A stretch of 64,000 bases of DNA from Alphaproteobacteria bacterium. Its GTDB lineage: Bacteria; Pseudomonadota; Alphaproteobacteria; JBFXJJ01. The notes beneath the pieces are model-generated. The model was not told the origin of the DNA. It saw nothing but the letters and a program-made list of their open reading frames with translations, and did no database searches. Position 1 is the first letter of the stretch. Every line of letters starts with the position of its first letter. This document shows, one piece after another, positions 1-64,000 of the stretch. The stretch is taken from positions 128,001 through 192,000 of the forward strand of contig JBFXJJ010000002.1 in the NCBI GenBank assembly GCA_050175015.1. Direction: 5' to 3'. Position numbers and translations under genes: made by a program.

Positions 1-174
1 GAAGCTCCTGAATTTAATTTGCTTTTGTCTTTCTCTTATGATTTTGAAAAAAGAGACATTGTGGCAGCCAGAGTCACCCAATTCAAAGGCAACTATAATA
101 TGGCTTTAAGCTGGGTAGAAAGTATTCTTGCTCGAATGGAAGAAGCTTTTGAGAAAGTGGAAAACAACTCATAA
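1..174 (+). CDS. 3' end of a CDS entering the window (unknown product)
   Basis: Frame 1 is open from base 1 (EAPEFNLLLSF...EKVENNS) to TAA at 172-174. Confidence 0.6.
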   Translation, partial: EAPEFNLLLSFSYDFEKRDIVAARVTQFKGNYNMALSWVESILARMEEAFEKVENNS

Positions 175-212
175 TTTAAGCTTTTAAATTAATTAGGCGG
201 AGATTTTTAATT

Positions 213-1559
213 ATGAAAAAATTTTTAACGGTTTTAATATTTTTATCGCTGATACTAATAACTGCGGTTAATGCTGCGGAAAAAAAGAAAAAATATAAAG
301 ACCTTCCGCCAGGATTTAGAGTAAACGTTGGAGGCTTAACCAGATATGAGCCTTTCGTTTGGATTGAGGAAGAAAAAACTTTTGCTAGTATTAGACTTTT
401 TGCTGATGGTTTTTTTCCTGAGTTAGTTAGAGAGCTTTTTGATGAAGCCGGCATACATAGTGATATGGTCATATATAAAAGTTTCGGCAGTTTAGAAAAA
501 CTAGATAAAGCTGCCAAAGATGGACTTTTAGACTTTGTTATGGGTTTATATTTTACTGAAGATTTATATCTCAACTATGAAATCATTTATCCCCCAATAT
601 ATATCAACCCTATTACGGCCTTTTTTAAATTGGATAAAATAAACACTCTTACTAAATGGTCTGATTTAGACAATTTAAAAGGTGTTGCGAGAAGCGATGA
701 ATTTTTCAGTTCTACCTATAATGATAAAATCAGGAATGATTCCAACATCACTATGGTAAAAAATTCCTTCGATGCTTTTAATGAAATTCTAACAGGAAAA
801 GCCGACTACTTTATAACCAGCGCTTATGCTGGACAGGCAGAAGCTTTTAGAATGGGGATTATCGATCTTGTTTCTTTTGTTAGACGGCCTAAATGGAAAG
901 ATAATATTTTCATTGGCACCGTAAACAATTCTAAAACAGCAAGACGTTTCAAAAAAGACGTTATTGCCGCCCTTGAAAAATTCCGCAAAAAGAATACTGG
1001 CGACAAAATAATGATTAACGCCGTAGCTAAATGGCAAAGAAAATATCCCGATGCTAAATTCACAAAGTTTGTCGATTATAATCCAGAAATTATCGATGGC
1101 CCTTCTGATGAAGAACTGCTTGATAAATATATTCAAGAAAAATACCTAAGCAAAGACGGCTCTTATAATATTCTTACAGAAGAAGGAGCCAAACAAATAA
1201 AACAAGGCAAAACTATTGATGAAATCAATCGTAGTGCCGCCGAAAGATCTAGCAAAGCATCATCAACAGCAGAAGACGACGGTAATGCCGACAACTCATC
1301 TTTAGAAGATGATACGATTAAAAATGACAATAATGAAGACACTAATGAGGAGCAGGCTGGTTCAAAAAACACTGTCCGCTCTGGAGGCCTTAGTGGTCGC
1401 AGCACCAAAACTTCAACAAGCGGCGGTCTTAGCGGTCATAAAAAACAAACAACAGAGCCTTCAAATGACGAACAGAACACCGATGATGCAGAGGAAGAAG
1501 AAACCCCAGCAGAAACAGATGGGGCTGCCGAACCTGTCGCAAGTTATCCTTACAAATAA
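213..1559 (+). CDS. Periplasmic substrate-binding protein (family 3-like) with long acidic disordered C-tail
   Basis: N-terminal signal peptide; YEPF, 'WSDLDNLKG', 'FNEILTGKADYFI' resemble amino-acid SBP family 3; D/E/S/T-rich tail. Confidence 0.6.
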   Translation: MKKFLTVLIFLSLILITAVNAAEKKKKYKDLPPGFRVNVGGLTRYEPFVWIEEEKTFASIRLFADGFFPELVRELFDEAGIHSDMVIYKSFGSLEKLDKAAKDGLLDFVMGLYFTEDLYLNYEIIYPPIYINPITAFFKLDKINTLTKWSDLDNLKGVARSDEFFSSTYNDKIRNDSNITMVKNSFDAFNEILTGKADYFITSAYAGQAEAFRMGIIDLVSFVRRPKWKDNIFIGTVNNSKTARRFKKDVIAALEKFRKKNTGDKIMINAVAKWQRKYPDAKFTKFVDYNPEIIDGPSDEELLDKYIQEKYLSKDGSYNILTEEGAKQIKQGKTIDEINRSAAERSSKASSTAEDDGNADNSSLEDDTIKNDNNEDTNEEQAGSKNTVRSGGLSGRSTKTSTSGGLSGHKKQTTEPSNDEQNTDDAEEEETPAETDGAAEPVASYPYK

Positions 1560-1583
1560 TTATTAAACATTCGAAATTTTATC

Positions 1584-1622
1584 AAAAAGCACCTTATATC
1601 CACTTAATATAAGGTGCTTTTG
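1584..1622. terminator. Bidirectional intrinsic terminator
   Basis: aaaaagcaccttatat...atataaggtgctttt between convergent genes. Confidence 0.8.
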
Positions 1623-1692
1623 TTTTTTGCTTCAAAGCAATGTATTATAAATTAAGCAACAAAAAAACAGACTGTCTCAAAAGGTCAAAGAG

Positions 1693-2532
1693 TTACTTAT
1701 ATGCCATTGAGATTACTTCTGAAGCAGAGTATCCTTGGCTTCTAAGTTCTCTTATCGGAAGACTGTGTTTGCTCTTTGATAACTTGGAACCATCTTGATT
1801 CACAATTAATTTATGATGCCAATAATTAGGTGTTGGAAGTTCCAAAACAGCTTGGAGTAACCGATGAATATGAGTTGCCTGAAATAAATCATCACCCCTA
1901 ATTACTAAATTAACACCTTGAAGATAATCATCTATTGTAACCGCAAGGTGATAACTTGCCGCAATATCTTTGCGAACCAAAACAACATCGCCTAAATTTT
2001 CAGGTTTGGCGGCAATTTTGCCTTTTTCTAAATCAAACCAATAGAGTTCTTTTGACTGTTTTGAAATCATATCTAAGGCACGATCCGTATCAAATCTTAA
2101 ACAGTAAGGAATATTGCGCCTTTTTTTATCTTCAATTTCGTCAAGGCTAAGATTTTTGCAAATTTGAGGATAAACAGCATCGTCATTATTACCGATACCA
2201 CTGTCCCATAAAGCTATATCCTTACGAGTGCAAAAACACGGATAAAGCAATTTTTTTGCTTCTAAAACATCAATCGCTTTTTGATAATCATCTAAATGCT
2301 CTGACTGTATTCTAACAGGTTCTTCCCAAGAAATTCCCAGCCACGCTAAGTCTTCGTAAATAGCTTCAACAAATTCCTTACGGCATCTTGTAGAATCAAT
2401 ATCTTCAATTCTAAGGATAAAACGTCCACCCTCTTCTTTAGCTTTACTAAAAGCCGTTAAAGCCGAATAGATATGTCCTAAATGGAGATAACCCGTCGGG
2501 CTTGGTGCAAACCTAGTTACAATATTAGGCAA
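1693..2532 (-). CDS. gluQ: tRNA glutamyl-Q(34) synthetase
   Basis: RFAPSPTGYLHLGH, RIEDID, CFC, KLSKS; 279 aa, lacks the GluRS anticodon domain. Confidence 0.88.
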   Translation of the reverse strand: MPNIVTRFAPSPTGYLHLGHIYSALTAFSKAKEEGGRFILRIEDIDSTRCRKEFVEAIYEDLAWLGISWEEPVRIQSEHLDDYQKAIDVLEAKKLLYPCFCTRKDIALWDSGIGNNDDAVYPQICKNLSLDEIEDKKRRNIPYCLRFDTDRALDMISKQSKELYWFDLEKGKIAAKPENLGDVVLVRKDIAASYHLAVTIDDYLQGVNLVIRGDDLFQATHIHRLLQAVLELPTPNYWHHKLIVNQDGSKLSKSKHSLPIRELRSQGYSASEVISMAYK

Positions 2533-2551
2533 AAAAACCTCGTTTAAAGTT

Positions 2552-3172
2552 TTATAAAAGCCCGATTAAAGCAAAGCCACCGATTAAGAGTACTAGAAAA
2601 GCGGTTGCAACTAACCCCATATTCTTCTCGATAACACTTTTAATTGGGCTGCCAAACTTCCATAACAAACCAGCAACTGTAAAGAACCTAATTCCTCGAG
2701 AGACGACCGAAGCCATTAGGAAAACTCCTATATCAAGATTGACAACGCCGCTTGTTATTGTAACGACTTTATATGGAAACGGCGTAATGCCTGACGCCAT
2801 AACAATTAAAGCTCCCCATTCGTGATAAAGAGCTTTAAACCCTTCAAATTTATCCATATAGCCATAAAAATTAAGAAGTTTTATGCCTATTGAATCATAG
2901 AAAAACAATCCGATGCCATAACCGCATAATCCGCCAAGTACGCTGGCTAAGGTACACAAGCCTGCAAGACGCCAAGCTTTCTTTGGCTCGGCTAAAACCA
3001 TTGGCATAAGAAAAGGATCCGCAGGTATTGGAAAGACAAAACTACCAAAGAAAGCAACGCCCATCATAACAAAGACAGCCTTGCTTTTAGCGGATAATTC
3101 CATAGCTGTATGATAAAAGAAACTACTAATTCTTTTCCAAAACAAAAATGGTTTTAACAAAAAATTTTTCAT
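2552..3172 (-). CDS. YqaA/DedA-family membrane protein
   Basis: FPIPADP, SVLGG, TPFPYKV, SRGIRF motifs with hydrophobic segments. Confidence 0.85.
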   Translation of the reverse strand: MKNFLLKPFLFWKRISSFFYHTAMELSAKSKAVFVMMGVAFFGSFVFPIPADPFLMPMVLAEPKKAWRLAGLCTLASVLGGLCGYGIGLFFYDSIGIKLLNFYGYMDKFEGFKALYHEWGALIVMASGITPFPYKVVTITSGVVNLDIGVFLMASVVSRGIRFFTVAGLLWKFGSPIKSVIEKNMGLVATAFLVLLIGGFALIGLL

Positions 3173-3305
3173 TACGATTCCAATCAGGAAAAAACTTAAC
3201 TTTTTAGCGTTATTAACTCAATTCGACAAGATGCACCTTGTCGATAATAACTTTTTAAGCTCTAGGTATCATATTTTATTCAAAGCGTCAAAAATATTTA
3301 TGCAA

Positions 3306-4661
3306 TTAAATATCCCGCATTAGGTTAAGCACCATTTCCACACCTAAAGCAACAGCAAAAAGCTTTCTGTCTCCCATAGTCTCACCAACTAGCATTAATC
3401 CCACAGGAACCTCTCCTTGATTATGGCAAGGAAGCGAGATAGCACAGCGGTCTAGCGCATTCCAAACACAAGTATTTCTGAGCAGCAAACGGTTAATCCT
3501 GCGATACTCTACACTGTCAACAACGTCATCTACCCGAGGAGCCGCAATCGGAACCGTCGGCATAATCAAAGCATCAAATTCGAAGGTGTTTTTGTTAGCT
3601 TTTTTAATCAGATTATCTCTTTCTTCTAAAAGATCGATATAATCGTGAGCCGAAAAATGAACTCCTTGCTCAATTCTGACTAAAACTTTAGGATCGTAAC
3701 CTGCCGAATGTTTTGCCATCATATTACGATGAACGGCAAAAGCTTCTGCCGATACTATTCCGCCGCTTTTGTTAAACTCTGTAATTCTTGACAATTCTTC
3801 CATAGGAATTTCTGTAATCACAGCCCCGTTTTTGGACAGATAAGAGATGGTCTTTTCAAAAACAGCGGCAACTTCATCACTTAAATCATCAAGCATTATA
3901 TTCTGTGGTATTGCCAGCCTTAAACCTGCAATCGGAAAAGGCTTAATCGGCTCTTGTTTTTCAGGGCAAAGAATGCTGTCCATAATCATACAACAGCTTG
4001 TACTCGCAGCTATTACCCCAACAGAGTCTAACGTTTTTGAAAGGGGAAACATACCATCGCACGGAATTCTTTTTTTAGTTGGCTTAAAGCCCGTTAAGCC
4101 GCATAAAGCCGCTGGGATTCTTGCCGAACCTCCCGTATCCGAACAGATTGATGCAAAACACATTTGATCAGCTACTGCGACCGCAGCTCCTGATGAAGAA
4201 CCTCCTGGGATTCGACCTGATTTTCTATCATAAGGATTAAGCGGCGTCCCGTAATGGGGGTTAGTGCCAACGCCAGAGAAAGCAAACTCGCTCATATTAG
4301 TACGTCCAACAATAACGGCTCCAGCCTCTCTTAACCTGTTAACAACATAAGAGTTATCATCTGCTGGATTGCAGCCTGTTCTAACCATAGAACCAGCTAA
4401 TGTGTCTTCATCTTTAACATCGAACAAATCTTTGATTGATACAGGAATGCCATCAATCGGCGATAACGTCCTGCCGTGAGCTCTCATCCTGTCACTAACT
4501 TCCGCCGCCGCATTTGCCTGTCTGGAATAATCCCTTAAAAAAACTCTTGAGCCTTCACTAGAAATGTCCATAATTTTATCAAGACATTCCTTGGTTAAAT
4601 CAACGCTCTTAACTTCCTGATTTTTAAGTTTGGCAGATAGTTCAACAAGTGTTTTCATCAT
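3306..4661 (-). CDS. Amidase signature family protein
   Basis: KD motif, PGGSSSG, SDTGGSARIPA. Confidence 0.9.
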   Translation of the reverse strand: MMKTLVELSAKLKNQEVKSVDLTKECLDKIMDISSEGSRVFLRDYSRQANAAAEVSDRMRAHGRTLSPIDGIPVSIKDLFDVKDEDTLAGSMVRTGCNPADDNSYVVNRLREAGAVIVGRTNMSEFAFSGVGTNPHYGTPLNPYDRKSGRIPGGSSSGAAVAVADQMCFASICSDTGGSARIPAALCGLTGFKPTKKRIPCDGMFPLSKTLDSVGVIAASTSCCMIMDSILCPEKQEPIKPFPIAGLRLAIPQNIMLDDLSDEVAAVFEKTISYLSKNGAVITEIPMEELSRITEFNKSGGIVSAEAFAVHRNMMAKHSAGYDPKVLVRIEQGVHFSAHDYIDLLEERDNLIKKANKNTFEFDALIMPTVPIAAPRVDDVVDSVEYRRINRLLLRNTCVWNALDRCAISLPCHNQGEVPVGLMLVGETMGDRKLFAVALGVEMVLNLMRDI

Positions 4662-5551
4662 TAAATGCCCCTTATATCTAATTTCTGAATTTTAAACGCC
4701 GTTAGTGTATTTTGTAATAACATCGCTATCGTCATTGGGCCAACGCCTCCCGGCACAGGTGTTATCGCAGAAGCCCTAGTTGCGGCTTCATCAAAATCAA
4801 CATCACCGCAAAGACGGTATCCTGAAGGCTTGGAACTGTCTTCTATGCGATTGATTCCAACATCAATCACAACGGCACCAACCTTTATCCAATCCCCCTT
4901 AACAAAAGCGGGCTTTCCTATTGCCGCCACAACGATATCAGCTTCTAAACATTCTTCTTTTAAATTAGCAGTTTTAGAGTGAGCCATTGTAACCGTTGCA
5001 TCAGCATCAAGTAAAAGCTTGGCAACCGGCTTGCCAACGATATTAGACCGACCAATAACTAGAGCCTTTTTTCCTTTTAAATCAGGCATAACGGTTTTTA
5101 TGAGATGCAAACAGCCGTTAGGCGTGCACGGCGGCATTAAACATTTTCCCGTAAATAATTTGCCAACATTATAGGGGTGAAAACAATCAACATCTTTTTC
5201 TGGAGAAACGTTATTTATGACGTTTTCTTCATCGATATGCTTAGGCAGCGGAAGCTGCACTAAAATGCCGTTAACATTATCATCTTGATTTAACTTGGCT
5301 ATCAAAGTCAGCAACTCTTTTTCTGATACTTGCTCTTCAAGATTATAAATCAAAGAATCGAAGCCAACTTCTTTCGCAAATTTCTTTTTATTAGCAACAT
5401 AAACCGAGCTAGCCGCGTCAAGTCCCACTTGAATTACAGCAAGTGATGGTGCTTTTTGATTTTGTTGTTTGATATTTTTTGTTTGTTCTGCGATATCTTG
5501 GCGGATAGTTTCGGCTATTTTTTTGCCATCAATTTTTACTGCCAAACTCAT
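4661..5551 (-). CDS. folD: Methylenetetrahydrofolate dehydrogenase/cyclohydrolase
   Basis: GILVQLPLP, KDVD, PCTP, GRSNIVGKP, TPVPGGVGPMT. Confidence 0.97.
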   Translation of the reverse strand: MSLAVKIDGKKIAETIRQDIAEQTKNIKQQNQKAPSLAVIQVGLDAASSVYVANKKKFAKEVGFDSLIYNLEEQVSEKELLTLIAKLNQDDNVNGILVQLPLPKHIDEENVINNVSPEKDVDCFHPYNVGKLFTGKCLMPPCTPNGCLHLIKTVMPDLKGKKALVIGRSNIVGKPVAKLLLDADATVTMAHSKTANLKEECLEADIVVAAIGKPAFVKGDWIKVGAVVIDVGINRIEDSSKPSGYRLCGDVDFDEAATRASAITPVPGGVGPMTIAMLLQNTLTAFKIQKLDIRGI

Positions 5552-5858
5552 TAAATAAAACCTCTAATTTCTTTTCTAAAAAATCTAAATTTCCTAATAT
5601 TAATATTTTCTTATTTTTAGAAGTTTTGCCAGTAATTATTTCAAAATTTGACTTTGCAAGCCCTATTTTTGAGGATAACAATTCAATTAAAGCTTTGTTA
5701 GCTTTATTATCCTCAGGTGCTTGGGTTACACTTACCTTAAGACAGGTTTCGTTTTCAGGTGTTACAAAGACTCCGTTAAAGCTATTCTGTTTAGCCTTGG
5801 GCGCAAGCTTTATCCTTATTATTAAACCATTTTTAGCTTTTTCATAAAAGCTGTTCAT
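5529..5858 (-). CDS. DUF167/YggU family protein
   Basis: PKAK, APEDNKANKALI, GKTSKNK; between yggT and folD. Confidence 0.85.
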   Translation of the reverse strand: MNSFYEKAKNGLIIRIKLAPKAKQNSFNGVFVTPENETCLKVSVTQAPEDNKANKALIELLSSKIGLAKSNFEIITGKTSKNKKILILGNLDFLEKKLEVLFNEFGSKN

Positions 5859-6151
5859 AACAACGATACCGCTTGAGCAATCACATTTTGCAGAAAATAA
5901 ATTATGAGAATCAAAAACAGCGGGGACAAATCAATCCCGCTTATTGGCGGAACGATTCTTCGTATCTGGCGAAAGGCAGGCTCGGTTATACGGTATAGAA
6001 AATCTCTGATTAAATAAACGAAGCGCTGGTGAACATTTATAATATTAAATGCCACCAGCCAGCTTATAATAACTGAAAGAAAAATTGCCTTTAAATATAA
6101 GTCCAAAAGAATGAACAACACATTTACGAGCGGAATTATTATAACATTCAT
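5855..6151 (-). CDS. YggT family membrane protein
   Basis: SWL, TEP, IRR..P, GIDLSP. Confidence 0.9.
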   Translation of the reverse strand: MNVIIIPLVNVLFILLDLYLKAIFLSVIISWLVAFNIINVHQRFVYLIRDFLYRITEPAFRQIRRIVPPISGIDLSPLFLILIIYFLQNVIAQAVSLL

Positions 6152-6969
6152 TAACAGCGTGATCCATGTTGAGCCTGAAGCAATTTATCCCTAAGCAATA
6201 AATCTTTTGCCCTATCTGCCGTAAATGTTTTATGACGGTCAGGGTTTCTTGTCTGCTTCATTAGTTGTTTCAATCTTTCCTTAGCATTATCCTTAGCATT
6301 ATTCGAAAGCTTCATATTATCTAAAGACTGTCCAGCAACGGACGGCATAGTATAAAAACCTCTCGTCCTGCTCTTGCATGTTAAATAATCCTTAGCCAGC
6401 CTGTCGAGCATTGTCATCGGATTTTGCTCTTCCATATCCTTATCTGTACTCTGAGGCTTAGCAACAACTGTAGGCTGCATATTTTTAGCTTGAATTTCTT
6501 CTGCTTTGTCATTGCTAATATATTGTTTACCTTGAGTTACAACAATATTGCGGATATTTCTTAAATATTGTCTTTTAAGCATTAAATCAGCAAGCATCGC
6601 TTGGGATTTTTTGCTGTTTAATTTTTTCAAAACTGATATTTTGCCGTCAAGTTCAGATGAACGGCGGGACAAATTACCCACAAAATTATTGAAACCTAAA
6701 ACGTCAGTCGGGGTAACATCACCATCGCTTAATGTTGCCATAACAGACTTACTTTGCCTAACAACATTAGGTATTTCGGCACTGCCGCCACACATAGCGT
6801 CTCTTTTAACAATGCCCTCAAAGTAAAAGTCGCCCTTATCAGCTTGTAATTCGTCTGACTGGCTTTTAGCCTCAGCCTCATTTCCACTTTTTGCCAGGTC
6901 TTCTATTTTTTGTTTTCTAAGCTCAAAAGCTTCTCTTCTTTTTCTTGCAAGATCTTCATCAGCAGACAT
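6151..6969 (-). CDS. Hypothetical protein, 272 aa
   Basis: Long ORF with RBS (ggagag); stop overlaps the yggT start (TAATG). Confidence 0.7.
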   Translation of the reverse strand: MSADEDLARKRREAFELRKQKIEDLAKSGNEAEAKSQSDELQADKGDFYFEGIVKRDAMCGGSAEIPNVVRQSKSVMATLSDGDVTPTDVLGFNNFVGNLSRRSSELDGKISVLKKLNSKKSQAMLADLMLKRQYLRNIRNIVVTQGKQYISNDKAEEIQAKNMQPTVVAKPQSTDKDMEEQNPMTMLDRLAKDYLTCKSRTRGFYTMPSVAGQSLDNMKLSNNAKDNAKERLKQLMKQTRNPDRHKTFTADRAKDLLLRDKLLQAQHGSRC

Positions 6970-7050
6970 TTTAAACTCTCCTTCGATAACTGTTTTATCA
7001 AAACATAGATATTATAACATAATATGTTATGCTGAATTATGAAAAGTTTG

Positions 7051-7479
7051 TTAAAAAAAATCGCCAAAAATTTCTTGTCCTCTTAGACGCCAATCAATAC
7101 CATCAGCGACCCACTCACTAATTTCTTCAAGCTTCTCGAGAGGTATTTCAAGCGCTTCGCCAACATTGGCAATAGACAGAACCTCATTATCCGTCAAATC
7201 GCCATCAGCATTAGCAAGAGTAAACATATCTCTAACCAAAGCCAGTTTTAAGCCCTCAGAAAAATTTGCTTCCGTAACTAAAAACGCAATATCATCATCA
7301 GAACGTTTTTTTATGATTTCATCAAAATATTTTTCATCAATATCATTAATTGAACAAAGTGACTTAACGAATTCTTTTTCATCATCATCAAAATTGCCAT
7401 CAGCTCTTGCAATATGAGCAAGAACCTTCATAAATATTTTTTTGCCGTCGAGACTTAGTTCTTCAAGATAATTTTCCAT
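7051..7479 (-). CDS. TerB-like protein
   Basis: Two A-x-A-D-G-x4-E motifs (ARADGNFDDDE, ANADGDLTDNE). Confidence 0.8.
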   Translation of the reverse strand: MENYLEELSLDGKKIFMKVLAHIARADGNFDDDEKEFVKSLCSINDIDEKYFDEIIKKRSDDDIAFLVTEANFSEGLKLALVRDMFTLANADGDLTDNEVLSIANVGEALEIPLEKLEEISEWVADGIDWRLRGQEIFGDFF

Positions 7480-7629
7480 TACGGTTACGTCCTTAAAAAT
7501 CTATAAATATCAATTATAAAAAAAACATTTTGCATTACACCTGTTGCAAGTGCAATAAATATGTTCCTATATTATGTTTTTTTATATATAAGTTCTAATG
7601 TTAATAAAATAAATACCTTAAGCGATAAA

Positions 7630-8961
7630 ATGCAAAATAAATTTTATATAAAAACCTATGGCTGCCAGATGAATGTCTATGATTCATCTCGAATTGCAGA
7701 TATTCTCATAAAAGAAGGCTATGAGCATACTGACGACATTAATAACGCCGATTTAGTCCTGCTCAACACCTGCCACATAAGAGAGAAAGCTGCAGAAAAA
7801 GTTTTTTCTGATTTAGGACGGATAAAGTTAATTAAAGATGCCAAAAAAGAAGAAGGCAAAGACTTGAGTATAGCTGTATGCGGCTGTGTCGCTCAAGCAG
7901 TTGGCGATTATATAATAGAAAGAGCTCCATATGTTGATTTAACAGTTGGACCGCAAGCTTATCATAAAATTCCTGAAATGCTGGCTCAACACAACAAACA
8001 AAAGAAACATAAAAGCTTAATCAATATTGATTTTCCTGAAGAATCAAAATTTGATTTTCTACCTGAAATAAAAACCTCAAACTACAGTTCTTTTTTAGCC
8101 ATTCAAGAAGGATGCGACCGTTTTTGCTCTTATTGCGTCGTTCCTTACACTAGAGGGATTGAATATTCCAGACCAGTGCAAGAGGTTTTAAAAGAAGCAA
8201 AGAAATTAATCGACCTTGGCGCACTAGAGTTGAATTTATTAGGTCAGAATGTTAATGCTTGGCACGGTCTTAATGATGACGGCAAAGAATGGGATTTAGC
8301 CCGCCTGCTCTATGAACTGGCAGAAATCAATGGACTTGAGCGCATTAGATATACCACATCTTATCCCGCAGATATGACACCTAGCCTCATCAAAGCACAT
8401 GGAGATATAGCAAAACTAATGCCTTATCTTCATCTACCTGTACAATCTGGGTCTGATACTATTCTAAAGAAAATGAACCGCCGCCATAATTCTTCAGATT
8501 ATTTAAAAATAATTGATGCTTTAAAAGAAACTAATCCTAATATGGCTTTTTCTTCTGACTTTATTGTTGGTTTCCCTGGTGAAACTGATGATGATTTTCA
8601 AAAGACTTTAGATATTGTCGATAGAGTTGGTTTTGCTCAGGCTTTTTCTTTTAAATACAGCAAAAGACCTGGAACCCCTGCCGCCGAAATGCCTAATCAA
8701 GTTGAGGAAAAAGTTAAAGAAGAACGTTTAGCCGCTTTACAGGAAGTTATAAACAAAAATCAGTTATCATTTAATAAAAGTTTTATTAACCAAAAAATTG
8801 ATATATTAATTGATGGTGTCGGAAACAAAGAAGGACAGAAAACAGGAAAGAGCCCTTTTATGCAAACCGTTTGTGTCGATGCTGAAGAAGAATTTATCGG
8901 TAAAATTACTACCGTTACCGTAGTAAAAGCCGGAGCTAACAGTTTAACCGCAAAATTGTAA
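7630..8961 (+). CDS. miaB: tRNA 2-methylthio-i6A37 methylthiotransferase
   Basis: TYGCQMN, NTCHIRE, radical SAM CDRFCSYC, TRAM tail; start placed at ATG 7630. Confidence 0.96.
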   Translation: MQNKFYIKTYGCQMNVYDSSRIADILIKEGYEHTDDINNADLVLLNTCHIREKAAEKVFSDLGRIKLIKDAKKEEGKDLSIAVCGCVAQAVGDYIIERAPYVDLTVGPQAYHKIPEMLAQHNKQKKHKSLINIDFPEESKFDFLPEIKTSNYSSFLAIQEGCDRFCSYCVVPYTRGIEYSRPVQEVLKEAKKLIDLGALELNLLGQNVNAWHGLNDDGKEWDLARLLYELAEINGLERIRYTTSYPADMTPSLIKAHGDIAKLMPYLHLPVQSGSDTILKKMNRRHNSSDYLKIIDALKETNPNMAFSSDFIVGFPGETDDDFQKTLDIVDRVGFAQAFSFKYSKRPGTPAAEMPNQVEEKVKEERLAALQEVINKNQLSFNKSFINQKIDILIDGVGNKEGQKTGKSPFMQTVCVDAEEEFIGKITTVTVVKAGANSLTAKL

Positions 8962-8978
8962 TTTTATGAGGAATACCC

Positions 8979-9974
8979 GTGAACACTGAAAAAAATAACG
9001 ACGAAAAAATTGTTAAAGAATATAGTGAAAACATTGTTTTTCTACAACTTGTTGGACCTCAAAATTGTAACATCGATAAAATCGAGAGAGAACTAAATGT
9101 TACAATCCAAACGATTGGCAATAAAGTTGTTGTCATTGGTAAATCCGATGCTACTAAAGCGGTTGTTTCTATTTTAGACAGTCTATACGATAGAGCTAAA
9201 AAAGGTCTCCATATTGAAAATGCTGACATTGATGCTGCTATTAGAATGAACTTCGGCGGTAAAGTTGTTGCTTCCGCAACCGAACGCAAAACAGATGACT
9301 TAACCATTAAAACCCGCAAACGCCACATTTCTCCAAGAACTGCAACTCAAGCAGAATATATCAAAGCTATGCTTGATAACGAACTTGTTTTTGGTTTAGG
9401 TCCAGCAGGAACGGGCAAAACGTATCTTGCTGTTGCCCTTGCTGTATCTATGATGATTGAGGGCAAAGTTGACCGCATAATTTTATCCCGTCCAGCTGTT
9501 GAGGCTGGAGAGCATTTGGGCTTCCTGCCAGGCGATTTAAAAGAAAAAGTCGATCCTTATTTAAGACCTCTTTATGATGCTTTATATGATATGATGCCTT
9601 CTGACCAAGTTGATAAAAAACTAGAGTCAGGAGAAATAGAAATTGCACCTCTTGCTTTTATGCGCGGCAGAACCCTTGCAAACTCTGTAGTTATTCTTGA
9701 TGAAGCTCAAAACACTACTCCGATGCAAATGAAGATGTTTTTAACAAGACTCGGCGAAAACTCCAGAATGGTTATCAATGGCGACTTAAGCCAAACAGAC
9801 TTACCAGGAGGAACAATCTCTGGTATGTCTGACAGCCTTGAAATTTTAGAGAAAATTTCAGGAATAGCCGTTGTCAACTTTACGGAAAAAGATGTTGTCC
9901 GCCATGGTTTGGTTGCCAAAATTGTAAAAGCTTACGATGATAGGTTCAAAGCCAAGCAGAAAGCTAAATCTTAG
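8979..9974 (+). CDS. PhoH-like ATPase (YbeZ)
   Basis: GPAGTGKT, RPAVEAGE.LGFLPG, RGRTL, DEAQN. Confidence 0.95.
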   Translation: MNTEKNNDEKIVKEYSENIVFLQLVGPQNCNIDKIERELNVTIQTIGNKVVVIGKSDATKAVVSILDSLYDRAKKGLHIENADIDAAIRMNFGGKVVASATERKTDDLTIKTRKRHISPRTATQAEYIKAMLDNELVFGLGPAGTGKTYLAVALAVSMMIEGKVDRIILSRPAVEAGEHLGFLPGDLKEKVDPYLRPLYDALYDMMPSDQVDKKLESGEIEIAPLAFMRGRTLANSVVILDEAQNTTPMQMKMFLTRLGENSRMVINGDLSQTDLPGGTISGMSDSLEILEKISGIAVVNFTEKDVVRHGLVAKIVKAYDDRFKAKQKAKS

Positions 9975-9999
9975 CCGAAAGAACAAAGATTAAAATATA

Positions 10000-10524
10000 A
10001 TGTCTGATACTCATCATTTTTTTGAAATCGTAATTAATCACAATACTTACAGTGATAATCGTGACTTAAAAAACTTGTGTTCAAAAGTAGCTGAAAAGGC
10101 TTTAGTAATAGGTCTTAGTAAAAACAATGACTTATCTGGAATACCATATCCTGCTGAAGCTAATATTCTTTTAACTGATGATGAGTTTATTAAAGCCTTA
10201 AATTTTAAATATCGGGGAATGAACTCGGCAACAAACGTGCTTTCTTTTGCCGCAATCGATGGAAAAGATTCTAAAAGTATCTCAGAAGAAGCAGAAATCT
10301 TTTCAACTTTGATTTTAGGTGATATCATAATATCTCTTGATACCATTGAAAAAGAAGCTCAAGAATTTTTAATAACATTTGAGGATCGATTGGCTCACAT
10401 TATTATCCATGGCGTTTTACACTTAGTCGGCTTTGATCATCAAAATGATGATGAAGCTAACGTTATGGAAAAATTAGAAGCCAGTATTTTAGCCGAGATG
10501 GGCTTTGCGAATCCTTACAACTAA
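10000..10524 (+). CDS. ybeY: rRNA maturation endoribonuclease
   Basis: TNVLSF, LGDI, HGVLHLVGFDH. Confidence 0.95.
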   Translation: MSDTHHFFEIVINHNTYSDNRDLKNLCSKVAEKALVIGLSKNNDLSGIPYPAEANILLTDDEFIKALNFKYRGMNSATNVLSFAAIDGKDSKSISEEAEIFSTLILGDIIISLDTIEKEAQEFLITFEDRLAHIIIHGVLHLVGFDHQNDDEANVMEKLEASILAEMGFANPYN

Positions 10525-10542
10525 TTTTGATTATTTAACAAT

Positions 10543-11580
10543 ATGAATGACGACCACCCTAATACATTAGAAAAACAAACTATACAAAATCTTAAATCTT
10601 CAACTTCATTAAGTTCTGGTGAATTTAATGAATTAGATAAGATTGCGAGTATCGAGAAAAATCATCACAACAGGCAAAAAAACTCCGGACTTATCGGACG
10701 CATTTTAGGCAAAAAAACCTCTGAGGATTCTCTACGTGATGCAATCGAAGATTTAATTGAAGAAAACATTGAAGAAACCGGCTATGAAAACTTTTCTCAT
10801 CAAGAGCAAAAACTTATAGTAAATATCTTAGGACTTCATGATCTCAGAGCAATTGATGTTATGATGCCGAGAGCAGACATAATTGCCTTTCCTATTGAAA
10901 AACCATTGAAAGATTTAGTTAAATTAATGGTCGACAATGGTTTGTCCCGTGTTCCTATTTATAAAAAGACGCTTGATGACATTGTTGGGATTGTTCACGT
11001 CAAAGATATTTTAGGAAAATTGATTTCTAACAAAAAAACACCTATTGCTGAAATTTTAAACCCTAAAATAACTTTTATTTCACCAGCAATGCGCGTTTTA
11101 GATCTCCTGCGTGAAATGCAGATTAAAAGAGTTCATATGGCTATGGTTGTTGATGAATACGGCGGTATTGACGGCTTAATCACTATCGAAGATCTTGTTG
11201 AACAAATTGTCGGTGAAATTGAAGACGAACACGATGCCATAGATAAACCCAAAATTATAAAGAAAAGTGACGGCTCGATTGAAGCTGACGCTAGATCTGA
11301 GCTGGAAGATTTTGAAGAAATCGCAGGAAAAATCTTAACCGAAGAAGAACGCGAAGATGAAGATATTGACACCATCGGCGGTCTCATCACTCAAATCGCA
11401 GGACGAATTCCTGCTAGAGGTGAAGTTATAACGCACAGTTCTGGAACTCAATTCCGCATTATAGATGTTGACCCTAGAACAATTAAACGGCTTGCCGTTT
11501 TCAATCTGCCTAATAACGAACAATCTCTAAGTGATATTAGCAATAATGCTTTAAATGAAATCATAGATATAAAAAAATAA
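10543..11580 (+). CDS. CorC/HlyC CBS-domain transporter-associated protein
   Basis: SRVP, HVKD, VVDEYGG.DGL.TIEDLVEQIVGEIEDEHD. Confidence 0.92.
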   Translation: MNDDHPNTLEKQTIQNLKSSTSLSSGEFNELDKIASIEKNHHNRQKNSGLIGRILGKKTSEDSLRDAIEDLIEENIEETGYENFSHQEQKLIVNILGLHDLRAIDVMMPRADIIAFPIEKPLKDLVKLMVDNGLSRVPIYKKTLDDIVGIVHVKDILGKLISNKKTPIAEILNPKITFISPAMRVLDLLREMQIKRVHMAMVVDEYGGIDGLITIEDLVEQIVGEIEDEHDAIDKPKIIKKSDGSIEADARSELEDFEEIAGKILTEEEREDEDIDTIGGLITQIAGRIPARGEVITHSSGTQFRIIDVDPRTIKRLAVFNLPNNEQSLSDISNNALNEIIDIKK

Positions 11581-11589
11581 TTATAAAGA

Positions 11590-13167
11590 ATGATACCTAA
11601 TTATTGCAATCTTATGCTGCGTTATTTGACTAGACATAGCACCTGCTTTAGCTATTGCTTAGCTGGCTTTCTTGGTGCCGCTAGCAACTTAAGCTTCGCT
11701 CCTTACAATCATACCGCTGTAATTTTTATTGCCTTAAGCGTTATGTTTTTTATTTTAAAAAATAAAAACATAAAACAGCGCTTCCTTTTAAGTTGGACTT
11801 TTGGCTTTTTTCATTTTGCATTTGGCACTTATTGGATAATTAATGCCTTAATGAAAGATGATACCATTCCTTTATTGGTTATGCCTTTAGCTTTAGGCGG
11901 GCTTAGCTTGTTGCTCGGGCTTTACCCAGCGCTTGCTTTTTTAGGCAGCAGTTTTTTTAAAAACAACGCAGCTAAAGCTTTTGCTTTTTCTGGATTATGG
12001 ACTTTGCTTGAATGGGTTAGGAGCTGGCTTTTCACAGGCTTTCCATGGAATCCTTTAGGCAGTATTTTTGCCGCTAAAGATGAGACCATACAAGCGGCAT
12101 CTATCTTTGGTGTTTATGGCTTAAGCTTAATTACAGCCTTTACTGCGGCTATCAGTGTTTATCTTTACGACCTTGATATAAAAAGCAAAATAGAAAAATC
12201 TATGCGCTATCCATTGATTAAATATCTCGCCGCTGTTTTTACTCCCTTCTGCCTGCTTTTTTTCATCTTATATGGATATGGATATGTCCGTTTGAAATGC
12301 AACCCGACAACCTACTTCGAAAATACAAACATCAGGATCATTCAGCCTAGCATTGATCAAAAACTAAAATGGGATAGAGCTTCAATCGAAAACAATTTTC
12401 TTTCCCATTTAGAGCTAAACCTTGAAAGCGGTGCCGAAAAAAACAACGCCTTTATCTGGGGAGAAACAGCCTCACCTTATGACTTAAACCAAGACGAATA
12501 TAACCGCTACCGAGCAATCCAAACCCTTCCTATAAACTCGTTATTAATAACGGGGATTATCCGTGATGACGGTTCTAATTATTACAACTCAATGACAGTC
12601 ATTTCGAAAGAAGGCAAAGTTATTGATTACTATGATAAAACCCACCGTGTCCCTTTCGGAGAATATGTCCCATTCCGAAGCTTTAGACCTATAGGAAAAA
12701 TAACTGAAGGGTATGTTGATTTAGGCAAAGGGGCTGGTGCCAAAATTATTACGACAGATATTCTGCCACCATTTACTCCTATTATATGCTATGAAGTCAT
12801 CTTTTCTGGCGAAATAAAACCTAAAGGCCTCCAACCAAGTTGGTTTTTAAATATTACTAATGATGGTTGGTATGGTCAAAGTTCGGGACCTTATCAACAT
12901 TTAGCTGCCGCTAAAATGAGAGCTGTTGAAGAGGGGATTCCTCTTGTCAGGGTTGCCAATACTGGAATTAGCTGTATCATTGATGCCCTAGGCCGAGTCT
13001 TAAAACAAATACCTCTTAATACAAAAGATTTTGCAGATTCATCTTTGCCTCAACCAGTAAAACAAACAGCTTTTAATTTATTTGGAAATAAAATTCCACT
13101 ATTTATGGCATTTTTTATGCTTGTAATTGCAACAGTATTTTTAATAAAACCAAAAGTTAAAAAATAA
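11590..13167 (+). CDS. lnt: Apolipoprotein N-acyltransferase
   Basis: TGFPW, WGE, K...VPFGEYVP, ICYE, NDGW. Confidence 0.95.
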   Translation: MIPNYCNLMLRYLTRHSTCFSYCLAGFLGAASNLSFAPYNHTAVIFIALSVMFFILKNKNIKQRFLLSWTFGFFHFAFGTYWIINALMKDDTIPLLVMPLALGGLSLLLGLYPALAFLGSSFFKNNAAKAFAFSGLWTLLEWVRSWLFTGFPWNPLGSIFAAKDETIQAASIFGVYGLSLITAFTAAISVYLYDLDIKSKIEKSMRYPLIKYLAAVFTPFCLLFFILYGYGYVRLKCNPTTYFENTNIRIIQPSIDQKLKWDRASIENNFLSHLELNLESGAEKNNAFIWGETASPYDLNQDEYNRYRAIQTLPINSLLITGIIRDDGSNYYNSMTVISKEGKVIDYYDKTHRVPFGEYVPFRSFRPIGKITEGYVDLGKGAGAKIITTDILPPFTPIICYEVIFSGEIKPKGLQPSWFLNITNDGWYGQSSGPYQHLAAAKMRAVEEGIPLVRVANTGISCIIDALGRVLKQIPLNTKDFADSSLPQPVKQTAFNLFGNKIPLFMAFFMLVIATVFLIKPKVKK

Positions 13168-13352
13168 ATCAAATTTTAATTTATTTTTACGTTTTTAGAA
13201 CGGTTTTAATTTATTGCTATCCATTAATTTTTACTATATACTGTTTTAGTAACTTTTTGGGGGGAGGAGGAGTTAAATCAAGCAAATGCTTTTTTACAAG
13301 CATCTGCTCGTCTGTCTTAACTCTGACTAACCGACATCAGGGTGTAAAAAAA

Positions 13353-13838
13353 ATGACGAAAGAAAAACAAAAACATAGAGCCTTTTCAAGGGGCCGCACG
13401 GCTAAGGGAGAACCTAATCCCATTGACGTTCATGTCGGTGGAAGGGTAAGACTTAGAAGAACTTTGCTTGGTATGAGCCAAGAAAAACTAGCTTCTATTT
13501 TGGGGCTTACATTTCAACAAGTACAAAAATACGAACGGGGAATGAACCGCATCGGAGCGAGTCGCCTCTGGGACTTAAGTAATGTTTTAAGAGTTCCTGT
13601 ATCTTTCTTTTTCGAAGAGATAAATCAGGAAACGGCTAACCAAAGTCCTCGTATGATTATCACAGAAAATGCCGAAGTATTCGAATTACAAGAAGAGCCA
13701 TCGCCATACGAAACTGATCCTATGAGCAAAAAAGAAACTCTGGAATTAGTGAAAGCTTATTACAAAATAAGTAATCAAAAAATAGCTAAGAATTTATACG
13801 AACTTATTATGGCTCTTAGCAAAAACTCAGAAGAATAA
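13353..13838 (+). CDS. XRE-family HTH regulator (alphaproteobacterial type found between lnt and metK)
   Basis: DVHVG.RVRLRR, GMSQEKL, TFQQVQKYERG.NR; start placed at ATG 13353. Confidence 0.88.
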   Translation: MTKEKQKHRAFSRGRTAKGEPNPIDVHVGGRVRLRRTLLGMSQEKLASILGLTFQQVQKYERGMNRIGASRLWDLSNVLRVPVSFFFEEINQETANQSPRMIITENAEVFELQEEPSPYETDPMSKKETLELVKAYYKISNQKIAKNLYELIMALSKNSEE

Positions 13839-13859
13839 TTTAAGAAGAATCAATAATTA

Positions 13860-13900
13860 AATAATGCCTTTCTTAAGTAGATAAGAAAGGCATTATTTTT
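13860..13900 (+). terminator. Intrinsic terminator
   Basis: aataatgcctttctt-N8-aagaaaggcattatt followed by T-tract. Confidence 0.8.
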
Positions 13901-13986
13901 GTTTTTTTAAACTGGATACTTGATTTTTATTTTCTATGTGCTTAAAAGAAATATCTTTTTAATTTAAAAAATAGGTGGTCTTTTTA

Positions 13987-15162
13987 ATGATAATGAATAA
14001 AAAAGAATTCTTGTTTACTAGTGAATCTGTTTCAGAAGGACACCCAGATAAGGTTTGCGATAGAATTTCAGATTCAATAGTTGACCTTTTCCTTGGTAAA
14101 GATCCTAATGCAAGAGTTGCTGTTGAAACATTAGCGACAACTAACCGTGTTGTTCTTGCTGGTGAAGTTAGAGCTAATTTTGAAATTAATCCTAAACAGC
14201 TTGAAGACGCTGCTAGGAATGCGGTTAAAGAAATCGGATATGAACAAGACGGCTTCCATTGGAAAAATATGGTTGTTGAAAATCATATTCACAGTCAATC
14301 TGCAGATATCGCCCTTGGGGTTGATACTGATGGCGCAGGAGACCAAGGAATTATGTTTGGTTTTGCTGTTAAAGAGGACTTGGGAGATGACTACAAAGGT
14401 GATTATATGCCTGCTCCTATCCATTTTTCACATCATATTTTAAGATCTATGGCTGAAGCTCGTCACTCTGGTGAAACTCCTGAATTTTTACCTGATGCTA
14501 AAAGCCAAGTTACATTAAAATATGTTGATGGCAAACCTGTTGGTACAACTTCTATTGTTGTTTCAACTCAACACACCGCAGATGTTGACCAGAAAAAGAT
14601 TAGAGAGCTTGTTCGCCCTCATGTTCTAAAAGTCCTTCCAGAAGGCTGGATGTGTGATGAAGATCAGTTCTACGTTAATCCAACTGGACGCTTTGTAATC
14701 GGCGGCCCTGATGGCGACTGCGGTCTCACAGGACGCAAAATTATTGTTGATACTTACGGCGGTATGGCTCCTCACGGCGGCGGCGCTTTTTCAGGTAAAG
14801 ATCCAACCAAAGTTGACCGTTCAGCAGCTTATGTTTCCCGTTATTTAGCTAAAAACGTTGTGGCTTCTGGTTTAGCAAAAAGCTGTCTGATTCAGCTTTC
14901 TTATGCTATCGGTGTTGCCAAGCCTTTGTCTTTATACTTAGACTGCAACGGAACAGCTAAAGTTGATGAAGCAAAAATTGCAGATGTTTTAACTGAATTA
15001 GTTGATTTAACTCCAAAGGGAATTATCAAACATCTCAATCTTAGAAACCCAATTTACAAAATCACCTCTTCTTATGGCCACTTTGGCCGCAAACCTAGAG
15101 AAGACGGCAGTTTTTCTTGGGAAAAAACTGACTTAGTCGACGATCTTAAGAATGCTTTCTAA
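13987..15162 (+). CDS. metK: S-adenosylmethionine synthetase
   Basis: [26 protein letters not shown]. Confidence 0.98.
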
Positions 15163-15898
15163 AGATACTAAAACTAAGTTTTATGGTCGAAGGCAAGGTA
15201 AGAAAATACGCCAGCCTAGAGTTAATCTTTTAAAGAATCTCTTACCGCAAATTGCGATTAATAAGAATTCTTTAAAAGATACCATAGATATAAATAATCT
15301 TTTTTCTTTTAAACCAGAACAATTATGGCTTGAAGTAGGCTTTGGCGGTGGAGAACATACCTCAGAGCAAGCTTTAAATAATCCTAAAACAGCTATTATT
15401 GCCTCTGAAGTATTTGTAAACGGCATCGCCAGCCTACTGGCTCACTTAGCAGGAACCCATAGTGATGGGACTATTCTTGATGATGAGAGCTGTTCCTTAG
15501 AAACGCGCCGTTCAGACAATGTCCGCATATTTCCAGATGATGTAAGACTTCTTTTTCCCTTTTTACCTGATGCTTGTTTTGACCGTATCTTTGTCTTATT
15601 CCCAGATCCTTGGCCTAAAAAGAGACACGCCTTAAGAAGATTTATTGGCCCTGACAATCTTCCTGAATTGAGACGTCTATTAAAAGTTGGCGGAGAACTA
15701 AGGGTTGCCAGTGATGATATGAATTATATCAGATGGAGCCTAGAGCATCTTAACAAAAATCCTTATTTTGAATGGCTTGCAACCAACCATTTAGACTGGA
15801 AAACCCCTCCTAAAGACTGGGTTCAAACAAGATACGAGCAAAAAGCTCTAAGCAAAGGTGATAAACCTGTTTATTTGCGCTTTCAAAAAAAATCTTAG
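15152..15898 (+). CDS. trmB: tRNA (guanine-N7)-methyltransferase
   Basis: [25 protein letters not shown]. Confidence 0.95.
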
Positions 15899-15986
15899 GA
15901 TAATTTTATAAAAAACTTTATTTTTCGTTATTTTATGCTATATGTATAAATGCTTTCAGAAAATATTTTCCCAATCGGGACTTTGG

Positions 15987-16021
15987 AAGTGGGCTTTTCG
16001 TTTGTTTAGCCCGCTTTTTTT
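15987..16021 (+). promoter_or_regulatory. rimP leader hairpin/attenuator
   Basis: gtgggct...agcccgc plus T-tract just upstream of rimP, the usual position and GGGC/GCCC stem of rimP leaders. Confidence 0.65.
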
Positions 16022-16068
16022 ATTATCTGAAAATCAGGTTAGAAACTATTAGTTTTTAAGGACAAAAA

Positions 16069-16554
16069 ATGGAACTTAACCACAAAATTGAGGAGATTAT
16101 ATCTCCTGTTTTAGAAAATTTAGGATACGAGCTGGTCAGAGTTCAGCTTTTAGGTACCGTGCGCCAAACCCTTCAGATTATGGCAGAACGCAAAGACGAA
16201 CAAGCTATGGCTATTGAAGATTGTACCGCTATAAGCCGAGCAATATCTCCTATTCTTGATGTTGAAGATCCTATAAGCAGCAGCTATTCTCTTGAAGTAA
16301 GCTCTCCTGGCGTCAACCGTCCTTTAACTAAACCTGTGGACTTTGTCCGTTTTAAAGGACTTAATGTCAAAGTTGAAACTAAGAGCTTTATCGAAAAGCG
16401 CAAAAAATTTAATGGAATTTTAAAAGATTTTACTGAAGACAATACCGTCGTTATCGCTATTGAAGAGGAAATTTTTAACATTCCTTATGAAGATATCCGC
16501 AGTGCTAAATTAGCTATCGCTGACAATCTTCTAAAAAAACAACCCAAAAAATAA
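16069..16554 (+). CDS. rimP: Ribosome maturation factor
   Basis: LEVSSPG.NRPL; precedes nusA. Confidence 0.96.
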   Translation: MELNHKIEEIISPVLENLGYELVRVQLLGTVRQTLQIMAERKDEQAMAIEDCTAISRAISPILDVEDPISSSYSLEVSSPGVNRPLTKPVDFVRFKGLNVKVETKSFIEKRKKFNGILKDFTEDNTVVIAIEEEIFNIPYEDIRSAKLAIADNLLKKQPKK

Positions 16555-16604
16555 TTGTTTATTAATCAAATTTTTTAAGGAGCGTCCTAAAGGTCGAAAA
16601 TACA

Positions 16605-18116
16605 ATGGAAAATACAGCATCTTTGCCACGTCTTGAACTTTTACAAGTAGCAGATACCGTCGCCCGAGACAAAGGAATTGACCGTAATGAAGTTTTGGAA
16701 GCAATGGAACAAGCCATACAAAAAGCTGGCAGATCTCGTTACGGATTAGAACATGATATTAGAGCAACTATAAATCGCAAAACCGGCGAAATTAAGTTGA
16801 TGAGATACCTTGAAGTTGTTGAAGTTATTGAAAACGAGATGACACAAATTACTTTAGATAAAGCTCTAAAAAAAGATGCCAACATTAAAATTGGTGAATT
16901 TTTAATTGATATTCTGCCTCCTATTGACTTTGGTCGAATTGCAGCTCAAACCGCTAAGCAAGTTATTGTACAAAGAGTTAGAGATGCCGAACGCAAACGC
17001 CAATTCCTCGAATATCAAAATAAAGTTGGCGAACTTATTAACGGTGTTGTTAAAAGAGTTGAATTTGGTAATATTGTTGTTGATTTAGGTAAAGCTGAAG
17101 CTGTTTTACAAAGAGATGAAATGATTCCTCGTGAAACATTCCGCAACGGCGACCGCATAAGAGCATATATTCTTGATGTTAGAGAAGAGCCAAGAGGCCC
17201 TCAAATCTTTTTATCAAGAACCTGCCCTCAATTTATGTCAAAGCTTTTCACTCAAGAAGTTCCTGAAATTTATGACAACATTATTGAAATCAAATCAGTT
17301 GCCAGAGATCCTGGATCTAGGGCTAAAATTGCCGTTTATTCCAAAGACAGCTCTATTGATCCTGTTGGTGCTTGTGTTGGTATGAGAGGAACACGTGTTC
17401 AAGCTGTAATCAGCGAACTCCAAGGTGAAAAAATTGATATCGTGTCTTGGTCTCCAGATCAGGCAAGTTTTATTGTTAACGCTTTAGCCCCTGCTGAAGT
17501 TGCTAAAGTTGTTATTGATGAAGACAACACCAAAATTGAAGTTGTTGTTCCTGATGATCAGTTGTCTCTTGCTATCGGTCGTAGAGGTCAAAACGTAAGG
17601 CTTGCTTCACAGCTTACCGCCTGCAACATTGATATTTTGACTGAAAAAGAAGAGTCCGAAAGACGCCAAAATGAAGTTAAAGTATTGTCCAACCGCTTTA
17701 TTGAAGCCTTAGATGTTGACGATGTTATTGCTCATTTATTGGTTGCTGAAGGTTTTGCTTCGGTTGAAGAAGTTGCTTTCGTTCCTTTGGAAGAAATCAC
17801 TGAAATTGAAGGCTTTGATGAAGATGTTGCTGCAGAACTTCAAAATCGTGCCAAAGTCTTTATTGAAAACGAAAATGCTGAACTTGAAAAGAGAAGAAAA
17901 GAGCTTGATATCAGTGCCGATTTATTAAAAATTTCTGAACTCAAGCTTCCTATGATGATTGCTCTTGGAGAAAACGGCATAAAAACTCTTGATGACTTGG
18001 GCGACTTAGCTAGTGATGAGCTTATTGAAATTCTTGGTGATGATAAAGTTACAGTTGAAGAAGCAAACAATATCATTATGCAAGCTCGTGAACACTGGTT
18101 TGAAGAAGAAAAATAG
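16605..18116 (+). CDS. nusA: Transcription termination factor NusA
   Basis: FGRIAAQTAKQ, ARDPGSRAK, AIGRRGQNVRLA. Confidence 0.98.
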   Translation: MENTASLPRLELLQVADTVARDKGIDRNEVLEAMEQAIQKAGRSRYGLEHDIRATINRKTGEIKLMRYLEVVEVIENEMTQITLDKALKKDANIKIGEFLIDILPPIDFGRIAAQTAKQVIVQRVRDAERKRQFLEYQNKVGELINGVVKRVEFGNIVVDLGKAEAVLQRDEMIPRETFRNGDRIRAYILDVREEPRGPQIFLSRTCPQFMSKLFTQEVPEIYDNIIEIKSVARDPGSRAKIAVYSKDSSIDPVGACVGMRGTRVQAVISELQGEKIDIVSWSPDQASFIVNALAPAEVAKVVIDEDNTKIEVVVPDDQLSLAIGRRGQNVRLASQLTACNIDILTEKEESERRQNEVKVLSNRFIEALDVDDVIAHLLVAEGFASVEEVAFVPLEEITEIEGFDEDVAAELQNRAKVFIENENAELEKRRKELDISADLLKISELKLPMMIALGENGIKTLDDLGDLASDELIEILGDDKVTVEEANNIIMQAREHWFEEEK

Positions 18117-18152
18117 AATTAGATTTATTTTAACAAAGCGAAACATTATTTA

Positions 18153-18758
18153 ATGGTAGAAACAGATTTCAAAAAAGAAAAATTGTGCGAAAGGAAATGC
18201 ATTGTAACAGGTGCATCTCTTACCAAAGAAGAAATGATTCGCTTTGTTATCGATCCTAAAGGAGAAATCATTCCTGACATTTATGAAAAAATTGACGGGC
18301 GAGGTTTTTGGGTTTCAGCGTCAAAAACTAAAATTGAAACGGCAATTAACAAAAAACTTTTTGCGAAAGCAAGCCATAAAAAAGTAAATGCCAGCATAGA
18401 TATAATTCCATTAATCGAAAAGCTGTTAAAACAGAAATGCTTAAATCTTATAGGCTTTTCAAAAAAAGCTTCTTCTTTAATTGCTGGATTTGAAAAAGTA
18501 AAAGTTGCTTTAAAAAAAAGAGAAGTTTATTTATTAATAATAGCAAGTAATGGGAAAGAAAACGGCATAAAAAAGATATCGCCTTTTATTGAACCTGATG
18601 TTCCTGTTATCAATGTCTTTGACTCTGAAGAACTTGGACATATAATCGGCAAAGACGATACCGTTTTTATTGCGATTAAAAAGTCGACAATTGCAGAAAA
18701 ACTTTTTGCCGAAATAAAACGTTTCTATAACTTTATAGAAAAAGAACTTAACAATTAA
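18153..18758 (+). CDS. YlxR/DUF448 plus L7Ae-like RNA-binding protein
   Basis: RKCIVT, IRFV, GRGFWV; between nusA and infB. Confidence 0.85.
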   Translation: MVETDFKKEKLCERKCIVTGASLTKEEMIRFVIDPKGEIIPDIYEKIDGRGFWVSASKTKIETAINKKLFAKASHKKVNASIDIIPLIEKLLKQKCLNLIGFSKKASSLIAGFEKVKVALKKREVYLLIIASNGKENGIKKISPFIEPDVPVINVFDSEELGHIIGKDDTVFIAIKKSTIAEKLFAEIKRFYNFIEKELNN

Positions 18759-18804
18759 AACAATCTCTAAAAAGATCTAGAGAAATGGAGCAAAACTTAA
18801 AAAT

Positions 18805-21327
18805 ATGACTGATTCGAATAACAAAACTGGCAAAAAACCTCTTACCCTTTCAAGCAAAGGTACTTTGGAGTTGAAGAAATCCGTTGATGGTCAAGATAAG
18901 ATACGTCAAAATTTTACGCATGGACGCTCCAAATCTGTAACGGTTGAGGTTAGAAAAAAACGCAATATTATTGCAGGCGAAAATTCTAAAGACGATGCTT
19001 TAGTTATTGATGATGAAAAAGCTCATAAAATTAAGCTCGTTCAAGATGCACAGCGCCTAAGAGAAGAAGAAGATGCTAAACGTCTCAAAGAAGAACAAGA
19101 ACAAAAAGAACGTGAAGAAAAACGTCTTCAAGCTGAAGAAGAAGCTCGCAAGCTTCAAGCTGAAATAGAGCTTTCGTCTCAAAAAGAAGCCGCTAAAGTA
19201 GCAGAAACTACAGCTGGAGCTGAAGAGAAAAAAGAAGACAAAGCACCTGTTGTTGAAGTTCCTACTGTAGAAAACATAGATGATGCAGACAAGGCTGAAA
19301 AAGAAAAATTCAAAGCCAAAGAAATCGGCAAAAAACGTCCTTTCGACGAAAGCGATGATGCTGATGACGATAGCAACAAAGACAAAGCTTCTAAAATGAA
19401 AATCACCAAAAAAGTTGTTGGTGAAAAAAGACGCTCCGGAAAAATTACAATATCTTCTGTTATCAATGATGATTTTCAAGATGAAAGAGAGCGCTCACTT
19501 GCTTCATTGAAACGTGCTAGACGTAAAGAAAAAATGAAGCAGGAGAAAAAGCCTTTAGAGAAGGTTATTCGTGAAGTTGTTATTCCTGAAACAATGACGG
19601 TACAAGAACTTGCCAACCGTATGTCTGAAAGAGGAGCTGTTGTTATAAAATCTCTTATGGGAATGGGCGTAATGGCAACAATTAATCAAGTGATTGATGC
19701 CGATACCGCACAATTGGTTGTTGAGGAACTAGGTCATAAATTTAAACGTGTTTCAGATGCTGACGTTGAAGATTCATTAATCCAAATGGAAGATACTGAA
19801 GAAAACACTGAATCACGTTCTCCTGTTGTTACGGTTATGGGACACGTTGACCACGGTAAAACTAAATTGTTAGATGCTTTCCGTTCAACAAATGTTGCCG
19901 AAGGCGAAGCTGGCGGCATTACCCAACATATTGGTGCATATCAGGTAAAAATCCCAACTGGTGAAAAAATTACCTTCATCGATACTCCGGGACACGCAGC
20001 ATTTACAGCAATGCGTGCTCGTGGTGCTAAAGTTACGGATATTGTTGTCCTTGTCGTTGCTGCTAATGACGGTATTATGCCTCAGACAATTGAAGCTATT
20101 AGGCACGCAAAAGCGGCTGAAGTTCCTATTGTTGTTGCGATAAATAAAATTGACTTGCCAGCAGCTAATCCTGCTAAGGTTAAAAATGACTTATTACAAG
20201 AAGGTCTTGTTGTCGAAGAAATGGGCGGTGATGTTTTGTGCGTTGAAATTTCAGCAAAACAAAAAATCAATTTAGATAAACTTTTAGAAGCTATTGTTCT
20301 GCAATCTGAAATTCTTGCTTTAAAAGCTAATTACAAACGTCCAGCCAATGGCGTTGTTATTGAAGCAAAAATGGATAAAGGCAGAGGTTCAGTTGCTACT
20401 ATTTTGGTACAAGGCGGTACGTTAAGAGTTGGCGACATCTTTGTAACAGGTAAAGAATGGGGCAAAGTTAGAGCTTTGGTTAATGAAACAGGACAATCAA
20501 TCAAACAAGTTATCCCTTCACAGCCTGTTGAAGTTGTTGGACTTCAAGGAACCCCACAAGCTGGTGATGACTTTATTGTTGTAACCGAGGGTGAAGCTAA
20601 AGCCAGAGAAATATCGTTGTATCGTCAACGCAAAGAACGTGAAGCATCTATGGTCAAATCTGCCCGTAGTACAATGGATCAAATGCTGGCAAGAATTAAA
20701 GCTGGTGAAACTAAAGAAGTTGCCGTTCTTATTAAAGGTGATGTTCAAGGTTCGATTGAAGCTTTAACTGGCGTTCTTAATGATTTGTCAAATGATGAAG
20801 TTAAAATAAATATCCTCCATTCTGCGGTTGGCGGTATTAATGAATCTGACGTAACCCTTGCTAGAGCATCTAATGCTATTATCATCGGATTTAATGTCAG
20901 AGCGAACCCACAAGCAAGATCGCTTGCACGCAGAGATGCTGTTGATATTCGTTATTATTCAATCATTTATGATGTTGTTGATGATATTAAACGTGCTCTT
21001 GAAAGCAAACTTACACCTGAACTCAAAGAAAACATCATTGGCTATGCTGAAATTCGTGAAGTCTTCAACATTACCAAAACAGGCAAAGTTGCAGGCTGTA
21101 TGATTTCTGAAGGCACTGTAAAACGTGGTGCCAAAGTCCGCTTATTGCGTAACGATGTTGTTATTCACGATGGCGTTCTATCTCAATTAAAACGCTTCAA
21201 AGATGACGTTCGTGAAGTTCGTGAAGGTTATGAATGCGGTATGTCTTTTGAAAATTACAATGACATTCAAAAAGGTGACTTTATTGAATGTTATGAAATT
21301 GAAGAAATTGCCGCTAAATTATCATAA
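18805..21327 (+). CDS. infB: Translation initiation factor IF-2
   Basis: [17 protein letters not shown]. Confidence 0.98.
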
Positions 21328-21350
21328 AATGATTGCTTGATGAGAAAAAA

Positions 21351-21758
21351 ATGAGAACTAAACAACCAAGCCAACGTCAACTTAGAGTTGGAGAAGAGAT
21401 TCGACATATTTTATCTGATGTTCTAGCCAGACAAAATATCCATCATCCTTTGATCTATGGAAAATTGATAACAATTACTGAAGTTAAAGTTTCTCCAGAT
21501 TTAAAAAATGCCATCGCTTTCGTTATGTCTTCTAGCAATAATGATATCGATTCGATTTTAGAAGGTCTTGAAACCAGTAAAAAATATTTTAAACAAGAAT
21601 TAGCAAAAACCTTGCGCTTAAGGTTTATGCCTGAATTAAAATTTGTTTATGATAATAGACTCGAAGAAGCACTGCGGATAGAAAATCTTTTAAATCTGCC
21701 CGATGTTGTACGTGACTTGAAAAAAGATGCAGATGCAAACGGGGACAGTATCCTTTAA
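21351..21758 (+). CDS. rbfA: Ribosome-binding factor A
   Basis: RQLRVGEEIR, SPDLK.A, LRF.PEL.F.YD; start uncertain (TTG 21333 or ATG 21351). Confidence 0.93.
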   Translation: MRTKQPSQRQLRVGEEIRHILSDVLARQNIHHPLIYGKLITITEVKVSPDLKNAIAFVMSSSNNDIDSILEGLETSKKYFKQELAKTLRLRFMPELKFVYDNRLEEALRIENLLNLPDVVRDLKKDADANGDSIL

Positions 21759-22676
21759 ATGGCAAAGAAAAAAGGGATTCCACTCAATGGTTGGCTTTGT
21801 TTAGATAAGCCTTACGGCATTAGTTCTAACAATGCTCTTCAGATTGTTAAAAGGATTTTAAATCCTCAAAAAATAGGACATAGCGGTACGCTTGATCCTC
21901 TAGCTTCTGGTATCCTGCCCATAGCTTTGGGCGAAGCTACCAAAACGGTTGCTTATGCTATGGATAATGAGAAAACCTATGTTTTTACCATAACCTTTGG
22001 TGAGGAACGTTCAACAGGAGATGCTGAAGGCGAAGTTATTGCCACTTCAAAAGTCATACCCAACAAAGATGATGTTGCTTCTGTTTTAGCTGGTTTTACT
22101 GGCAAAATAACCCAAACACCGCCAAAGTTTTCAGCTTTAAAAATAAATGGTAAACGAGCCTATGATTTAGCGCGGAACAATGAAGATTTCGAACTGCCTC
22201 AAAGAGAAGTTCTTATAAAGAGTTTAGAAATTATTGCTTCTACAGAAGAAAATTCTAATCAAATAACTTTAAAAACCACCTGTGGAAAGGGAACCTATGT
22301 CAGGTCTCTGGCTATGGATATTGCAGAAAAACTTGGTTCAAAGGGCTATGTTTCCTACTTAAGACGAACCAAAGTTGGATTTTTTTGCGAAAAAAATGCA
22401 ATTTTGCTGGATAAAATTGAAACATTAGGGCATATTGCAAGTGTGGAGGAGTTTCTATTGCCTGTTGAGACAGCGCTGACCGACATCTCGGCCCTCGCCT
22501 TATCAGACGAAGAAGCTCTTGACCTGAAGAAAGGCAAAGCTGTTGTCTGCAAAGCTGCAAACTTTGAAAACCTTACTCAAAATGAGATAGCCTATGCTCT
22601 TAATCAAGATAAGCTTGTCGCTATTGTAAGGAAAAACGATAACTTTGTTGTCCCTATTCGGGTTATGAATTATTAA
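21759..22676 (+). CDS. truB: tRNA pseudouridine(55) synthase
   Basis: GHSGTLDP, PPKFSALK.NG, KGTYVRS. Confidence 0.97.
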   Translation: MAKKKGIPLNGWLCLDKPYGISSNNALQIVKRILNPQKIGHSGTLDPLASGILPIALGEATKTVAYAMDNEKTYVFTITFGEERSTGDAEGEVIATSKVIPNKDDVASVLAGFTGKITQTPPKFSALKINGKRAYDLARNNEDFELPQREVLIKSLEIIASTEENSNQITLKTTCGKGTYVRSLAMDIAEKLGSKGYVSYLRRTKVGFFCEKNAILLDKIETLGHIASVEEFLLPVETALTDISALALSDEEALDLKKGKAVVCKAANFENLTQNEIAYALNQDKLVAIVRKNDNFVVPIRVMNY

Positions 22677-22700
22677 ACAATATATTTTAAGGAGAAATCG

Positions 22701-22970
22701 ATGTCGATTACACCAGAACGCAAACAAGAATTAATTAAAGAATTTGCAATCAAAGAAGGCGATACAGGTTCACCAGAAGTTCAAGTAGCTATTCTTTCTG
22801 AAAGAATTAAAAATTTAACTGAACACCTCAAAGAACACCAAAAAGATTTTCACTCTCGTCGTGGTCTTTTAGTTATGGTTGGACAACGCCGCCGTCTTCT
22901 CGACTACACCAAGAAAAGTTCACAAAAACGTTATGAAAGCTTAATTGCTAGACTTGGTTTACGTCACTAA
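22701..22970 (+). CDS. rpsO: 30S ribosomal protein S15
   Basis: [19 protein letters not shown]. Confidence 0.98.
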
Positions 22971-22992
22971 TAAAAACTTATTAATATCTCTA

Positions 22993-23029
22993 ATAGCAAG
23001 CTTGTTTTTAATAAACAAAGCTTGCTATA
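22993..23029 (+). terminator. Hairpin after rpsO (terminator or processing stem)
   Basis: atagcaagctt...aagcttgctat inverted repeat between rpsO and pnp. Confidence 0.55.
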
Positions 23030-23131
23030 AGGGATAAGATTCGTCTAATCTCTGTGAGACGTAAAATATACAGAAAAATTTTAATGTAGGCTTTGTTAAA
23101 ATAACAAAGAAATTAGGAAGGGAAAAGGATT

Positions 23132-25285
23132 ATGACTATGTTTAATGTGTTCCGCGAAGAGATGGAATGGGGCGGACGCAAACTCTCAATTGAAACAGGT
23201 AAAATTTCACGCCAAGCTCTCGGCTCTGTTATTGTTACCTATGGTGAAACAATCGTACATTGCGCTGTGGTTGCTGCCACCGAAGCAGGAGAGGCTCAGG
23301 ATTTTTTCCCCTTAACTGTTAACTACCAAGAAAAAACTTATGCCGCAGGAAAAATTCCCGGCGGCTTTTTCAAACGTGAAGGTAAAGCTTCAGAAAAAGA
23401 AACTTTGACATCTCGTCTTATCGATCGTCCAATCAGACCATTATTTGCTAAAAATTTTAAAAATGAAACACAAGTAATTTGTACTACAATCAGCCATGAT
23501 ATGGTCAACGATCCAGATATTATATCAATTATCGCAACATCAGCTGCTCTCACAATTTCTGGTCTGCCTTTCTTAGGCCCAATCGGTGCTGTTCGTGTTG
23601 GTTATCAAAATGGTGAATTCAAAATCAATCCTCTCGTAACAGAACAAAAAGAAAGTGACTTAAACCTTGTTGTTGCTGGAACTAGAGAAGGCGTTTTAAT
23701 GGTTGAATCTGAAGCTCAGGAACTTTCAGAAGAAACTATGCTTGAAGCTGTTATGTTTGGTCACGAAGCTTATCAAAGCGTTATTAATATGATTATTAAG
23801 CTTGCTGAAAAATGTGCCAAAGATCCGTGGGTTGTTTTAGAAGATGCCCCAGAAAAAGCTATTGTTACAGAAAAACTTAGAACAACCTTTGGCGAAGATT
23901 TAAAAGAAGCTTTCAAGCTTACCGTAAAACAAGAACGCGTAAGCAAAATTGAAGAAGTAAAAAGCAAAGCATTAGAATCTCTTGGCGAAAATGACGCTGA
24001 AAAAGCTGTTTTCTTAGATGTATTCAAAGCTTTAGAAAGCGAAATCGTAAGAGGACAAGTTATCAAAACAGGAATTCGTATCGACGGAAGAGATACTAAA
24101 ACCGTACGTCCGATTGAATGCGAAGTTGGAATTCTTCCAAGAGCTCACGGCACAGCGCTTTTCACCAGAGGTGAAACTCAGGCATTGGTTGTTGCAACGC
24201 TCGGCACGGGTCAAGATGAACAAATCATTGACTCTTTAGACGGCGAATCTCGCCAGCATTTTATGCTTCATTACAACTTCCCTCCGTATGCTACAGGAGA
24301 AGCTAAACGTATGGGGCCTCCAGGACGTCGTGAAATTGGACACGGAAAACTTGCTTGGCGTGCTCTAAACCCATTACTTCCAAGCAAAGAAGATTTTCCT
24401 TATACTATCAGATCAGTTTCTGAGATTATGGAATCAAACGGTTCTTCATCTATGGCAACAGTATGCGGTACCTCACTTGCTCTTATGGACGCAGGTGTTC
24501 CTTTAAAACGTCCAGCAGCAGGCATTGCTATGGGCTTAATTAAAGAACCAGATGGCAGCTTTGCTGTATTAACCGATATCTTAGGCGATGAAGATCATTT
24601 AGGCGATATGGATTTTAAAGTAGCAGGAACCGAAAAAGGTATTACTGCTCTTCAAATGGATATTAAAATAACTTCTATTACCAAAGAAATTATGAAAACC
24701 GCTTTACAGCAGGCACACGAAGGCAGAATGCATATTTTAGGAAAAATGCTAGCAGCATTACCTGCACCTCGTACTGAAGTAAACAAAAATGCTCCAAGAA
24801 TTACATCTTTCCAAATAGCTAAAGATAAAATTCGTGAAGTTATTGGAACAGGCGGAAAAGTTATTCGTGAAATCACAGAAAAAACGGGCTGCAAAATTGA
24901 TATTAACGATGATGGCATTATTAAAATTGCATCAACTTCTCAAGAAGAAGGCGATAAAGCAATCAAATGGATTAAAGATATCGTGTCAGAACCAGAAGTT
25001 GGTGAAATTTATGATGGAAAGGTTGTAAAAATTCTTGAATTTGGAGCTTTTGTAAACTTCCTTGGCAGCAGAGATGGACTTGTTCACATTTCAGAATTAA
25101 GACCTCAACGTGTAGAGAATGTTACAGACGTTTTAAAAGAAGGCGATGAAGTAAAAGTTAAATGTATCGGAATTGACAACAAGGGAAAAGTTAAACTTTC
25201 AATCAAACGTGTCAATCAAGAAACAGGTGAAGACATCGAACATCTTTTAGAAAACAACAAAAGTTCTTCTAAAGATGATGAGTAG
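23132..25285 (+). CDS. pnp: Polyribonucleotide nucleotidyltransferase
   Basis: [36 protein letters not shown] and S1 domains. Confidence 0.98.
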
Positions 25286-25329
25286 CTTTTAGTATAATTT
25301 TTTAGTTTTTTCAAAGGAGAAAAAGCCCA

Positions 25330-26724
25330 ATGAAGGCTTTAAACCCAGTTCTTATATCAGGTAAAGAAATTTTGCCTCTTATTGAAGGCGGCAAAGGCAT
25401 TAATGTTTCCGACGGCGTCAGCACAGGCGCTTGGGCAAATGCAGGAGGCGCAGGAACATTTTCTGCAGTAACTTGTGATTGTTATGATGAAAATGGGGAA
25501 TGGCTCCCAGAAAAATACTATAAAAAGACAAGAAAAGAACGCCAAGATGAGCTTGTTGAATACTCAATAAAAGGCGGTATAACGCAAGCTCATATTGCCC
25601 ACGAAATGTCAAACGGCAACGGTCGTGTCCATATGAACATTTTGTGGGAAATTGGCGGCTGCGATGCCACACTTAAAGGAATCTTAGAAGGAACCAAAGG
25701 CATTCTTCACGGAATAACCTGCGGTGCAGGAATGCCCTATAAGCTTGCCGAGATTACTTCAAGTTATGGTGTTTACTATTATCCTATTGTTTCTTCAGCT
25801 AGAGCATTTAATGCCTTGTGGAAAAGGGCCTATCACAAATTTCCTGAGTTTCTAGGCGGAGTAGTTTATGAAGATCCTTGGTGTGCTGGCGGTCATAATG
25901 GACTGTCCAACAGTGAGAATCCAAGAGAACCACAACCTCCATACAGCCGTGTTGTTGCTTTACGTAAAGCTATGATAGATGTGGGATTAAAAGACACTCC
26001 AATTATTGTGGCAGGCGGGGTATGGTGGCTTGAAGAATGGGAAGACTGGCTAGACAATCCTGAAATAGGTAAGGTTGTTTTCCAATTTGGAACCCGCCCT
26101 CTCCTAACACAAGAAAGCCCTATTACTGATAATTGGAAACAAAAACTTCTAGACCTTAAGAAAGGCGATGTTTTGTTACAAAAATTCAGCCCTACCGGTT
26201 TCTATTCTTCCGCTGTCAAAACTAGATTTTTAAACAATTTAGAACGAAGAAAACAAGCAGAAATAGAATATTCTCTAGAAGCATCTGATACCAAGAACAC
26301 CTCCGTTACAACCAGAAGCAATAACACTGTTTATGTTTCTGAAGCCGAGGCTGCCCAAATTAAATCTTATGAAACCGATGGTTTAACCGTTGTTAGAAGA
26401 ACTCCAGACAACACCTTGGTATTCTTAACTAAAGATGAAGACGATCGTTTTAAAAAAGAAATATCGGAATGTATCGGTTGTTTGTCGGCTTGTAATTATT
26501 CTGCTTGGTCAGAAAGAGACAATGGTTCTACTGGGAAAATCCCAGATCCTCGTTCTTTCTGTATTCATAAAACACTCATTGACATTTCTCACGGTGGAGA
26601 TGTTGAGGATAATATTATGTTTGCAGGTCATAATGCTTACCGCTTCGGGTTGGATCCTTTCTACAATGATGGATTTATACCAACGGTTGCCGAACTTATT
26701 GAGCGCATAAAAACTGGAAAATAA
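25330..26724 (+). CDS. Nitronate monooxygenase-family flavin oxidoreductase
   Basis: IEGGKG, CGAGMPY, AGGHNG, FQFGTR, C..CL..C cluster, FAGH. Confidence 0.85.
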   Translation: MKALNPVLISGKEILPLIEGGKGINVSDGVSTGAWANAGGAGTFSAVTCDCYDENGEWLPEKYYKKTRKERQDELVEYSIKGGITQAHIAHEMSNGNGRVHMNILWEIGGCDATLKGILEGTKGILHGITCGAGMPYKLAEITSSYGVYYYPIVSSARAFNALWKRAYHKFPEFLGGVVYEDPWCAGGHNGLSNSENPREPQPPYSRVVALRKAMIDVGLKDTPIIVAGGVWWLEEWEDWLDNPEIGKVVFQFGTRPLLTQESPITDNWKQKLLDLKKGDVLLQKFSPTGFYSSAVKTRFLNNLERRKQAEIEYSLEASDTKNTSVTTRSNNTVYVSEAEAAQIKSYETDGLTVVRRTPDNTLVFLTKDEDDRFKKEISECIGCLSACNYSAWSERDNGSTGKIPDPRSFCIHKTLIDISHGGDVEDNIMFAGHNAYRFGLDPFYNDGFIPTVAELIERIKTGK

Positions 26725-26848
26725 AAAATCTTTCTATTTGCAGTATTGCCTTTTTTGGGATAAAATTAAGCTGTTTTTGTCTAAATGATTTTTATCATTA
26801 ACCAAAAGCAGAGCTTATAGTTTTACCCTCTAAAGGCGATTTAATAAT

Positions 26849-27874
26849 ATGAAAAAAGAAGTATTTGCTCCATCATTAAAAACCAGCCTTAACCGCCCTT
26901 CTGTTCAACAGGAAGAGCACAATCTTATAAGCGGTGCTGCTAAAAATTATCCAAGACTACGGCTAAAAAAAGACAGCCTTGATTCTTTGGTAAAACTTAT
27001 TGGCGAATTAGAAAAATCGGAAAGAGGGCGGAATTTGTTAACCGCCGCTGAAAAAAGTGATGCTTGGATTGGCTTCAGCCATAATATGGCAGCTCAGGGA
27101 AGCTATTGTGAAAAACAAAACAGGATTATGCTTAATTCTTCAATTAATAGCGATAAAATGGTTGTTACTTTAGCTCACGAGCTCCGTCATGCCGAACAGT
27201 TTAACACAACGGTCGATATAAGCCCGTCTACAGATACCTCAAAAACCTATTTAATGGGACAGTTTGCAATTGAAGCTGACGCTAATGCCCATTCAACATT
27301 AGTTGCGTGGGAATTAAAACAGCTTGGTAACGAAAAACCTTTTGAGGAATTTAAAAAAGAATCTCCTCATATTGTTAATCCTTTTGAAGAGAAGATAAAC
27401 GCCGGCGATACTTTAGGAGCTTTAGATGCCGCCTTTAACGGCTGGTACACTAATATGAATATTAGAAGAGCTTACGAAAAGAATTATACTGGTATGCTTG
27501 ATCAAGAAGGAGTTCGTTTTTCTAAAAGTCCTGATGCTATGGCTAGGGAAATATCTCCCGCCGATACTATAAATCGAACCTGTGTTTATAATAACAGTAA
27601 TTATTTTAAGAGTAATCCTGATATTTTAGAGGATAAAGAACACTTAAGTTTAGGGCACGAAACTTGGTGGTCATGCTGGCGGACATATCGTGATCTTGCT
27701 AATCGCAAAGATTACACCTCCTCTTCAGAAGTAGCTAATCAGAAAATGACAGACATTCCCCGCCGTGAAAACAGTGATTATTATTATGAAATTTCTCCTG
27801 AGCAGGCGAAAAATGCAGCCAAGCCGTCATTCAGCCTTTTGATAAATAAGCTTATGAGACAAAAAGGCAAATAA
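26849..27874 (+). CDS. Putative zinc metallopeptidase (DUF6782-like)
   Basis: LAHELRHAEQ (HExxH) and downstream EADA. Confidence 0.6.
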   Translation: MKKEVFAPSLKTSLNRPSVQQEEHNLISGAAKNYPRLRLKKDSLDSLVKLIGELEKSERGRNLLTAAEKSDAWIGFSHNMAAQGSYCEKQNRIMLNSSINSDKMVVTLAHELRHAEQFNTTVDISPSTDTSKTYLMGQFAIEADANAHSTLVAWELKQLGNEKPFEEFKKESPHIVNPFEEKINAGDTLGALDAAFNGWYTNMNIRRAYEKNYTGMLDQEGVRFSKSPDAMAREISPADTINRTCVYNNSNYFKSNPDILEDKEHLSLGHETWWSCWRTYRDLANRKDYTSSSEVANQKMTDIPRRENSDYYYEISPEQAKNAAKPSFSLLINKLMRQKGK

Positions 27875-28087
27875 GACCGTTAGAAAAAACATTTTTTTAA
27901 ACTTCTGGCATTTTGGTTTAACTAGGCTTTTTTATTTTTTCCTCTTTACCAATCTTAAAACTATGCTCTAAAGTGTCGTTATTAATTTTGCCTAATTGCA
28001 GCTCTTAATAAACATTTTTTACTTTTATCAAAAGTAAAATCAATTTTTTTAAAAATACAAAAGTTTCTATATGAACGAACATTGTCC

Positions 28088-28167
28088 TAGAAATACCCTC
28101 CTATGTTCTTTTTTTGTTCTTGACAACTGAACTTTTTATGTGATATAAAATCTGTCAGGTTCAGTAA
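28088..28167 (+). promoter_or_regulatory. sigma70 promoter with LexA box, candidate operator and +1 motif
   Basis: TAGAA-N6-TCCTA 28088-28103; GTTC-N7-GTTC 28105-28119; TTGACA 28120-28125; TG-A-TATAAA 28141-28149; CAGGTTCAGTAA 28156-28167. Confidence 0.75.
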
Positions 28168-28248
28168 CTCTTAGTGTGCCTTTTTTATATGACGTATTAG
28201 AAATAGACAGTTATAGTTTGAAGAAAGGTGTTTTTAAGGATTTTAGTT

Positions 28249-28767
28249 ATGAAAAGATTCGTTTTTTTTATTATGTTTGTTTTTTGCTTGTTTACGGGTT
28301 CGAGTGTCAGGGCAGAATATTGCTGGATGATTGGCTGTGAAGGTGCTGTCGGCTATGTTTTTTTAACGGAACCTCAGCAGTGGAGTGAGCCTAAGACCAG
28401 CATCGTTTTTAATGGCAAAGAATATAAAATATTTAATCCAGAACACACTTTTTTATTTACTAAATCAGGACTGCCTAAAATTGGTGAAGAAGTAGAACTT
28501 AACATTGGCACCCCTATCTATGAAGAAGATGAAATTATCGAACGAAGCGATATGTTCAAAAAGTTCAAGTCGGGCTTAAACGAAAATCCAGAAGAATATG
28601 GACCTAGTGATGACATATGTCTTACTTGGCCGAGTGGTTATGATGGAGAGTATCCTATGGCAGGCGGAACTATTTTAAAAATCTTAGGATATAAGACGTT
28701 TAGCTTTGATAATGAAGATTTTCTTTTTGCAAAAGTAAAAATTCTAAAAGATGGCGGAACAGATTAA
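28249..28767 (+). CDS. Exported protein, copy 1 (immunity-like)
   Basis: Sec signal ending VRA|EYC; paralog of copies 2 and 3; start placed by alignment and RBS aagga. Confidence 0.8.
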   Translation: MKRFVFFIMFVFCLFTGSSVRAEYCWMIGCEGAVGYVFLTEPQQWSEPKTSIVFNGKEYKIFNPEHTFLFTKSGLPKIGEEVELNIGTPIYEEDEIIERSDMFKKFKSGLNENPEEYGPSDDICLTWPSGYDGEYPMAGGTILKILGYKTFSFDNEDFLFAKVKILKDGGTD

Positions 28768-28848
28768 TTTTTTTAACCTTTATCTTTTTTATAAAGGTTT
28801 TTAGCTGTTAGGTTAACTTAAAAAGAATAGATTTTAAGGATTTTAGTT

Positions 28849-29364
28849 ATGAAGAGATTGTTTTTTTTAATTGTTTTGAGTTTTTGCTTGTTTACGGGTT
28901 CGATTGCCAGAGCAGAATATTGCTGGATGATTGGTTGTGAAGGTGCTGTCGGCTATGTTTTTTTAACGGAACCTCAGCAGTGGAGTGAGCCTAAGACCAG
29001 CGTCGTTTTTAATGGCAAAGAATATAAAATATTTAATCCAGAAGACACTTTTTTATTCACTAAACCAGGACTGCCTAAAATTGGTGAAGAAGTAGAACTT
29101 AATGTTGGCACCCCTATCTATGAAGAAGATGAGATTATCGAACGAAGCGATATGTTCAAAAAGTTTAAATCGGGCTTAAACGAAAATCCAGAAGAATATG
29201 GACCTAGTGATGATATTTGTTTTGACTGGCCGAGTGATTACGATGGAGAGTATCCTATGGCAGGCGGAACTATTTTAAAAATCTTAGGATATAAGACGTT
29301 TAGCTTTGATAATGAAGACTTTCTTTTTGCAAAAGTAAAAATTATTAAAGATGGAATAAGATAA
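28849..29364 (+). CDS. Exported protein, copy 2 (immunity-like)
   Basis: Signal peptide ending ARA|EYC. Confidence 0.8.
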   Translation: MKRLFFLIVLSFCLFTGSIARAEYCWMIGCEGAVGYVFLTEPQQWSEPKTSVVFNGKEYKIFNPEDTFLFTKPGLPKIGEEVELNVGTPIYEEDEIIERSDMFKKFKSGLNENPEEYGPSDDICFDWPSDYDGEYPMAGGTILKILGYKTFSFDNEDFLFAKVKIIKDGIR

Positions 29365-29445
29365 ATTTTTTAACCTTTATTTTTTTTATAAAGGTTTTTA
29401 GCTGTTAGGTTAACTTAAAAAGAATAGGTTTTAAGGATTTTAGTT

Positions 29446-29961
29446 ATGAAAAGATTGTTTTTTTTAATTGTTTTGAGTTTTTGCTTGTTTACGGGTTCGA
29501 GTGTCAGGGCAGAATATTGCTGGATGATTGGCTGTGAAGGTGCTGTCGGCTATGTTTTTTTAACGGAACCTCAGCAGTGGAGTGAGCCTAAGACCAGCGT
29601 CGTTTTTAATGGCAAAGAATATAAAATATCAAGTCCTGATGATGTATTTTTATTTACTAAACCAGGATTGCCTAAAATTGACGAAGAAGTAGAACTTAAC
29701 ATTGGCACCCCTATCTATGAAGAAGATGAGATTATCGAACGAAGCGATATGTTCAAAAAGTTCAAATCAGGTCTAAAAGAGCCATATATTGGGGTAGAAG
29801 ATGTCTGGAAAATTAGTCTTACTTGGCCGAGTGATTATGATGGAGATTATCCTATGGCAGGCGGAACTATTTTAAAAATCTTAGGATATAAGACGTTTAG
29901 CTTTGATAATGAAGACTTTCTTTTTGCAAAAGTAAAAATTATTAAAGATGGAATAAGATAA
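29446..29961 (+). CDS. Exported protein, copy 3 (immunity-like, with two divergent patches)
   Basis: Signal peptide; ISSPDDVF and KEPYIGVEDVWKISL differ from copies 1 and 2. Confidence 0.8.
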   Translation: MKRLFFLIVLSFCLFTGSSVRAEYCWMIGCEGAVGYVFLTEPQQWSEPKTSVVFNGKEYKISSPDDVFLFTKPGLPKIDEEVELNIGTPIYEEDEIIERSDMFKKFKSGLKEPYIGVEDVWKISLTWPSDYDGDYPMAGGTILKILGYKTFSFDNEDFLFAKVKIIKDGIR

Positions 29962-30001
29962 ATTTTTTAACCTTTATTTTTTTTATAAAGGTTTTTAGCT
30001 G

Positions 30002-30037
30002 GCGGCAAAGATTTTTTAGTCTTTGCCGCTTTTTTTA
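30002..30037 (+). terminator. Intrinsic terminator directly upstream of the 564-aa gene
   Basis: gcggcaaaga-N-tctttgccgc followed by a T-run. Confidence 0.8.
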
Positions 30038-30065
30038 TTTATTAAATTTTAAGGAGAATATAATT

Positions 30066-31760
30066 ATGAATAATTTGCGAACTAACGATGTTCTTTCAAA
30101 AAGACTTAAAAAAACAACCGATAAAATAGAACAAGATAAAGACTTGATTATCAAAGCCGTCGGAAAGAATGAAGATGAAAGCGGGAAAAAAACCTACCAA
30201 ATATCACACGCAGGAACTTCAAAAAGCAGTTTTTCCGTCGGTCGTCTGCAAACAGATTTTGCTGGAGACGATAAAGAAATAACCAGAGATGATTTTATAA
30301 AAAACATAAATAATATAAATAGAAATCTTTTTAATGATGGAAAAATAACCAACGATGGGCTTTTAACCTCAGACGATATTAACCAAATAAAAGAAGGGCT
30401 AGTAATCAAAGGCAACGTAAATGCTATTTCAAAGTCCGTAAAAAACAAAATTAATACGGCTTTGCAGTCAAAAGAAGGTCAAGAGATTGTTAACAAGTTA
30501 GACAAGCAGCAAGTTAACAATCTTTTAGTCGGTGTCAAAAAAACTCGTGATGCAGCATTGTCCAACCCCGATATTGCTAATAATCCAGCCTCTGCAGCTT
30601 ATGTTAATTCTGATGCTTTTATGCTTCGAATTGCTGATAATATTAACCAATATGGCTCAAATGGTCGCATGTGTGATTGGCTTAAAGGTGATAAAACTTA
30701 CATTGATAAGAAAACTAACAAGGAAAAACCTTTTGGAAACCCAATTTCAAAAGATGTTACTATTTCAGGAGATGTTCTTAAAAAATATACCGATAATTAT
30801 AAATATGCAAAGGAGCATACAAAAAACTATAATAAGCGAATTGATAATCTTGATACGGTATTAAAAGAACAAAAAGATAATCCTGCAAAAAAACAAAACA
30901 ATGAAGCTGATTTTAAACAACCAAGCGTTTTTTCAGGTTCTAAAGATATTGCAAAAAACATCGATAGCAATCTTTCTAATCCAATTGATTTTGATAAGAT
31001 TAAAACAAAACAAGATGCTATTGCTGAAACCCTTGGAACTGATGCCGCAAACGCAGGTCAGAATAACAATACAGATAACACCAGACAAGGCGATGAGACC
31101 GTTGCTTCAAACAGTTTTCTGTCTAAAGATACCGCAGCAGGTAATTTTAAAAACGGCAAAAACAATGCCAATGATATTCTTGAGAAGTTAAGCAAAAATG
31201 TCGATATTTCCTCTATAATATTAGCAAAAAGACCAGAAGAGATGACTAAAGAAGAAATGAGAGAAGCGCAAAATTTTGTTTTTGATAAAGTTTTTCACCC
31301 CAAAAGATTAGAGGTTGATGATCATATTAAAAAATATTTTGGCGTCCGCTATCCAGGAAAAACCGAATATGATGATACGGGAAGAATGATTGACACACCG
31401 TCTGTTATTAATGAACCTTTAGAACCAAGCCAGATTAAGGATAAACAAGGAAAGCCTGTAGAGCATGGACTTAAAGGCATTGCGGGATTAATCGATAATG
31501 CTGATGGAATAACGGGAGGAAAAGGCGTTGAGGTATTGCAAAAAGCCTTAAATTATCTAGGTCGTTCTTTTGGTGTTAACGATTATGATGTTCCAGATAA
31601 AATCTATCTAAGAGAACCCGTTAAAACGCTAAAAGAAGATAATATCTTGGGACCTAAAACGGCAACCGCAACTTTTGACAATCTTGTTAAAAACGGTGCT
31701 AATAATTTAACAAATGCCTTTAACAGCATTTTAAAAAAACAAAAAGACGACCTTTATTAA
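30066..31760 (+). CDS. Putative peptidoglycan-targeting protein (lysozyme-like N-terminus, PG-binding-like C-terminus)
   Basis: SKSSFSVGRLQTD (S-x-G-x-x-Q); VEVLQKALNYLG...LKEDNILGPKT..A resembles PG_binding_1; no signal peptide; RBS aaggag. Confidence 0.55.
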   Translation: MNNLRTNDVLSKRLKKTTDKIEQDKDLIIKAVGKNEDESGKKTYQISHAGTSKSSFSVGRLQTDFAGDDKEITRDDFIKNINNINRNLFNDGKITNDGLLTSDDINQIKEGLVIKGNVNAISKSVKNKINTALQSKEGQEIVNKLDKQQVNNLLVGVKKTRDAALSNPDIANNPASAAYVNSDAFMLRIADNINQYGSNGRMCDWLKGDKTYIDKKTNKEKPFGNPISKDVTISGDVLKKYTDNYKYAKEHTKNYNKRIDNLDTVLKEQKDNPAKKQNNEADFKQPSVFSGSKDIAKNIDSNLSNPIDFDKIKTKQDAIAETLGTDAANAGQNNNTDNTRQGDETVASNSFLSKDTAAGNFKNGKNNANDILEKLSKNVDISSIILAKRPEEMTKEEMREAQNFVFDKVFHPKRLEVDDHIKKYFGVRYPGKTEYDDTGRMIDTPSVINEPLEPSQIKDKQGKPVEHGLKGIAGLIDNADGITGGKGVEVLQKALNYLGRSFGVNDYDVPDKIYLREPVKTLKEDNILGPKTATATFDNLVKNGANNLTNAFNSILKKQKDDLY

Positions 31761-31798
31761 TTTATAGTATTTTGCTTATGTTCAAATTTTAAACAATA

Positions 31799-31828
31799 GC
31801 GGCAAAGATTTTTTAGTCTTTGCCGCTT
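31799..31828 (+). repeat. Second copy of the 30-bp hairpin at 30002-30031
   Basis: gcggcaaagattttttagtctttgccgctt is identical at both sites. Confidence 0.9.
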
Positions 31829-31988
31829 CCCTGTTTATTTAACTTTATGGCGGGCAACACTTAAAACAAGGTTTACTTTAAAATGTTGTCTCTTATTTTG
31901 CCTTACGGCAAATGTCTGCCGATGCGCTTTGCTTTTAGCAAAAGCAAAAGTAAAACTTTTTTAAAAAAATAGCTAAATATCAATCAAT

Positions 31989-33260
31989 TTAACCAACGGC
32001 AACCCTGTTTCGACCGTCTTTTTTGGCCTTATACAAAGCATCGTCAGCTTTTTTGATAACGTCCTCAGCCGAAGAATCAACTCTCCCCTTTTCTGCAACT
32101 CCCATTGAAACCGTAACTTGGACAGTACTCTTTTGAGCCTTTTCCTTATCTTTAGAACGCAGGCGAAATTCGGTTTGCTCAATCTTTTGACGAATTTCTT
32201 CTAAATAGTCTTTTGCTTCATTTTTGCTTTTGCCAGGAAATAATATTGTAAATTCTTCACCGCCATAGCGATATGCTTTTCCGCCGCCGCCCACAGAAAA
32301 CAAGTTGCTGGCTACCATTCGCAACACTTGATCTCCAACGTCGTGGCCATAAGTGTCATTAAACTTTTTAAAGAAATCAATATCTGCCATAGCAACCGCA
32401 TAACGGCTTCCCAGCTTTTTCAAATCCGCTCCTAAGGCTTGTCTTCCTGGGATTCCTGTTAAGTGATCGTGAAATGCCATATTATAAGAATCTTGAATTA
32501 TGGAAGCTAAAATAATCAAAATAGATGCGAGGAAAAACTCAACTGGCATCTTATCGCCAACAAAATGAAGTCCAAAAAACAGCGTAATCGTAACCGTTAA
32601 AAAACCACAATCCATTGGTTTGCCTGTAATTGATGCCTTAACCATAAACCACAAAAAAGATACCAAAAATGCTGTCAATCCCACTTGGGGAATTGGCGTG
32701 CTTTTAAAACTATTTTGGAAAATTTCCATATTAACAAAGTCATTGAGATTTTGAGCAATCTTTAAAAACCTTGCCGCATAAGGATCGTCGGCTTGATAAA
32801 ACGCCATAAAAAAGACTAACGCTGTTTGAGCTATTAGAAATAATATTTTTAAAAAACCTTGAAACGTTAAAAGTCCTCTCTCCTCAAGATACGAAAATAT
32901 GATTAGATTTAAAGGGGCTAAAAAACAATATGCAGGAAAGAATACCAAACTGTACAAATCAGCGCCTAATCCATTGGAAAGCTTTAGATAAATTAAGAGA
33001 TAGCCCAAGAATGAAACTAAAGAAATAAACAATGCCTTAGTTTTATTGAACCACCAAGAAAGGACAATTGCGATGGCAACGGAGATAAAAAAGAAATAAT
33101 GAATCATAAAAAAGCCGAATTTAGGCATCTGAGGGAAAAGCGCTCTGACGACTAAGGCTCCAGCTAAAAAAAAGGTCGGAACGGCTGCCGCTTTCGCTAT
33201 TTTTAAATATTCTAAAAGTTTTTTTGCTCGACTTTGCACCTTAAGCTCCCGATATAACAA
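31989..33260 (-). CDS. Membrane-bound diguanylate cyclase
   Basis: Multiple TM segments; DHLTG, DIDFFKKFNDTYGH..GD, RYGGEEF, ADDALY.AK..GRN. Confidence 0.93.
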   Translation of the reverse strand: MLYRELKVQSRAKKLLEYLKIAKAAAVPTFFLAGALVVRALFPQMPKFGFFMIHYFFFISVAIAIVLSWWFNKTKALFISLVSFLGYLLIYLKLSNGLGADLYSLVFFPAYCFLAPLNLIIFSYLEERGLLTFQGFLKILFLIAQTALVFFMAFYQADDPYAARFLKIAQNLNDFVNMEIFQNSFKSTPIPQVGLTAFLVSFLWFMVKASITGKPMDCGFLTVTITLFFGLHFVGDKMPVEFFLASILIILASIIQDSYNMAFHDHLTGIPGRQALGADLKKLGSRYAVAMADIDFFKKFNDTYGHDVGDQVLRMVASNLFSVGGGGKAYRYGGEEFTILFPGKSKNEAKDYLEEIRQKIEQTEFRLRSKDKEKAQKSTVQVTVSMGVAEKGRVDSSAEDVIKKADDALYKAKKDGRNRVAVG

Positions 33261-33374
33261 TCGCCCGCAAGAATTGTCCTTTGCGAGTTAAAAAATGTTC
33301 CATTTCTTAAAAGAACTTAAACTAAAAAAGTTAATAATTATGTTATAAAATCAAAAAAATCTTTAAAAATTTTG

Positions 33375-34253
33375 TTACCAAACAAAATAAGGCACCGCCG
33401 CTCTTGGAAAAACACCATAATGCCTTGCTAAATCTGTAATATTTTCACTATCAGGAAGAGCGCCCAACGTCATTTTTATTTCTCGGCGGTGAACTCCAGA
33501 GGCAATTAAAACGCTGTCCAAACCAGCTTTATCAGCCCCGATTAGATCTGTTTCAAAAGAATCACCTATTACAACGGTACGTTCTTTGTAAATATATTCT
33601 GGAAGTCCTTCTAAACAGTATTTAAAAACTCTGGGATCAGGTTTTCCTCTTCTAAAAACCACTCCGCCCAAACGTTCATAATAATTGGCGATGCTTCCAG
33701 AACCAGGAACCGCAACGCCAGAAGCAATGCCTTTAACATCAGGATTGCAGCAAATCATCGGCAGCCTTAAATCTACAGAACGTTCTAAAACTGGTCTTAA
33801 TGATGTTTCATCAGCCCCAGAAAAAGGAAGTCCAGTTAATAAAATAAAGTCAGCTTCTGCAATGGTCGGCGTTTCTTTGTAATTTAAACCGTCAACTATC
33901 CCTGTTATTCTTTTAGCGCCAATATGAAAATAATTATATCCTAGATTTTTAAAAAAAGAATCTTGGCGAGCCTTCATTTCATAATGAATAACTTCTCCTG
34001 ATGACAAAAGACCATAATAAAGATTACGTGTAAGTCCAACAGCCTCAAGAGTAGATGCGACAATTTCCGAGCGCCTTGAAGAATTTGTTAGAAAAACAAC
34101 TTTTTTATTGGCCTGCGACAATGCTATTAACGCATCAATCACACCATCATAAGGTCTGTTTCCTTCAAAAACTACTCCCCATAAGTCGACAATAAAAGCA
34201 TCATAGTTATCAGCTAAGTTTGAAATTCCAGATAATACGGGGATATTAGTCAT
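33375..34253 (-). CDS. HAD-IIA family hydrolase
   Basis: DLWGV, LTNS, NPD, GKP, IGDS..TD..GA. Confidence 0.88.
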   Translation of the reverse strand: MTNIPVLSGISNLADNYDAFIVDLWGVVFEGNRPYDGVIDALIALSQANKKVVFLTNSSRRSEIVASTLEAVGLTRNLYYGLLSSGEVIHYEMKARQDSFFKNLGYNYFHIGAKRITGIVDGLNYKETPTIAEADFILLTGLPFSGADETSLRPVLERSVDLRLPMICCNPDVKGIASGVAVPGSGSIANYYERLGGVVFRRGKPDPRVFKYCLEGLPEYIYKERTVVIGDSFETDLIGADKAGLDSVLIASGVHRREIKMTLGALPDSENITDLARHYGVFPRAAVPYFVW

Positions 34254-34265
34254 AAACTCTCTTCT

Positions 34266-35396
34266 TTATTGCTGGCGCATATCATACCCAACCGCATCTT
34301 GAACAGACTGAAAACCATCTGCTCTCAAAAGTGCGGCAAGTTCTTTTCTAATTTTTTTAACAACATATGGCCCATTATAAATAATCGCAGAATAAACCTG
34401 CACTAAAGATGCCCCTGCTCTAATTTTTAAATAAGCGTCTTTTCCTGAAAAAACACCGCCTACCCCAATTATAGGAATCTGCCCTTGAGTGTGATAATAC
34501 ATCTCTTTAATTAAATGGGTGCTGACTTCAAAAAGAGGCTGCCCAGATACCGAAGTTTTAAGTTTAGTATCGACCTTCTTGCTTGTAAGGGTTTCCGTTA
34601 ATCTTTTGGAGCCGCCAGCAACCACAATTCCATCAATATTATTAGCAATAGCACATTTTGCTGTGGCTTCTTTGCTTAAATCGCTCAAATCTGCCGAAAC
34701 TTTAAGAAGAAGTGCAGGCTTAGTAATTGGTGCCACAACATCAATTGCTTTGCGCAGACGTGATAGCAACGCATTAAGACTGTTTTCAACCTGATATTCT
34801 AAAAGTGATGCCATATTGATTGCAGAAATATTGATTGTTACATAATCACAAAAAGGCGCAACCGCACGCAAAGCTTTTTCATACTCCCCAACAGGATCTG
34901 TTTTGCCGATATATTCGCCTTTTTTATCGATTTCCACAATGGAACCTTCGCCAATACTAACGCCTACAATATTTTTGCGGGCTCTTCTGGCTGTAAGCTT
35001 TGCTGCCGCTTCTTTAGCCCCATCATTAGGAAAACCAATGGTCGCATCAGATATAGCAAGATCGCTGGAAAGACGAATGGTCGCCCTTTTTACTTTTTCA
35101 CCGTCAATAGTTATAGTTCCAACTTCACCAAAACCAAAACCGACATCTGATAAGTCATCAATAACTTCGATGTCGGGATCATAGCCAGCCGCAACGCCTA
35201 TGGGATTAGGAAAGTTACGATTCCACAAAGACACCTTTAAAATAGGATCGTCTCGCATTGGAGGTTCAGAAAAAGAACCGTCCTTTAAAAGCCAATGCTG
35301 CCATTTACGAGCAGTTTCAGGATTGCACCCTTTTAATACTGGACCTAAAAAATTCCAAGGGTTTTGGGTCATCTTCTTCAGAAAAAAACCAGCCAT
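34266..35396 (-). CDS. Class 2 dihydroorotate dehydrogenase homolog with degenerate active site
   Basis: NPIGVAAG, EVGTIT, SG.PL, IIGVGGV.SG.DAY.KIRAGASLVQ.YS retained; NISSPNT loop reads NISAINM. Confidence 0.8.
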   Translation of the reverse strand: MAGFFLKKMTQNPWNFLGPVLKGCNPETARKWQHWLLKDGSFSEPPMRDDPILKVSLWNRNFPNPIGVAAGYDPDIEVIDDLSDVGFGFGEVGTITIDGEKVKRATIRLSSDLAISDATIGFPNDGAKEAAAKLTARRARKNIVGVSIGEGSIVEIDKKGEYIGKTDPVGEYEKALRAVAPFCDYVTINISAINMASLLEYQVENSLNALLSRLRKAIDVVAPITKPALLLKVSADLSDLSKEATAKCAIANNIDGIVVAGGSKRLTETLTSKKVDTKLKTSVSGQPLFEVSTHLIKEMYYHTQGQIPIIGVGGVFSGKDAYLKIRAGASLVQVYSAIIYNGPYVVKKIRKELAALLRADGFQSVQDAVGYDMRQQ

Positions 35397-35470
35397 ATAT
35401 TTTCTCCAATTATATCTTTATTTCATATTTTTAAACATTTTATCCTAAAAATACAATATATGATATTCAT

Positions 35471-35902
35471 TCAGTCAATATTATTATAAAAAAGCTTATC
35501 TCCAATCTCTAAACAAGGAGCCTTTCCTCTTGCCCACAAAGGGTATTCAAAAACATCGTGAAAGATTGTTGCGCCTTTAGTTATGTCATCTACAGCGTTA
35601 TGAAGTTTTTTCAATGAAATCCTTTTGCATATATCAAAGGCTTTATCATCTTTCGGAATATTATTTAAAAGGAAATAATCATAACTATGTTTATCCCAGC
35701 AAGAAAACAACTTCGAATCCATACAAATAGTTGTCAGTTTTGTATTTGAAGATGATTTCTTTACTCTGTTAATAGCCACACAAGCCATAGCTTCCATCAT
35801 TTTTAAGGAATCATTGTGAGACATTCCATAAATAGTTTTTGCTAAAACTTGCCAATCTTTATTTTCTTCATTTTCTTGTTTTTTTTGCTTTACTTCTTCC
35901 AT
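35471..35902 (-). CDS. SleB/Hydrolase_2-family cell wall hydrolase homolog (catalytic Glu apparently lost)
   Basis: LAKTIYG, NRV, FSCW, D.TKGAT.FH, P.WA; GEARGE position reads GMSHND. Confidence 0.7.
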   Translation of the reverse strand: MEEVKQKKQENEENKDWQVLAKTIYGMSHNDSLKMMEAMACVAINRVKKSSSNTKLTTICMDSKLFSCWDKHSYDYFLLNNIPKDDKAFDICKRISLKKLHNAVDDITKGATIFHDVFEYPLWARGKAPCLEIGDKLFYNNID

Positions 35903-35930
35903 TTCTTAAATCTCCTTAAAACTTTTAAAT

Positions 35931-37418
35931 TTATACTTCAAAATTAGTTTCTGCCTCAAAATTGCCGCTGCAACCACGCCAATCACCTTTTGATGCCGCT
36001 CTGCCATAAGCTTTTATTCTTATCGGTTCTGATGAGATACAGCCTGCAACCGCATCTAAGCCATCATCACGACCTTTTCCGCCAGGAACCCAGTTCCGCA
36101 TCTCCTCAACAAAAGGTGTTGCTAAAACGCTTTTGTGAACATTTAAAGCTTTGTCTGCCAGCAGAGCGTCAAAAGCTTCCATAATTCTGATGTCTTTTGC
36201 TTTACGGCTGTTTTCTTCAATCACACTGCACGCAACGCCAGCCTTTGCCAATTTTTGGCGCAGGATTCCAGGTAAGAATCTGCCAATGCCATTTTTTTCA
36301 ATTCTAATTGACGGTAAAAAATATCTTGAGGCGAAAGACGCAACCTTTTGACATTGAATACTTGCAGCCTTATCACTGTCATCGGCATTGACTTCTAAAT
36401 AACGCACCCGATAAAGCCAAAGAGAACCGTCTTCTGCGGTAAATACGCAGGCAATTACACTACCATCGCCCTTGTTTGCTCCCACACCATAAGCAGGATC
36501 CCACCAGCAGGAGGCAGAAACCAGCCGTTTATCACCTAATTTTAATTCCATTTTTCCTTGAGAAAATGCAGTTTCGATTTCGTTATCAAAAATCACAAGA
36601 TTTTCGACATCAAGCCTGCCGTCCGTTATATTAACTGGCTCTAACATCATTTGACTTAAAAATGATTTTTCACCATTGCGTCTTCTTATCGCTGCTATAC
36701 GGGAGAGCGAAAAACGTTCAGGCCAGCTGCTTTGTCCTGATTCATCTAAAATCGGTATCTGCAATTTATCAAAACCCAATAAAAAAGGCTCATTATCAAT
36801 ATGAGCCTTGTCTTTTTCTGTCTGATAAATCGTATTAAACGTGTGGGGCGTTCCGATATAAAGCACCATTCCTTTCGGCGTTATTATGTAGTCAAGTTCC
36901 TTTAGTTTTTCCCTAAGATCCTTTCTTTTAAAAGACGTATCCGAATTTTTAGGAACCTCAATATCATCGCAAATAATAATATCAGCTCTTGAACCCGTGA
37001 TATTGCCGCCAAGACCTCTTGCCAAAACCGACGGATCTCTTAATTCTGCTCTTCTTGCTATGATAAAGCTGTCTTTCCCCCATTGCTCTTTTTTCAAAGG
37101 AATTAAATGACGGGTCAAATCGTGCCTTTCAATAATACGCTTGATATTACGCACCATTTTTCTTGCCAGCTCTTGATCTGCTGCCATTACTAAAATGCGT
37201 AAATCAGAATTTTGAAGCAAAACCCAAGCACAAAACAAACCAACAATCGTTGATTTTCCAGAATTACGAAAAGCCATAAGCAGAGCTTCTCTTTTCTTGC
37301 TATGCCAAATTTTAGTCAGCCATTTAACTATAATTCTTTGATGCTTCGGAATTTCAAGTCCTTGAGCTTTGTTCCAAATCCAAACAAATTCTAAAAAATC
37401 AACTTTTGTTGTCATCAT
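35931..37418 (-). CDS. Terminase large subunit
   Basis: Walker A AFRNSGKST, GSRADIIICDDIE, IGTP, WPERF, nuclease WDPA and DDGLDA. Confidence 0.9.
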   Translation of the reverse strand: MMTTKVDFLEFVWIWNKAQGLEIPKHQRIIVKWLTKIWHSKKREALLMAFRNSGKSTIVGLFCAWVLLQNSDLRILVMAADQELARKMVRNIKRIIERHDLTRHLIPLKKEQWGKDSFIIARRAELRDPSVLARGLGGNITGSRADIIICDDIEVPKNSDTSFKRKDLREKLKELDYIITPKGMVLYIGTPHTFNTIYQTEKDKAHIDNEPFLLGFDKLQIPILDESGQSSWPERFSLSRIAAIRRRNGEKSFLSQMMLEPVNITDGRLDVENLVIFDNEIETAFSQGKMELKLGDKRLVSASCWWDPAYGVGANKGDGSVIACVFTAEDGSLWLYRVRYLEVNADDSDKAASIQCQKVASFASRYFLPSIRIEKNGIGRFLPGILRQKLAKAGVACSVIEENSRKAKDIRIMEAFDALLADKALNVHKSVLATPFVEEMRNWVPGGKGRDDGLDAVAGCISSEPIRIKAYGRAASKGDWRGCSGNFEAETNFEV

Positions 37419-37705
37419 TCATCTTCCATATCTGCTAAAGCCGCTCTGGCATCAGCTATTAACTGTTCAGCAATATCATCTTGGCTCGGCTCATCTTGCG
37501 TTTTTTCTGCCCATTTCATAAGCTTTAACAAGGTATCAATATGAGCCATTGCAGCTTTGCAAGCTGAGTGATAATTCGCAAACCCCTTGGCGTCCATTGG
37601 CGCTTCGGTTTTTGAAAAAAGCTCATATCCCAAAATGGCTTCTGAAACTTTTTGCGGAATAATCATTAGTAAATGTTTTTTCAAATCTTCACTTGAAAAT
37701 GGCAT
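37415..37705 (-). CDS. Helical protein coupled to terminase (small-subunit position)
   Basis: Stop overlaps the terL start; RBS ggag; function inferred only from position. Confidence 0.55.
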   Translation of the reverse strand: MPFSSEDLKKHLLMIIPQKVSEAILGYELFSKTEAPMDAKGFANYHSACKAAMAHIDTLLKLMKWAEKTQDEPSQDDIAEQLIADARAALADMEDE

Positions 37706-37742
37706 AATCTTTCTCCTTTAATATTTTTTCCTTCAAGAAATC

Positions 37743-38147
37743 TTATTTAAGATTTTTCTTAAACAGACTATCAGCAATTTTTTCACCACTGCGCCCCACG
37801 ACATAGCCGCCAACACCGATATTTAAAAGCTGCCAAAGTTCATCAGGCATATCTAAAGTAACTGATGCCCCAAATAATGCTTGAGCATAAGGTGCTATTA
37901 AAAAATTGTTGATTAAAATTGCCGTAATCGAGAGCATTAGGATAGGACGCCACTGCGATGTCAGCGTTTTTTGACTATTGGCTTCTGCCAAAACAATATT
38001 GGCTGCCGCCTTATCCATTTCCGCAGAATGACTTAATATCTGCATTTGAGCTTCATTCTTAGCCTTTTCGGCGGCTTCCTTATCGGGAATAACTTTGTCG
38101 ATTACACTGCTTATAACGGGTAGGATTGCTGCTAAAATTGCCGTCAT
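37743..38147 (-). CDS. Holin (3TM / GTA-release holin-like)
   Basis: IDK.IPD, AEA.S, WRP, G.GGY..GRS.EK motifs with TM segments. Confidence 0.8.
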   Translation of the reverse strand: MTAILAAILPVISSVIDKVIPDKEAAEKAKNEAQMQILSHSAEMDKAAANIVLAEANSQKTLTSQWRPILMLSITAILINNFLIAPYAQALFGASVTLDMPDELWQLLNIGVGGYVVGRSGEKIADSLFKKNLK

Positions 38148-38176
38148 ATCTTTTTCCTTTCATAAAATTTAGCCAT

Positions 38177-38198
38177 AAAAAAAGCCCCTTGCGGAGCC
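38177..38198 (-). terminator. Intra-operon terminator between lysozyme and holin
   Basis: Minus strand gctcc-gcaa-ggggc followed by T7. Confidence 0.65.
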
Positions 38199-38225
38199 AC
38201 ATAAAAGTTGCCATTTATTTTAATT

Positions 38226-38636
38226 TCAGCCTTGTTTAATCATCTGGGCTATTCGAGTTGACCTTAAGCCCACCTGTTTTGCCCAATCACTATTAAGCGC
38301 TTCAATAGCCGCTTTTTCAAAATCGCCAAACTCCATTGCGCTCAGCATCTTTTTAAAACCAAGAAGCCTTTTGATACCTAGGTTAAAGCACATATTGGCA
38401 AGCGCTCGTTGTCTTTTCTCTGACATATTCCGCCACCAGCTAAAATTTTTATCTAATTCAAATTCCACGTTTTCAATATCGTTTTCTAATAGATAAAATG
38501 CCTCATCTTTGGTGATGCCAACATCTTCAATATTGCGCCCGATACCGATAGTTAATTTGCCCTTGCTGCATAAATAAGGTTTTAACTTAAGCCCCTCATC
38601 TATGAGTAAATCTTTTTTAAGTTCCTCGTTATTCAT
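38226..38636 (-). CDS. Phage lysozyme (GH24)
   Basis: DEGLKLKPY.C..GKLTIGIG, NMCFNLG, S.WA.QVG.R. Confidence 0.9.
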   Translation of the reverse strand: MNNEELKKDLLIDEGLKLKPYLCSKGKLTIGIGRNIEDVGITKDEAFYLLENDIENVEFELDKNFSWWRNMSEKRQRALANMCFNLGIKRLLGFKKMLSAMEFGDFEKAAIEALNSDWAKQVGLRSTRIAQMIKQG

Positions 38637-38893
38637 TTATCCAACCTTCCCCATAAGCCATAAACCATTGCCGCTAAAAGCGCCGTTGTTGATAATCTTA
38701 CAAAAGTCTGCCAAGCTACACTTTTGGTCGCCCGCCAAGCATCAAGCAAGTTCTTTATCTCTTTAATATCATCTTGAGAAAAAGCCTTTTCTACACCTTT
38801 TTCGACTGCTGTTTCCAATACTTTTTCAAACTCTTCTCTTGGCATACAAACAAAACCGCCTTCAGCACAAGGAGTTAAAATTTCTTTTGTCAT
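38633..38893 (-). CDS. DUF6127-like phage membrane protein
   Basis: EFE..L..A.E.G, IKNLLDAWR, QTFVR..TT.LL; C-terminal TM. Confidence 0.6.
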   Translation of the reverse strand: MTKEILTPCAEGGFVCMPREEFEKVLETAVEKGVEKAFSQDDIKEIKNLLDAWRATKSVAWQTFVRLSTTALLAAMVYGLWGRLDK

Positions 38894-39055
38894 CTAGCTC
38901 TCCTCTTCTTCGATTGCTTGCTCTATTTCCTCACTTGTTGGTTTTACCTGAACTTCATCAAGCCAGATTAAATCATCAAAGGTGTCGCCATTTAAAGTCC
39001 ATCTAGCATTGATGCGGATTTTCATTAAGGTTTGAATTATTTGTTCGTGTGTCAT
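38894..39055 (-). CDS. 53-aa tail fibre assembly/XkdW-like protein (not in the ORF track)
   Basis: ATG overlaps the fibre TGA (ATGA); MTHEQIIQTL...ARWTLNGDTFDDLIWLD...KPTSEEIE; stop abuts the next ATG. Confidence 0.7.
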   Translation of the reverse strand: MTHEQIIQTLMKIRINARWTLNGDTFDDLIWLDEVQVKPTSEEIEQAIEEEES

Positions 39056-40143
39056 ACTGCAATCTCCTTGATTGTTAATGTTACAGGGGTTGTAGTACTA
39101 GAAGATATAGACACCGTTGACCCCACCGTTCCTACAGCCATAACTCTTAATTTAAAATTTTTAGTCGTTAATGATGTATTGTTTATAATTGCTCTTATAT
39201 ATAAAGGAGCGTCAACAAGGGCTTCCCCTGTACTCTTACTAACTGATCTAAAGCCGCATTCTGCTGTATTTAATTGAGTCTCGTTATTTACATCATAGAT
39301 TTCAGCTCTGCCTAACAAATAGGCATCAGCTTTATCAGCTCCATAATAATATTGATTAAAAATTCTATATCCGCTGGCTTCAATGATTAAAATCGAATTT
39401 GAAGACTTCGGGGTGTATGCTAATGTCAAGACAGCTTGGAACTCCTGCTCAGTCGTTGTTAATGAAGACGTCCTTGAGGACATTTTAAAACCAATCTGCG
39501 TTCCTGAAGCTGTAAGAATTTCATCTCTTGCTGCCTCGGCTGCTATTTGGGCGGCAACAGCTTCGCCTCGATAACCATCGGCTGCGCTTTCACTACTGGC
39601 AGCGCTTGCTGCACTTGAAGCTGCCAGCTCGGCTTGAGCCGTTGCGCTAGTAACAATGGTATCAAAATTATCGCTGCTATTGATAAGACCATCACCGTCT
39701 TCATTCCAAAGAAGAGCCTTGCCTGCATTGGGGGACGGCATCTCGGTATTTATATCCGCCGCATAAGCTGGCAGTTTGAATGCTCTTGAAATACTGTCAT
39801 CAATCTGCTGAATTGCAGCCGTTTGAAAATCAAGTTCATCGTTAATAACCTTTGCTCTAAAAGCTCCACCTGTTTGAAAATCTGATGTTCGTTCTATAAC
39901 CAGATTTCTAAGAAGCGTTACTATGGTCCCTTGCGTTGGAGCGGTATCTAAAACAATCTCACCGCCTCCGCTTTCTCCTGCACCAGAGATACTAAAGCCT
40001 GTGGTTATCTGCTCACTATCAAGCCAAACCTGCAAATCCTCGTCTTTAAAAATAGGAAAAGAATAAATAAAAATGGTTTGTTCTCCATCTGCTTCATAGC
40101 GTATTCTTGGAGTTACATCTCCAATAACAATATGTTCTGTCAT
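39052..40143 (-). CDS. Short tail fibre with T7 gp17-like N-terminal anchor
   Basis: Y.ADG.QT.F.Y.F.IF...DL.V, R.L.IER.SDF, NDELD; Ala/Ser coil; beta-rich C-terminus. Confidence 0.75.
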   Translation of the reverse strand: MTEHIVIGDVTPRIRYEADGEQTIFIYSFPIFKDEDLQVWLDSEQITTGFSISGAGESGGGEIVLDTAPTQGTIVTLLRNLVIERTSDFQTGGAFRAKVINDELDFQTAAIQQIDDSISRAFKLPAYAADINTEMPSPNAGKALLWNEDGDGLINSSDNFDTIVTSATAQAELAASSAASAASSESAADGYRGEAVAAQIAAEAARDEILTASGTQIGFKMSSRTSSLTTTEQEFQAVLTLAYTPKSSNSILIIEASGYRIFNQYYYGADKADAYLLGRAEIYDVNNETQLNTAECGFRSVSKSTGEALVDAPLYIRAIINNTSLTTKNFKLRVMAVGTVGSTVSISSSTTTPVTLTIKEIAV

Positions 40144-40169
40144 TTTTTAATCCTTCATAAAAAAATCTT

Positions 40170-40649
40170 TTAAAGAAGTGAACCTGAAGAACCTAAGACG
40201 TTGTTATAATATCTTAAGTTATTCATAGCACTGCTGTAGTTTATTGAGTTTAAATCCATAAGATTCTGGCGCTTTTCGTTGCTTAAAGAACGAGTTACTT
40301 GAGATATTTTGTACTGATCCATTTCTTTATCATAATCAGCATCTTCATCAGATCTTTTAGCCATACCCATTTGTACTGCCGCCGAAGAACCGCCGCTTCC
40401 AACTCCAGAAGCTCCCATTGCCGCTCTTTGCGTAGCCAGTTCTGCTTTTAAAAGATTAAGCCGCTTTTTTTCTCTTGCCTCTGCTGTAGTTTTGATATTT
40501 TCAATACTAGCTTGTGCGGCTTCTTCCTGAGCAGCCTGTGTTGCTGCCACGTTTTTTGCCTGAGCTTGATACTGCTTATTAGTTTGGTATTGTCCCAACA
40601 AGCCTGTTCCAACTCCAGCAATAGCTGTCGCTGCCTGTAATGCTCCCAT
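40170..40649 (-). CDS. Internal virion protein (gp14-like)
   Basis: Gly/Ala-rich N-terminus, QRA.MGASGV..GGS motif, follows the nozzle gene. Confidence 0.6.
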   Translation of the reverse strand: MGALQAATAIAGVGTGLLGQYQTNKQYQAQAKNVAATQAAQEEAAQASIENIKTTAEAREKKRLNLLKAELATQRAAMGASGVGSGGSSAAVQMGMAKRSDEDADYDKEMDQYKISQVTRSLSNEKRQNLMDLNSINYSSAMNNLRYYNNVLGSSGSLL

Positions 40650-42559
40650 TATTCACCTACCTTTATTTTCGTTGTTACTGATAAAATATTCAAATCAAGC
40701 GGCTCATCACCCTTGACGCTCCAGATGGGCTTTTGCAAGTCCCTAATCCAGCCAAAAGCCTTAACAACAACATCTCCAGTGTACGCTGTAGGAGGACTGT
40801 CTAAAAAATCCGCCGTATCAAGATGAGGCATTAAGACGTGGCGATAACCTTTGCCCGTTGTTTCCGCCATAAACGCAGAGGTATTTTTTACCCTAAAAGA
40901 AATATCAATCAGACGATATGAACGCATCTGCATTATGCTGCTTGTTCCAGAAGTGATAACTGGCGGCAGCGGTTCTATTTGATGAAAAAAGCCAAGCCCT
41001 ACTTCTATTTGCGATACTTCATAAGGAAGATTAATGGCACCATCTAAAACGGTGCAGTCATTAATAAGAGCTTCATCGGCTCTTACCTTAACTTTTTTGC
41101 CTTCAAGATGCTCTAAACCTTTCCAAGTTTTCTTTGGCTCTTCCGAATCCCCTGTAAGAGCGCAATCCGTATGCAAATCATCGTCAAACACCTCTAAGAA
41201 ATAAGAGTCATTTCTTTTCACAATGACGTATGTGTTCCTGCCAGCGACCGCCACCGATAAAAAACGGCCATCGGTTTCAGCCAAACTCCAAGCGGTTATC
41301 TTTTCCGTACGATAATTAGTAACAAATGCCATACTGCCATCTGCCACCACAACATTTAAAAGCCTTTTAACAGCATCATAGTCCTGATCCAGCGGATCTT
41401 TAATAAGATGCTTGGAAAGCATTGCAAGATCGTTTGCCTGATATGCTTCTTCTAAATCGGTATAAATAAACTCCCTGATTTCATCACCATTAGCGCCAGC
41501 AAAAAGAGTTGCGCCGTCAACATTTAATGGCGGAACATATCTTTTCAGAATTGAACCTATTCTTGTCTGACGAGACAGCTGTATATTAGACGGCGTTAAA
41601 GGATCGCCTGTAACCATCCATTCTGAACCCGAGGTAAACACTTGTAAGTGACGTCCTGAAAAAATGGCGCAAATCGCATTAACTTGATCTGATAATATTT
41701 GAAATTCTATTGATTCATCATCAAGCCCTTCGCCCAAATCAAAGTTCATCAAATCGCTTGACTTTGACAGCCATAAACGATTAGGCAAATCTCTTGAACC
41801 ACCAATAACCAATCTGTCTTGATGGAATGTTACGGATATTGGCCAGCCTCTTAATGTCGAAAAAGCTGGTTCTTCCCAGTTTTTAGTTTCATCAGTTTCC
41901 GAGAGTTCAACTTTTACCGTTGCCGCTATTTCCGTCGCAGAATTAACAGCGGTTACAAGAACCTCACCTTCAGCCAAACGAAATCTTAAACCAATATAGT
42001 CATCACTAAAAAAATCTTTTGATGCTGTTATAGTAATATCACCCGTTGTTCCAGAAGGGGTAAAAGTTAAATCATCGTCCTCAAATTTAAAGTAAGGCTG
42101 CATTAAACTGTCATCAACTTCCTCATATTGCCATTCAGCAACCGACCAGTCAGCATCAGAAGATCTTGTTATCTTTCTAGGAGGTACATCTCTATGCGTT
42201 ACCAGAAGAGTGTCGGCACTTTGCGTCCACCTTATAGTAGAAAGCTGGTCTTCGGTCCAAGGCGTATCAAAACTTGCAATTTTAACCCCATCGAGATAAA
42301 CATCTACGGCTTCATCTTTAAAATTAAGCAGATAGACCTGCTCGGTATTGAATTCAAAGGCTACCAACCTGCCGACACCATCTAACGTGTCCAAATATCT
42401 TAAGCCGCTTCTTCTTGAAATTCCTCCTGTTGGGTGAACAAAAACATTTCTTAATTTCATCGCCCCGTTTTCATATGATCGAAGATCTCCTCTTCCCAAA
42501 AGATCTGGCGACAGCTCTCCTGAAGAAAAGCTGGTCTTAACAAGATTTAAAACGCTCAT
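40649..42559 (-). CDS. Tail tubular protein B / nozzle (gp12-like)
   Basis: SF..GELSP.L.GR.DL..Y..G, GG..RR.G, QSAD, GWP....FHQ.RL, TAW. Confidence 0.85.
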   Translation of the reverse strand: MSVLNLVKTSFSSGELSPDLLGRGDLRSYENGAMKLRNVFVHPTGGISRRSGLRYLDTLDGVGRLVAFEFNTEQVYLLNFKDEAVDVYLDGVKIASFDTPWTEDQLSTIRWTQSADTLLVTHRDVPPRKITRSSDADWSVAEWQYEEVDDSLMQPYFKFEDDDLTFTPSGTTGDITITASKDFFSDDYIGLRFRLAEGEVLVTAVNSATEIAATVKVELSETDETKNWEEPAFSTLRGWPISVTFHQDRLVIGGSRDLPNRLWLSKSSDLMNFDLGEGLDDESIEFQILSDQVNAICAIFSGRHLQVFTSGSEWMVTGDPLTPSNIQLSRQTRIGSILKRYVPPLNVDGATLFAGANGDEIREFIYTDLEEAYQANDLAMLSKHLIKDPLDQDYDAVKRLLNVVVADGSMAFVTNYRTEKITAWSLAETDGRFLSVAVAGRNTYVIVKRNDSYFLEVFDDDLHTDCALTGDSEEPKKTWKGLEHLEGKKVKVRADEALINDCTVLDGAINLPYEVSQIEVGLGFFHQIEPLPPVITSGTSSIMQMRSYRLIDISFRVKNTSAFMAETTGKGYRHVLMPHLDTADFLDSPPTAYTGDVVVKAFGWIRDLQKPIWSVKGDEPLDLNILSVTTKIKVGE

Positions 42560-43125
42560 TTACGCACCTCAACCAAAGAATAATCTTCAAAACATTTAGG
42601 ACTTTCTTGCTGCGCATCAATTAATCTGGCACGTTTAAATTCTTCTTCTGCCATCTTGGTCAAAACATCAGATCTTGTTGTGCTTTCAGTTAAAGGTATA
42701 CAAAATTCTGCCGCCAATCTTGCAATTAACACCTGCGTAAAATACGGAGGAAAACTCTTTTCATCTGGGCGGAAAATATAGGTTAAATTAACACTATCAG
42801 AATCAGTATGAAGTCTGTTTTCAACAATACGATAGTTAATTCCTCTGCCCCTATTTCCGATACCTGCCGAAATAATCCTTAAAAAATCAGATGGAAGCTT
42901 AAAAGCATTTTTAAAATCCGCCACTGGCGACGCCGCAAGTTTAGGCAGAGTTGTCTGAGCAACAGCAAAACTCCACGGATAAACTGCCAGCATTGCATCT
43001 CTTGTTGATGGATAAAGATTGGCTGCAACTTCGGCTTCAGCCGTGCCTTCATCAAAAGATGAAATGCTTGTTGCTCCAAGTTTTAATAATGCTCTTGAGC
43101 AAATAGCTATACTGCCTATAGGCAT
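42556..43125 (-). CDS. Tail tubular protein A / adaptor (gp11-like)
   Basis: ICSRAL..LG...I.SF.E, Y...RD..L...PW.FA, LP.DFLR. Confidence 0.85.
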   Translation of the reverse strand: MPIGSIAICSRALLKLGATSISSFDEGTAEAEVAANLYPSTRDAMLAVYPWSFAVAQTTLPKLAASPVADFKNAFKLPSDFLRIISAGIGNRGRGINYRIVENRLHTDSDSVNLTYIFRPDEKSFPPYFTQVLIARLAAEFCIPLTESTTRSDVLTKMAEEEFKRARLIDAQQESPKCFEDYSLVEVRK

Positions 43126-43153
43126 TTTTAAATCTCCTTATAGTTAAACATAT

Positions 43154-43186
43154 AGGGCAGTTTAGATTCCTCTAAACTGCCCTTTT
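43154..43186. terminator. Perfect 13-bp hairpin between head and tail genes
   Basis: agggcagtttaga-ttcc-tctaaactgccct. Confidence 0.6.
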
Positions 43187-43226
43187 AAGCTTATTGATTA
43201 TCTATGTCGTTTTTTAAAAACTGATA

Positions 43227-43484
43227 TTATTCAGCCGCCGACACAATATTTGCCATAGCAACAACACCGCTGCTATTTGATGACACATTTAAAACTGCAC
43301 CCTTTGGGGTTGTCTCATTATCAGTGTTTGCAATAACAAAATCACCTACTCTAAGAGCTTCAGATGCATCATTGAAATATCCCTCGGTCTCAACTGATGC
43401 TGCTGCATCTGCGGTTTTATACTGCCATAATGTAAAGCCGTTAGCATACGCTAAAACTGCCAAATTTTTATTATTAAAAGCCAT
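43227..43484 (-). CDS. Small virion protein after the capsid gene (decoration-like)
   Basis: LAYANGFTLW.Y.T.D....V...GYFN; RBS aaggag. Confidence 0.65.
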   Translation of the reverse strand: MAFNNKNLAVLAYANGFTLWQYKTADAAASVETEGYFNDASEALRVGDFVIANTDNETTPKGAVLNVSSNSSGVVAMANIVSAAE

Positions 43485-43513
43485 TAGTATTTTCTCCTTA
43501 TGTTTAAAAAAGT

Positions 43514-44353
43514 TTAAGCTTCAACTAAAGTTGCGGTGTCATCACACTTAATTTTGACGATACCCGTGTTATCAATCAAACACGCACCTTGACTCATTGA
43601 ATTACTGATAAAATTAGCAGCGTGATCACCGTGCCACGTAATATCGCTTTTAACGTCTTGACCTGAAGCGTGTCCAACTGCGGTTTTATGGAAAATGTAA
43701 CAGTCTCTTTCCTTAGTGTTATTAAGCGTAAGTCCTGTGTGCATCAACCATACAATACCAAGCCATTTGCGGCTTTCTGTGCCATTAAGCCAAGGCAAGT
43801 CTTCACCGACATAATCGGAATCGGAAAATTCCTTAATATTCAAAAGCTCATTCCATTGATTAACCCCAACTAGACCAAAACGCTGTCCGTCATCAGGAAC
43901 ATCTTGAGCATTAATTTTTGCAAACGCCTGCAAAATAAGACTTTTAGAAATTCCTGTTGAATAATCACCTACGCTGTTACTGGCATCAGAAAGAGCATTG
44001 ATAATAAGCTCATCGGTTTTGCGTCCTAAGGCATAAGCTCCTGCTGCGGCCACAACCTGCCTTTCATCGACGTTGGTTTTAAGCTCGTCAAGACTGTCAA
44101 CCCAATCACCTGCATAGTAATCATAAAGATTGCATTCCACAGGTGTAAAATCCATACTCATAACAGGAACAAGACCGTGTCTGGCTTTGGTTGAAGCTGT
44201 TCCCTTTCCTACTTTCTGGAAAACTGCGGTTGCTCCTTTTATATTGTTTTTGGTACGCACCATATTTCTTAGCTTAGATCCAGTACGTTGGTAAGCAGTG
44301 TGAACTTCAGCTTCAAAATGCTTCGTAAAAATTTTATCTATATTTTCTGACAT
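43514..44353 (-). CDS. Major capsid protein
   Basis: F...F.AEVH.AYQR.GSKLR..VR, D..DE.K...D.R, A.ALGRK.DELII; start ATG 44353 after RBS aggag. Confidence 0.88.
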   Translation of the reverse strand: MSENIDKIFTKHFEAEVHTAYQRTGSKLRNMVRTKNNIKGATAVFQKVGKGTASTKARHGLVPVMSMDFTPVECNLYDYYAGDWVDSLDELKTNVDERQVVAAAGAYALGRKTDELIINALSDASNSVGDYSTGISKSLILQAFAKINAQDVPDDGQRFGLVGVNQWNELLNIKEFSDSDYVGEDLPWLNGTESRKWLGIVWLMHTGLTLNNTKERDCYIFHKTAVGHASGQDVKSDITWHGDHAANFISNSMSQGACLIDNTGIVKIKCDDTATLVEA

Positions 44354-44384
44354 AATTTGCCATCTCCTAAAAAATTGAACATAA

Positions 44385-44483
44385 AAATAAAAAAGCCTAA
44401 AAGAACAGTTATGGTTAAGAAACCGCTGTCGTTTAGGCATAGAAAAACAGGGGCTTTTAATACGTCCTAAAAGTTATCCCTGT
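44385..44483 (-). promoter_or_regulatory. Structured capsid-gene leader (two hairpins with ATAA bulges, then T-tract)
   Basis: Minus strand acaggg-ATAA-ctttta...taaaag-cc-cctgt and gcctaaa...ggtt-tctt-aacc-ATAA-ctgt...tttaggc-tttttt. Confidence 0.5.
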
Positions 44484-44507
44484 AAGAAAAACGTTTTTTA
44501 AAAATAA

Positions 44508-45245
44508 CTACTGATTGCCGTAAAGTTTTTTAAACCCATCGGAAACCTTGGAAATATATGATGGGTCTTTATCTCTCCAATAACGAGGATCTTTCATCAT
44601 TGTTTTAAGCTCTTTTTCTGAAACCTCAGAACTGGCAATTTCACCCCTATTCCCAATATCAGGTTCTCCGGCTCCCATCATTCTGCTGATAGCAATAATG
44701 CCTTCGTAAGTTGTTGCTAAAGTTTCATAAATATCTTCGGGAAGATTTTTCTGTCCCCAAGATGATATTTGCCTTGAAGTTTCTCTCCAGCGCTCTTCTC
44801 CGCCAAAATGACTTATAAGCTTCTGCCGTTGTTTGTCTGCTTCAAATTCTGCCGCCATTTCTTCAATCAAAGGAATCACTCTCTCGGCGGCTAAGTCATA
44901 CACCAACTGCGCCTGCTGCGGCGTAAAATCGGCATCTAGCAGTTTTTGATTAACATCACCATCACTTTCTAAAAGCTTATGACGGGTAACAATGTTATAA
45001 CCATTAGCATCTTCGGGAATACCAAAAGCTTTTCTAAAGGTTGTCCGTTCTTGAGGATTGTTTTTATCAAATGGCAGTTTAATCATATTTGATAATTTTT
45101 TCTCAAGCTCAATATACGATTTTAAAAGTTCGTTGGCATTGATGCCGCCTGATTTATAATTCTTAAATTTTTCAGGTACGCTAAGAGCAACATCATCTGC
45201 ACCTGTTGAATCAAGGTTTTCATTCTCTAGTAAATTTTCACTCAT
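44508..45245 (-). CDS. Capsid scaffolding protein
   Basis: VPEKF, KSY.ELEKK, M.DPRYW...DP; directly upstream of the capsid gene. Confidence 0.78.
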   Translation of the reverse strand: MSENLLENENLDSTGADDVALSVPEKFKNYKSGGINANELLKSYIELEKKLSNMIKLPFDKNNPQERTTFRKAFGIPEDANGYNIVTRHKLLESDGDVNQKLLDADFTPQQAQLVYDLAAERVIPLIEEMAAEFEADKQRQKLISHFGGEERWRETSRQISSWGQKNLPEDIYETLATTYEGIIAISRMMGAGEPDIGNRGEIASSEVSEKELKTMMKDPRYWRDKDPSYISKVSDGFKKLYGNQ

Positions 45246-45269
45246 TTTTAAAATATCCTTATCTCTAAA

Positions 45270-45545
45270 TTAATTTTCATCTGCTCCCATTTTGACCATA
45301 GATTTAATATGGAAAAAAAGAGACCTCTTGCCTTCTTGATACCGTAGTTCCTCATTGCTGGCATCTTGAGGCAAAACTCTTCCTGTTGTTATTTTTTCCA
45401 AATAACTCATTACTTTTGAGCCGTCATTTCCGCTAAAAATTCGAGCAAAAGAAAGAGCAATATTCTCGCCGTTCTCTCCTTCTCGCTCATTATTTCTAGC
45501 CTCTAGGAATTCCCAACCCATAAGCTTCTTTTTCATATTCATCAC
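45270..45545 (-). CDS. Bbp19-like phage protein
   Basis: F...F....G..V..YL, L.Y.EG.R; lies between portal and scaffold. Confidence 0.65.
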   Translation of the reverse strand: MMNMKKKLMGWEFLEARNNEREGENGENIALSFARIFSGNDGSKVMSYLEKITTGRVLPQDASNEELRYQEGKRSLFFHIKSMVKMGADEN

Positions 45546-45556
45546 CTCCTCAAAAT

Positions 45557-47224
45557 CTAAGAATTAAGTTTATTTGGAACAGGAACCGTTTCAGCTAAAG
45601 CTGCACTTTGGTTTAAATTAGGGCTACCAATGGCAGGCATAGCCTCTCCTTTGTTGTCAACTGACGCCAGCATATTAGGAATGGACTGTAATAATGCCGC
45701 AGATTGATTAGTATCAGCGCCATTTGCCATCATTATATCTTCGTCAGTTTTGATTAACGCTTCGGGAACCCCTAGCGTTCTTCCAAGCCATCTTGCCGCT
45801 TCTTTAAGATTAACCGCAGCTCCCGCCTCAGCCCCCATACCAGCAATAGACGTAAGCCACGAAAGGGTGTTGTTAGCATCTTGCTGTGCCTGCTGTCTTG
45901 CGAGCGGTGAACGATATTCAATATCAACCATATGACCATCAACCCAAATATCAGAAATTTCACCACGACGTCTTAAAATTGCAACAGCTTTAAGAATAAG
46001 CGGTGTCAGCAGCTCTGACTGTAACCTGCCATAAGTTGCGCCTAGAATTCTCGCCATTTCTGCCGAGCGCTCTAGAACCTCGGTAGCGGTCATATTAGAT
46101 GCTTCAACCTGCCCTAGTTTATCAGCTAAAAGAGCGTGTTTAATTCTGGTACGCAGGTCTTTTAAAACCAATTCGGAAATATCAAATCGCCCAGGGGCTT
46201 CAAGCGGCGTTAGCCCCTTGGAACCAACCGCTTTAGGAATAATTGCTCCTGGGATTAATTTAATGTTTGCAGGATTTAAAACCCCGTCATCATCAGCCAG
46301 CCAAATACCTGTAACTGCTATCGTCGCATTTTTTAAAACCAGCTCAACAACCTTATTAGCGGTTTTTATATCTGGCAGCGCTTTCATTATGGGGGAACGT
46401 CCATAAATCTCTCCTGGAGCTTTCTGCCACCTAAAATTAATAAAAGGCGAATTAGCAAAAACCCCTGACTTTAAAACTCTATCAAAAGCTTCATCTTTCA
46501 GCCCTAAACCGTTGTCATTATCAATAAATGCCGTATATTCAAAACCGCCTTGACTTCTAGTACTTCTTGGAACAACGGCTTCAACAACATTTACCTTAAA
46601 ATCTGGTTCTTTTTCTATTTTGGAAGATACCTGCGGTGATAACACCTTATCGCCAAAACGCTGCTTTAGATTTTGCAAAGATGTTTCATATCTTCTAAAA
46701 CTGGCATCTATCCTGCCGCTTTCGGTTTCTTCAAATGCCATTTCGAATAACGGCACAGCACAAAACCTAAAAGCCGAAATATCTCCAGACGGCGCCTCTT
46801 CAAATAATAAGGTAGCGGTACCTGCTGTTACTAAATCCAAATAACACTGATGAATTTCAATAGCAAAAGAAGAGCGATCGAAATGAGATCTGATCGTTTC
46901 GGTTGTTTTTTCCAATAACGGTGCTATTTGTTTCCGTTCTTCCTCAGATAAATCGACGCCTCCGCCTAAGCCAAACCATCTTGCCCACGGCGGAGTAAGT
47001 CTTGCAAGCATACTAGCTGCCAACTGGTCAACCGCATCGGGAGCTGTCCCATCAAAAAGGCGATCGCTGCTGGTTTTTTTAACAAAGCTAGCGGTGCTGA
47101 ATCCGCCTTCACGCTGGGGAAGAGAAAATTCATAACATTCGCTCCAGATATTTTCCCAAGCGGAACGTCTCTCCCAAGCCCTTTGGCATCTTTTTCTTAA
47201 ATTTTGAAATAAATCTTCTTCCAT
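45557..47224 (-). CDS. Portal / head-tail connector (T7 gp8-like)
   Basis: LAA......TPP...WF, DL...GT, RW....GE.YGRSP...ALPD, TATEV. Confidence 0.92.
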   Translation of the reverse strand: MEEDLFQNLRKRCQRAWERRSAWENIWSECYEFSLPQREGGFSTASFVKKTSSDRLFDGTAPDAVDQLAASMLARLTPPWARWFGLGGGVDLSEEERKQIAPLLEKTTETIRSHFDRSSFAIEIHQCYLDLVTAGTATLLFEEAPSGDISAFRFCAVPLFEMAFEETESGRIDASFRRYETSLQNLKQRFGDKVLSPQVSSKIEKEPDFKVNVVEAVVPRSTRSQGGFEYTAFIDNDNGLGLKDEAFDRVLKSGVFANSPFINFRWQKAPGEIYGRSPIMKALPDIKTANKVVELVLKNATIAVTGIWLADDDGVLNPANIKLIPGAIIPKAVGSKGLTPLEAPGRFDISELVLKDLRTRIKHALLADKLGQVEASNMTATEVLERSAEMARILGATYGRLQSELLTPLILKAVAILRRRGEISDIWVDGHMVDIEYRSPLARQQAQQDANNTLSWLTSIAGMGAEAGAAVNLKEAARWLGRTLGVPEALIKTDEDIMMANGADTNQSAALLQSIPNMLASVDNKGEAMPAIGSPNLNQSAALAETVPVPNKLNS

Positions 47225-47229
47225 AAAAA

Positions 47230-47454
47230 CTATTCTCCTAACAAATTCTTGCGTCCGTTATCAACTGAAACGTCATTCAACACACCACGCCAAGATGTCT
47301 TGATATTTTGAGCCAGCCCTTTACGGTTACGTTCAACCGTACTAACAGAAGACGTGCTATCATCACTATCGTCAGTATCATCAATTTCCGTCGTTGTTTC
47401 GGCTGTCGGCGAAACATAACTCGGAGTGCTTGGAACACTAAAAAAGCTTCCCAT
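47230..47454 (-). CDS. Small virion protein upstream of portal (gp7.3-like position)
   Basis: MG..F..P start, I.TS.RG, terminal LLGE; RBS aaggag. Confidence 0.6.
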   Translation of the reverse strand: MGSFFSVPSTPSYVSPTAETTTEIDDTDDSDDSTSSVSTVERNRKGLAQNIKTSWRGVLNDVSVDNGRKNLLGE

Positions 47455-47494
47455 AAAAAATCTCCTTAAATCTTTTTCCTTAAAAAATTTTAAT

Positions 47495-47533
47495 AAAAAA
47501 ACCCAGCTGACTAACTCTAATCAACTGGGTTTT
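47495..47533 (-). terminator. Terminator in the 5' leader of the virion operon
   Basis: Minus strand acccagttga-N10-tcagctgggt followed by a T-run, between the promoter and the first structural gene. Confidence 0.75.
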
Positions 47534-47589
47534 AAAGGGTGATTCCCTAACAAAAAGGCTCTAACTTCAGAGTCTAGGTACAGTTATAC

Positions 47590-47651
47590 TTACTGAACCT
47601 GTTATCAGATGTACCACAACTGTTCCCTAATGTCAAGGATTATTTTCTTAT
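47590..47651 (-). promoter_or_regulatory. Virion operon promoter with LexA-type box, operator and +1 motif
   Basis: TTGACA 47636-47631; 17-nt spacer; TACATC 47613-47608; GAAC-N7-GTAC 47625-47611; operator 47635-47650; CAGGTTCAGTAA 47601-47590. Confidence 0.72.
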
Positions 47652-48150
47652 TTTTTTCACTTAATAGGAATTTATACAGTTTATAGGGGGTTACAATTCT
47701 GAAATTGTGAATCCCGAGAACTCGTTTTACCGCCTCAACACAGGTAAAAAATCCTAAAGGAGCAGATACTAAAGGAACATCTTTAAGACTTGTCGCCATT
47801 ACCGTAAAGCCTTGCTCTAAGTACCAAGATGCCATATCGAAATCGCCGCAAACAGGCTGAATAATAACATCTGTTTTGTGAAGCATCGCATCAATCGTAA
47901 GCCACAGATCGCCATTTCCAAGCGTAATAAAGCAATGTCTAAAACCTTTTTTTAAAAAACGCAGCCACCATTTAGAAACATCGCCCGAAAAAACCACCAG
48001 ACAAACTTTCCAGCGGTATTTTTGCATTAAATCATTTTGAAGTTGGCAATTTTGAAGAACCATATCTTTAAACAGCTTTTTATTTAGATTCGCATTTTCT
48101 AACTTCTTCATTTTCTCGTCGAATCCAGCCAAAACAAACGATTTATTCAT
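47605..48150 (-). CDS. Phage protein with permuted papain-like (His...Cys) motifs
   Basis: VVFS, LKKGFRHCF, TCVE.VKR.LG, TP..L; start ATG 48150 after RBS ggaggt. Confidence 0.6.
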   Translation of the reverse strand: MNKSFVLAGFDEKMKKLENANLNKKLFKDMVLQNCQLQNDLMQKYRWKVCLVVFSGDVSKWWLRFLKKGFRHCFITLGNGDLWLTIDAMLHKTDVIIQPVCGDFDMASWYLEQGFTVMATSLKDVPLVSAPLGFFTCVEAVKRVLGIHNFRIVTPYKLYKFLLSEKNKKIILDIREQLWYI

Positions 48151-48359
48151 AATTAACCTCCTTAAATTATTTCTATAAAAAACGTACAAGGACTAGAACT
48201 ATCGACGTTTAAACGTGCTAGAGTTCTGCGATTTATTTTAGCAATACAATCTCCTAAGCTTGGCTCGTATAGAATATACGTCCACATAGAGATTAAAAAA
48301 TAATGCGAGGCTCTATCCCAACCAGAACACCGTAAGGAACAAACAAAAAGCACTAAAAT

Positions 48360-48746
48360 TTAATTTGATATGGCACTATTTTTCCACTCAAAAACAATCG
48401 CTCTTTGCTTAAAAACTTCATCTAAAACCCCAATCCCCTTATGCCAAAGAGTTTCCTCATAAGAGGTTGCTCCAAAACGAACATCTGGCGGCTGATTTTG
48501 CTTGCCATATTTAATTAGAACATTAAATTCTGGCGCATTTAGAATATTTTTTGCCAGCAATGATTTAACAATCAGATAAATATCATTAACCTCGCAGGGA
48601 CGAGCCGTTTTTTTATAATCGCCATCACCCCTATTTTTATAATCGGTCATCATCATACGGCAGAACCAGAACCACGCCGTTTCAGTAGAATCAAAAGGTT
48701 CGACCTCAAGATCTTCAATAAAAAAATAATTTATTTTTCGTCCCAT
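48360..48746 (-). CDS. 128-aa protein divergent from the repressor (candidate activator/antiterminator)
   Basis: PF.S.E.AWFWF, RPCE..DI, YG.....PD, LW; ATG 48746 after RBS ggaggt; function inferred from position. Confidence 0.6.
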   Translation of the reverse strand: MGRKINYFFIEDLEVEPFDSTETAWFWFCRMMMTDYKNRGDGDYKKTARPCEVNDIYLIVKSLLAKNILNAPEFNVLIKYGKQNQPPDVRFGATSYEETLWHKGIGVLDEVFKQRAIVFEWKNSAISN

Positions 48747-48763
48747 AATAACCTCCACAACTA

Positions 48764-48813
48764 GAACATATAAAGAACATTTTATTAGTACAAAAAGTTG
48801 CACGAGATGTCAA
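48764..48813 (-). promoter_or_regulatory. Promoter with consensus LexA box at the start site
   Basis: TTGACA 48813-48808; 17 nt; TACTAA 48790-48785; GTTC-N7-GTTC 48778-48764. Confidence 0.78.
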
Positions 48814-48821
48814 CCATTTTT

Positions 48822-48911
48822 TAAGATTATTTTCCTATTGACTTTTACCCTCATTTAATGGGATTATTTTCTTATAGATGTTTTCAAAAATATCTTAAGA
48901 TTATTTTTTAA
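48822..48911. promoter_or_regulatory. Three candidate repressor operators at 37-bp spacing
   Basis: TAAGA-ttattt-TCCTA 48822; TGGGA-ttattt-TCTTA 48859; TAAGA-ttattt-TTTAA 48896; TTGACT at 48838 faces the repressor gene. Confidence 0.6.
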
Positions 48912-48951
48912 GTTTTTTGATACCCGCAATTTTAATTTTTAGGATTTTTTT

Positions 48952-49581
48952 ATGAATTTTGAACAAGTTTGGCAAGCAATCGATATTTTAGCAGAACTAA
49001 ACGGACTTTCAGCATCAGGACTTGCTCGCAAAGCAAACCTTGATCCAACGGCATTCAATCCCAGTAAAAGAGTTGGAACCGACGGTCGTTTGCGTTGGCC
49101 CTCGATGGAAAGCATTCATAAAATTTTGACGGCAACGAACTGTTCTATGGAATTTTTTGCAGGACTAGTCGGTGAGGATTCCAGCAAAACAGGTAACACA
49201 ATCCCTCTTCTAGGGTTTGCGCAAGCTGGAAATGATGGTTATTTTGATGAATCAGGCTATCCTTACGGTGTTGACAGCTGGGACGGCATAGAATTTCCTC
49301 AAGTAAACGACACCAACGCCTATGCAATTGAGGTTAGCGGGGATTCTATGGAACCAGCATACCGCGAAGGTGATGTTTTAATTGTTTCGCCCTCAGAAAC
49401 GGCAAGACGTGGCGATAGAGTGGTCGTAAAAACCAAAGAAGGCGAAGTTATGGTAAAGGAGCTTAAACGGCAGACAGCTATGAAAGTTGAATTGAAGTCT
49501 CTCAATCCTGAACACTCCGACCGTGAATTTGATGCCCGTGATATTGCTTGGATTGCAAGAGTTTTATGGGTAAGCCAATAA
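48952..49581 (+). CDS. HTH plus peptidase S24 (CI/LexA-like) repressor
   Basis: SGLARKANLDPTAFN.SKR...RWPS HTH; AQAG cleavage-type site; GDSMEP (Ser) and VKEL (Lys) dyad. Confidence 0.92.
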   Translation: MNFEQVWQAIDILAELNGLSASGLARKANLDPTAFNPSKRVGTDGRLRWPSMESIHKILTATNCSMEFFAGLVGEDSSKTGNTIPLLGFAQAGNDGYFDESGYPYGVDSWDGIEFPQVNDTNAYAIEVSGDSMEPAYREGDVLIVSPSETARRGDRVVVKTKEGEVMVKELKRQTAMKVELKSLNPEHSDREFDARDIAWIARVLWVSQ

Positions 49582-49773
49582 GCAATTGTTTTTAATCTAA
49601 ATTTTTTAAAAATTGCAGATTATCTAACCCTTCCCGAGGTTAATGATAAACTATAATAAAAGGCTTTAAAACTTCTTGCTTTTAATTGTGTTCATTCTGA
49701 CTAAATAAAAAAGTTTTGATTTTACTTTTACAAAAGTAAAAACCTAACCTGTTAAGGTTGCCGTAAGGCAAAG

Positions 49774-49830
49774 AAAAAACCTCCCAAGCGTCAACTAGGC
49801 TAGCTAGTTATACCGACTCTCAAGGGAGGT
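49774..49830 (-). terminator. Long-stem terminator
   Basis: Minus strand aacctccc...gggaggtt followed by T-tract, with an inner aactag/ctagtt stem. Confidence 0.5.
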
Positions 49831-49890
49831 TATCTATTAAAATATCAGAGATGCTTAAAAAGGCAAAGGCTTTGATGGGAAAAGGACTCT

Positions 49891-50136
49891 TTATAACTGA
49901 TATGGCAGAACTTTTTTGCAATATCTGCGGAATTCTTCAGGAGCATTATTGCAGATATGCTTAATTGCTAAAACCATTATTCCTACTTTTTCTTGATGAT
50001 TGTTTTTTACATAATCAACAAAAAAATCTACCGCCATTTTGCGTTCTTCAATAGAAATATCTTTGCTTGTTATATAGCTTAACGTTGCCTCGAACATTCT
50101 CTGACTTTTACTACTATCTGAAGCCTCATAAAGCAT
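49891..50136 (-). CDS. Small helical hypothetical protein (paralog A)
   Basis: Aligns with 50432-50671 (K.AVDF..DYVK.N..EK.G..V..I..I..NAP.E...YCK). Confidence 0.7.
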   Translation of the reverse strand: MLYEASDSSKSQRMFEATLSYITSKDISIEERKMAVDFFVDYVKNNHQEKVGIMVLAIKHICNNAPEEFRRYCKKVLPYQL

Positions 50137-50431
50137 TGAAGAAACCTTTCTAAAAAAAGCAAATTGCTTAACTTAAAAAGATTTTAAGGTTCTAAAGGTT
50201 AATATTTATTAAAAGCTGAATAATTAATTATAACTATGTTAAAAGCTTTTGGCATTTATCTGCCTGCTTTTATTTTTGTCTTTATAAAGATAAAAGCAAA
50301 ACTCTCGCAAAGCGAGCTATCTTATAAATAACCAAAGGATTTCACCATAGTAAATAAAATTTAGGGCCAAAAATCCTTCCTACTTCAGAAAAGACTTCAG
50401 CCCTATTTAAAAGGTTGCTTAAACGATGTTG

Positions 50432-50671
50432 CTATTTTAGAATTACTTTGCAGTATTCTTTTACTTCTAATGGTGCATTTTCGCCAATTTTGTTAATGAC
50501 CTCAACAACCAGCCCTGTTTTTTCATTCGGATTGCTTTTAACATAATCCGCCAAGAAATCAACGGCGGCTTTCTTCTCACCAATCGAGCTTTCATTACTG
50601 GAAATATAATTAACCACCGACATAAAAACTTCATGATGTTTATGATAATTATTGCCTTTTTCGTTAAGCAT
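50432..50671 (-). CDS. Small helical hypothetical protein (paralog B)
   Basis: Aligns with 49891-50136. Confidence 0.7.
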   Translation of the reverse strand: MLNEKGNNYHKHHEVFMSVVNYISSNESSIGEKKAAVDFLADYVKSNPNEKTGLVVEVINKIGENAPLEVKEYCKVILK

Positions 50672-50774
50672 AGGATTTCCCTTTATAAAAAAATGCCTAA
50701 AACATAATCTTGTATTAAATACAGTAAATACTACAAGATTATGTACAGCATAATCGCAAAAGGTAAAAAATTTA

Positions 50775-51275
50775 TCAAGATTTAAAAAAATATTTTATCG
50801 CATTCTTATGAAAGTATTGCATCGTTTCCAAAGGAGCTTTAGTAAAAGGCGTCCAAACTAAACGCTCTCCGCCGTTATTAAACCACTCATCTTTTTCTAA
50901 AAATGCTTTCAAATTATTACTTGCTGTTATCTCAATCTTCCAAAAAGTCATATTATAAAGCCAATATTCTTTATCGACATCGGCATAAAAATTAATGTCT
51001 TGAGAAAACTCCTTTTGAATTTGTTCTTTTTTCAATCCCAAAACAGCCAAGCCTGTTTCTTCTTCTATCTCTCTTGCTGCGGCTTCTATTAAATCCTCAC
51101 CTTTTTCAATCCCGCCGCCGACAAGTTCGGCACTATTTTGAGCGTGCGGAGGATAGGACAGAAGCAGTCCTTTAGTGTTGTGATATAGAACAATATGAAT
51201 GGAATTTCTTGGTCTTATAATATCGCCTTTTTGCGGTTTATGTTCAACACCATAGCGGTCGAAAAATTCAGTCAT
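50775..51275 (-). CDS. NUDIX hydrolase
   Basis: Nudix box GGGIEKGEDLIEAAAREIEEETGL. Confidence 0.9.
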   Translation of the reverse strand: MTEFFDRYGVEHKPQKGDIIRPRNSIHIVLYHNTKGLLLSYPPHAQNSAELVGGGIEKGEDLIEAAAREIEEETGLAVLGLKKEQIQKEFSQDINFYADVDKEYWLYNMTFWKIEITASNNLKAFLEKDEWFNNGGERLVWTPFTKAPLETMQYFHKNAIKYFFKS

Positions 51276-51295
51276 ATCTTTATCCTCAAAATCTA

Positions 51296-52477
51296 TTATT
51301 TAGGCTGTTTTCTTAAGATTATGCCATAAATAGGCAAAACAATTATTTTAGGAATCAAAATGCAAACCAGCAGTGTTGGCATCGCACCATAAATATCCGC
51401 AAAAAAACCAACAATCACAGAGACTACCGCAAAGAAAGCACTGCCTAATAACGATACCATTGACCCCATTGTTGCCCTTTGTTTATCACTGAATTCTTTC
51501 TGCATAATTGAATTCTCAGCAATTAACGTTGTTCCAAAAAGCAGTGAGGGCAAAGCTAGCAAAAAAGGCGAAACAATGTTGTTAATTAAAACCGCCGCAA
51601 CATTGATAATCCCGCTAAGAGCTGTTCCTTGAACAAAAATTTTGAAATATCCAAATTTATTAATTATACTGCCAGCAAACCAAAAGCTAAAAACTGCCCC
51701 CAAATTACAAAGTGATTTTATTAAGTTAATTGCCCAATCAGGAATGATGTTTTTTATAAAAGCAGCCTGAAACTGATAACTCGCCTCACCAAAGCTAAAA
51801 CTAACAATGCTAGCGATAGTAAACCACTTGAGCTTTTTATTCTGATGAAAACTTTTTATCGCCTCTTTGGTATGAGCTAGAACATTCGTCTCAAATTTAT
51901 GCGAATGGCTTTCTGGTTCTACAAAGAAACAAGAGGTTATTATTTGGCAAAATTTTGGTATTACACTTAATAAGAATGCCAATTTATAAGAATGCCAAAC
52001 AGCCGCAGCTCCTAATAACGAGGCACAGAAAATGGCAGCTTGAAACATTGATGATACTTTACCTTGGCAATCATCATAATCTTTATCTTCCCCCGTTTCC
52101 TGCAACGTTTCATAAAGCAAAGCCTTGTCTGTTCCCGAATAAAAAGATCTGGCAAGACCTTCAAAAGCAGCTCCAATAATAAGAAAGCTGTAATCGTTAG
52201 CAAAAGTATAAAATATTAAGCTGAAAAAACCAGCAACGGCTCCGCAAATCATTGAGCCTTTACGTTGAAGATGCCTGTCTGACAATATTCCTGTAGGAAC
52301 TTCAAGTAGCGACTGGGATAAATAAATAACAGAAAAAACACTCATTCCAAAAGCATAAGAACCCGAAATTTCTGCGAAGTAAATTATAGCTATTGGAGCA
52401 TAAAGCCTAAAATCTTCAAAAAAATTGAACCACTTAAGAAGCGTAATATTGCGCTTAATCTTAAAATTGTGGTTCAA
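51296..52477 (-). CDS. MFS transporter
   Basis: About 12 hydrophobic segments; EVPTG.LSDR, SGT..ALLYETL, RATMGS. Confidence 0.88.
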   Translation of the reverse strand: MNHNFKIKRNITLLKWFNFFEDFRLYAPIAIIYFAEISGSYAFGMSVFSVIYLSQSLLEVPTGILSDRHLQRKGSMICGAVAGFFSLIFYTFANDYSFLIIGAAFEGLARSFYSGTDKALLYETLQETGEDKDYDDCQGKVSSMFQAAIFCASLLGAAAVWHSYKLAFLLSVIPKFCQIITSCFFVEPESHSHKFETNVLAHTKEAIKSFHQNKKLKWFTIASIVSFSFGEASYQFQAAFIKNIIPDWAINLIKSLCNLGAVFSFWFAGSIINKFGYFKIFVQGTALSGIINVAAVLINNIVSPFLLALPSLLFGTTLIAENSIMQKEFSDKQRATMGSMVSLLGSAFFAVVSVIVGFFADIYGAMPTLLVCILIPKIIVLPIYGIILRKQPK

Positions 52478-52549
52478 TTTCTTCTACCTAATATTTTATG
52501 TCTAGCAAATGTCTGCTAACAGCTTTATTTTTAAACTTATCTAAAAAAA

Positions 52550-53527
52550 TTACATACCACGTGATTTTTTAGAGGCAATAACAGCCTGCATTGCATTAGT
52601 GTTAGCTTTAGTTTGGCTATTCAATGCAACTGGACGGTAAAACTTCAAAAGCTCAGGCATACCTTTTTCAAGAATTTCAGTAGGTCTGTTGTCATCGTTC
52701 ATTTGTTTATAATGACCTTCTACAGCTATTGAATATTCCTTGCTTGTGGCAAATCTTTCATAAAGTTTTAAAGTTGAATCAGATGGTGTTGCACCGTGTT
52801 TTTGCCAAGCAAAATCAATTCCTGCACCAACGCCGCTGCCGCCATCGGAACGAACATTGTCACCAATCATTACAGCCTTAGATTTATCAGTTAAACCAAA
52901 ATCTTTCAAAATTTTCTCAACCGCTTTAGGATTAGGTTTTGATGTCTTGGGACCTTGAACAATGAGTTTATCACCCAAAGCCTCTTTGAATTCTATGGCT
53001 TTACCTTTAACTGGAAGGGTTACAGGCTTGCCTTCTTTATCTAAATCAGGCTGAACATACATTCCGTCAATTAAATCAGTAGGAAAACCCATTTTAGCAA
53101 GACGAGGAACGCAAGATGATTCTCTCGAATCGGTAAATAAAACAACCTTGGCTCCTGACTGCTTAATTTTTCTAAGTGCAGCTAAAGCTCCATTATAAGG
53201 GCAAGCTTTTTGTTTAATCTGCTGCCAGTTATGGATAATTTCAGCATCGCTTTTCTCAAATTTTGCGGCTTCTTCTGGGGTCTTGGGCTTAAGACAAGGA
53301 GCAAAACTCATCGTCTGCACAATATCTTTACCTGCAACAACGCCAGGAACGTGTTTTAAATGCTCTGGGATATTGTCAAAAATATCCTTTTCTAAAACTT
53401 CTCTTTCAATGCCTCTGCTTTTAGCTAAAGCATCAAGAGCATAATCAAAAGCATCTCCCCAAACATTAATGGTGTCGGAAAGGGTATTGTCTATATCAAA
53501 AATAAACAGGCTTTTTTCTTTTTTCAT
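52550..53527 (-). CDS. HAD-superfamily hydrolase
   Basis: FDIDNTL, FTD, KPNP, MIGDN..SD. Confidence 0.8.
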   Translation of the reverse strand: MKKEKSLFIFDIDNTLSDTINVWGDAFDYALDALAKSRGIEREVLEKDIFDNIPEHLKHVPGVVAGKDIVQTMSFAPCLKPKTPEEAAKFEKSDAEIIHNWQQIKQKACPYNGALAALRKIKQSGAKVVLFTDSRESSCVPRLAKMGFPTDLIDGMYVQPDLDKEGKPVTLPVKGKAIEFKEALGDKLIVQGPKTSKPNPKAVEKILKDFGLTDKSKAVMIGDNVRSDGGSGVGAGIDFAWQKHGATPSDSTLKLYERFATSKEYSIAVEGHYKQMNDDNRPTEILEKGMPELLKFYRPVALNSQTKANTNAMQAVIASKKSRGM

Positions 53528-53611
53528 AGCGTTTAGTCCTTAAAATTTAGAATAACTTAAAAATTTAAAATGATTATATCTTTTCCATCATTTTTAGTCA
53601 AAACATTTTTG

Positions 53612-55198
53612 TCAAATTTTGTGCAAAATCTGATCTATTAAATCAGCTGATTTTTTTAAACCGTAAAGCGCAAAAACTGAACCCATACGAGGTCCTTGAT
53701 CTTGACCAAGTATAATTTCATAAAGAGCTTTAAACCAATTTCTGAGTTCACCAGCAAAAACATCAAGATTTTCCTTACCTACAGCGTAAACTGCACTTTG
53801 AACTTCATCGGCAGTTGACTTCTCGGGAAGAGTTTCAAGTTTATCCTTTAAAATAGACAAAACTCGTTTTTCATCATCATTAGGGGTTTTAAATTTTTTG
53901 TTTGGTAACACAAAATCTTTATAATAACTAATAGCAAAGCCAACTAATTTGTTTAAAAACGGGCAAGACTCTGGAGTTGCTTTTGGTTCATAGGCAGAAA
54001 TATAATGCCAGATAGCGGCAGGATCATCAGAACCGCAAACGCTTACCAAATTAAGCAGAACACTCATAGAGATTGAGGCTTCAGGCTGCGGAACTTTGCC
54101 ACTGTGAATATGCCAAGCTGGATTATCTATTTTTTCAGCGTCTTTCTGCTTAGGGTAGTTTTCAATGAAGGCAATATAGTCATCAATCGCTCTTGGAATA
54201 ACGTCAAAATAAAGCTTTTTAGCGGTCTTTGGTTTTTGATACATAAATAAAGCCAAAGATTCTTGAGGCGCATATTTAAGCCAATCTTCAACCGCTAAAC
54301 CGTTTCCTTTTGATTTCGATATTTTTTCGCCCTTGTCATCAAGGAATAGTTCATAGGTAAGATTTTGCGGAGCTTCCCCACCTAAAATTTTACAAATACG
54401 GCTGGATAATCTAACCGAATCGGTTAAATCTTTGCCCGACATTTCATAATTAACATCAAGAGCCGTCCAGCGCATTGCCCAGTCGACTTTCCACTGTAAT
54501 TTGCAATTACCGCCTGTAACTTCGGTTTCAACTAACGAGCCATCTTCATCACGATATATAATAGTGCCGCTCTCGGGTTTGGTTTCAACCACGGGAACCT
54601 GCAAAACTTTTCCTGTTTTTTTGCATACAGGAAGATATGGGCTGTAAGTTGCTTTGCGCTCATCACCTAGGGTTGGCAGAACGACATTTATAACTTCGTC
54701 ATAATGCTTCAAAATTGCGAGCAGCGTTTTATCAAACATACCTGATTTATAACATTCGGTTGAACTCTTAAACTCATAATCAAACCCAAATGAATCTAAA
54801 AAGCCTTTAAGCCTAGCGTTGTTATGATGTCCAAAACTTTCATATTTACCAAAAGGGTCAGGAATGGTCGTTAAAGACTTGCCTAAATGCTGCGCCACCA
54901 TATCTTTATTAGGAATATTGTCTGGGACTTTGCGCAAGCCGTCCATATCATCAGAGAAACAAAACAGCTTGGTTTTAAATTCAGGGAAAAGCAAAGCAAA
55001 GGCATTTTTGACCATAATTGTTCTGGCAACTTCGCCAAAAGTTCCAATATGAGGAAGTCCTGATGGTCCATACCCTGTTTCAAACAAAACAAAGCCTTTT
55101 TCCGGAACCTTGCCTCTCAACCTCTTTTCCATTAAATTTCTAGCTTCTTCGAAAGGCCAAGCTTTGCTTGCTTGTGCAAACTCTCTAAAATCTGACAT
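53612..55198 (-). CDS. lysS: Class I lysyl-tRNA synthetase
   Basis: TGYGPSGLPHIGT, KLQWK.DW.MRW, KISKSKGN, GPR.G. Confidence 0.96.
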   Translation of the reverse strand: MSDFREFAQASKAWPFEEARNLMEKRLRGKVPEKGFVLFETGYGPSGLPHIGTFGEVARTIMVKNAFALLFPEFKTKLFCFSDDMDGLRKVPDNIPNKDMVAQHLGKSLTTIPDPFGKYESFGHHNNARLKGFLDSFGFDYEFKSSTECYKSGMFDKTLLAILKHYDEVINVVLPTLGDERKATYSPYLPVCKKTGKVLQVPVVETKPESGTIIYRDEDGSLVETEVTGGNCKLQWKVDWAMRWTALDVNYEMSGKDLTDSVRLSSRICKILGGEAPQNLTYELFLDDKGEKISKSKGNGLAVEDWLKYAPQESLALFMYQKPKTAKKLYFDVIPRAIDDYIAFIENYPKQKDAEKIDNPAWHIHSGKVPQPEASISMSVLLNLVSVCGSDDPAAIWHYISAYEPKATPESCPFLNKLVGFAISYYKDFVLPNKKFKTPNDDEKRVLSILKDKLETLPEKSTADEVQSAVYAVGKENLDVFAGELRNWFKALYEIILGQDQGPRMGSVFALYGLKKSADLIDQILHKI

Positions 55199-55354
55199 AA
55201 TTTTATCCTTGTTTTTTAGTTAGGTTAAGCTTTCCTGCAAATTTAACACTTAATCTTAGAACAACAATATTTTTTTATTTTATTTTTGATAAATATGGAA
55301 AAAAATCGCATAATCTTTTTAAATTTCAATATTTCATAGTGGATATGCCAAAAA

Positions 55355-56416
55355 ATGAAGCTTTTTAAAATAATTATCAGTATGGGACTGCCTCTTTTTC
55401 TCTCGGGCTGCCTTGAAGAATTCAAATCATTTTATCCTCAAAATGTTTCTCTTGATAGCAATGATGACGCCTATTTGGGTGAAAAACATATTTTAACAAT
55501 AGACACTGGCAAAGAAGATTTAATAGCTGTTATAGACAATTACAAAAAGACTTGCTCTGAACTGCAATGTTATGTCCTTTCTTCCACGGCAGTAGATAAA
55601 AGCTCTGCACAATTAAAAATCTTAATACCAAATATTAATGTTGATGAATTATTAGAGAAAGTTAAAGCAAAGGTTGTTTCTAAAGCTTTGTTAGAGAGCA
55701 TTAATCCTTCAGATGCAGGTTTAGAAAAAAGACTTGCAATAAAAAATGCAACCTTTGACAGTTTGCTTTCAAAATTAAACCAAGACACCGCTAATCCTTT
55801 AAAAGTTTCAGAGGAACTTAACAATATTCAAACCGACATTGAAACCATTAAATTGTTTCAAAAAATAAAAGATAAGCCCATAAAATTAAAACCTATCTTA
55901 AAAGGGAATTTAAAAGACAAGAAAACAGAGGTAAAGACTGCCAATGATAACAAAAAATTAAAAGTCATATCAGAAGGCAAAGAATATTATGTTGATACCA
56001 ACCCTAAACTTATAATGCTTGATATTAAGTTGGGAGAAGTTGTTCCCTTTTATGGTCTTAATATTAATCTAATAAAAGATACTTTTGCTAAATCTTATAA
56101 AATATTTGTTATAAGTGCCTCTTATGCCATAGTGTCTCTTGCTATTATACTTCCTTGGCTGCCGCTTGCTGTTATTTTTATGTGGCTGTTATCCATTGTT
56201 TTTAAACAGAAAATTAAAATAAAAACCTTTGTATCCCAGAATAAAACCAAAGAAAAATCCCGCAATGCAGGTGATGATAAAGAGCCCTTTTTTGATTCCG
56301 CAGATGATGATGATGACGAAGATGTTCCCGAAAAGAAAAAGGGTCTTCTAGGCGGTCTTTTTACAAAAAAGGTAGAACCAGCTAAAGACACTTCAACAGA
56401 AGAAACTGAGGAATAG
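55355..56416 (+). CDS. Lipoprotein/membrane protein (DUF4349-like architecture)
   Basis: Lipobox LSGC, coiled coil, C-proximal TM segment LPWLPL, acidic tail. Confidence 0.55.
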   Translation: MKLFKIIISMGLPLFLSGCLEEFKSFYPQNVSLDSNDDAYLGEKHILTIDTGKEDLIAVIDNYKKTCSELQCYVLSSTAVDKSSAQLKILIPNINVDELLEKVKAKVVSKALLESINPSDAGLEKRLAIKNATFDSLLSKLNQDTANPLKVSEELNNIQTDIETIKLFQKIKDKPIKLKPILKGNLKDKKTEVKTANDNKKLKVISEGKEYYVDTNPKLIMLDIKLGEVVPFYGLNINLIKDTFAKSYKIFVISASYAIVSLAIILPWLPLAVIFMWLLSIVFKQKIKIKTFVSQNKTKEKSRNAGDDKEPFFDSADDDDDEDVPEKKKGLLGGLFTKKVEPAKDTSTEETEE

Positions 56417-56421
56417 TTTCC

Positions 56422-59181
56422 TTGAGTGATATTTTACTTCCTCCTGTTCCGATATTAATCATAAAAGGATCTAAAGCTTTTGTTTTATCTCTTGATGGTG
56501 AGATTGAAACCATAACCTTAAGAGATGCGGCTCTTTTTGCAAGCTCGAGGCCTTTTATCGTTTGTCATAAGAAGGCTGTAGCAACCGCCTTAGAAGTTAA
56601 AAATCATACTTTTTTTGATGTCTTGGAACTTTTTGCGTTCTGCCGTCCAGCCGAGTTCTGCGTTCCAACTATTTCGGGATTAGCCGAATATTTAGATATT
56701 CCGCAGCCTCAAACTATAGAACAGCAAGCTATGACCCTTGCAGGCATTACCTTATCATTATTAGAAAAACTAAGGGGACTTACTCCGAAAGAAAACTTTC
56801 GAGCCGCAAGTGTTGCCGAAGTTATGAAAAATGACGGCTGGCTATGGGGAGAAGCGGTTTTAACTGCTCTAGGAAACCCTTCTCACAACAGACTTGCTAA
56901 ATACAGCGATGTTTTAAACCGCTTAAAAGAATGGCAGGAATATTATCGAGAAGCACCAGATAAAATAGAACCTATTGATGCCGCCCAAGCAAGGCAAAGA
57001 TTAGCTAGGGTCTTAGAAAAGAGCGGCTCACACAATGAAGATAGACCAGAACAAACTGATTATACTTCGGCGGCAAGTTTGGTGTTTGATAAAAATGAAA
57101 ACGGGCGAGCTAATATTGTTATTGCGGAAGCTGGAACTGGGGTGGGCAAAACCTTGGGATATTTAAGTCCGTCGTCTCTTTTTTCTGAAAAAAATTGTAC
57201 TTCTGTCTGGATTAGTACTTTTACCAAAAATCTTCAAAAACAAATTGATAACGAGCTGTCTCTAATTTATCCCGAAAAGGGGAACAAGGAATATAACGTT
57301 ACAATTCGAAAAGGGCGGGAAAATTATGTTTGTCTTCTTAATTTTGAAGATGCCTGCAATAGTCTTCACAAAAATAGAGAGAATGCCGCCTTATGCGGAC
57401 TTATTGCCCGCTGGCTCGAAGCTACTCGATATGGCGATTTAGCAAGCGGCGATTTTCCAAGCTGGCTGGCGGATATTCTGGGAAGGAGTCGAACCTTGGC
57501 TCTGACCGATCATCACGGAGAATGTCTTTATGCGGCTTGTCCGCATTACCGCAAATGTTTTATTGAAAAAACGCTTAGAAGAGCTAAACGTTCCAATCTT
57601 GTTATTGCCAATCACGCTCTGGTTATGGCTCAAGGAGCTTTAGGCGGTCTTGATGATGACAACTGTCCGTCATACTATGTCTTTGACGAAGGACACCATC
57701 TTTTTGCTGCCGCTGATGCCGCTTTTTCGGCTCATCTCACAGGAGGCGAAACCTTTGAGTTGAAAAGATGGATACAAGGCGCCGAAACAGGCACTAAATC
57801 ACGAGCAAAAGGTTTAAAAAGACGGCTCGAAAATATTGAAGTTAATGAAGAAACTTTGTCCTTAGTACAAGAAATTGTTGAAATTTCAGAATGTTTGCCC
57901 AAAACAGGCTGGCTTAACCGAATTCTTAATCATAATCCCTTGAATGCGACCGAAGAATTGCTGGTTACAATTCATTCTTTGGTTAGAAACCGTAATCTTA
58001 ACGATAGCAGCGAATATAGCATTGAAGCCGAAATTCCGCCTCAACCCGACGAGCTTATCCTTTCTGCTGAAACTTTAGCAAAAAAACTTAGTTTTCTTCT
58101 AACAAAACTAAAGAAACTAGCTAAGATTCTACTAGAATTATCACTGAAAAAACTAGAAGCAGACGATAATGATGATGAAATAACTAAAATTGATGCTTTA
58201 ATCAGAAGCCTAAAGCAAAGAACGATAATTCCTATTGGCGCCTTTTTAGATATGCTTGATGTTCTTAAAGGCGGCAGCGCTTCAGAAGAGTTTGTTGACT
58301 GGTTAGAAATAACTAGAGAAAATGCTCAAGATATTGATATTGGAATGCACCGTCATTATGTCGATCCAACGAAGCCCTTTGCTAATACTTTTGTTGCCAA
58401 AGCTAAAGGTATGCTTATAACTTCGGCAACCCTCAAAGACAGAACGCAGGATCTTGAAAAAAACTGGCAGGCGGCAGAGCTTTCTACAGGGGTTAAATAT
58501 TTTCTTGATAATGTCAACTTAACCAAAGCTTCAATCGCATCTCCTTTTAATTATCAAGAACAAACTAAAATTCTAATTATTAATGATATTCCTAAAAATA
58601 ATATCAAAGCCTTATCTTTAGCTTATGCTAAACTTTTCATTGCCGCAGAAGGCGGCGCTCTTGGCATTTTTACTTCTATCAAACGGTTAAAAAACGCCTA
58701 CCCTAATATCTATAAAGCTCTCGATGATAACGGTTTAAACCTGTTATCACAGCACGTTGACGGTATGGATACGGGCACCTTAATTGACATTTTTAAAGAA
58801 GAAAAAAACAGTTGTTTGTTAGGAACTGATGCCGTTAGGGACGGCGTTGATGTTCCTGGACAATCCTTAAGATTAATCGCTTTTGAGAAAGTTCCTTGGC
58901 AAAAAAATACCATCCTACAAAAAAGACGCAAAAAAGAGTTCGGAGCAGAATACACCGATATTCAAACCAGAATGAAACTTGCCCAAGCTTTTGGCCGTCT
59001 TATCCGAAAAAAGACGGATAAAGGTGTTTTTGTAATGTTGGATTCGGCGTTTCCTTCTCGTCTACATTCAGCTTTTCCTGAAAATTGCTCTATCGAAATA
59101 CTTGGTCTTAATGATGCTTGCGATATTATAAAATCTTTTTTATCTCCAGATAATTATCAACCAAATTCCATAAAATCTTAG
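56422..59181 (+). CDS. DinG/YoaA-family ATP-dependent helicase
   Basis: EAGTGVGKT, KGR.NY.C, Fe-S cysteines, DEGHH, TSATL, DGVDVPG, QAFGRLIR. Confidence 0.92.
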   Translation: MSDILLPPVPILIIKGSKAFVLSLDGEIETITLRDAALFASSRPFIVCHKKAVATALEVKNHTFFDVLELFAFCRPAEFCVPTISGLAEYLDIPQPQTIEQQAMTLAGITLSLLEKLRGLTPKENFRAASVAEVMKNDGWLWGEAVLTALGNPSHNRLAKYSDVLNRLKEWQEYYREAPDKIEPIDAAQARQRLARVLEKSGSHNEDRPEQTDYTSAASLVFDKNENGRANIVIAEAGTGVGKTLGYLSPSSLFSEKNCTSVWISTFTKNLQKQIDNELSLIYPEKGNKEYNVTIRKGRENYVCLLNFEDACNSLHKNRENAALCGLIARWLEATRYGDLASGDFPSWLADILGRSRTLALTDHHGECLYAACPHYRKCFIEKTLRRAKRSNLVIANHALVMAQGALGGLDDDNCPSYYVFDEGHHLFAAADAAFSAHLTGGETFELKRWIQGAETGTKSRAKGLKRRLENIEVNEETLSLVQEIVEISECLPKTGWLNRILNHNPLNATEELLVTIHSLVRNRNLNDSSEYSIEAEIPPQPDELILSAETLAKKLSFLLTKLKKLAKILLELSLKKLEADDNDDEITKIDALIRSLKQRTIIPIGAFLDMLDVLKGGSASEEFVDWLEITRENAQDIDIGMHRHYVDPTKPFANTFVAKAKGMLITSATLKDRTQDLEKNWQAAELSTGVKYFLDNVNLTKASIASPFNYQEQTKILIINDIPKNNIKALSLAYAKLFIAAEGGALGIFTSIKRLKNAYPNIYKALDDNGLNLLSQHVDGMDTGTLIDIFKEEKNSCLLGTDAVRDGVDVPGQSLRLIAFEKVPWQKNTILQKRRKKEFGAEYTDIQTRMKLAQAFGRLIRKKTDKGVFVMLDSAFPSRLHSAFPENCSIEILGLNDACDIIKSFLSPDNYQPNSIKS

Positions 59182-59632
59182 CTTTCCCGTTAATTGCAAG
59201 AACAAGACTTTAAAAAAGTTTTTATTTTTTCTTTTATAATTATTTAAATAATACTTTTGACTTTTAATTAAAAACGGGATATAATCTGTTTTCGATTGCA
59301 AGCTAATGCGTTACAAATATTTTTATTTATAAGCGGCAATTTTATTTTAACCGTCTGTCTTTATCACGCGTTTACAGGACAGATAGCCTAAAAGCTTAAT
59401 TTTTAAATAAAGCAAAAAAGGCAAATATAAGCGAGAAAGATTACATATTTGGCTATTTATATTTTGCAAAGCTCAACTAAGTTGAGAATTTTTTGCTCGC
59501 AGAAAATCCAAAAAGTTACTGACTTCAAGACTAATAGAAACAAATATAAATTTGTTTTTACTGAGCATCCTTGGTCTTCTTTTAGGTAAAGCTTTAGAAA
59601 AAAACAATTTTTTATTTATATGGAGAACTTCT

Positions 59633-59842
59633 ATGACTAACGGTATCGTAAAATGGTTTAATGCTAGCAAAGGTTTCGGTTTTATTGAGCCAGAACAAGG
59701 TGGCAAAGATGTTTTTGTTCACATCAGTGCTGTTCAAAAATCAGGCCTTTCAACTTTAAAAGAAGGTCAAAAACTTAGCTTTGAGCAAGAAAAAGATGCT
59801 AGAAGCAATAAAATTTCAGCAGTAAATCTTAAAGCTCTTTAA
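59633..59842 (+). CDS. Cold-shock protein
   Basis: [18 protein letters not shown]; ATG 59633 after RBS ggag. Confidence 0.96.
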
Positions 59843-59862
59843 TTTTTACTTTCTAATTTTAT

Positions 59863-59901
59863 AAAAAAAAGCTGCAATTTAAACAAGTTGCAGCTTTTTT
59901 T
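59863..59901 (+). terminator. Intrinsic terminator
   Basis: aaaaagctgcaa...ttgcagcttttttt. Confidence 0.85.
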
Positions 59902-60019
59902 GTAACTTAAATAATCAAATTTTTTATGTTTAATAAAAGCCTCATTTAGAGCTTCTTCCATTTATATTTTTTAAAACTTCTATTTGCTTGACGGATATTA
60001 GCAATAAATTTATTTTAGT

Positions 60020-60190
60020 TTTTGGTAGTTCATCTTAACTGATGATTAAAAGGGAATATGGTGCAAAACCATAACTGCCCCTGCAACTGTAAGCGGTGAG
60101 TTTTAAGATACGATACACCGTCACTTGATTTCTAATCAGGGAAGACAATCTTAACGCATTGACCCGTAAGTCAGGAGACCTGCTGCCATT
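60020..60190 (+). ncRNA. Cobalamin riboswitch
   Basis: ggt...aaaagggaa..ggtgcaa..cc..actgcccc.gcaactgtaa...cact...gggaag...agtcaggagacctgc (B12 box) upstream of metE. Confidence 0.92.
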
Positions 60191-60298
60191 AACAACTGGG
60201 CATATTTACTTAAGAAACAGGGTGTTTTCTTTAGAGTAATCTGAAAAAAATCAATGCCTCAGTTTTTATATATTTTTATTTTTTTAGGAGTGTATCTT

Positions 60299-62581
60299 AT
60301 GATAATCACAGCGAATCTTGGTTTTCCAAGAATAGGACTTCATCGAGAGCAAAAAAAAGCTCAAGAAAGCTACTGGCAGGGCAAAACAGCCTTAAATGAT
60401 TTGCAGCAAACTGCCGCCAATATCCGAAAACAAAACTGGCTATGGCAAAAAGAAATTGGAATAAACCATATTCCATCTAATGATTTTTCTTTTTATGATC
60501 AAGTTTTAGACACGGCAGTAATGCTTGGGGCAATTCCTGAACGTTACCAAGTGCCGTCTGAAAAAATTGTTGATATTGATACTTATTTTGCAATGGCACG
60601 GGGCGGAGAAAACCTTGAAGCGATGGAAATGTCTAAATGGTTTGATACCAATTATCATTATATCATTCCAGAATTAAAGACAGGGCAGAAGTTCTTTTTA
60701 GGATCGCTAAAGATTTTTGAGGAATTTGAAGAAGCAAAACAAATGGGAATAAATACTCGTCCTGTTGTTTTAGGTCCCGTAAGCTTTTTAATGCTCAGCA
60801 AAATGGTTGATGACTCTTCAAGATGGGAACTGCTTCCTGATATTTTAAAGATTTATAATACCATCTTTGCAAGACTAGAAAAACTTGGGGCGGAATGGCT
60901 TCAAATTGATGAACCCTGCTTAGTCTTAGATTTGGGTGATGAGGCTAAAAAAGCATATAAAGCAGCTTATGATAATTTGAAAACATCAAAGCTTAAATTT
61001 ATGCTCACAACATATTTTGAAAAAACAACTCAGAATCTAGATTTAATTAACAGTTTATCGATTGCAGGACTTCACATTGATTTGGTCAGAGGTGAAAGCC
61101 AGCTTCAAGATGTCTGCGCAGCTATCGATAAAGATTTATGGCTTTCTTTAGGCTTAGTTGATGGTCGTAATATTTGGAAAAGTGATTTTACTAAAATAAT
61201 CGGATTAGTAAATGAAGCTAAAAACAACCATAACAGCGAAAAATTAATTATTGCTCCAAGCTGTTCTCTGCTTCATACCCCGATTAGTCTTGAAACCGAA
61301 AACAACCTTGATACCGAAATTAAAAGTTGGTTATCATTTGCTAAACAAAAACTTGAAGAGGTTGCCTTTATAGCAGATATTGCAAACAACCCTTTGGAAA
61401 ATGAAGATATTTTGGAAGCGAATGCCTTCATAATTCAAAACAAGAAAAGCTCGCCTAAGATTCACAATCTGCAGGTTAAAGAACGGATAAAATCTTTAAA
61501 TACTAATATGTTGCAACGAAAATCATCTTTTGCGGACAGAATCGTGGCACAAAAGAAATTGTTAGACCTGCCGTTACTGCCAACCACGACAATCGGTTCT
61601 CTGCCTCAGACAAAGGAAGTTAGGGAAGCTAGAGCCGCATTTAAACGAGGAGATCTTAGCTGCCAAGATTATGAAGAAAAAATCAAGCAGAAGATTATAG
61701 AAGCCGTAAAATGGCAGGAAGACATTGGAATCGATGTTTTGGTTCACGGTGAATTCGAGCGCAACGATATGGTTGAATATTTTGGCGAACAGTTAGATGG
61801 CTTTGCTTTTACTCAAAATGGCTGGGTGCAAAGCTATGGTTCAAGATGTGTTAAACCTCCAATCATCTTAGGCGATGTCAGCCGCAAACAGCCGATGACC
61901 GTTAAGTGGAGTTCTTTTGCAATGTCTCAAACCAAAAAACCGCTTAAGGCGATGTTGACAGGACCTATTACCATTCTACAGTGGAGCTTTGTCCGCAACG
62001 ATATTCTAAGAGAAGATACCTGTAAGCAGATAGCTTTAGCCATTCGTGATGAAACTTGCGATCTGGAAAAAGCTGGTTTTAGAATTATCCAGATTGATGA
62101 ACCTGCTTTTAAAGAGGGAATGCCGCTTTTAGAGCGTGATAAACAGCATTATCTTGATTGGGCAGTTGATTGTTTTCATTTGTGTTCTTGCGGGGTAGAA
62201 GATGGCACTCAGATTCACACTCATATGTGTTATTCAGAATTTAACGATATAATAGAAGCTATTGCCGCTTTAGATGCTGATGTTATTTCGATTGAAGCTT
62301 CACGTTCCAAAATGGAAATATTAGATGCTTTCTCTAAGTTTAAGTATCCTAATCAGATTGGACCTGGAATTTATGATATTCACAGCCCAAGAATTCCGAC
62401 GCAAGATGAAATAAAAAATCTTATCAGTAAGGCTCTTGAAGTGCTTAATCCTGAACAATTATGGATTAATCCTGACTGTGGTCTTAAGACAAGGCGATGG
62501 GAAGAAGTTAAGCCCTCAATTTTAGAGATGATTAAAGCCGTTCATTATAAAAGAGAAAATTTGAATCAAAACAAAGTCTAA
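60299..62581 (+). CDS. metE: Cobalamin-independent methionine synthase
   Basis: LGFPRIG, KWFDTNYHY, HGEFERNDMVEYF, HTHMCY, NPDCGLKTR; start ATG 60299 after aggag. Confidence 0.97.
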   Translation: MIITANLGFPRIGLHREQKKAQESYWQGKTALNDLQQTAANIRKQNWLWQKEIGINHIPSNDFSFYDQVLDTAVMLGAIPERYQVPSEKIVDIDTYFAMARGGENLEAMEMSKWFDTNYHYIIPELKTGQKFFLGSLKIFEEFEEAKQMGINTRPVVLGPVSFLMLSKMVDDSSRWELLPDILKIYNTIFARLEKLGAEWLQIDEPCLVLDLGDEAKKAYKAAYDNLKTSKLKFMLTTYFEKTTQNLDLINSLSIAGLHIDLVRGESQLQDVCAAIDKDLWLSLGLVDGRNIWKSDFTKIIGLVNEAKNNHNSEKLIIAPSCSLLHTPISLETENNLDTEIKSWLSFAKQKLEEVAFIADIANNPLENEDILEANAFIIQNKKSSPKIHNLQVKERIKSLNTNMLQRKSSFADRIVAQKKLLDLPLLPTTTIGSLPQTKEVREARAAFKRGDLSCQDYEEKIKQKIIEAVKWQEDIGIDVLVHGEFERNDMVEYFGEQLDGFAFTQNGWVQSYGSRCVKPPIILGDVSRKQPMTVKWSSFAMSQTKKPLKAMLTGPITILQWSFVRNDILREDTCKQIALAIRDETCDLEKAGFRIIQIDEPAFKEGMPLLERDKQHYLDWAVDCFHLCSCGVEDGTQIHTHMCYSEFNDIIEAIAALDADVISIEASRSKMEILDAFSKFKYPNQIGPGIYDIHSPRIPTQDEIKNLISKALEVLNPEQLWINPDCGLKTRRWEEVKPSILEMIKAVHYKRENLNQNKV

Positions 62582-62601
62582 CTTATAAAAAACGCATAAT
62601 G

Positions 62602-62636
62602 AAAAAGCCGCAAAACATAAACTTGCGGCTTTTTTT
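62602..62636. terminator. Bidirectional terminator
   Basis: aaaaagccgcaa...ttgcggctttttt between convergent genes. Confidence 0.85.
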
Positions 62637-62674
62637 ATAACTTAATTTTTTTGATGGAACATAAAATCTTAAGT

Positions 62675-62935
62675 CTAGTGTACACTCATAGGCTCTAAAT
62701 CGAATCTTTTAACTATAGCAAAAGCTGCATCTCGGCTGTTAGCTGTAGTCATAAGCGAACCTTCGGCGCCGTAAATACCCCATACAGGTTTATCCTCAAT
62801 AACGGTAAATTTAACGTAAGAAACGTTTTCCAAACCCCACAAAGACAAAGCATTTTTAGAAACAATACTGTGAAAATTAGAAGTATCATCACTTAGTTCG
62901 TTATTATCTTTCTCTTTTTCTGGAGCATCAGTCAT
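62675..62935 (-). CDS. DUF1150-like protein
   Basis: G...V.YVK, W.I..A.G, terminal P.SVH. Confidence 0.65.
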   Translation of the reverse strand: MTDAPEKEKDNNELSDDTSNFHSIVSKNALSLWGLENVSYVKFTVIEDKPVWGIYGAEGSLMTTANSRDAAFAIVKRFDLEPMSVH

Positions 62936-63008
62936 TGTTTAATAAACCTTATATCGAAATATTATTATTCCTATAGATTTAAAGCATAAAAATTAAGAAA
63001 GAGTTACA

Positions 63009-63431
63009 TTATTCAATTTTAGGCAAAATATTTCTTTGAACGTTATCGATAATTTTATTTTTGCTGTCATCATCATAGAAAGTTTCTAAAAGTTTTCCAA
63101 ACACAGGGGACGGCCAAGCACTGTCAGTTTTATAACGTGCGATAATATGAATGTGAAGTTGAGGAACAACATTTCCCAAAGCTGCGATATTCACCTTATC
63201 TGGTTCAAAAATACTATTAAGCTCTTTGGCGAAAGAGTTTATTTCTTTGAATAACTGCTCGGTATCATCAGGTGAAAGCTCAAATGTTTCTTTGATATTG
63301 TTGCGCCTTGGAACCAAAATAAACCAAGGAATTTCCTTGCGATTCATTAGTAAAACACGGCAAAGCTTTAAATCGCCAACCAAAAAAGTGTCGTTTTTCA
63401 AAGTTTCATTAAGAACAAAATCATTTTCCAT
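63009..63431 (-). CDS. HIT family protein
   Basis: PW.ILVPR, N.AALGN.VPQLHIHIIAR. Confidence 0.92.
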   Translation of the reverse strand: MENDFVLNETLKNDTFLVGDLKLCRVLLMNRKEIPWFILVPRRNNIKETFELSPDDTEQLFKEINSFAKELNSIFEPDKVNIAALGNVVPQLHIHIIARYKTDSAWPSPVFGKLLETFYDDDSKNKIIDNVQRNILPKIE

Positions 63432-63508
63432 AATATTATTTTTCCATTTATGATATTTTAGATATTAAAAAATTAAACCTTATAAATTTGTAGTAAAGAG
63501 ACAAGGTT

Positions 63509-64000
63509 ATGAAAAGCAGTTTCTTAGGAAGTTTAAATCAAAAATTTATTTTTGCAATAATAGCGGGCTTTTTAAGCACTTCCGTTTTGTTTATGGTGGC
63601 TTTTACCCATCTTTATGCCACACAGCTTGAAAGAGAGCGAACGCTAGATCGCAGCAAAACTGAAAAGATGCTGGAAATCTATGTTCAAAACAACCAGTTA
63701 AAACAGGAAATAAAGAAACTTATTGATTATAATGCCAAAGAAACCCTCAATATAAAATCTCTTTTTTGGCCATTGGAGCAATTTAATTCGCTTCTATCTC
63801 CATATAACGTGTTTAATCCCAGTGAAGATAACAACCGGCTTGAGCCTAACTATGAGGTTTTAAACAAAATAACCGTCATTCCCGAACCATATGATGTCTC
63901 ATTTTTATCTATAAATGGCGATGCCTATGAACTTCGGTATCAAGCAATGGTTATGGCTTTAAGATTCATCGGAGCTGGAGCGTTTCTAATAATTCTAGTA
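63509..64000 (+). CDS. 5' part of a membrane sensor-like protein (runs off the window)
   Basis: Frame open from ATG 63509 to the end; TM - extracytoplasmic region - TM layout. Confidence 0.55.
   Translation, partial: MKSSFLGSLNQKFIFAIIAGFLSTSVLFMVAFTHLYATQLERERTLDRSKTEKMLEIYVQNNQLKQEIKKLIDYNAKETLNIKSLFWPLEQFNSLLSPYNVFNPSEDNNRLEPNYEVLNKITVIPEPYDVSFLSINGDAYELRYQAMVMALRFIGAGAFLIILV

Follow-up and report, generated by a model that had tools for sequence, protein, structure and literature searches.

A T7-like virion cluster and a candidate effector/immunity module with a common promoter element in an uncultured alphaproteobacterium

Bacteriocins of the colicin/pesticin type are transcribed from a LexA-box promoter, lie next to an immunity gene that is often on the opposite strand, are released by lysis, and are modular with an unstructured N-terminus. 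In the Q-dependent late promoters of lambdoid phages, transcription starts at a strong promoter and passes first through a conserved element and then through an intrinsic terminator that precedes the late genes. We know of no GTA with toxin-immunity cargo in its regulon, and none was found in a literature search. Antitermination control has been reported for CcGTA (available portion of PMC11150451), and the effector PldB is accompanied by three Sel1-like immunity proteins, PA5086-5088 (available portion of PMC13736854). According to the accessible part of PMC5576092, the polymorphic MuF toxins of temperate phages join a constant N-terminal head protein to variable toxin domains, are encoded among morphogenesis genes with small putative immunity genes next to them, and have been suggested to act when particles are released or thereafter.

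The window analyzed here is a 64,000-nt stretch of Alphaproteobacteria bacterium (GCA_050175015.1, contig JBFXJJ010000002.1, positions 128,001-192,000, forward strand). The source genome comprises 2.53 Mb and belongs to an uncultured organism. A candidate cargo module (28.1-31.8 kb) and a virion cluster (35.5-49.6 kb) are separated by genes for a GGDEF protein, a HAD-hydrolase and a dihydroorotate dehydrogenase (Table 1), and the initial annotation had correctly placed three unrelated host genes there. At the virion locus, T7-like genes for head, tail, packaging and lysis form an intact cluster, in which portal, scaffold, capsid, tail tubes A and B, a fibre N-terminus, lysozyme, holin and TerL were recognized and a gp14-like protein was matched weakly. 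Between 23 and 55 kb, neither replication or integrase genes nor proteins of gp15/gp16 size were found; the family content agrees with the earlier description of a replication-less T7-like virion that lacks large ejection proteins. Searches with p147 and p194 returned no match to anything known, and no antiterminator was identified.

Table 1. Features of the two loci, in window coordinates.
Feature	Position	Strand	Remarks
LexA box GTTC-N7-GTTC	28105..28119	+	abuts -35 of P1; same motif 5' of lexA and recA
P1: TTGACA, -10 region, leader CAGGTTCAGTAA-N5-AGTGTGCC, then U run	28120..28180	+	
Exported paralog 1, 179 aa from GTG	28228..28767	+	likely start is ATG at 28249
Exported paralog 2, 171 aa	28849..29364	+	candidate immunity protein
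Exported paralog 3, 171 aa	29446..29961	+	
Strong intrinsic terminator hairpin, 13 bp and T run	30001..30030	+	gap between paralog 3 and 564-aa gene
564-aa effector candidate	30066..31760	+	class II N-domain (1-~360), constant C-module (368-564)
Second copy of 30001-30030 hairpin	31798..31827	+	3' of 564-aa gene
Cell-wall hydrolase (Hydrolase_2/SleB-like)	35471..35902	-	last cluster gene; in 31/80 best related loci
Large terminase (495 aa) and upstream 96-aa protein	35931..37705	-	96-aa protein possibly small terminase
Lysis block: GTA_holin_3TM holin, phage lysozyme, DUF6127	37743..38893	-	
Fibre-like protein and gp14-like internal virion protein	39052..40649	-	tail-fibre N-terminus only; gp14 match weak
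Tail tubular proteins B and A	40649..43125	-	
85-aa minor head protein, major capsid, scaffold, Bbp19-like protein	43227..45545	-	
Portal (555 aa) and 74-aa protein	45557..47454	-	74-aa gene is first of late operon
Intrinsic terminator	47498..47533	-	gap between late promoter and late operon; 121-nt leader folds with z -4.3
Late promoter P2: operator AGAAAATAATCC, TTGACA, near-LexA box in spacer, leader CAGGTTCAGTAA-N5-ACTGTACC	47590..47660	-	
p194, conserved protein	47605..48189	-	invariant H, C, C, E
p147, candidate regulator	48360..48803	-	~105-aa conserved core; LexA box 48764-48778 in its promoter
CI-like S24 repressor	48952..49581	+	divergent; in 66/80 best related loci

Of 599 stretches matched in a genome collection, 560 were confirmed to carry a relative of the portal, and the portal was present in 75/400 sampled alphaproteobacterial genomes; these loci and genomes, like all relatives counted below, are not independent samples. 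In the best 80 of the 560 portal loci, the gene order S24, p147, p194, portal through TerL, hydrolase is conserved. As a domesticated, replication-less head-tail-lysis cluster conserved across hosts, the element resembles the GTAs (RcGTA, CcGTA, BaGTA) and the podovirus-like FpGTA of Faecalibacterium, as the latter are presented in the available portion of PMC12946183, and it includes a GTA-type 3-TM holin. It differs from them in its T7-like ancestry and in its putative control by an S24 repressor and LexA.

Matching promoters had been proposed for the two loci, and the proposal stood in part. The pattern TTGACA-N29/30-CAGGTTCAGTAA had two matches in the window, 28120-28167 (+) at P1 and 47636-47590 (-) at P2, and none in 100 shuffled sequences (0/100). 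In the 2.53-Mb genome, the 12-mer itself occurs at the P1 and P2 sites only; because 0.3 matches per genome are expected for it from composition arithmetic, the argument requires its fixed spacing to TTGACA. The -35 and the common 12-mer were thus found as claimed. The pattern TTGACA-N25-34-GTTCAGT had exactly three matches in the genome, namely P1, P2 and a site (P3) 5' of a 465-aa gene. P1 and P3 are paralogous copies and were therefore counted as one event, not two. The leader sits where 36 related late promoters also have a conserved leader. Promoter profiles made from relatives only recovered P2 (E 4.4e-5) and, searched in this genome, did not recover P1 or P3; the tie of P1 and P3 to the family leader therefore consists of within-genome identity and an alignment by eye.

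The other promoter elements were less uniform. Perfect LexA boxes, matching those at lexA (contig C8) and recA (contig C2), are present at P1 and P3, and the occurrence of GTTC-N7-GTTC upstream of these two genes identifies the motif as the genuine LexA box. A LexA-type box at both core promoters, as claimed, was verified at P1, where it abuts the -35, but P2 has only a GAAC-N7-GTAC site (7/8) within its spacer; the perfect box is located 1.2 kb upstream, in the p147 promoter. The reported TAGGA-N6-TCCTA site is absent as written: P1 has a TCCTA-N10-TCCTA direct repeat, and P2 has the family operator. A terminator precedes the payload in the P1, P2 and P3 units. The downstream terminators that had been noted were located between promoter and late operon at P2, but the P1 leader features just a weak hairpin followed by the U run, and the first strong terminator beyond it comes only after the third paralog. 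With a promoter/leader element specific to three sites in the genome, P1 and P2 among them, co-regulation of the virion operon and the cargo module was supported in silico. The promoter-leader-terminator layout is that of the lambdoid Q-dependent late promoters, although no Q-like protein was identified and the leader sequence is unrelated, so that a Q-like mechanism is inferred from the layout only; the layout would also be compatible with the antitermination control of CcGTA, as outlined in the available portion of PMC11150451.

The 564-aa protein had been described as signal-less, lysozyme-like and peptidoglycan-binding. No signal peptide was evident by eye, and the N-terminal two thirds were predicted to be helical or disordered. 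Residues 368-564, predicted with pLDDT >95, form a C-module consisting of an A-subdomain and a PG_binding_3-like fold; their best fold matches were GH108/PG_binding_3 proteins (Sen1395 at the top with Z 8.8, rmsd 2.8 and 86 residues aligned; SagA, Z 8.5; NMB1012, Z 8.3). On the strength of this model, the protein is proposed to bind peptidoglycan via the C-module. The lysozyme-like motif was not borne out, as family and fold searches detected no lysozyme in the protein; no catalytic family was detected in its N-domain, and no colicin domains were detected. The family (216 representatives) is polymorphic: the N-terminal domain varies between members (lysozyme, M23, Ntox44 and unknown classes), whereas the C-terminal module is constant; domains among 82 scanned relatives were PG_binding_3 (63), PG_binding_1 (21), Ntox44 (5), phage lysozyme (2) and Mu F (1). 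No homolog was found in 50,697 phage records. This genome encodes five paralogs, of which the 465-aa gene downstream of P3 is closest to the 564-aa gene; three shorter ones adjoin ankyrin-repeat membrane proteins and integrase remnants, away from the virion cluster.

The three paralogs that precede the 564-aa gene were exported paralogs, as stated in the initial annotation: they are arranged in tandem with a 600/597-nt period, are 92-94% identical in nucleotide and 83-91% in amino-acid sequence, and have Sec-type N-termini as judged by eye. A family search placed none of the three in a known family. Paralog 2 had just two outside homologs (42-45% identical), and a fold search with its AF2 model (pLDDT 78) gave no match. 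Since the triplet has no known fold or family, its role is argued by analogy, by which the three are likely to be immunity proteins.

Relatives of the 564-aa protein were found inside related virion clusters. At 7 of the 80 best portal loci, a total of 13 family ORFs sit in slots of the cluster, on the same strand as the virion genes (scaffold-capsid, p85-tube A and promoter-portal), and in one further genome (G365) a family gene is flanked by TerL and the terminal hydrolase; at 73/80 loci no family member is present within 10 kb. The portal is present in 6/9 sample genomes that have the family, versus 75/400 overall, and of the 75 sample genomes with a portal, no more than 6 had a family member anywhere. 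One of the three portal-less family genomes has a stripped-down remnant of the virion element; no secretion-system families were detected among six neighbouring proteins scanned in the other two. The G068 remnant has kept the effector without any virion genes, and encodes its C-module as a fusion with the conserved p194 domain. In a Terasakiella locus (L083), three full copies of the locus's own late promoter, leader and terminator are present, one 5' of an embedded effector and one 5' of the portal; another locus (L027) has two copies of its late promoter/leader/terminator. Unrelated cargo also occurs in the cluster slots, so the embedding alone could reflect insertion hot spots.

Tandem exported Sel1-repeat paralogs adjoin family genes at L083 (three copies), L034, L010 and G039, and two exported paralogs do so at L059; at other family loci the neighbours are small polytopic membrane proteins, with membrane-protein partners beside class I N-domains at 5/5 loci examined. 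The kind of neighbour changes with the N-terminal class, and tandem exported or membrane neighbours that vary in this way are a toxin-immunity signature. An effector/immunity reading of the triplet and the 564-aa gene was thus supported in silico, as had been claimed. The co-occurrence that the initial annotation suggested looking for was seen for the family and its duplicated exported or membrane neighbours in related clusters (7/80). Homologs in T4SS/T6SS contexts were not seen: there were no secretion-system genes near any family member examined, TssC was not found in this genome, and a VirB4-like gene is located on contig C9, which carries none of the five paralogs. Overall, the initial observation was partly confirmed (in summary it largely holds), and its interpretation was partly supported.

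Like the MuF toxins, the present family lies among phage morphogenesis genes, combines a constant module with variable toxin domains, has adjacent small putative immunity genes, and may act at or after particle release (compared with the accessible part of PMC5576092). The constant module is here a C-terminal, ca. 100-aa unknown subdomain plus the PG_binding_3-like fold, Phage_Mu_F occurs in just 1/82 relatives, and the family is carried by a T7-like element that is chromosomal and replication-less. Exported or membrane proteins as neighbours point to a periplasmic target, unlike for MuF. With the T6SS/T4SS envelope effectors, such as PldB in the available portion of PMC13736854, the module has in common duplicated periplasmic immunity-like genes, including Sel1-repeat ones, and a signal-less effector with a putative envelope target; it differs in its association with a virion cluster and in lacking nearby secretion genes. 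The LexA-box promoter, adjacent immunity gene, lysis release and modularity with an unstructured N-terminus would all be common to the colicin type, but colicin domains were not detected here, lysis would depend on the holin and lysozyme of a phage-derived cluster at a distance of 4-18 kb, and the promoters share the leader and terminator design of the particle operon.

We consider it reasonably probable that the two loci form one regulon, made up of a chromosomally fixed, replication-less T7-like particle-lysis cluster and a satellite cargo module comprising the triplet (putative immunity proteins) and the 564-aa protein (candidate effector). Upon DNA damage, LexA and the S24 repressor would be removed, and the late-type promoters, each with a TTGACA -35 and the shared leader, would fire. 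Polymerase that starts there would become terminator-resistant, as with phage Q-type late promoters, and would transcribe the virion operon or, from P1 and P3, the effector genes. The holin and lysozyme would then lyse the producer, releasing particles and effector at once, and the effector, whose N-domain would be one of the family's many alternative toxin or enzyme domains, may attack the envelope of nearby cells not protected by the exported immunity proteins.

How the effector would travel is a separate matter. Family proteins might be loaded in the capsid in place of gp15/gp16 and ejected into the target periplasm, with the paralogs protecting sister cells. The missing large core proteins beside a retained, weakly matched gp14-like protein, the family genes interspersed with structural genes on the virion strand, and the mostly helical or disordered, signal-less 564-aa protein would suit such cargo, as would the usual role of the constant module of polymorphic toxins in marking the delivery route (accessible part of PMC5576092). 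The constant module, however, has no observed tie to portal or capsid, and the scarcity of the family among portal-bearing genomes, the virion-less G068 effector and the lack of homologs in the 50,697 phage records make packaging unlikely. The 564-aa protein could equally well be a free bacteriocin that leaves the producer through the action of the lysis genes, rather than inside the particle.

It is quite improbable that the family consists of virion- or lysis-associated peptidoglycan hydrolases whose exported neighbours serve superinfection exclusion or are unrelated. A PG-binding module joined to lysozyme or M23 is how endolysins and virion-associated lysins are built, the G365 gene adjoins the terminal hydrolase, and the G068 C-module is fused to a p194 domain; yet most loci (73/80) do without a nearby family member, and the clusters already possess a lysozyme, a holin and a SleB-like hydrolase. 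Ntox44 and the N-domains paired with membrane proteins misfit a simple lysin, and tandem exported neighbours are typical of immunity genes, as in PldB with its Sel1-like proteins (available portion of PMC13736854). The suggestion that the 564-aa protein is a displaced GTA entry enzyme was likewise weakened, given the 6/75 portal-bearing genomes with the family and the absence of homologs from the phage records searched. That the triplet and 564-aa gene are instead an independent SOS bacteriocin-like or T4SS effector locus, resembling P2 through LexA and chance, could draw on the VirB4-like gene, the three shorter paralogs away from the cluster and the profiles that miss P1, but there is little chance of it when the common element is the -35 and leader at fixed spacing rather than the LexA box (three genome matches, 0/100 shuffles), family members are embedded in related clusters, the L083 effector has its own late-promoter copy, the VirB4 contig carries no paralog and no TssC was found.

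Under the single-regulon reading, what is new is the polymorphic family of the 564-aa protein with its embedding in virion clusters, and the promoter tie to the virion late promoter. The cluster has been kept by many alphaproteobacteria and is here tied, via copies of its own promoter, to a nearby toxin-like gene and three likely immunity genes, which suggests that the domesticated particles may serve in bacterial warfare too.

The late region of the virion cluster was T7-like and ran without interruption. Read along its coding strand, it encoded a 74-aa protein, the portal (Head-tail_con match, E 1e-132), a Bbp19-like protein, the scaffold, the major capsid protein, an 85-aa head protein, and the tail tubular proteins A and B. 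These were followed by a weakly gp14-like protein, a 363-aa fibre-like protein (tail-fibre similarity was confined to its N-terminus), a DUF6127 protein, a phage lysozyme, a GTA-type holin with three transmembrane segments, a 96-aa protein, the large terminase (TerL), and a SleB-like hydrolase. Upstream came p194, p147, and, in divergent orientation, the gene for a CI-like S24 repressor. The initial annotation had described a virion devoid of large ejection proteins and replication functions, and this description held: no gp15/gp16-size, replication, or integrase genes were present between 23 and 55 kb. Both p147 (a ~105-aa core with an invariant RPC..D) and p194 (invariant H85, C86, C150, and E152) were conserved on par with the structural genes. 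Neither belonged to a family in Pfam, PHROGs, or NCBIfam, and PDB sequence profiles returned nothing meaningful for either; the protein atlas gave a weak lead from p194 to NlpC/P60 (score 0.77). The element was flanked on one side by PNPase, a nitronate monooxygenase-like protein, and a DUF6782 protein, and on the other by NUDIX, MFS, and HAD proteins and a class I lysyl-tRNA synthetase (LysRS). The three unrelated host genes said to part the cluster from the second locus were identified as a dihydroorotate dehydrogenase (DHODH), a HAD hydrolase, and a GGDEF protein.

A search of a species-level genome collection matched 599 stretches, at 560 of which a portal relative was confirmed. The best 80 portal loci (portal identity 56-66%) were kept with 10-kb flanks for synteny; the named records among them were mostly Rhodospirillales-type alphaproteobacteria. 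The conserved gene order was S24, p147, p194, portal, scaffold, capsid, tube A/B .. TerL, hydrolase, and the genes were counted as follows: portal, 80; scaffold, 76; p194, 72; p147, 69; S24, 66; capsid, 59; tube A, 54; tube B, 52. TerL was seen in 36 of the 80, a count constrained by how far the 10-kb flanks reach. In a sample drawn evenly from the class, a portal was found in 75 of 400 other genomes (E up to 1e-50), almost always in single copy. The nearest sequenced phages were pelagiphages, at just 30-35% identity; a 5-kb unannotated fragment reached 58%. Literature searches found no published description of the T7-like element. An identity with BaGTA was considered and dropped: the portion of the review consulted (PMC6899734) mentions no T7-like features, and the window genome (G000) had no relative below class level in the set searched. 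The window locus was found in one DNA metagenome run only, and no RNA run was listed. The LysRS gene upstream of the element likewise adjoins two related loci (L036 and L053), and the DHODH gene downstream also occurs at L101. Because these two neighbours recur beside related clusters, they point to one ancient chromosomal site.

The promoter of the second locus (P1) and the virion late promoter (P2) had been reported to match, and both indeed carried TTGACA-N29/30-CAGGTTCAGTAA, an arrangement found in 0 of 100 shuffles. Across the G000 genome the 12-mer was present at those two sites only; a one-mismatch copy, CAGGTTCAATAA, was noted elsewhere in the window. The leader element of the late-type promoters was GGTTCAGTAA, and past the 12-mer the leaders were alike, with N5 followed by AGTGTGCC, ACTGTACC, or ACGTGCGCC. 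The looser pattern TTGACA-N25-34-GTTCAGT had exactly three matches in G000, namely P1, P2, and a third promoter, P3, situated ~900 nt upstream of the gene for a 465-aa paralog of the 564-aa protein. By eye, P1 and P3 were ~80% identical over 75 nt. An opposite-strand gene for a five-helix, 129-aa membrane protein lies between P3 and the 465-aa gene, and the same hairpin occurs before P3 and again before that gene.

The proposal of a LexA-type box at both promoters stood for P1, where a perfect GTTC-N7-GTTC abutted the -35, but was weaker for P2, whose spacer site agreed at just 7/8 positions. The perfect box was also found at P3 (again abutting the -35), at the p147 promoter, and upstream of the G000 lexA and recA genes. 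P2 carried the family operator AGAAAATAATCC beside its -35; the operator pattern GAAAATAATC[CT] had 16 matches in G000, 3 of them in the 1.3-kb control region. Terminators farther downstream had been noted for P1 and P2, and each promoter was parted from its payload by one: a hairpin after P2, one immediately before the 465-aa gene at P3, and, downstream of P1, weak hairpins after each exported paralog and then a strong one before the 564-aa gene. The layout, with promoter, conserved leader, and terminator ahead of the payload, is that of Q-type antiterminated late operons; p147 and p194 were considered as candidate antiterminators but resembled no known family or solved structure. A reading of the leader as an RNA structure was rejected: an AGGU..(A/G)CCU hairpin was possible in both leaders, but the short folds did not outperform shuffles (z -1.6 and -0.7).

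Thirty-six related late promoters had the same layout, i.e. operator, TTGAC(A), -10, conserved leader, GC hairpin, and then a gene beginning MGGFF... Their leaders read ATCAACGCCACAGnTGCGCC in GC-rich genomes and TTCAGTtAAC..aGTGtatCC in AT-rich genomes, and a GAAC-N7-GAnC site often followed the GC hairpin. LexA-like GAAC-N7-GA(A/T)C or GAAC-N7-GTAC sites lay past the leader terminator and ahead of the first late gene in many relatives (L008, L012, L017, L018, L021, L022, L029, L042, and L045). Promoter profiles built from the relatives only recovered P2 (E 4.4e-5) and gave a weak match (E 0.19) to a P2-like promoter, with a palindromic GGAATAAATTCC site, upstream of an ankyrin/paralog operon on contig C21. 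P1 and P3 were not recovered by these profiles, so the homology of their leaders to the family leader is a reading by eye. Near-LexA boxes (GTTA-N7-GTTC) were observed at the short paralogs on C1 and C8.

Independent support for the promoter argument came from other genomes. Locus L083 had three promoter-leader-terminator units, one following p194, one ahead of the portal, and one ahead of the effector; the last of these reads across a Sel1 gene in antisense orientation. At L027, the capsid genes were restarted past a cargo insertion by a second such unit. Such duplicated units at the borders of cargo insertions were found at these 2 of the 36 loci checked. At the remote effector locus of genome G386, inspection by eye showed an operator-like AGGAATAATATCC upstream and a GAAC-N7-GATC site just before the start codon.

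Coordinates of features in the window, on other contigs of the window genome (G000), and at related loci
Feature	Location	Strand	Remark
Late region	window 47454-35471	-	74-aa gene to hydrolase gene
p194	window 47605-48189	-	
p147	window 48360-48803	-	
Class I LysRS	window 53612-55198	-	upstream of element
DHODH	window 34266-35396	-	downstream of element
P1	window 28120-28167	+	
P2	window 47636-47590	-	
P3	C4:171959 to 169625	-	locus L002; stretch with P3, its LexA box, and the 465-aa gene
P2 terminator	window 47533-47498	-	
Strong terminator after P1	window 30001-30030		13-bp stem
Second copy of that hairpin	window 31798-31827		
One-mismatch 12-mer	window 18586-18597	-	
VirB4-like ATPase	C9:17669-18151	-	inside 832-aa frame
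Promoter units, L083	5505-5690, 7203-7390, 9556-9740		three copies
Promoter units, L027	1227-1410, 5851-6035		two copies
376-aa fusion, L101 (G068:C2:58000-67000)	4184-5314	-	
Family ORF, L053	3590-5410		upstream of LysRS

The three exported paralogs first described opened the second locus as tandem genes for proteins of 171-179 aa with Sec-type leaders (..ARA|EY, by eye). The triplication had a period of 600/597 nt, with 92-94% nucleotide identity over the first 300 nt and 83-91% amino-acid identity; it was seen by repeat search, as it is beyond the period limit of Tandem Repeats Finder and was missed there. Only two outside homologs (42-45% identity) were found. No family was assigned in Pfam, PHROGs, or NCBIfam, the protein atlas contained unnamed clusters only, and a fold search with paralog 2 had a best Z of 3.6, with no Foldseek match. 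The strong terminator separated this triplet from the 564-aa gene, and the same hairpin was repeated farther along.

Full-length homologs of the 564-aa protein were not found outside G000: 2 of 7,997 scored candidates passed, both from G000, and among 41 genomes searched G000 alone matched. Its ~200 C-terminal residues (the C-module) were shared with four other G000 proteins of 465, 281, 249, and 259 aa. As to the lysozyme-like motif proposed earlier, residues 1-360 had no lysozyme or transglycosylase family match, and the AF2 model was of low confidence there; over residues 368-564, pLDDT was above 95. The protein showed no homology to the T7 core proteins gp15/gp16 or other phage internal virion proteins, and PHROGs searches gave only a non-specific match (E 0.0018). 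MuF toxins carry an N-terminal Phage_Mu_F domain, whereas the 564-aa protein has none.

The PG-binding motif claimed for the 564-aa protein was borne out by fold and by relatives but not by its own sequence, which had no Pfam match (E up to 5), PG_binding_3 included; one G000 paralog had a sub-threshold match to PG_binding_1 (E 0.005). The best folds for the C-module were GH108/PG_binding_3 proteins: Sen1395 (Z 8.8, rmsd 2.8, 86 aligned), Brucella SagA (Z 8.5, rmsd 1.8, 70 aligned), and NMB1012 (Z 8.3), with the next row at Z 5.9. Foldseek alone gave weak rows only, with the same proteins on top. A PDB sequence profile of the C-module returned nothing meaningful, and there was no match among 50,697 phage records. 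A family profile built from the five G000 C-termini was searched against 1.84 billion proteins, and 216 representatives were found. Of 82 scanned, 63 had PG_binding_3, 21 PG_binding_1, 5 Ntox44, 3 LysM, 2 phage lysozyme, and 1 Phage_Mu_F.

The N-terminal regions fell into class I, class II, GH24-like, M23, Ntox44, and other classes. Class I (motif HSYLVYR..GGP) comprised the 465-aa paralog, the cluster-embedded proteins of L053, L063, and L100, the L103 protein of the portal-less genome G308, and 13 listed representatives. Class II comprised the 564-aa protein, P0007, P0017, and the L102 protein; its invariant pattern, E36..S54..S57-G59..Q62-D64..N194-Q195 (motif E36..SGFSVGRxQxD..NQYG), is only reminiscent of transglycosylases, and a profile of four homologs of this N-domain found nothing in the PDB. 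A constant C-module joined to alternative N-domains is the layout of polymorphic toxins, to which the family would belong on these sequences.

The expected co-occurrence of the cluster with PG-binding proteins was borne out in part: family members were within 10 kb at 7 of the 80 portal loci, but most clusters had none. A narrow profile identified 11 ORFs and a broad one 13, with the same count of loci. Every one was on the virion strand, and all but one were in slots between structural genes (promoter-portal, scaffold-capsid, p85-tube A); the exception, at L053, lay outside the cluster, upstream of LysRS. Embedded versions were present in cultured Terasakiella, Magnetospirillum, and Caenispirillum. 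In the class sample, the family was found in 9 of 400 other genomes (E up to 1e-8), and 6 of these 9 (G039, G055, G072, G106, G365, and G386) had a portal vs. 75/400 overall, where the matches in G072 and G106 are weak and relatives are non-independent samples. In G365 the family gene was flanked by TerL and the terminal hydrolase; in G039 and G386 hundreds of kilobases separated it from the portal. Genome G068 had no portal and kept S24, a 376-aa ORF, the hydrolase, and DHODH. In that ORF a p194-like domain was fused to the C-module; the S24 repressor lay on one side of it and the SleB-like hydrolase on the other, with DHODH adjoining. The locus is a stripped-down remnant of the element, occupying the same site on the chromosome, and the fusion hints at an enzymatic rather than a regulatory nature for p194. 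Among the neighbours scanned at the other two loci that lack a portal, there were no secretion-system families, in line with homologs outside T4SS/T6SS contexts. G000 encodes a VirB4-like ATPase on contig C9 and so has a type IV secretion system at least in part; TssC was not found in this genome. Three short paralogs (L003, L004, and L005, on C8, C1, and C21) consist of little beyond the C-module, and each adjoins a membrane-anchored ankyrin-repeat protein, with integrase remnants near.

At L083, the embedded effector was accompanied by three tandem exported Sel1-repeat paralogs (identity 85%, 48%, and 43%); single Sel1 proteins were found at L034 and L010, two at the remote locus of G039, and two exported paralogs (74%) at L059. 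Five-helix membrane proteins were the neighbours at L063 (two tandem copies), L053, and L100 (two copies). Each of the five class I loci examined, that of the 465-aa paralog included, had a small membrane protein on the opposite strand next to the effector, and Sel1 or exported paralogs accompanied other N-domain classes. Neighbours whose type follows the N-domain class and which are repeatedly duplicated would be expected of toxin-immunity pairs. For PldB, an effector that acts in the periplasm, three Sel1-like immunity proteins are documented (PMC13736854).

The simplest account would be that SOS triggers a single regulon, with joint expression of the particle genes, the lysis genes, and polymorphic envelope effectors. 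The modules that encode these effectors would be cargo that usually resides inside the cluster and that here was displaced by three host genes while keeping a copy of the promoter. With immunity genes ahead of the terminator and the toxin behind it, basal transcription would make immunity only. An essential structural role for the family is argued against, since most clusters lack it and one remnant keeps it without virion genes; the same two facts count only mildly against obligate packaging of the effector. From the sequence, the effector may leave the cell either packed in particles or as a bacteriocin set free when the cell lyses. We consider it improbable, if worth stating, that this widespread, chromosomally inherited T7-like particle is a protein weapon beside or instead of a GTA. 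Capsid-loaded C-module toxins would then replace gp15/gp16 and be injected into the periplasm of rivals, exported or membrane arrays would protect kin, and SOS would fire the system via copies of one antiterminated late promoter, even with the toxin module moved off the cluster.

GTA-like elements are usually treated solely as DNA carriers, and their retention by hosts is debated. A conserved family of toxin-immunity cargo on the particle's own promoter would confer an immediate competitive benefit through kin-selective killing at lysis, which could explain why the element is retained. The polymorphic-toxin catalogue would also gain a new delivery-linked constant module and several uncharacterised toxin and immunity domains, and the promoter-leader-terminator unit copied ahead of cargo would represent a compact regulatory device.

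Follow-up and report, generated by a model that had tools for sequence, protein, structure and literature searches.

The window, the whole 64-kb stretch of DNA that was analysed, contained at positions 35471-49581 one intact unit of about 14 kb, which on balance we read as a domesticated viriform derived from a T7/HTVC010P-like podovirus, kept vertically and making tailed, DNA-filled particles on induction in the manner of a gene transfer agent (GTA). All 19 genes of the element were intact in an ORF check. A plus-strand S24 repressor gene diverged from 18 minus-strand genes, which encoded two early proteins, portal, scaffold, capsid, tail tubes A and B, a gp14-like protein, fibre, lysis proteins, terminase and a wall hydrolase, and family scans of these ORFs indicated a complete virion, packaging and lysis gene set. 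No integrase, polymerase, primase or RNA polymerase family was detected, whether in the element itself or across the scanned set of 65 window ORFs, and no tRNA gene was found within the 64-kb window; the nearest integrase match elsewhere in the genome lay about 78 kb off. The element ends showed no junction repeat longer than 9 nt and no att repeat. The initial annotation had described an uninterrupted cluster directly between host genes, devoid of integrase, replication gene, RNA polymerase and att repeat; the intact ORFs confirmed the former at these coordinates, and the window the latter, with replication and integration genes missing from the relatives examined as well.

On the terminase side, the host gene pyrD (34266-35396, minus strand; PF01180, 7.4e-55) began 75 bp past the end of the hydrolase gene, the last of the element. 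Beyond the repressor, host genes extended as far as a class-I lysyl-tRNA synthetase (LysRS; 53612-55198, minus strand; PF01921, 4.4e-135), from which five inserted genes separated the element in this locus. In a genus of mixed presence, the two end points of the indel were precisely the stop codons of the repressor gene and of the last lysis gene. Because this indel at empty sites matches both element ends exactly, these ends are real boundaries.

The virion genes, all on the minus strand, were preceded by p74 (47230-47454), a small conserved ORF 5' of the portal gene with tblastn matches in several related loci and no match in family profile searches. The T7-type portal or head-to-tail connector (45557-47224; PF12236, E 9.7e-133; phrog_332, 5.3e-110) was the sole PF12236 match in the host genome. 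It was followed by a Bbp19-like small protein (45270-45545; PF25181, E 1.9e-10), a T7 gp9-like scaffolding protein (44508-45245; PF05396, E 8.6e-15) and the major capsid protein (43514-44440; PF19821, E 1.5e-69; phrog_3437, 8e-73), whose homology begins near residue 30, so that its true start probably lies downstream of 44440. The small conserved head-associated protein p85 (43227-43484; phrog_18004, 2.5e-19) had a weak Phage_cement_2 match under the cut-off and is a possible decoration or cement protein. A terminator-like hairpin with a 13-bp stem (43154-43183) stood 3' of the capsid and p85 genes; the T7 capsid gene is likewise followed by a terminator hairpin. The tail comprised tail tubular protein A (gp11-like adaptor; 42556-43125; phrog_394, 1e-49), tail tubular protein B (tubB, gp12-like nozzle; 40649-42559; phrog_376, 1.3e-135), a gp14-like internal virion protein (40170-40649; phrog_418, 8.2e-07; PF24072 T7_gp14 at E 7.1e-4, below cut-off) and a fibre (39052-40143; phrog_1640 and ten other tail/fibre PHROGs). 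The fibre matches were confined to residues ~10-130, with a conserved N-terminal attachment domain and a variable C-terminus. The 159-aa gp14-like protein was the sole core protein in the element, with the fibre gene directly after it.

A lysis cassette (37743-38893, minus strand) encoded a DUF6127 protein (38633-38893; PF19622, 1.1e-10), a GH24-type lysozyme (38226-38636; PF00959, 1.1e-13) and a three-TM holin of the GTA_holin_3TM family (37743-38147; PF11351, 1.1e-20). The same strand carried p96 (37415-37705; phrog_31793, function unknown, 1e-24), just upstream of the large terminase gene and overlapping it, in a position kept in related loci, by which p96 is a candidate small terminase (TerS). 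The T7-type large terminase TerL (35931-37418; NCBIfam NF033889 termin_lrg_T7; phrog_38, 1.2e-82) scored 411.6 bits against a cut-off of 150, and the minus-strand set ended in a SleB-like cell-wall hydrolase (35471-35902; PF07486, E 1.1e-7; phrog_938 endolysin, 2.1e-12).

These T7/HTVC010P-like modules bore out the earlier assignment to a podoviral lineage rather than to the HK97-siphovirus type of RcGTA, and no HK97-type capsid (PF05065) was found in the host genome. Among 50,697 phage records, the best complete-phage matches reached identities of 35% for the portal, 44% for the capsid and 27% for TerL; complete phages that were close relatives, which the initial annotation had seen as evidence against its proposal, were not found among these records. 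The closest cultured phage, and the closest record of the HTVC010P-type pelagiphages, was Pelagibacter phage EXVC031P (OQ414635.1). It shared the order portal, scaffold, capsid, small head protein (a p85 homologue at the equivalent position), tube A, tube B, 159-aa gp14-like protein and fibre, at identities of 35% (portal), 44% (capsid), 32% (tube A) and 32-35% (tube B). However, the phage genome of 34.2 kb has an early region that the element lacks, the element TerL is of another (T7 equivalog) lineage and did not match that of the phage at E 0.01, and the repressor, p147 and p194 are without counterpart in the phage. EXVC031P also carries gp15/gp16-like core proteins of 783 aa and 1247 aa between gp14 and fibre, whereas tblastn with these two proteins gave no match in the host genome or in 87 related loci, and tubB and fibre lay no more than 1 kb apart in 50 of the 56 related loci compared. 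Judged by its genes, the element has lost the gp15/gp16-type ejection core.

The repressor (48952-49581, plus strand; PF00717, E 9.3e-26; phrog_4 transcriptional repressor, 7.4e-32) was a LexA/CI-like autocleavable S24 protein and part of the element, being gone from empty sites along with the rest. Of 36 aligned relatives, 32 have, as it does, the Ala-Gly site, G-D-S-M serine and lysine. LexA itself was rejected as its identity (40.5 bits against the LexA model, cut-off 110.95). The divergent control region (48747-48951) contained direct repeats D1-D3 and a palindrome, I9; operator-like repeats at 48816-48833 and 48884-48907, partly palindromic around CTTAAG, may act as operators between the repressor gene and p147. 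The conserved early protein p147 (48360-48746, minus strand; family alignment of 13 sequences) was helical and HTH-like in a predicted model (pLDDT 84.5), with the Q21 antiterminator (Z 5.8, 95 aligned), AlpA (Z 5.4) and sigma region 4 (Z 4-5) as top structural matches, a weak lead that makes it a candidate late-gene activator or antiterminator. The second conserved early protein, p194 (47605-48150, minus strand), had H72, C73 and C137 invariant in an alignment of 15 sequences. Its model (pLDDT 82.2) had a permuted papain/NlpC-P60-like (YiiX-like) core that matched TseH (Z 7.1, 114 aligned), YiiX (Z 6.3) and a cysteine peptidase (Z 6.1); the nearest named Atlas cluster (0.77), a YiiX/YebB-like hydrolase, is no more than a lead, and p194 is a probable cysteine hydrolase. 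Both assignments rest on Z values of 5-7, which the comparison tool rates as common arrangements. A strong minus-strand terminator-like hairpin (47498-47533; 16-bp stem and T run) separates the early genes from the late operon, and a strict scan detected a similar hairpin at the same place in 9 loci out of 35, one of them that of the window.

The distribution of the element was assessed with tubB as family marker. A genome contig search found a tubB relative encoded in 438 of 503 candidate stretches, and the 80 most query-like of these 438 loci were used for inspection and synteny counts. Hundreds of alphaproteobacterial genomes, most of which bear the title Rhodospirillales, had the identical unit and order; isolates of Caenispirillum, Telmatospirillum, Terasakiella, Pacificispira and Magnetospirillum are among the carriers. 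No integrase or replication family was detected among 44 recurrent ORF clusters scanned from related loci. IMG/VR provirus calls of the element spanned 12.3-17 kb, starting at the repressor or p147 and ending at the hydrolase or holin. Its frequent locus was between lysS and pyrD/methylmalonyl-CoA mutase: of 23 loci evaluable on the repressor side, 10 had LysRS or aminotransferase IV as neighbour, and of 43 evaluable on the terminase side, 28 had pyrD, HAD or methylmalonyl-CoA mutase. Carriers made up 49 of 401 sampled class members, each with exactly one copy (49/49), and one order had a close match in 11 of 127 genomes. The element was retained in genomes of 0.9-1.4 Mb; those of 1.1-1.2 Mb kept head and terminase genes, and fibre, lysozyme and holin were not detected in them. 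Some relatives were disrupted or rearranged, or had a portal gene with an in-frame stop. In some relatives, scaffold and capsid were parted by host signalling genes or by an entire prophage with an integrase, insertions by which the limits of a phage genome appear to be no longer binding. Within one genus, 4 of 6 species had clean empty sites without remnants; these four form one clade (support 100) nested among carriers, so a single loss suffices. The patchiness and empty sites that the initial annotation had held to count against a vertically maintained element were therefore found in part (49/401 carriers; 4/6 species), though one loss explains the empty sites.

Core-gene GC followed host-flank GC (r = 0.95, 29 loci; mean difference -0.002, range 0.39-0.72), and element distances correlated with those of the flanking mutase (r = 0.81, n = 11) and pyrD (r = 0.75, n = 15), neither correlation being matched in any of 2000 permutations. 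Congruence with the host, a check proposed earlier and run against flanking genes, was complete for the mutase, with 8 of 8 splits common and an identical topology (shuffled labels: mean 0.3 common splits, maximum 3), and partial for pyrD, with only 5 of 11 splits common and a support of 0.97 at some conflicting pyrD nodes. The element tree tracked genus, family and order where known, and no pair of near-identical elements in distant hosts occurred among those compared. The proposed dN/dS analysis indicated purifying selection: values were 0.00-0.19 in three unsaturated pairs, at most 0.10 in 23 of 24 gene comparisons, and resembled those of the flanking mutase of other pairs. Portal, terminase and capsid were best conserved (0.00-0.08, with TerL at 0.19 in one of the three pairs). 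High-GC pairs gave 0.2-0.57 for the element and 0.2-0.3 for flanking genes. Position, GC, mutase-tree congruence, purifying selection and single copy thus largely upheld the vertical maintenance first suggested. Conservation at the same spot and divergence in step with the hosts mark a phage tamed by them.

From the gene content and its evolution, as established above, we infer the steps from repression to lysis as follows. The S24 repressor would shut the divergent promoter via the operator-like repeats until DNA damage activates RecA and the repressor cleaves itself at the Ala-Gly site; the particle module is probably SOS-induced. Expression of the early genes p147 (Q/AlpA/sigma-4-like regulator) and p194 (papain-like hydrolase) would follow, and p147 may carry transcription through the terminator-like hairpin (47498-47533) and on into the late operon of 12 kb. 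Portal, scaffold, capsid, tubes A and B, gp14-like protein and fibre would then assemble, and the T7-type terminase would pack the heads with chromosomal DNA, because no replicating phage concatemer is available to it. Holin, lysozyme and wall hydrolase would lyse the producer cell. Particles without a gp15/gp16-type trans-envelope core would deliver DNA no further than the periplasm, and its uptake and recombination would therefore depend on a system of the recipient's own. DNA entry of RcGTA likewise depends on uptake/competence genes of the recipient. Packaging and transfer of host DNA, that is, GTA activity, is plausible. Control by its own CI-like repressor, in temperate-phage style rather than under evident host control, is a feature of the sequence that speaks against the GTA reading.

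Three other readings were weighed. The element might be a PBSX-like killer particle or an SOS-triggered module for altruistic lysis and DNA release, whose particles would be produced and might contain host DNA but would be selected for killing competitors or lysing damaged cells and not for delivery. The S24 repressor and possible Q/AlpA-like regulator resemble SOS-controlled lysis and pyocin circuits, the absent ejection core suits particles that adsorb without injecting, the fibre C-termini vary against a conserved N-terminal ~130 residues, and a holin and three wall-hydrolase genes are retained. Yet portal, terminase and capsid, which this function would not need, are the best conserved genes, and the 1.1-1.2 Mb genomes keep head and terminase genes where no fibre, lysozyme or holin was detected; we consider this reading unlikely, though a serious one. 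It is rather improbable that the element is a still-mobile minimal temperate phage of 14 kb, carrying virion genes only, packaged whole with its flanks in its own roomy heads and re-entering by homologous recombination in the lysS/pyrD flanks or by an unrecognised recombinase. Such mobility would fit the discrete indel with its exact boundaries and clean empty sites, the element's own CI-like immunity repressor, the patchy distribution and two conserved early proteins of uncertain function, and the element could fit a capsid akin to that of a 34-kb phage. Against it stand the lack of any integrase, att repeat or tRNA target found, the single copy in all 49 carriers, a GC equal to the host's across 0.39-0.72, a topology identical to that of the flanking mutase with no near-identical pair in distant hosts, the tolerance of host genes and a prophage within the cluster, and the single loss that explains the examined empty sites. 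An ordinary decaying prophage remnant, functionless after loss of its early region, would account for the missing replication and integration genes and the damaged relatives, but this very improbable reading is already contradicted by the single-copy carriers, dN/dS and tree congruence, and also by 19 intact window genes, strong purifying selection, co-divergence with hosts, retention in genomes of about 1 Mb and the same reduced architecture in hundreds of genomes of different families.

The domesticated, GTA-like viriform favoured here shares much with RcGTA (Rhodogtaviriformidae): both are chromosomal, about 14-15 kb long, composed of head, tail and terminase genes without replication or integration genes, host-inherited and under purifying selection; both have a holin of the Pfam family GTA_holin_3TM, and neither has a self-sufficient DNA-injection apparatus. 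RcGTA is, however, of HK97-type siphovirus origin (prohead protease, HK97 capsid, tail tube, tape measure), whereas the element modules are T7-type, and no NCBIfam GTA model reached its cut-off in a profile scan. Unlike RcGTA, which is under host CtrA/GafA-type control, the element bears its own S24 repressor; it also has its lysis genes inside the cluster and a patchier distribution. A further difference from classical GTAs, which by definition transfer random host DNA in heads too small for their own cluster, may be head size: the capsid shares 44% identity with its counterpart in a phage whose genome is 34 kb, and the heads may therefore have room for the whole 14-kb cluster and its flanks. 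The control region resembles AlpR/AlpA and lambdoid CI/Q in that a small regulator gene lies opposite that of an autocleavable S24 repressor, with a terminator between it and the late/lysis genes; however, the p147 fold match is weak and without sequence similarity, no Q-binding element was identified, and the terminator occurred in only 9 of 35 loci. PBSX-type Bacillus prophages are repressor-controlled, damage-inducible, non-replicating and host-conserved and make particles full of host DNA. Compared by description, the element is likewise repressor-controlled, non-replicating and host-conserved, and differs from PBSX in that the latter has myovirus-type particles, a Gram-positive host and a known activity of killing rather than transfer. 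One report describes FpGTA of Faecalibacterium prausnitzii as GTA-like, with an inferred podovirus-like morphology, calls it the first of its kind and shows by experiment that it packages host DNA (PMC12946183). The element resembles FpGTA by description in its predicted podovirus-like morphology and differs from it in that FpGTA has, according to that report, a Firmicute host and two encoding loci (PMC12946183). No description of the present element was found in a literature search, and, if the GTA reading is true, it possibly represents a new kind of gene transfer agent.

The element at 35471-49581 consists of 19 intact ORFs, and ORF calling left no room for further genes. One ORF lies on the plus strand and encodes an S24 peptidase-type repressor (209 aa; PF00717, E 9.3e-26); the other 18 lie on the minus strand. 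The minus-strand series begins with two small conserved proteins, p147 and p194, and a small ORF without family match (p74). These are followed by a T7-type portal (PF12236, E 9.7e-133), a Bbp19-like protein (PF25181), a T7 gp9-like scaffold (PF05396), the capsid (PF19821, E 1.5e-69), a small head protein (p85), tail tubular protein A (tube A; phrog_394, 1e-49), tail tubular protein B (tube B; phrog_376, 1.3e-135), a 159-aa gp14-like protein with a weak match, and a fibre in which fibre/tail PHROGs matched only residues ~10-130. The series ends with the lysis genes DUF6127 and lysozyme, a holin of the Pfam family GTA_holin_3TM, p96 (function unassigned, immediately upstream of TerL), the large terminase (TerL; NCBIfam T7 equivalog NF033889, 411.6 bits against a cut-off of 150) and, in last position, a SleB-like wall hydrolase.

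Families of integrase, polymerase, primase and RNA polymerase were absent from the 65 window ORFs scanned, and the other 40 window ORFs and six flanking ORFs belonged to usual cellular families or to no family. A tRNA scan of the window found none, and no att-like repeat above 9-10 nt occurred at both junctions, either in the window or in G048, a second carrier genome that also served as a query source. The 2.5-Mb genome has 17 integrase-family matches, the nearest ~78 kb from the element, and a single PF12236 portal. No HK97-type PF05065 capsid was found in the genome, while the Caulobacter control did match. The NCBIfam scan gave no GTA model at cut-off (BaGTA endolysin model, 26 bits against 315), and PADLOC on 10 small or unknown proteins gave only a weak NUDIX-related match. 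The initial annotation, which had reported a T7/BPP-1-like cluster with neither integrase, DNA polymerase, primase or RNA polymerase genes nor RcGTA-type HK97 modules, was right on all points checked, and the Pfam, PHROG and NCBIfam matches were all T7-type. The window sequence is part of a metagenome-assembled genome. It was listed in three metagenome runs of one study (X1-X3, available as contigs) and in no RNA run; the contigs contained no joint, excised circle or empty-site contig.

An interspersed repeat of about 35-70 bp, palindromic in part, lies at 49700-49780, 120 bp past the repressor stop; blastn gave about 25 other matches to it, spread over 14 contigs of the genome. Metagenome contigs break at this repeat (depth 55 versus 16). 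No second copy lies at the opposite end of the element, and the repeat was therefore rejected as an att site.

Complete phages as close relatives, named in the initial annotation as evidence against a GTA-like element, did not appear among 50,697 phage records. The best complete genome there, that of Pelagibacter phage EXVC031P (OQ414635.1), reached only 35% identity for the portal and 44% for the capsid, and TerL found nothing above 27% in the same records. An unannotated 'Bacteriophage sp.' fragment of 5084 bases from faecal samples (MT838907.1) was far nearer to the window proteins than any complete phage (portal 58%, capsid 70% identical), and is probably a piece of the element family filed as phage.

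The structural gene order of EXVC031P is the same as that of the element. Past tube B, the phage encodes proteins of 159, 783 and 1247 aa, which we take to occupy the places of T7 gp14, gp15 and gp16, and then the fibre, whereas the element passes directly from its 159-aa gp14-like protein to the fibre. No more than 1 kb separates tube B from the fibre in 50/56 related loci (median gap 505 bp), and five of the other six were rearranged. With tblastn, the 783- and 1247-aa proteins had no match in the whole genome (E 0.01) or in 87 related loci (E 1e-3); BLAST could miss fast-evolving core proteins, but the cluster has no space for them. The element is thus predicted to have lost replication, integration and the trans-envelope ejection core (gp15/gp16).

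Among 40 relatives of the host genome, the closest kin share only its class; five of them, each of a different family, carry portals 56-68% identical and keep the order repressor, p147, p194, portal through to terminase and hydrolase where contigs permit. A tube-B alignment scan with one genome per species gave 438 relatives among 503 candidate stretches. Synteny was counted in the best 80 of the 438 loci, a biased sample of the most similar ones, whose record titles were mostly Rhodospirillales, Rhodospirillaceae, Magnetospirillum, Azospirillum, Caenispirillum, Telmatospirillum, Terasakiella and Pacificispira, with unclassified Alphaproteobacteria also among them. The gene order was repeated across the inspected loci, together with some rearranged variants. 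In high-GC loci, genes were detected by tblastn with window and G048 queries, and the antisense shadow ORFs given there by a naive ORF caller (clusters c12, c15, c19, c21 and c22) were set aside. Pfam matches in the 44 recurrent extra ORF clusters were to host enzymes and to peptidoglycan-binding, Sel1, CAAX-protease and holin families, with no integrase or replication protein.

IMG/VR contained at least 491 relatives among 589 candidate stretches, and the best 80 included many provirus calls of 12.3-17 kb running from repressor or p147 to hydrolase or holin. Four records of 44-61 kb were considered as complete phage relatives and rejected, being the element with inserted DNA: in one, integrase, methylase and recombination genes abut the capsid gene, and in the other three the portal and capsid genes are 11-45 kb apart. 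The extra DNA consists of insertions into the element and is not a phage early region. The scaffold-capsid interval is an insertion hot spot in relatives (L043:3381-7916; L181:49-8230; records of L192, L136 and L170). An Azospirillum-type locus carries a GGDEF-EAL protein gene and chemoreceptor genes there, other inserts are integrase-bearing prophage or other DNA of 11-45 kb, and one record with such an insert has a TGA within the portal gene.

The chromosomal position of the element is recurrent. Class-I LysRS and/or aminotransferase IV adjoins the repressor in 10/23 loci with at least 1.5 kb of flank, and five further loci have a partial LysRS at the locus edge; past the terminase end, pyrD, HAD hydrolase or methylmalonyl-CoA mutase was found in 28/43 loci with at least 4 kb of flank. 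The window is alike, with pyrD and HAD directly downstream and LysRS 4 kb past the repressor, five genes lying between. The GC content of four core genes followed that of the neighbouring host genes over 29 loci (r = 0.95), differing by -0.002 on average and by 0.05 at most, over a core/flank range from 0.40/0.39 in the window to 0.72/0.72. Distances between element proteins (concatenated tube B, tube A, capsid and terminase) correlated with those of the mutase (r = 0.81, n = 11) and of PyrD (r = 0.75, n = 15), and in either case 0/2000 permutations were as high, a count that overstates significance because kin are not independent.

For the comparison of tree topologies, flanking genes together with family and genus codes served as a proxy for the host phylogeny. 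The congruence with the host tree that the initial annotation had proposed as a check held for the mutase, with 8/8 internal splits in common over 11 loci (shuffled labels: mean 0.3, maximum 3 in 1000), but only in part for pyrD, a short, faster gene with 5/11 splits in common and some well-supported conflicting nodes. Among the 52 loci of the element tree, those of Magnetospirillum, Phaeospirillum, Paramagnetospirillum and Stygiobacter grouped together, as did the two from Azospirillum, and the congeners G039 and G048 joined first G061, of their family, and next G162, of their order. No pair of distant hosts with near-identical elements was present among those compared. Vertical maintenance is supported by the recurrent flanks, the GC and distance correlations, the splits in common with the mutase tree and a single copy in every carrier (exactly one tube-B match in 49/49). 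The element appears to evolve in concert with the host genome by largely vertical inheritance, with losses.

A close tube B (E <= 1e-150) was found in 49/401 genomes of an even class sample that included the host genome, and some carrier genomes are as small as 0.9-1.4 Mb. A close match (E below 1e-230) was present in 11/127 genomes of the order to which G039 belongs (G110 included in the tally), among them 7/10 genomes of one family; more distant tube-B matches in this order (E 1e-30 to 1e-100) had a different gene context and were left out of the element count. Within the genus of G039, two of six species carry it. The four element-free species have a lysS-pyrD spacing of 7-7.7 kb versus 17 kb in carriers, without element remnants; the indel is bounded by the stop codons of the last lysis gene and of the repressor gene, and no repeat flanks it. 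A tree built from 4.6 kb of DNA beside the site, with a carrier from outside the genus as root, united the four species in a single clade (support 100) that lies among the two carriers (support 87), and therefore one deletion suffices. A patchy distribution with empty sites, which the initial annotation had set against vertical maintenance, was thus present in form, but its pattern is that of loss and not of recent gain.

In genus g79 (genomes G125-G137), all eleven genomes with a distant tube-B homologue have it split alike, at profile positions 7-148 and 239-631 (E about 1e-37), and L108, the one locus inspected, has portal, scaffold, tube A/B and fibre matches in another context. These loci may be a second conserved podovirus-like element.

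Selection on the element was estimated by the Nei-Gojobori method. In three pairs with unsaturated dS (0.05-0.24), the portal, scaffold, capsid, tube A, tube B, p147, p194 and repressor genes had dN/dS values of 0.00-0.10; TerL had 0.05-0.06, except for one pair at 0.19. For more distant pairs of low and mid GC the values were 0.02-0.18, similar to the flanking mutase (0.03-0.12), and two high-GC pairs gave 0.18-0.57, where flanking pyrD and aminotransferase had 0.20-0.30. The dN/dS check proposed at the outset thus returned purifying selection (0.00-0.19 in the three unsaturated pairs), which excludes a decaying remnant; dN/dS alone cannot tell a domesticated element from an active phage. Genomes of 1.1-1.2 Mb (loci L203 and L204) have a compact version of ~10 kb in which the repressor, p147, p194, the head genes, tubes A and B, p96, the terminase and the hydrolase remain, while BLAST found no fibre, lysozyme or holin. 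In a 0.9-Mb genome (L201) the order is scrambled and the terminase match spans 200 of 495 residues.

The repressor carries the motifs of self-cleavage: QAG (Ala-Gly site), the serine of G-D-S-M and the lysine in VMVKEL. The Ala-Gly site and Ser/Lys dyad are kept in 32/36 aligned relatives, which characterises the protein as a LexA/CI-type S24 repressor, predicted to be cleavable in type. It is CI-like and distinct from the host LexA, because its score against the LexA model (40.5 bits) is under the cut-off of 110.95. The motifs are degenerate in 4/36 relatives, namely both genomes of the G039 genus and two loci including a gut MAG (G039 (L020), L104, L084 and L087), with the Ala-Gly site and Ser-Met motif lost. 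These repressors are apparently non-cleavable, which suggests changed control there and hints that the four lineages gave up the SOS link.

Operator-like sites, repeated and in part palindromic, lie in the 205-bp divergent region. The best structural match of the helical protein p147 was the Q21 antiterminator (Z 5.8, rmsd 4.9, 95 aligned), a weak one, followed by further weak rows for AlpA at Z 5.4 and for sigma region 4 at Z 4-5. In the Atlas, a Q-protein cluster at 0.80 was among its nearest named ones, within chance range. p194 has H72 and C137 invariant in 15 sequences, and its core aligned with permuted papain-like hydrolases (TseH, Z 7.1, 114 aligned; YiiX, Z 6.3; a cysteine peptidase, Z 6.1). 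Foldseek against PDB gave neither protein a match with E <= 0.001 (best for p147, E 1.2); PDB sequence-profile searches returned 0 hits and one chance hit at E 0.82, p194 itself being without match, and Pfam gave only scattered single matches on 15 p194 family members. A terminator-like hairpin with a 16-bp stem lies between p194 and p74, and a second after the capsid/p85 genes. We only infer a lambda-like scheme, which would lead from repressor to early regulator, read-through and late operon, because the structural matches of p147 are weak and the p194-p74/portal hairpin recurs in 8/34 other loci (9/35 including the window; strict scan).

Further features were noted elsewhere in the window. 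Three tandem paralogous ORFs (179, 171 and 171 aa) at 28228-29961 have no Pfam family and cluster only together. Two small paralogous ORFs at 49891-50136 and 50432-50671 (81 and 79 aa), between repressor and NUDIX gene, were absent from related loci and may have been inserted locally, separating the element from lysS. At about 31800-32000, gene orientation and GC skew change sign, with genes converging from both sides and a cumulative skew maximum near 31-32 kb, which could be a local strand switch or a replication terminus.

The genes of the element describe a complete podoviral virion, packaging and lysis module predicted to be unable to replicate or integrate, resident by largely vertical descent in many alphaproteobacterial lineages under purifying selection. 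DNA damage would trigger particle production, and the particles would fill with host DNA. Such particles may transfer genes, as a GTA does; they may kill or lyse, as PBSX does; or they may still carry the element itself, since heads like those of the 34-kb phage may have room for it. The known alphaproteobacterial GTAs are of the RcGTA and Bartonella types. A bolder reading, to which we give somewhat less than an even chance, is a second, ancient and independent alphaproteobacterial GTA family domesticated from a T7/HTVC010P-like podovirus. Such an element would have been fixed at the lysS-pyrD locus before many Rhodospirillales-type families diverged, DNA damage would switch it on through its own autocleaving repressor, and, the gp15/gp16 ejection core having been shed, DNA would be passed to the recipient uptake machinery, as in RcGTA. 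The host genome encodes ComEC and DprA; because both are near-universal, their presence is compatible with recipient-driven uptake but is not evidence for it.

If this GTA reading is true, the GTA lifestyle evolved convergently from an unrelated virion type, and tailed phages of different virion architectures were repeatedly domesticated into host-serving particles within one class. The element would be a candidate gene-exchange route for Rhodospirillales-titled lineages, including magnetotactic, plant-associated, marine and gut members, and a natural experiment on which podovirus losses (replication, integration, ejection core) are tolerated under selection. Provirus calls of 12-17 kb in these genomes, of which IMG/VR lists hundreds as viruses, would need rereading. 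The idea is directly testable because several carriers are cultured isolates, for example Caenispirillum bisanense USBA 140, Telmatospirillum sp. J64-1, Terasakiella sp. PR1, Pacificispira spongiicola KN72, Magnetospirillum aberrantis SpK and Paramagnetospirillum kuznetsovii LBB-42.

In full-text searches, with subscription journals outside their scope, no paper was found that describes an alphaproteobacterial GTA-like element of T7-like or podovirus type. One podovirus-like GTA candidate was found in print, in a gut Firmicute (PMC12946183, in excerpt). Excerpts of other papers describe clustered homologues of the GTA capsid, portal and tail components from Holosporaceae and Rickettsiales (PMC9254644), and place the closest homologues of HTVC010P terminases in a Rhodospirillaceae genome (PMC8477408). 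Mitomycin-induced 10-kb particles of Azospirillum (PMC3899980, PMC3245306, in excerpt) were rejected as evidence for the element, because both papers link them to RcGTA-like genes.

Compared with known systems, the element shares with T7-like phages (Autographivirales) the T7-type portal, scaffold, tail tubular proteins A/B and large terminase, but has only a weak gp14-like protein in place of their gp14, gp15 and gp16 core. T7-like phages are defined by their own RNA polymerase and DNA replication genes, which are absent from the element (65 window ORFs), and it is not a T7-like phage in the full sense. RcGTA has an HK97-type capsid, prohead protease and siphovirus tail genes, whereas the element has T7-type matches only and by its gene content falls outside the RcGTA family. 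Of the GTA/viriform criteria as summarised in the excerpted text of PMC9662315, virion and packaging genes without own replication or integration were found in the element and in the relatives scanned. A head capacity smaller than the cluster may not apply, since the capsid shares 44% identity with its counterpart in a phage of 34 kb, and for host-regulated production the element bears its own S24 repressor, cleavable in type in 32/36 relatives. Among these systems, the element would work most like a GTA.
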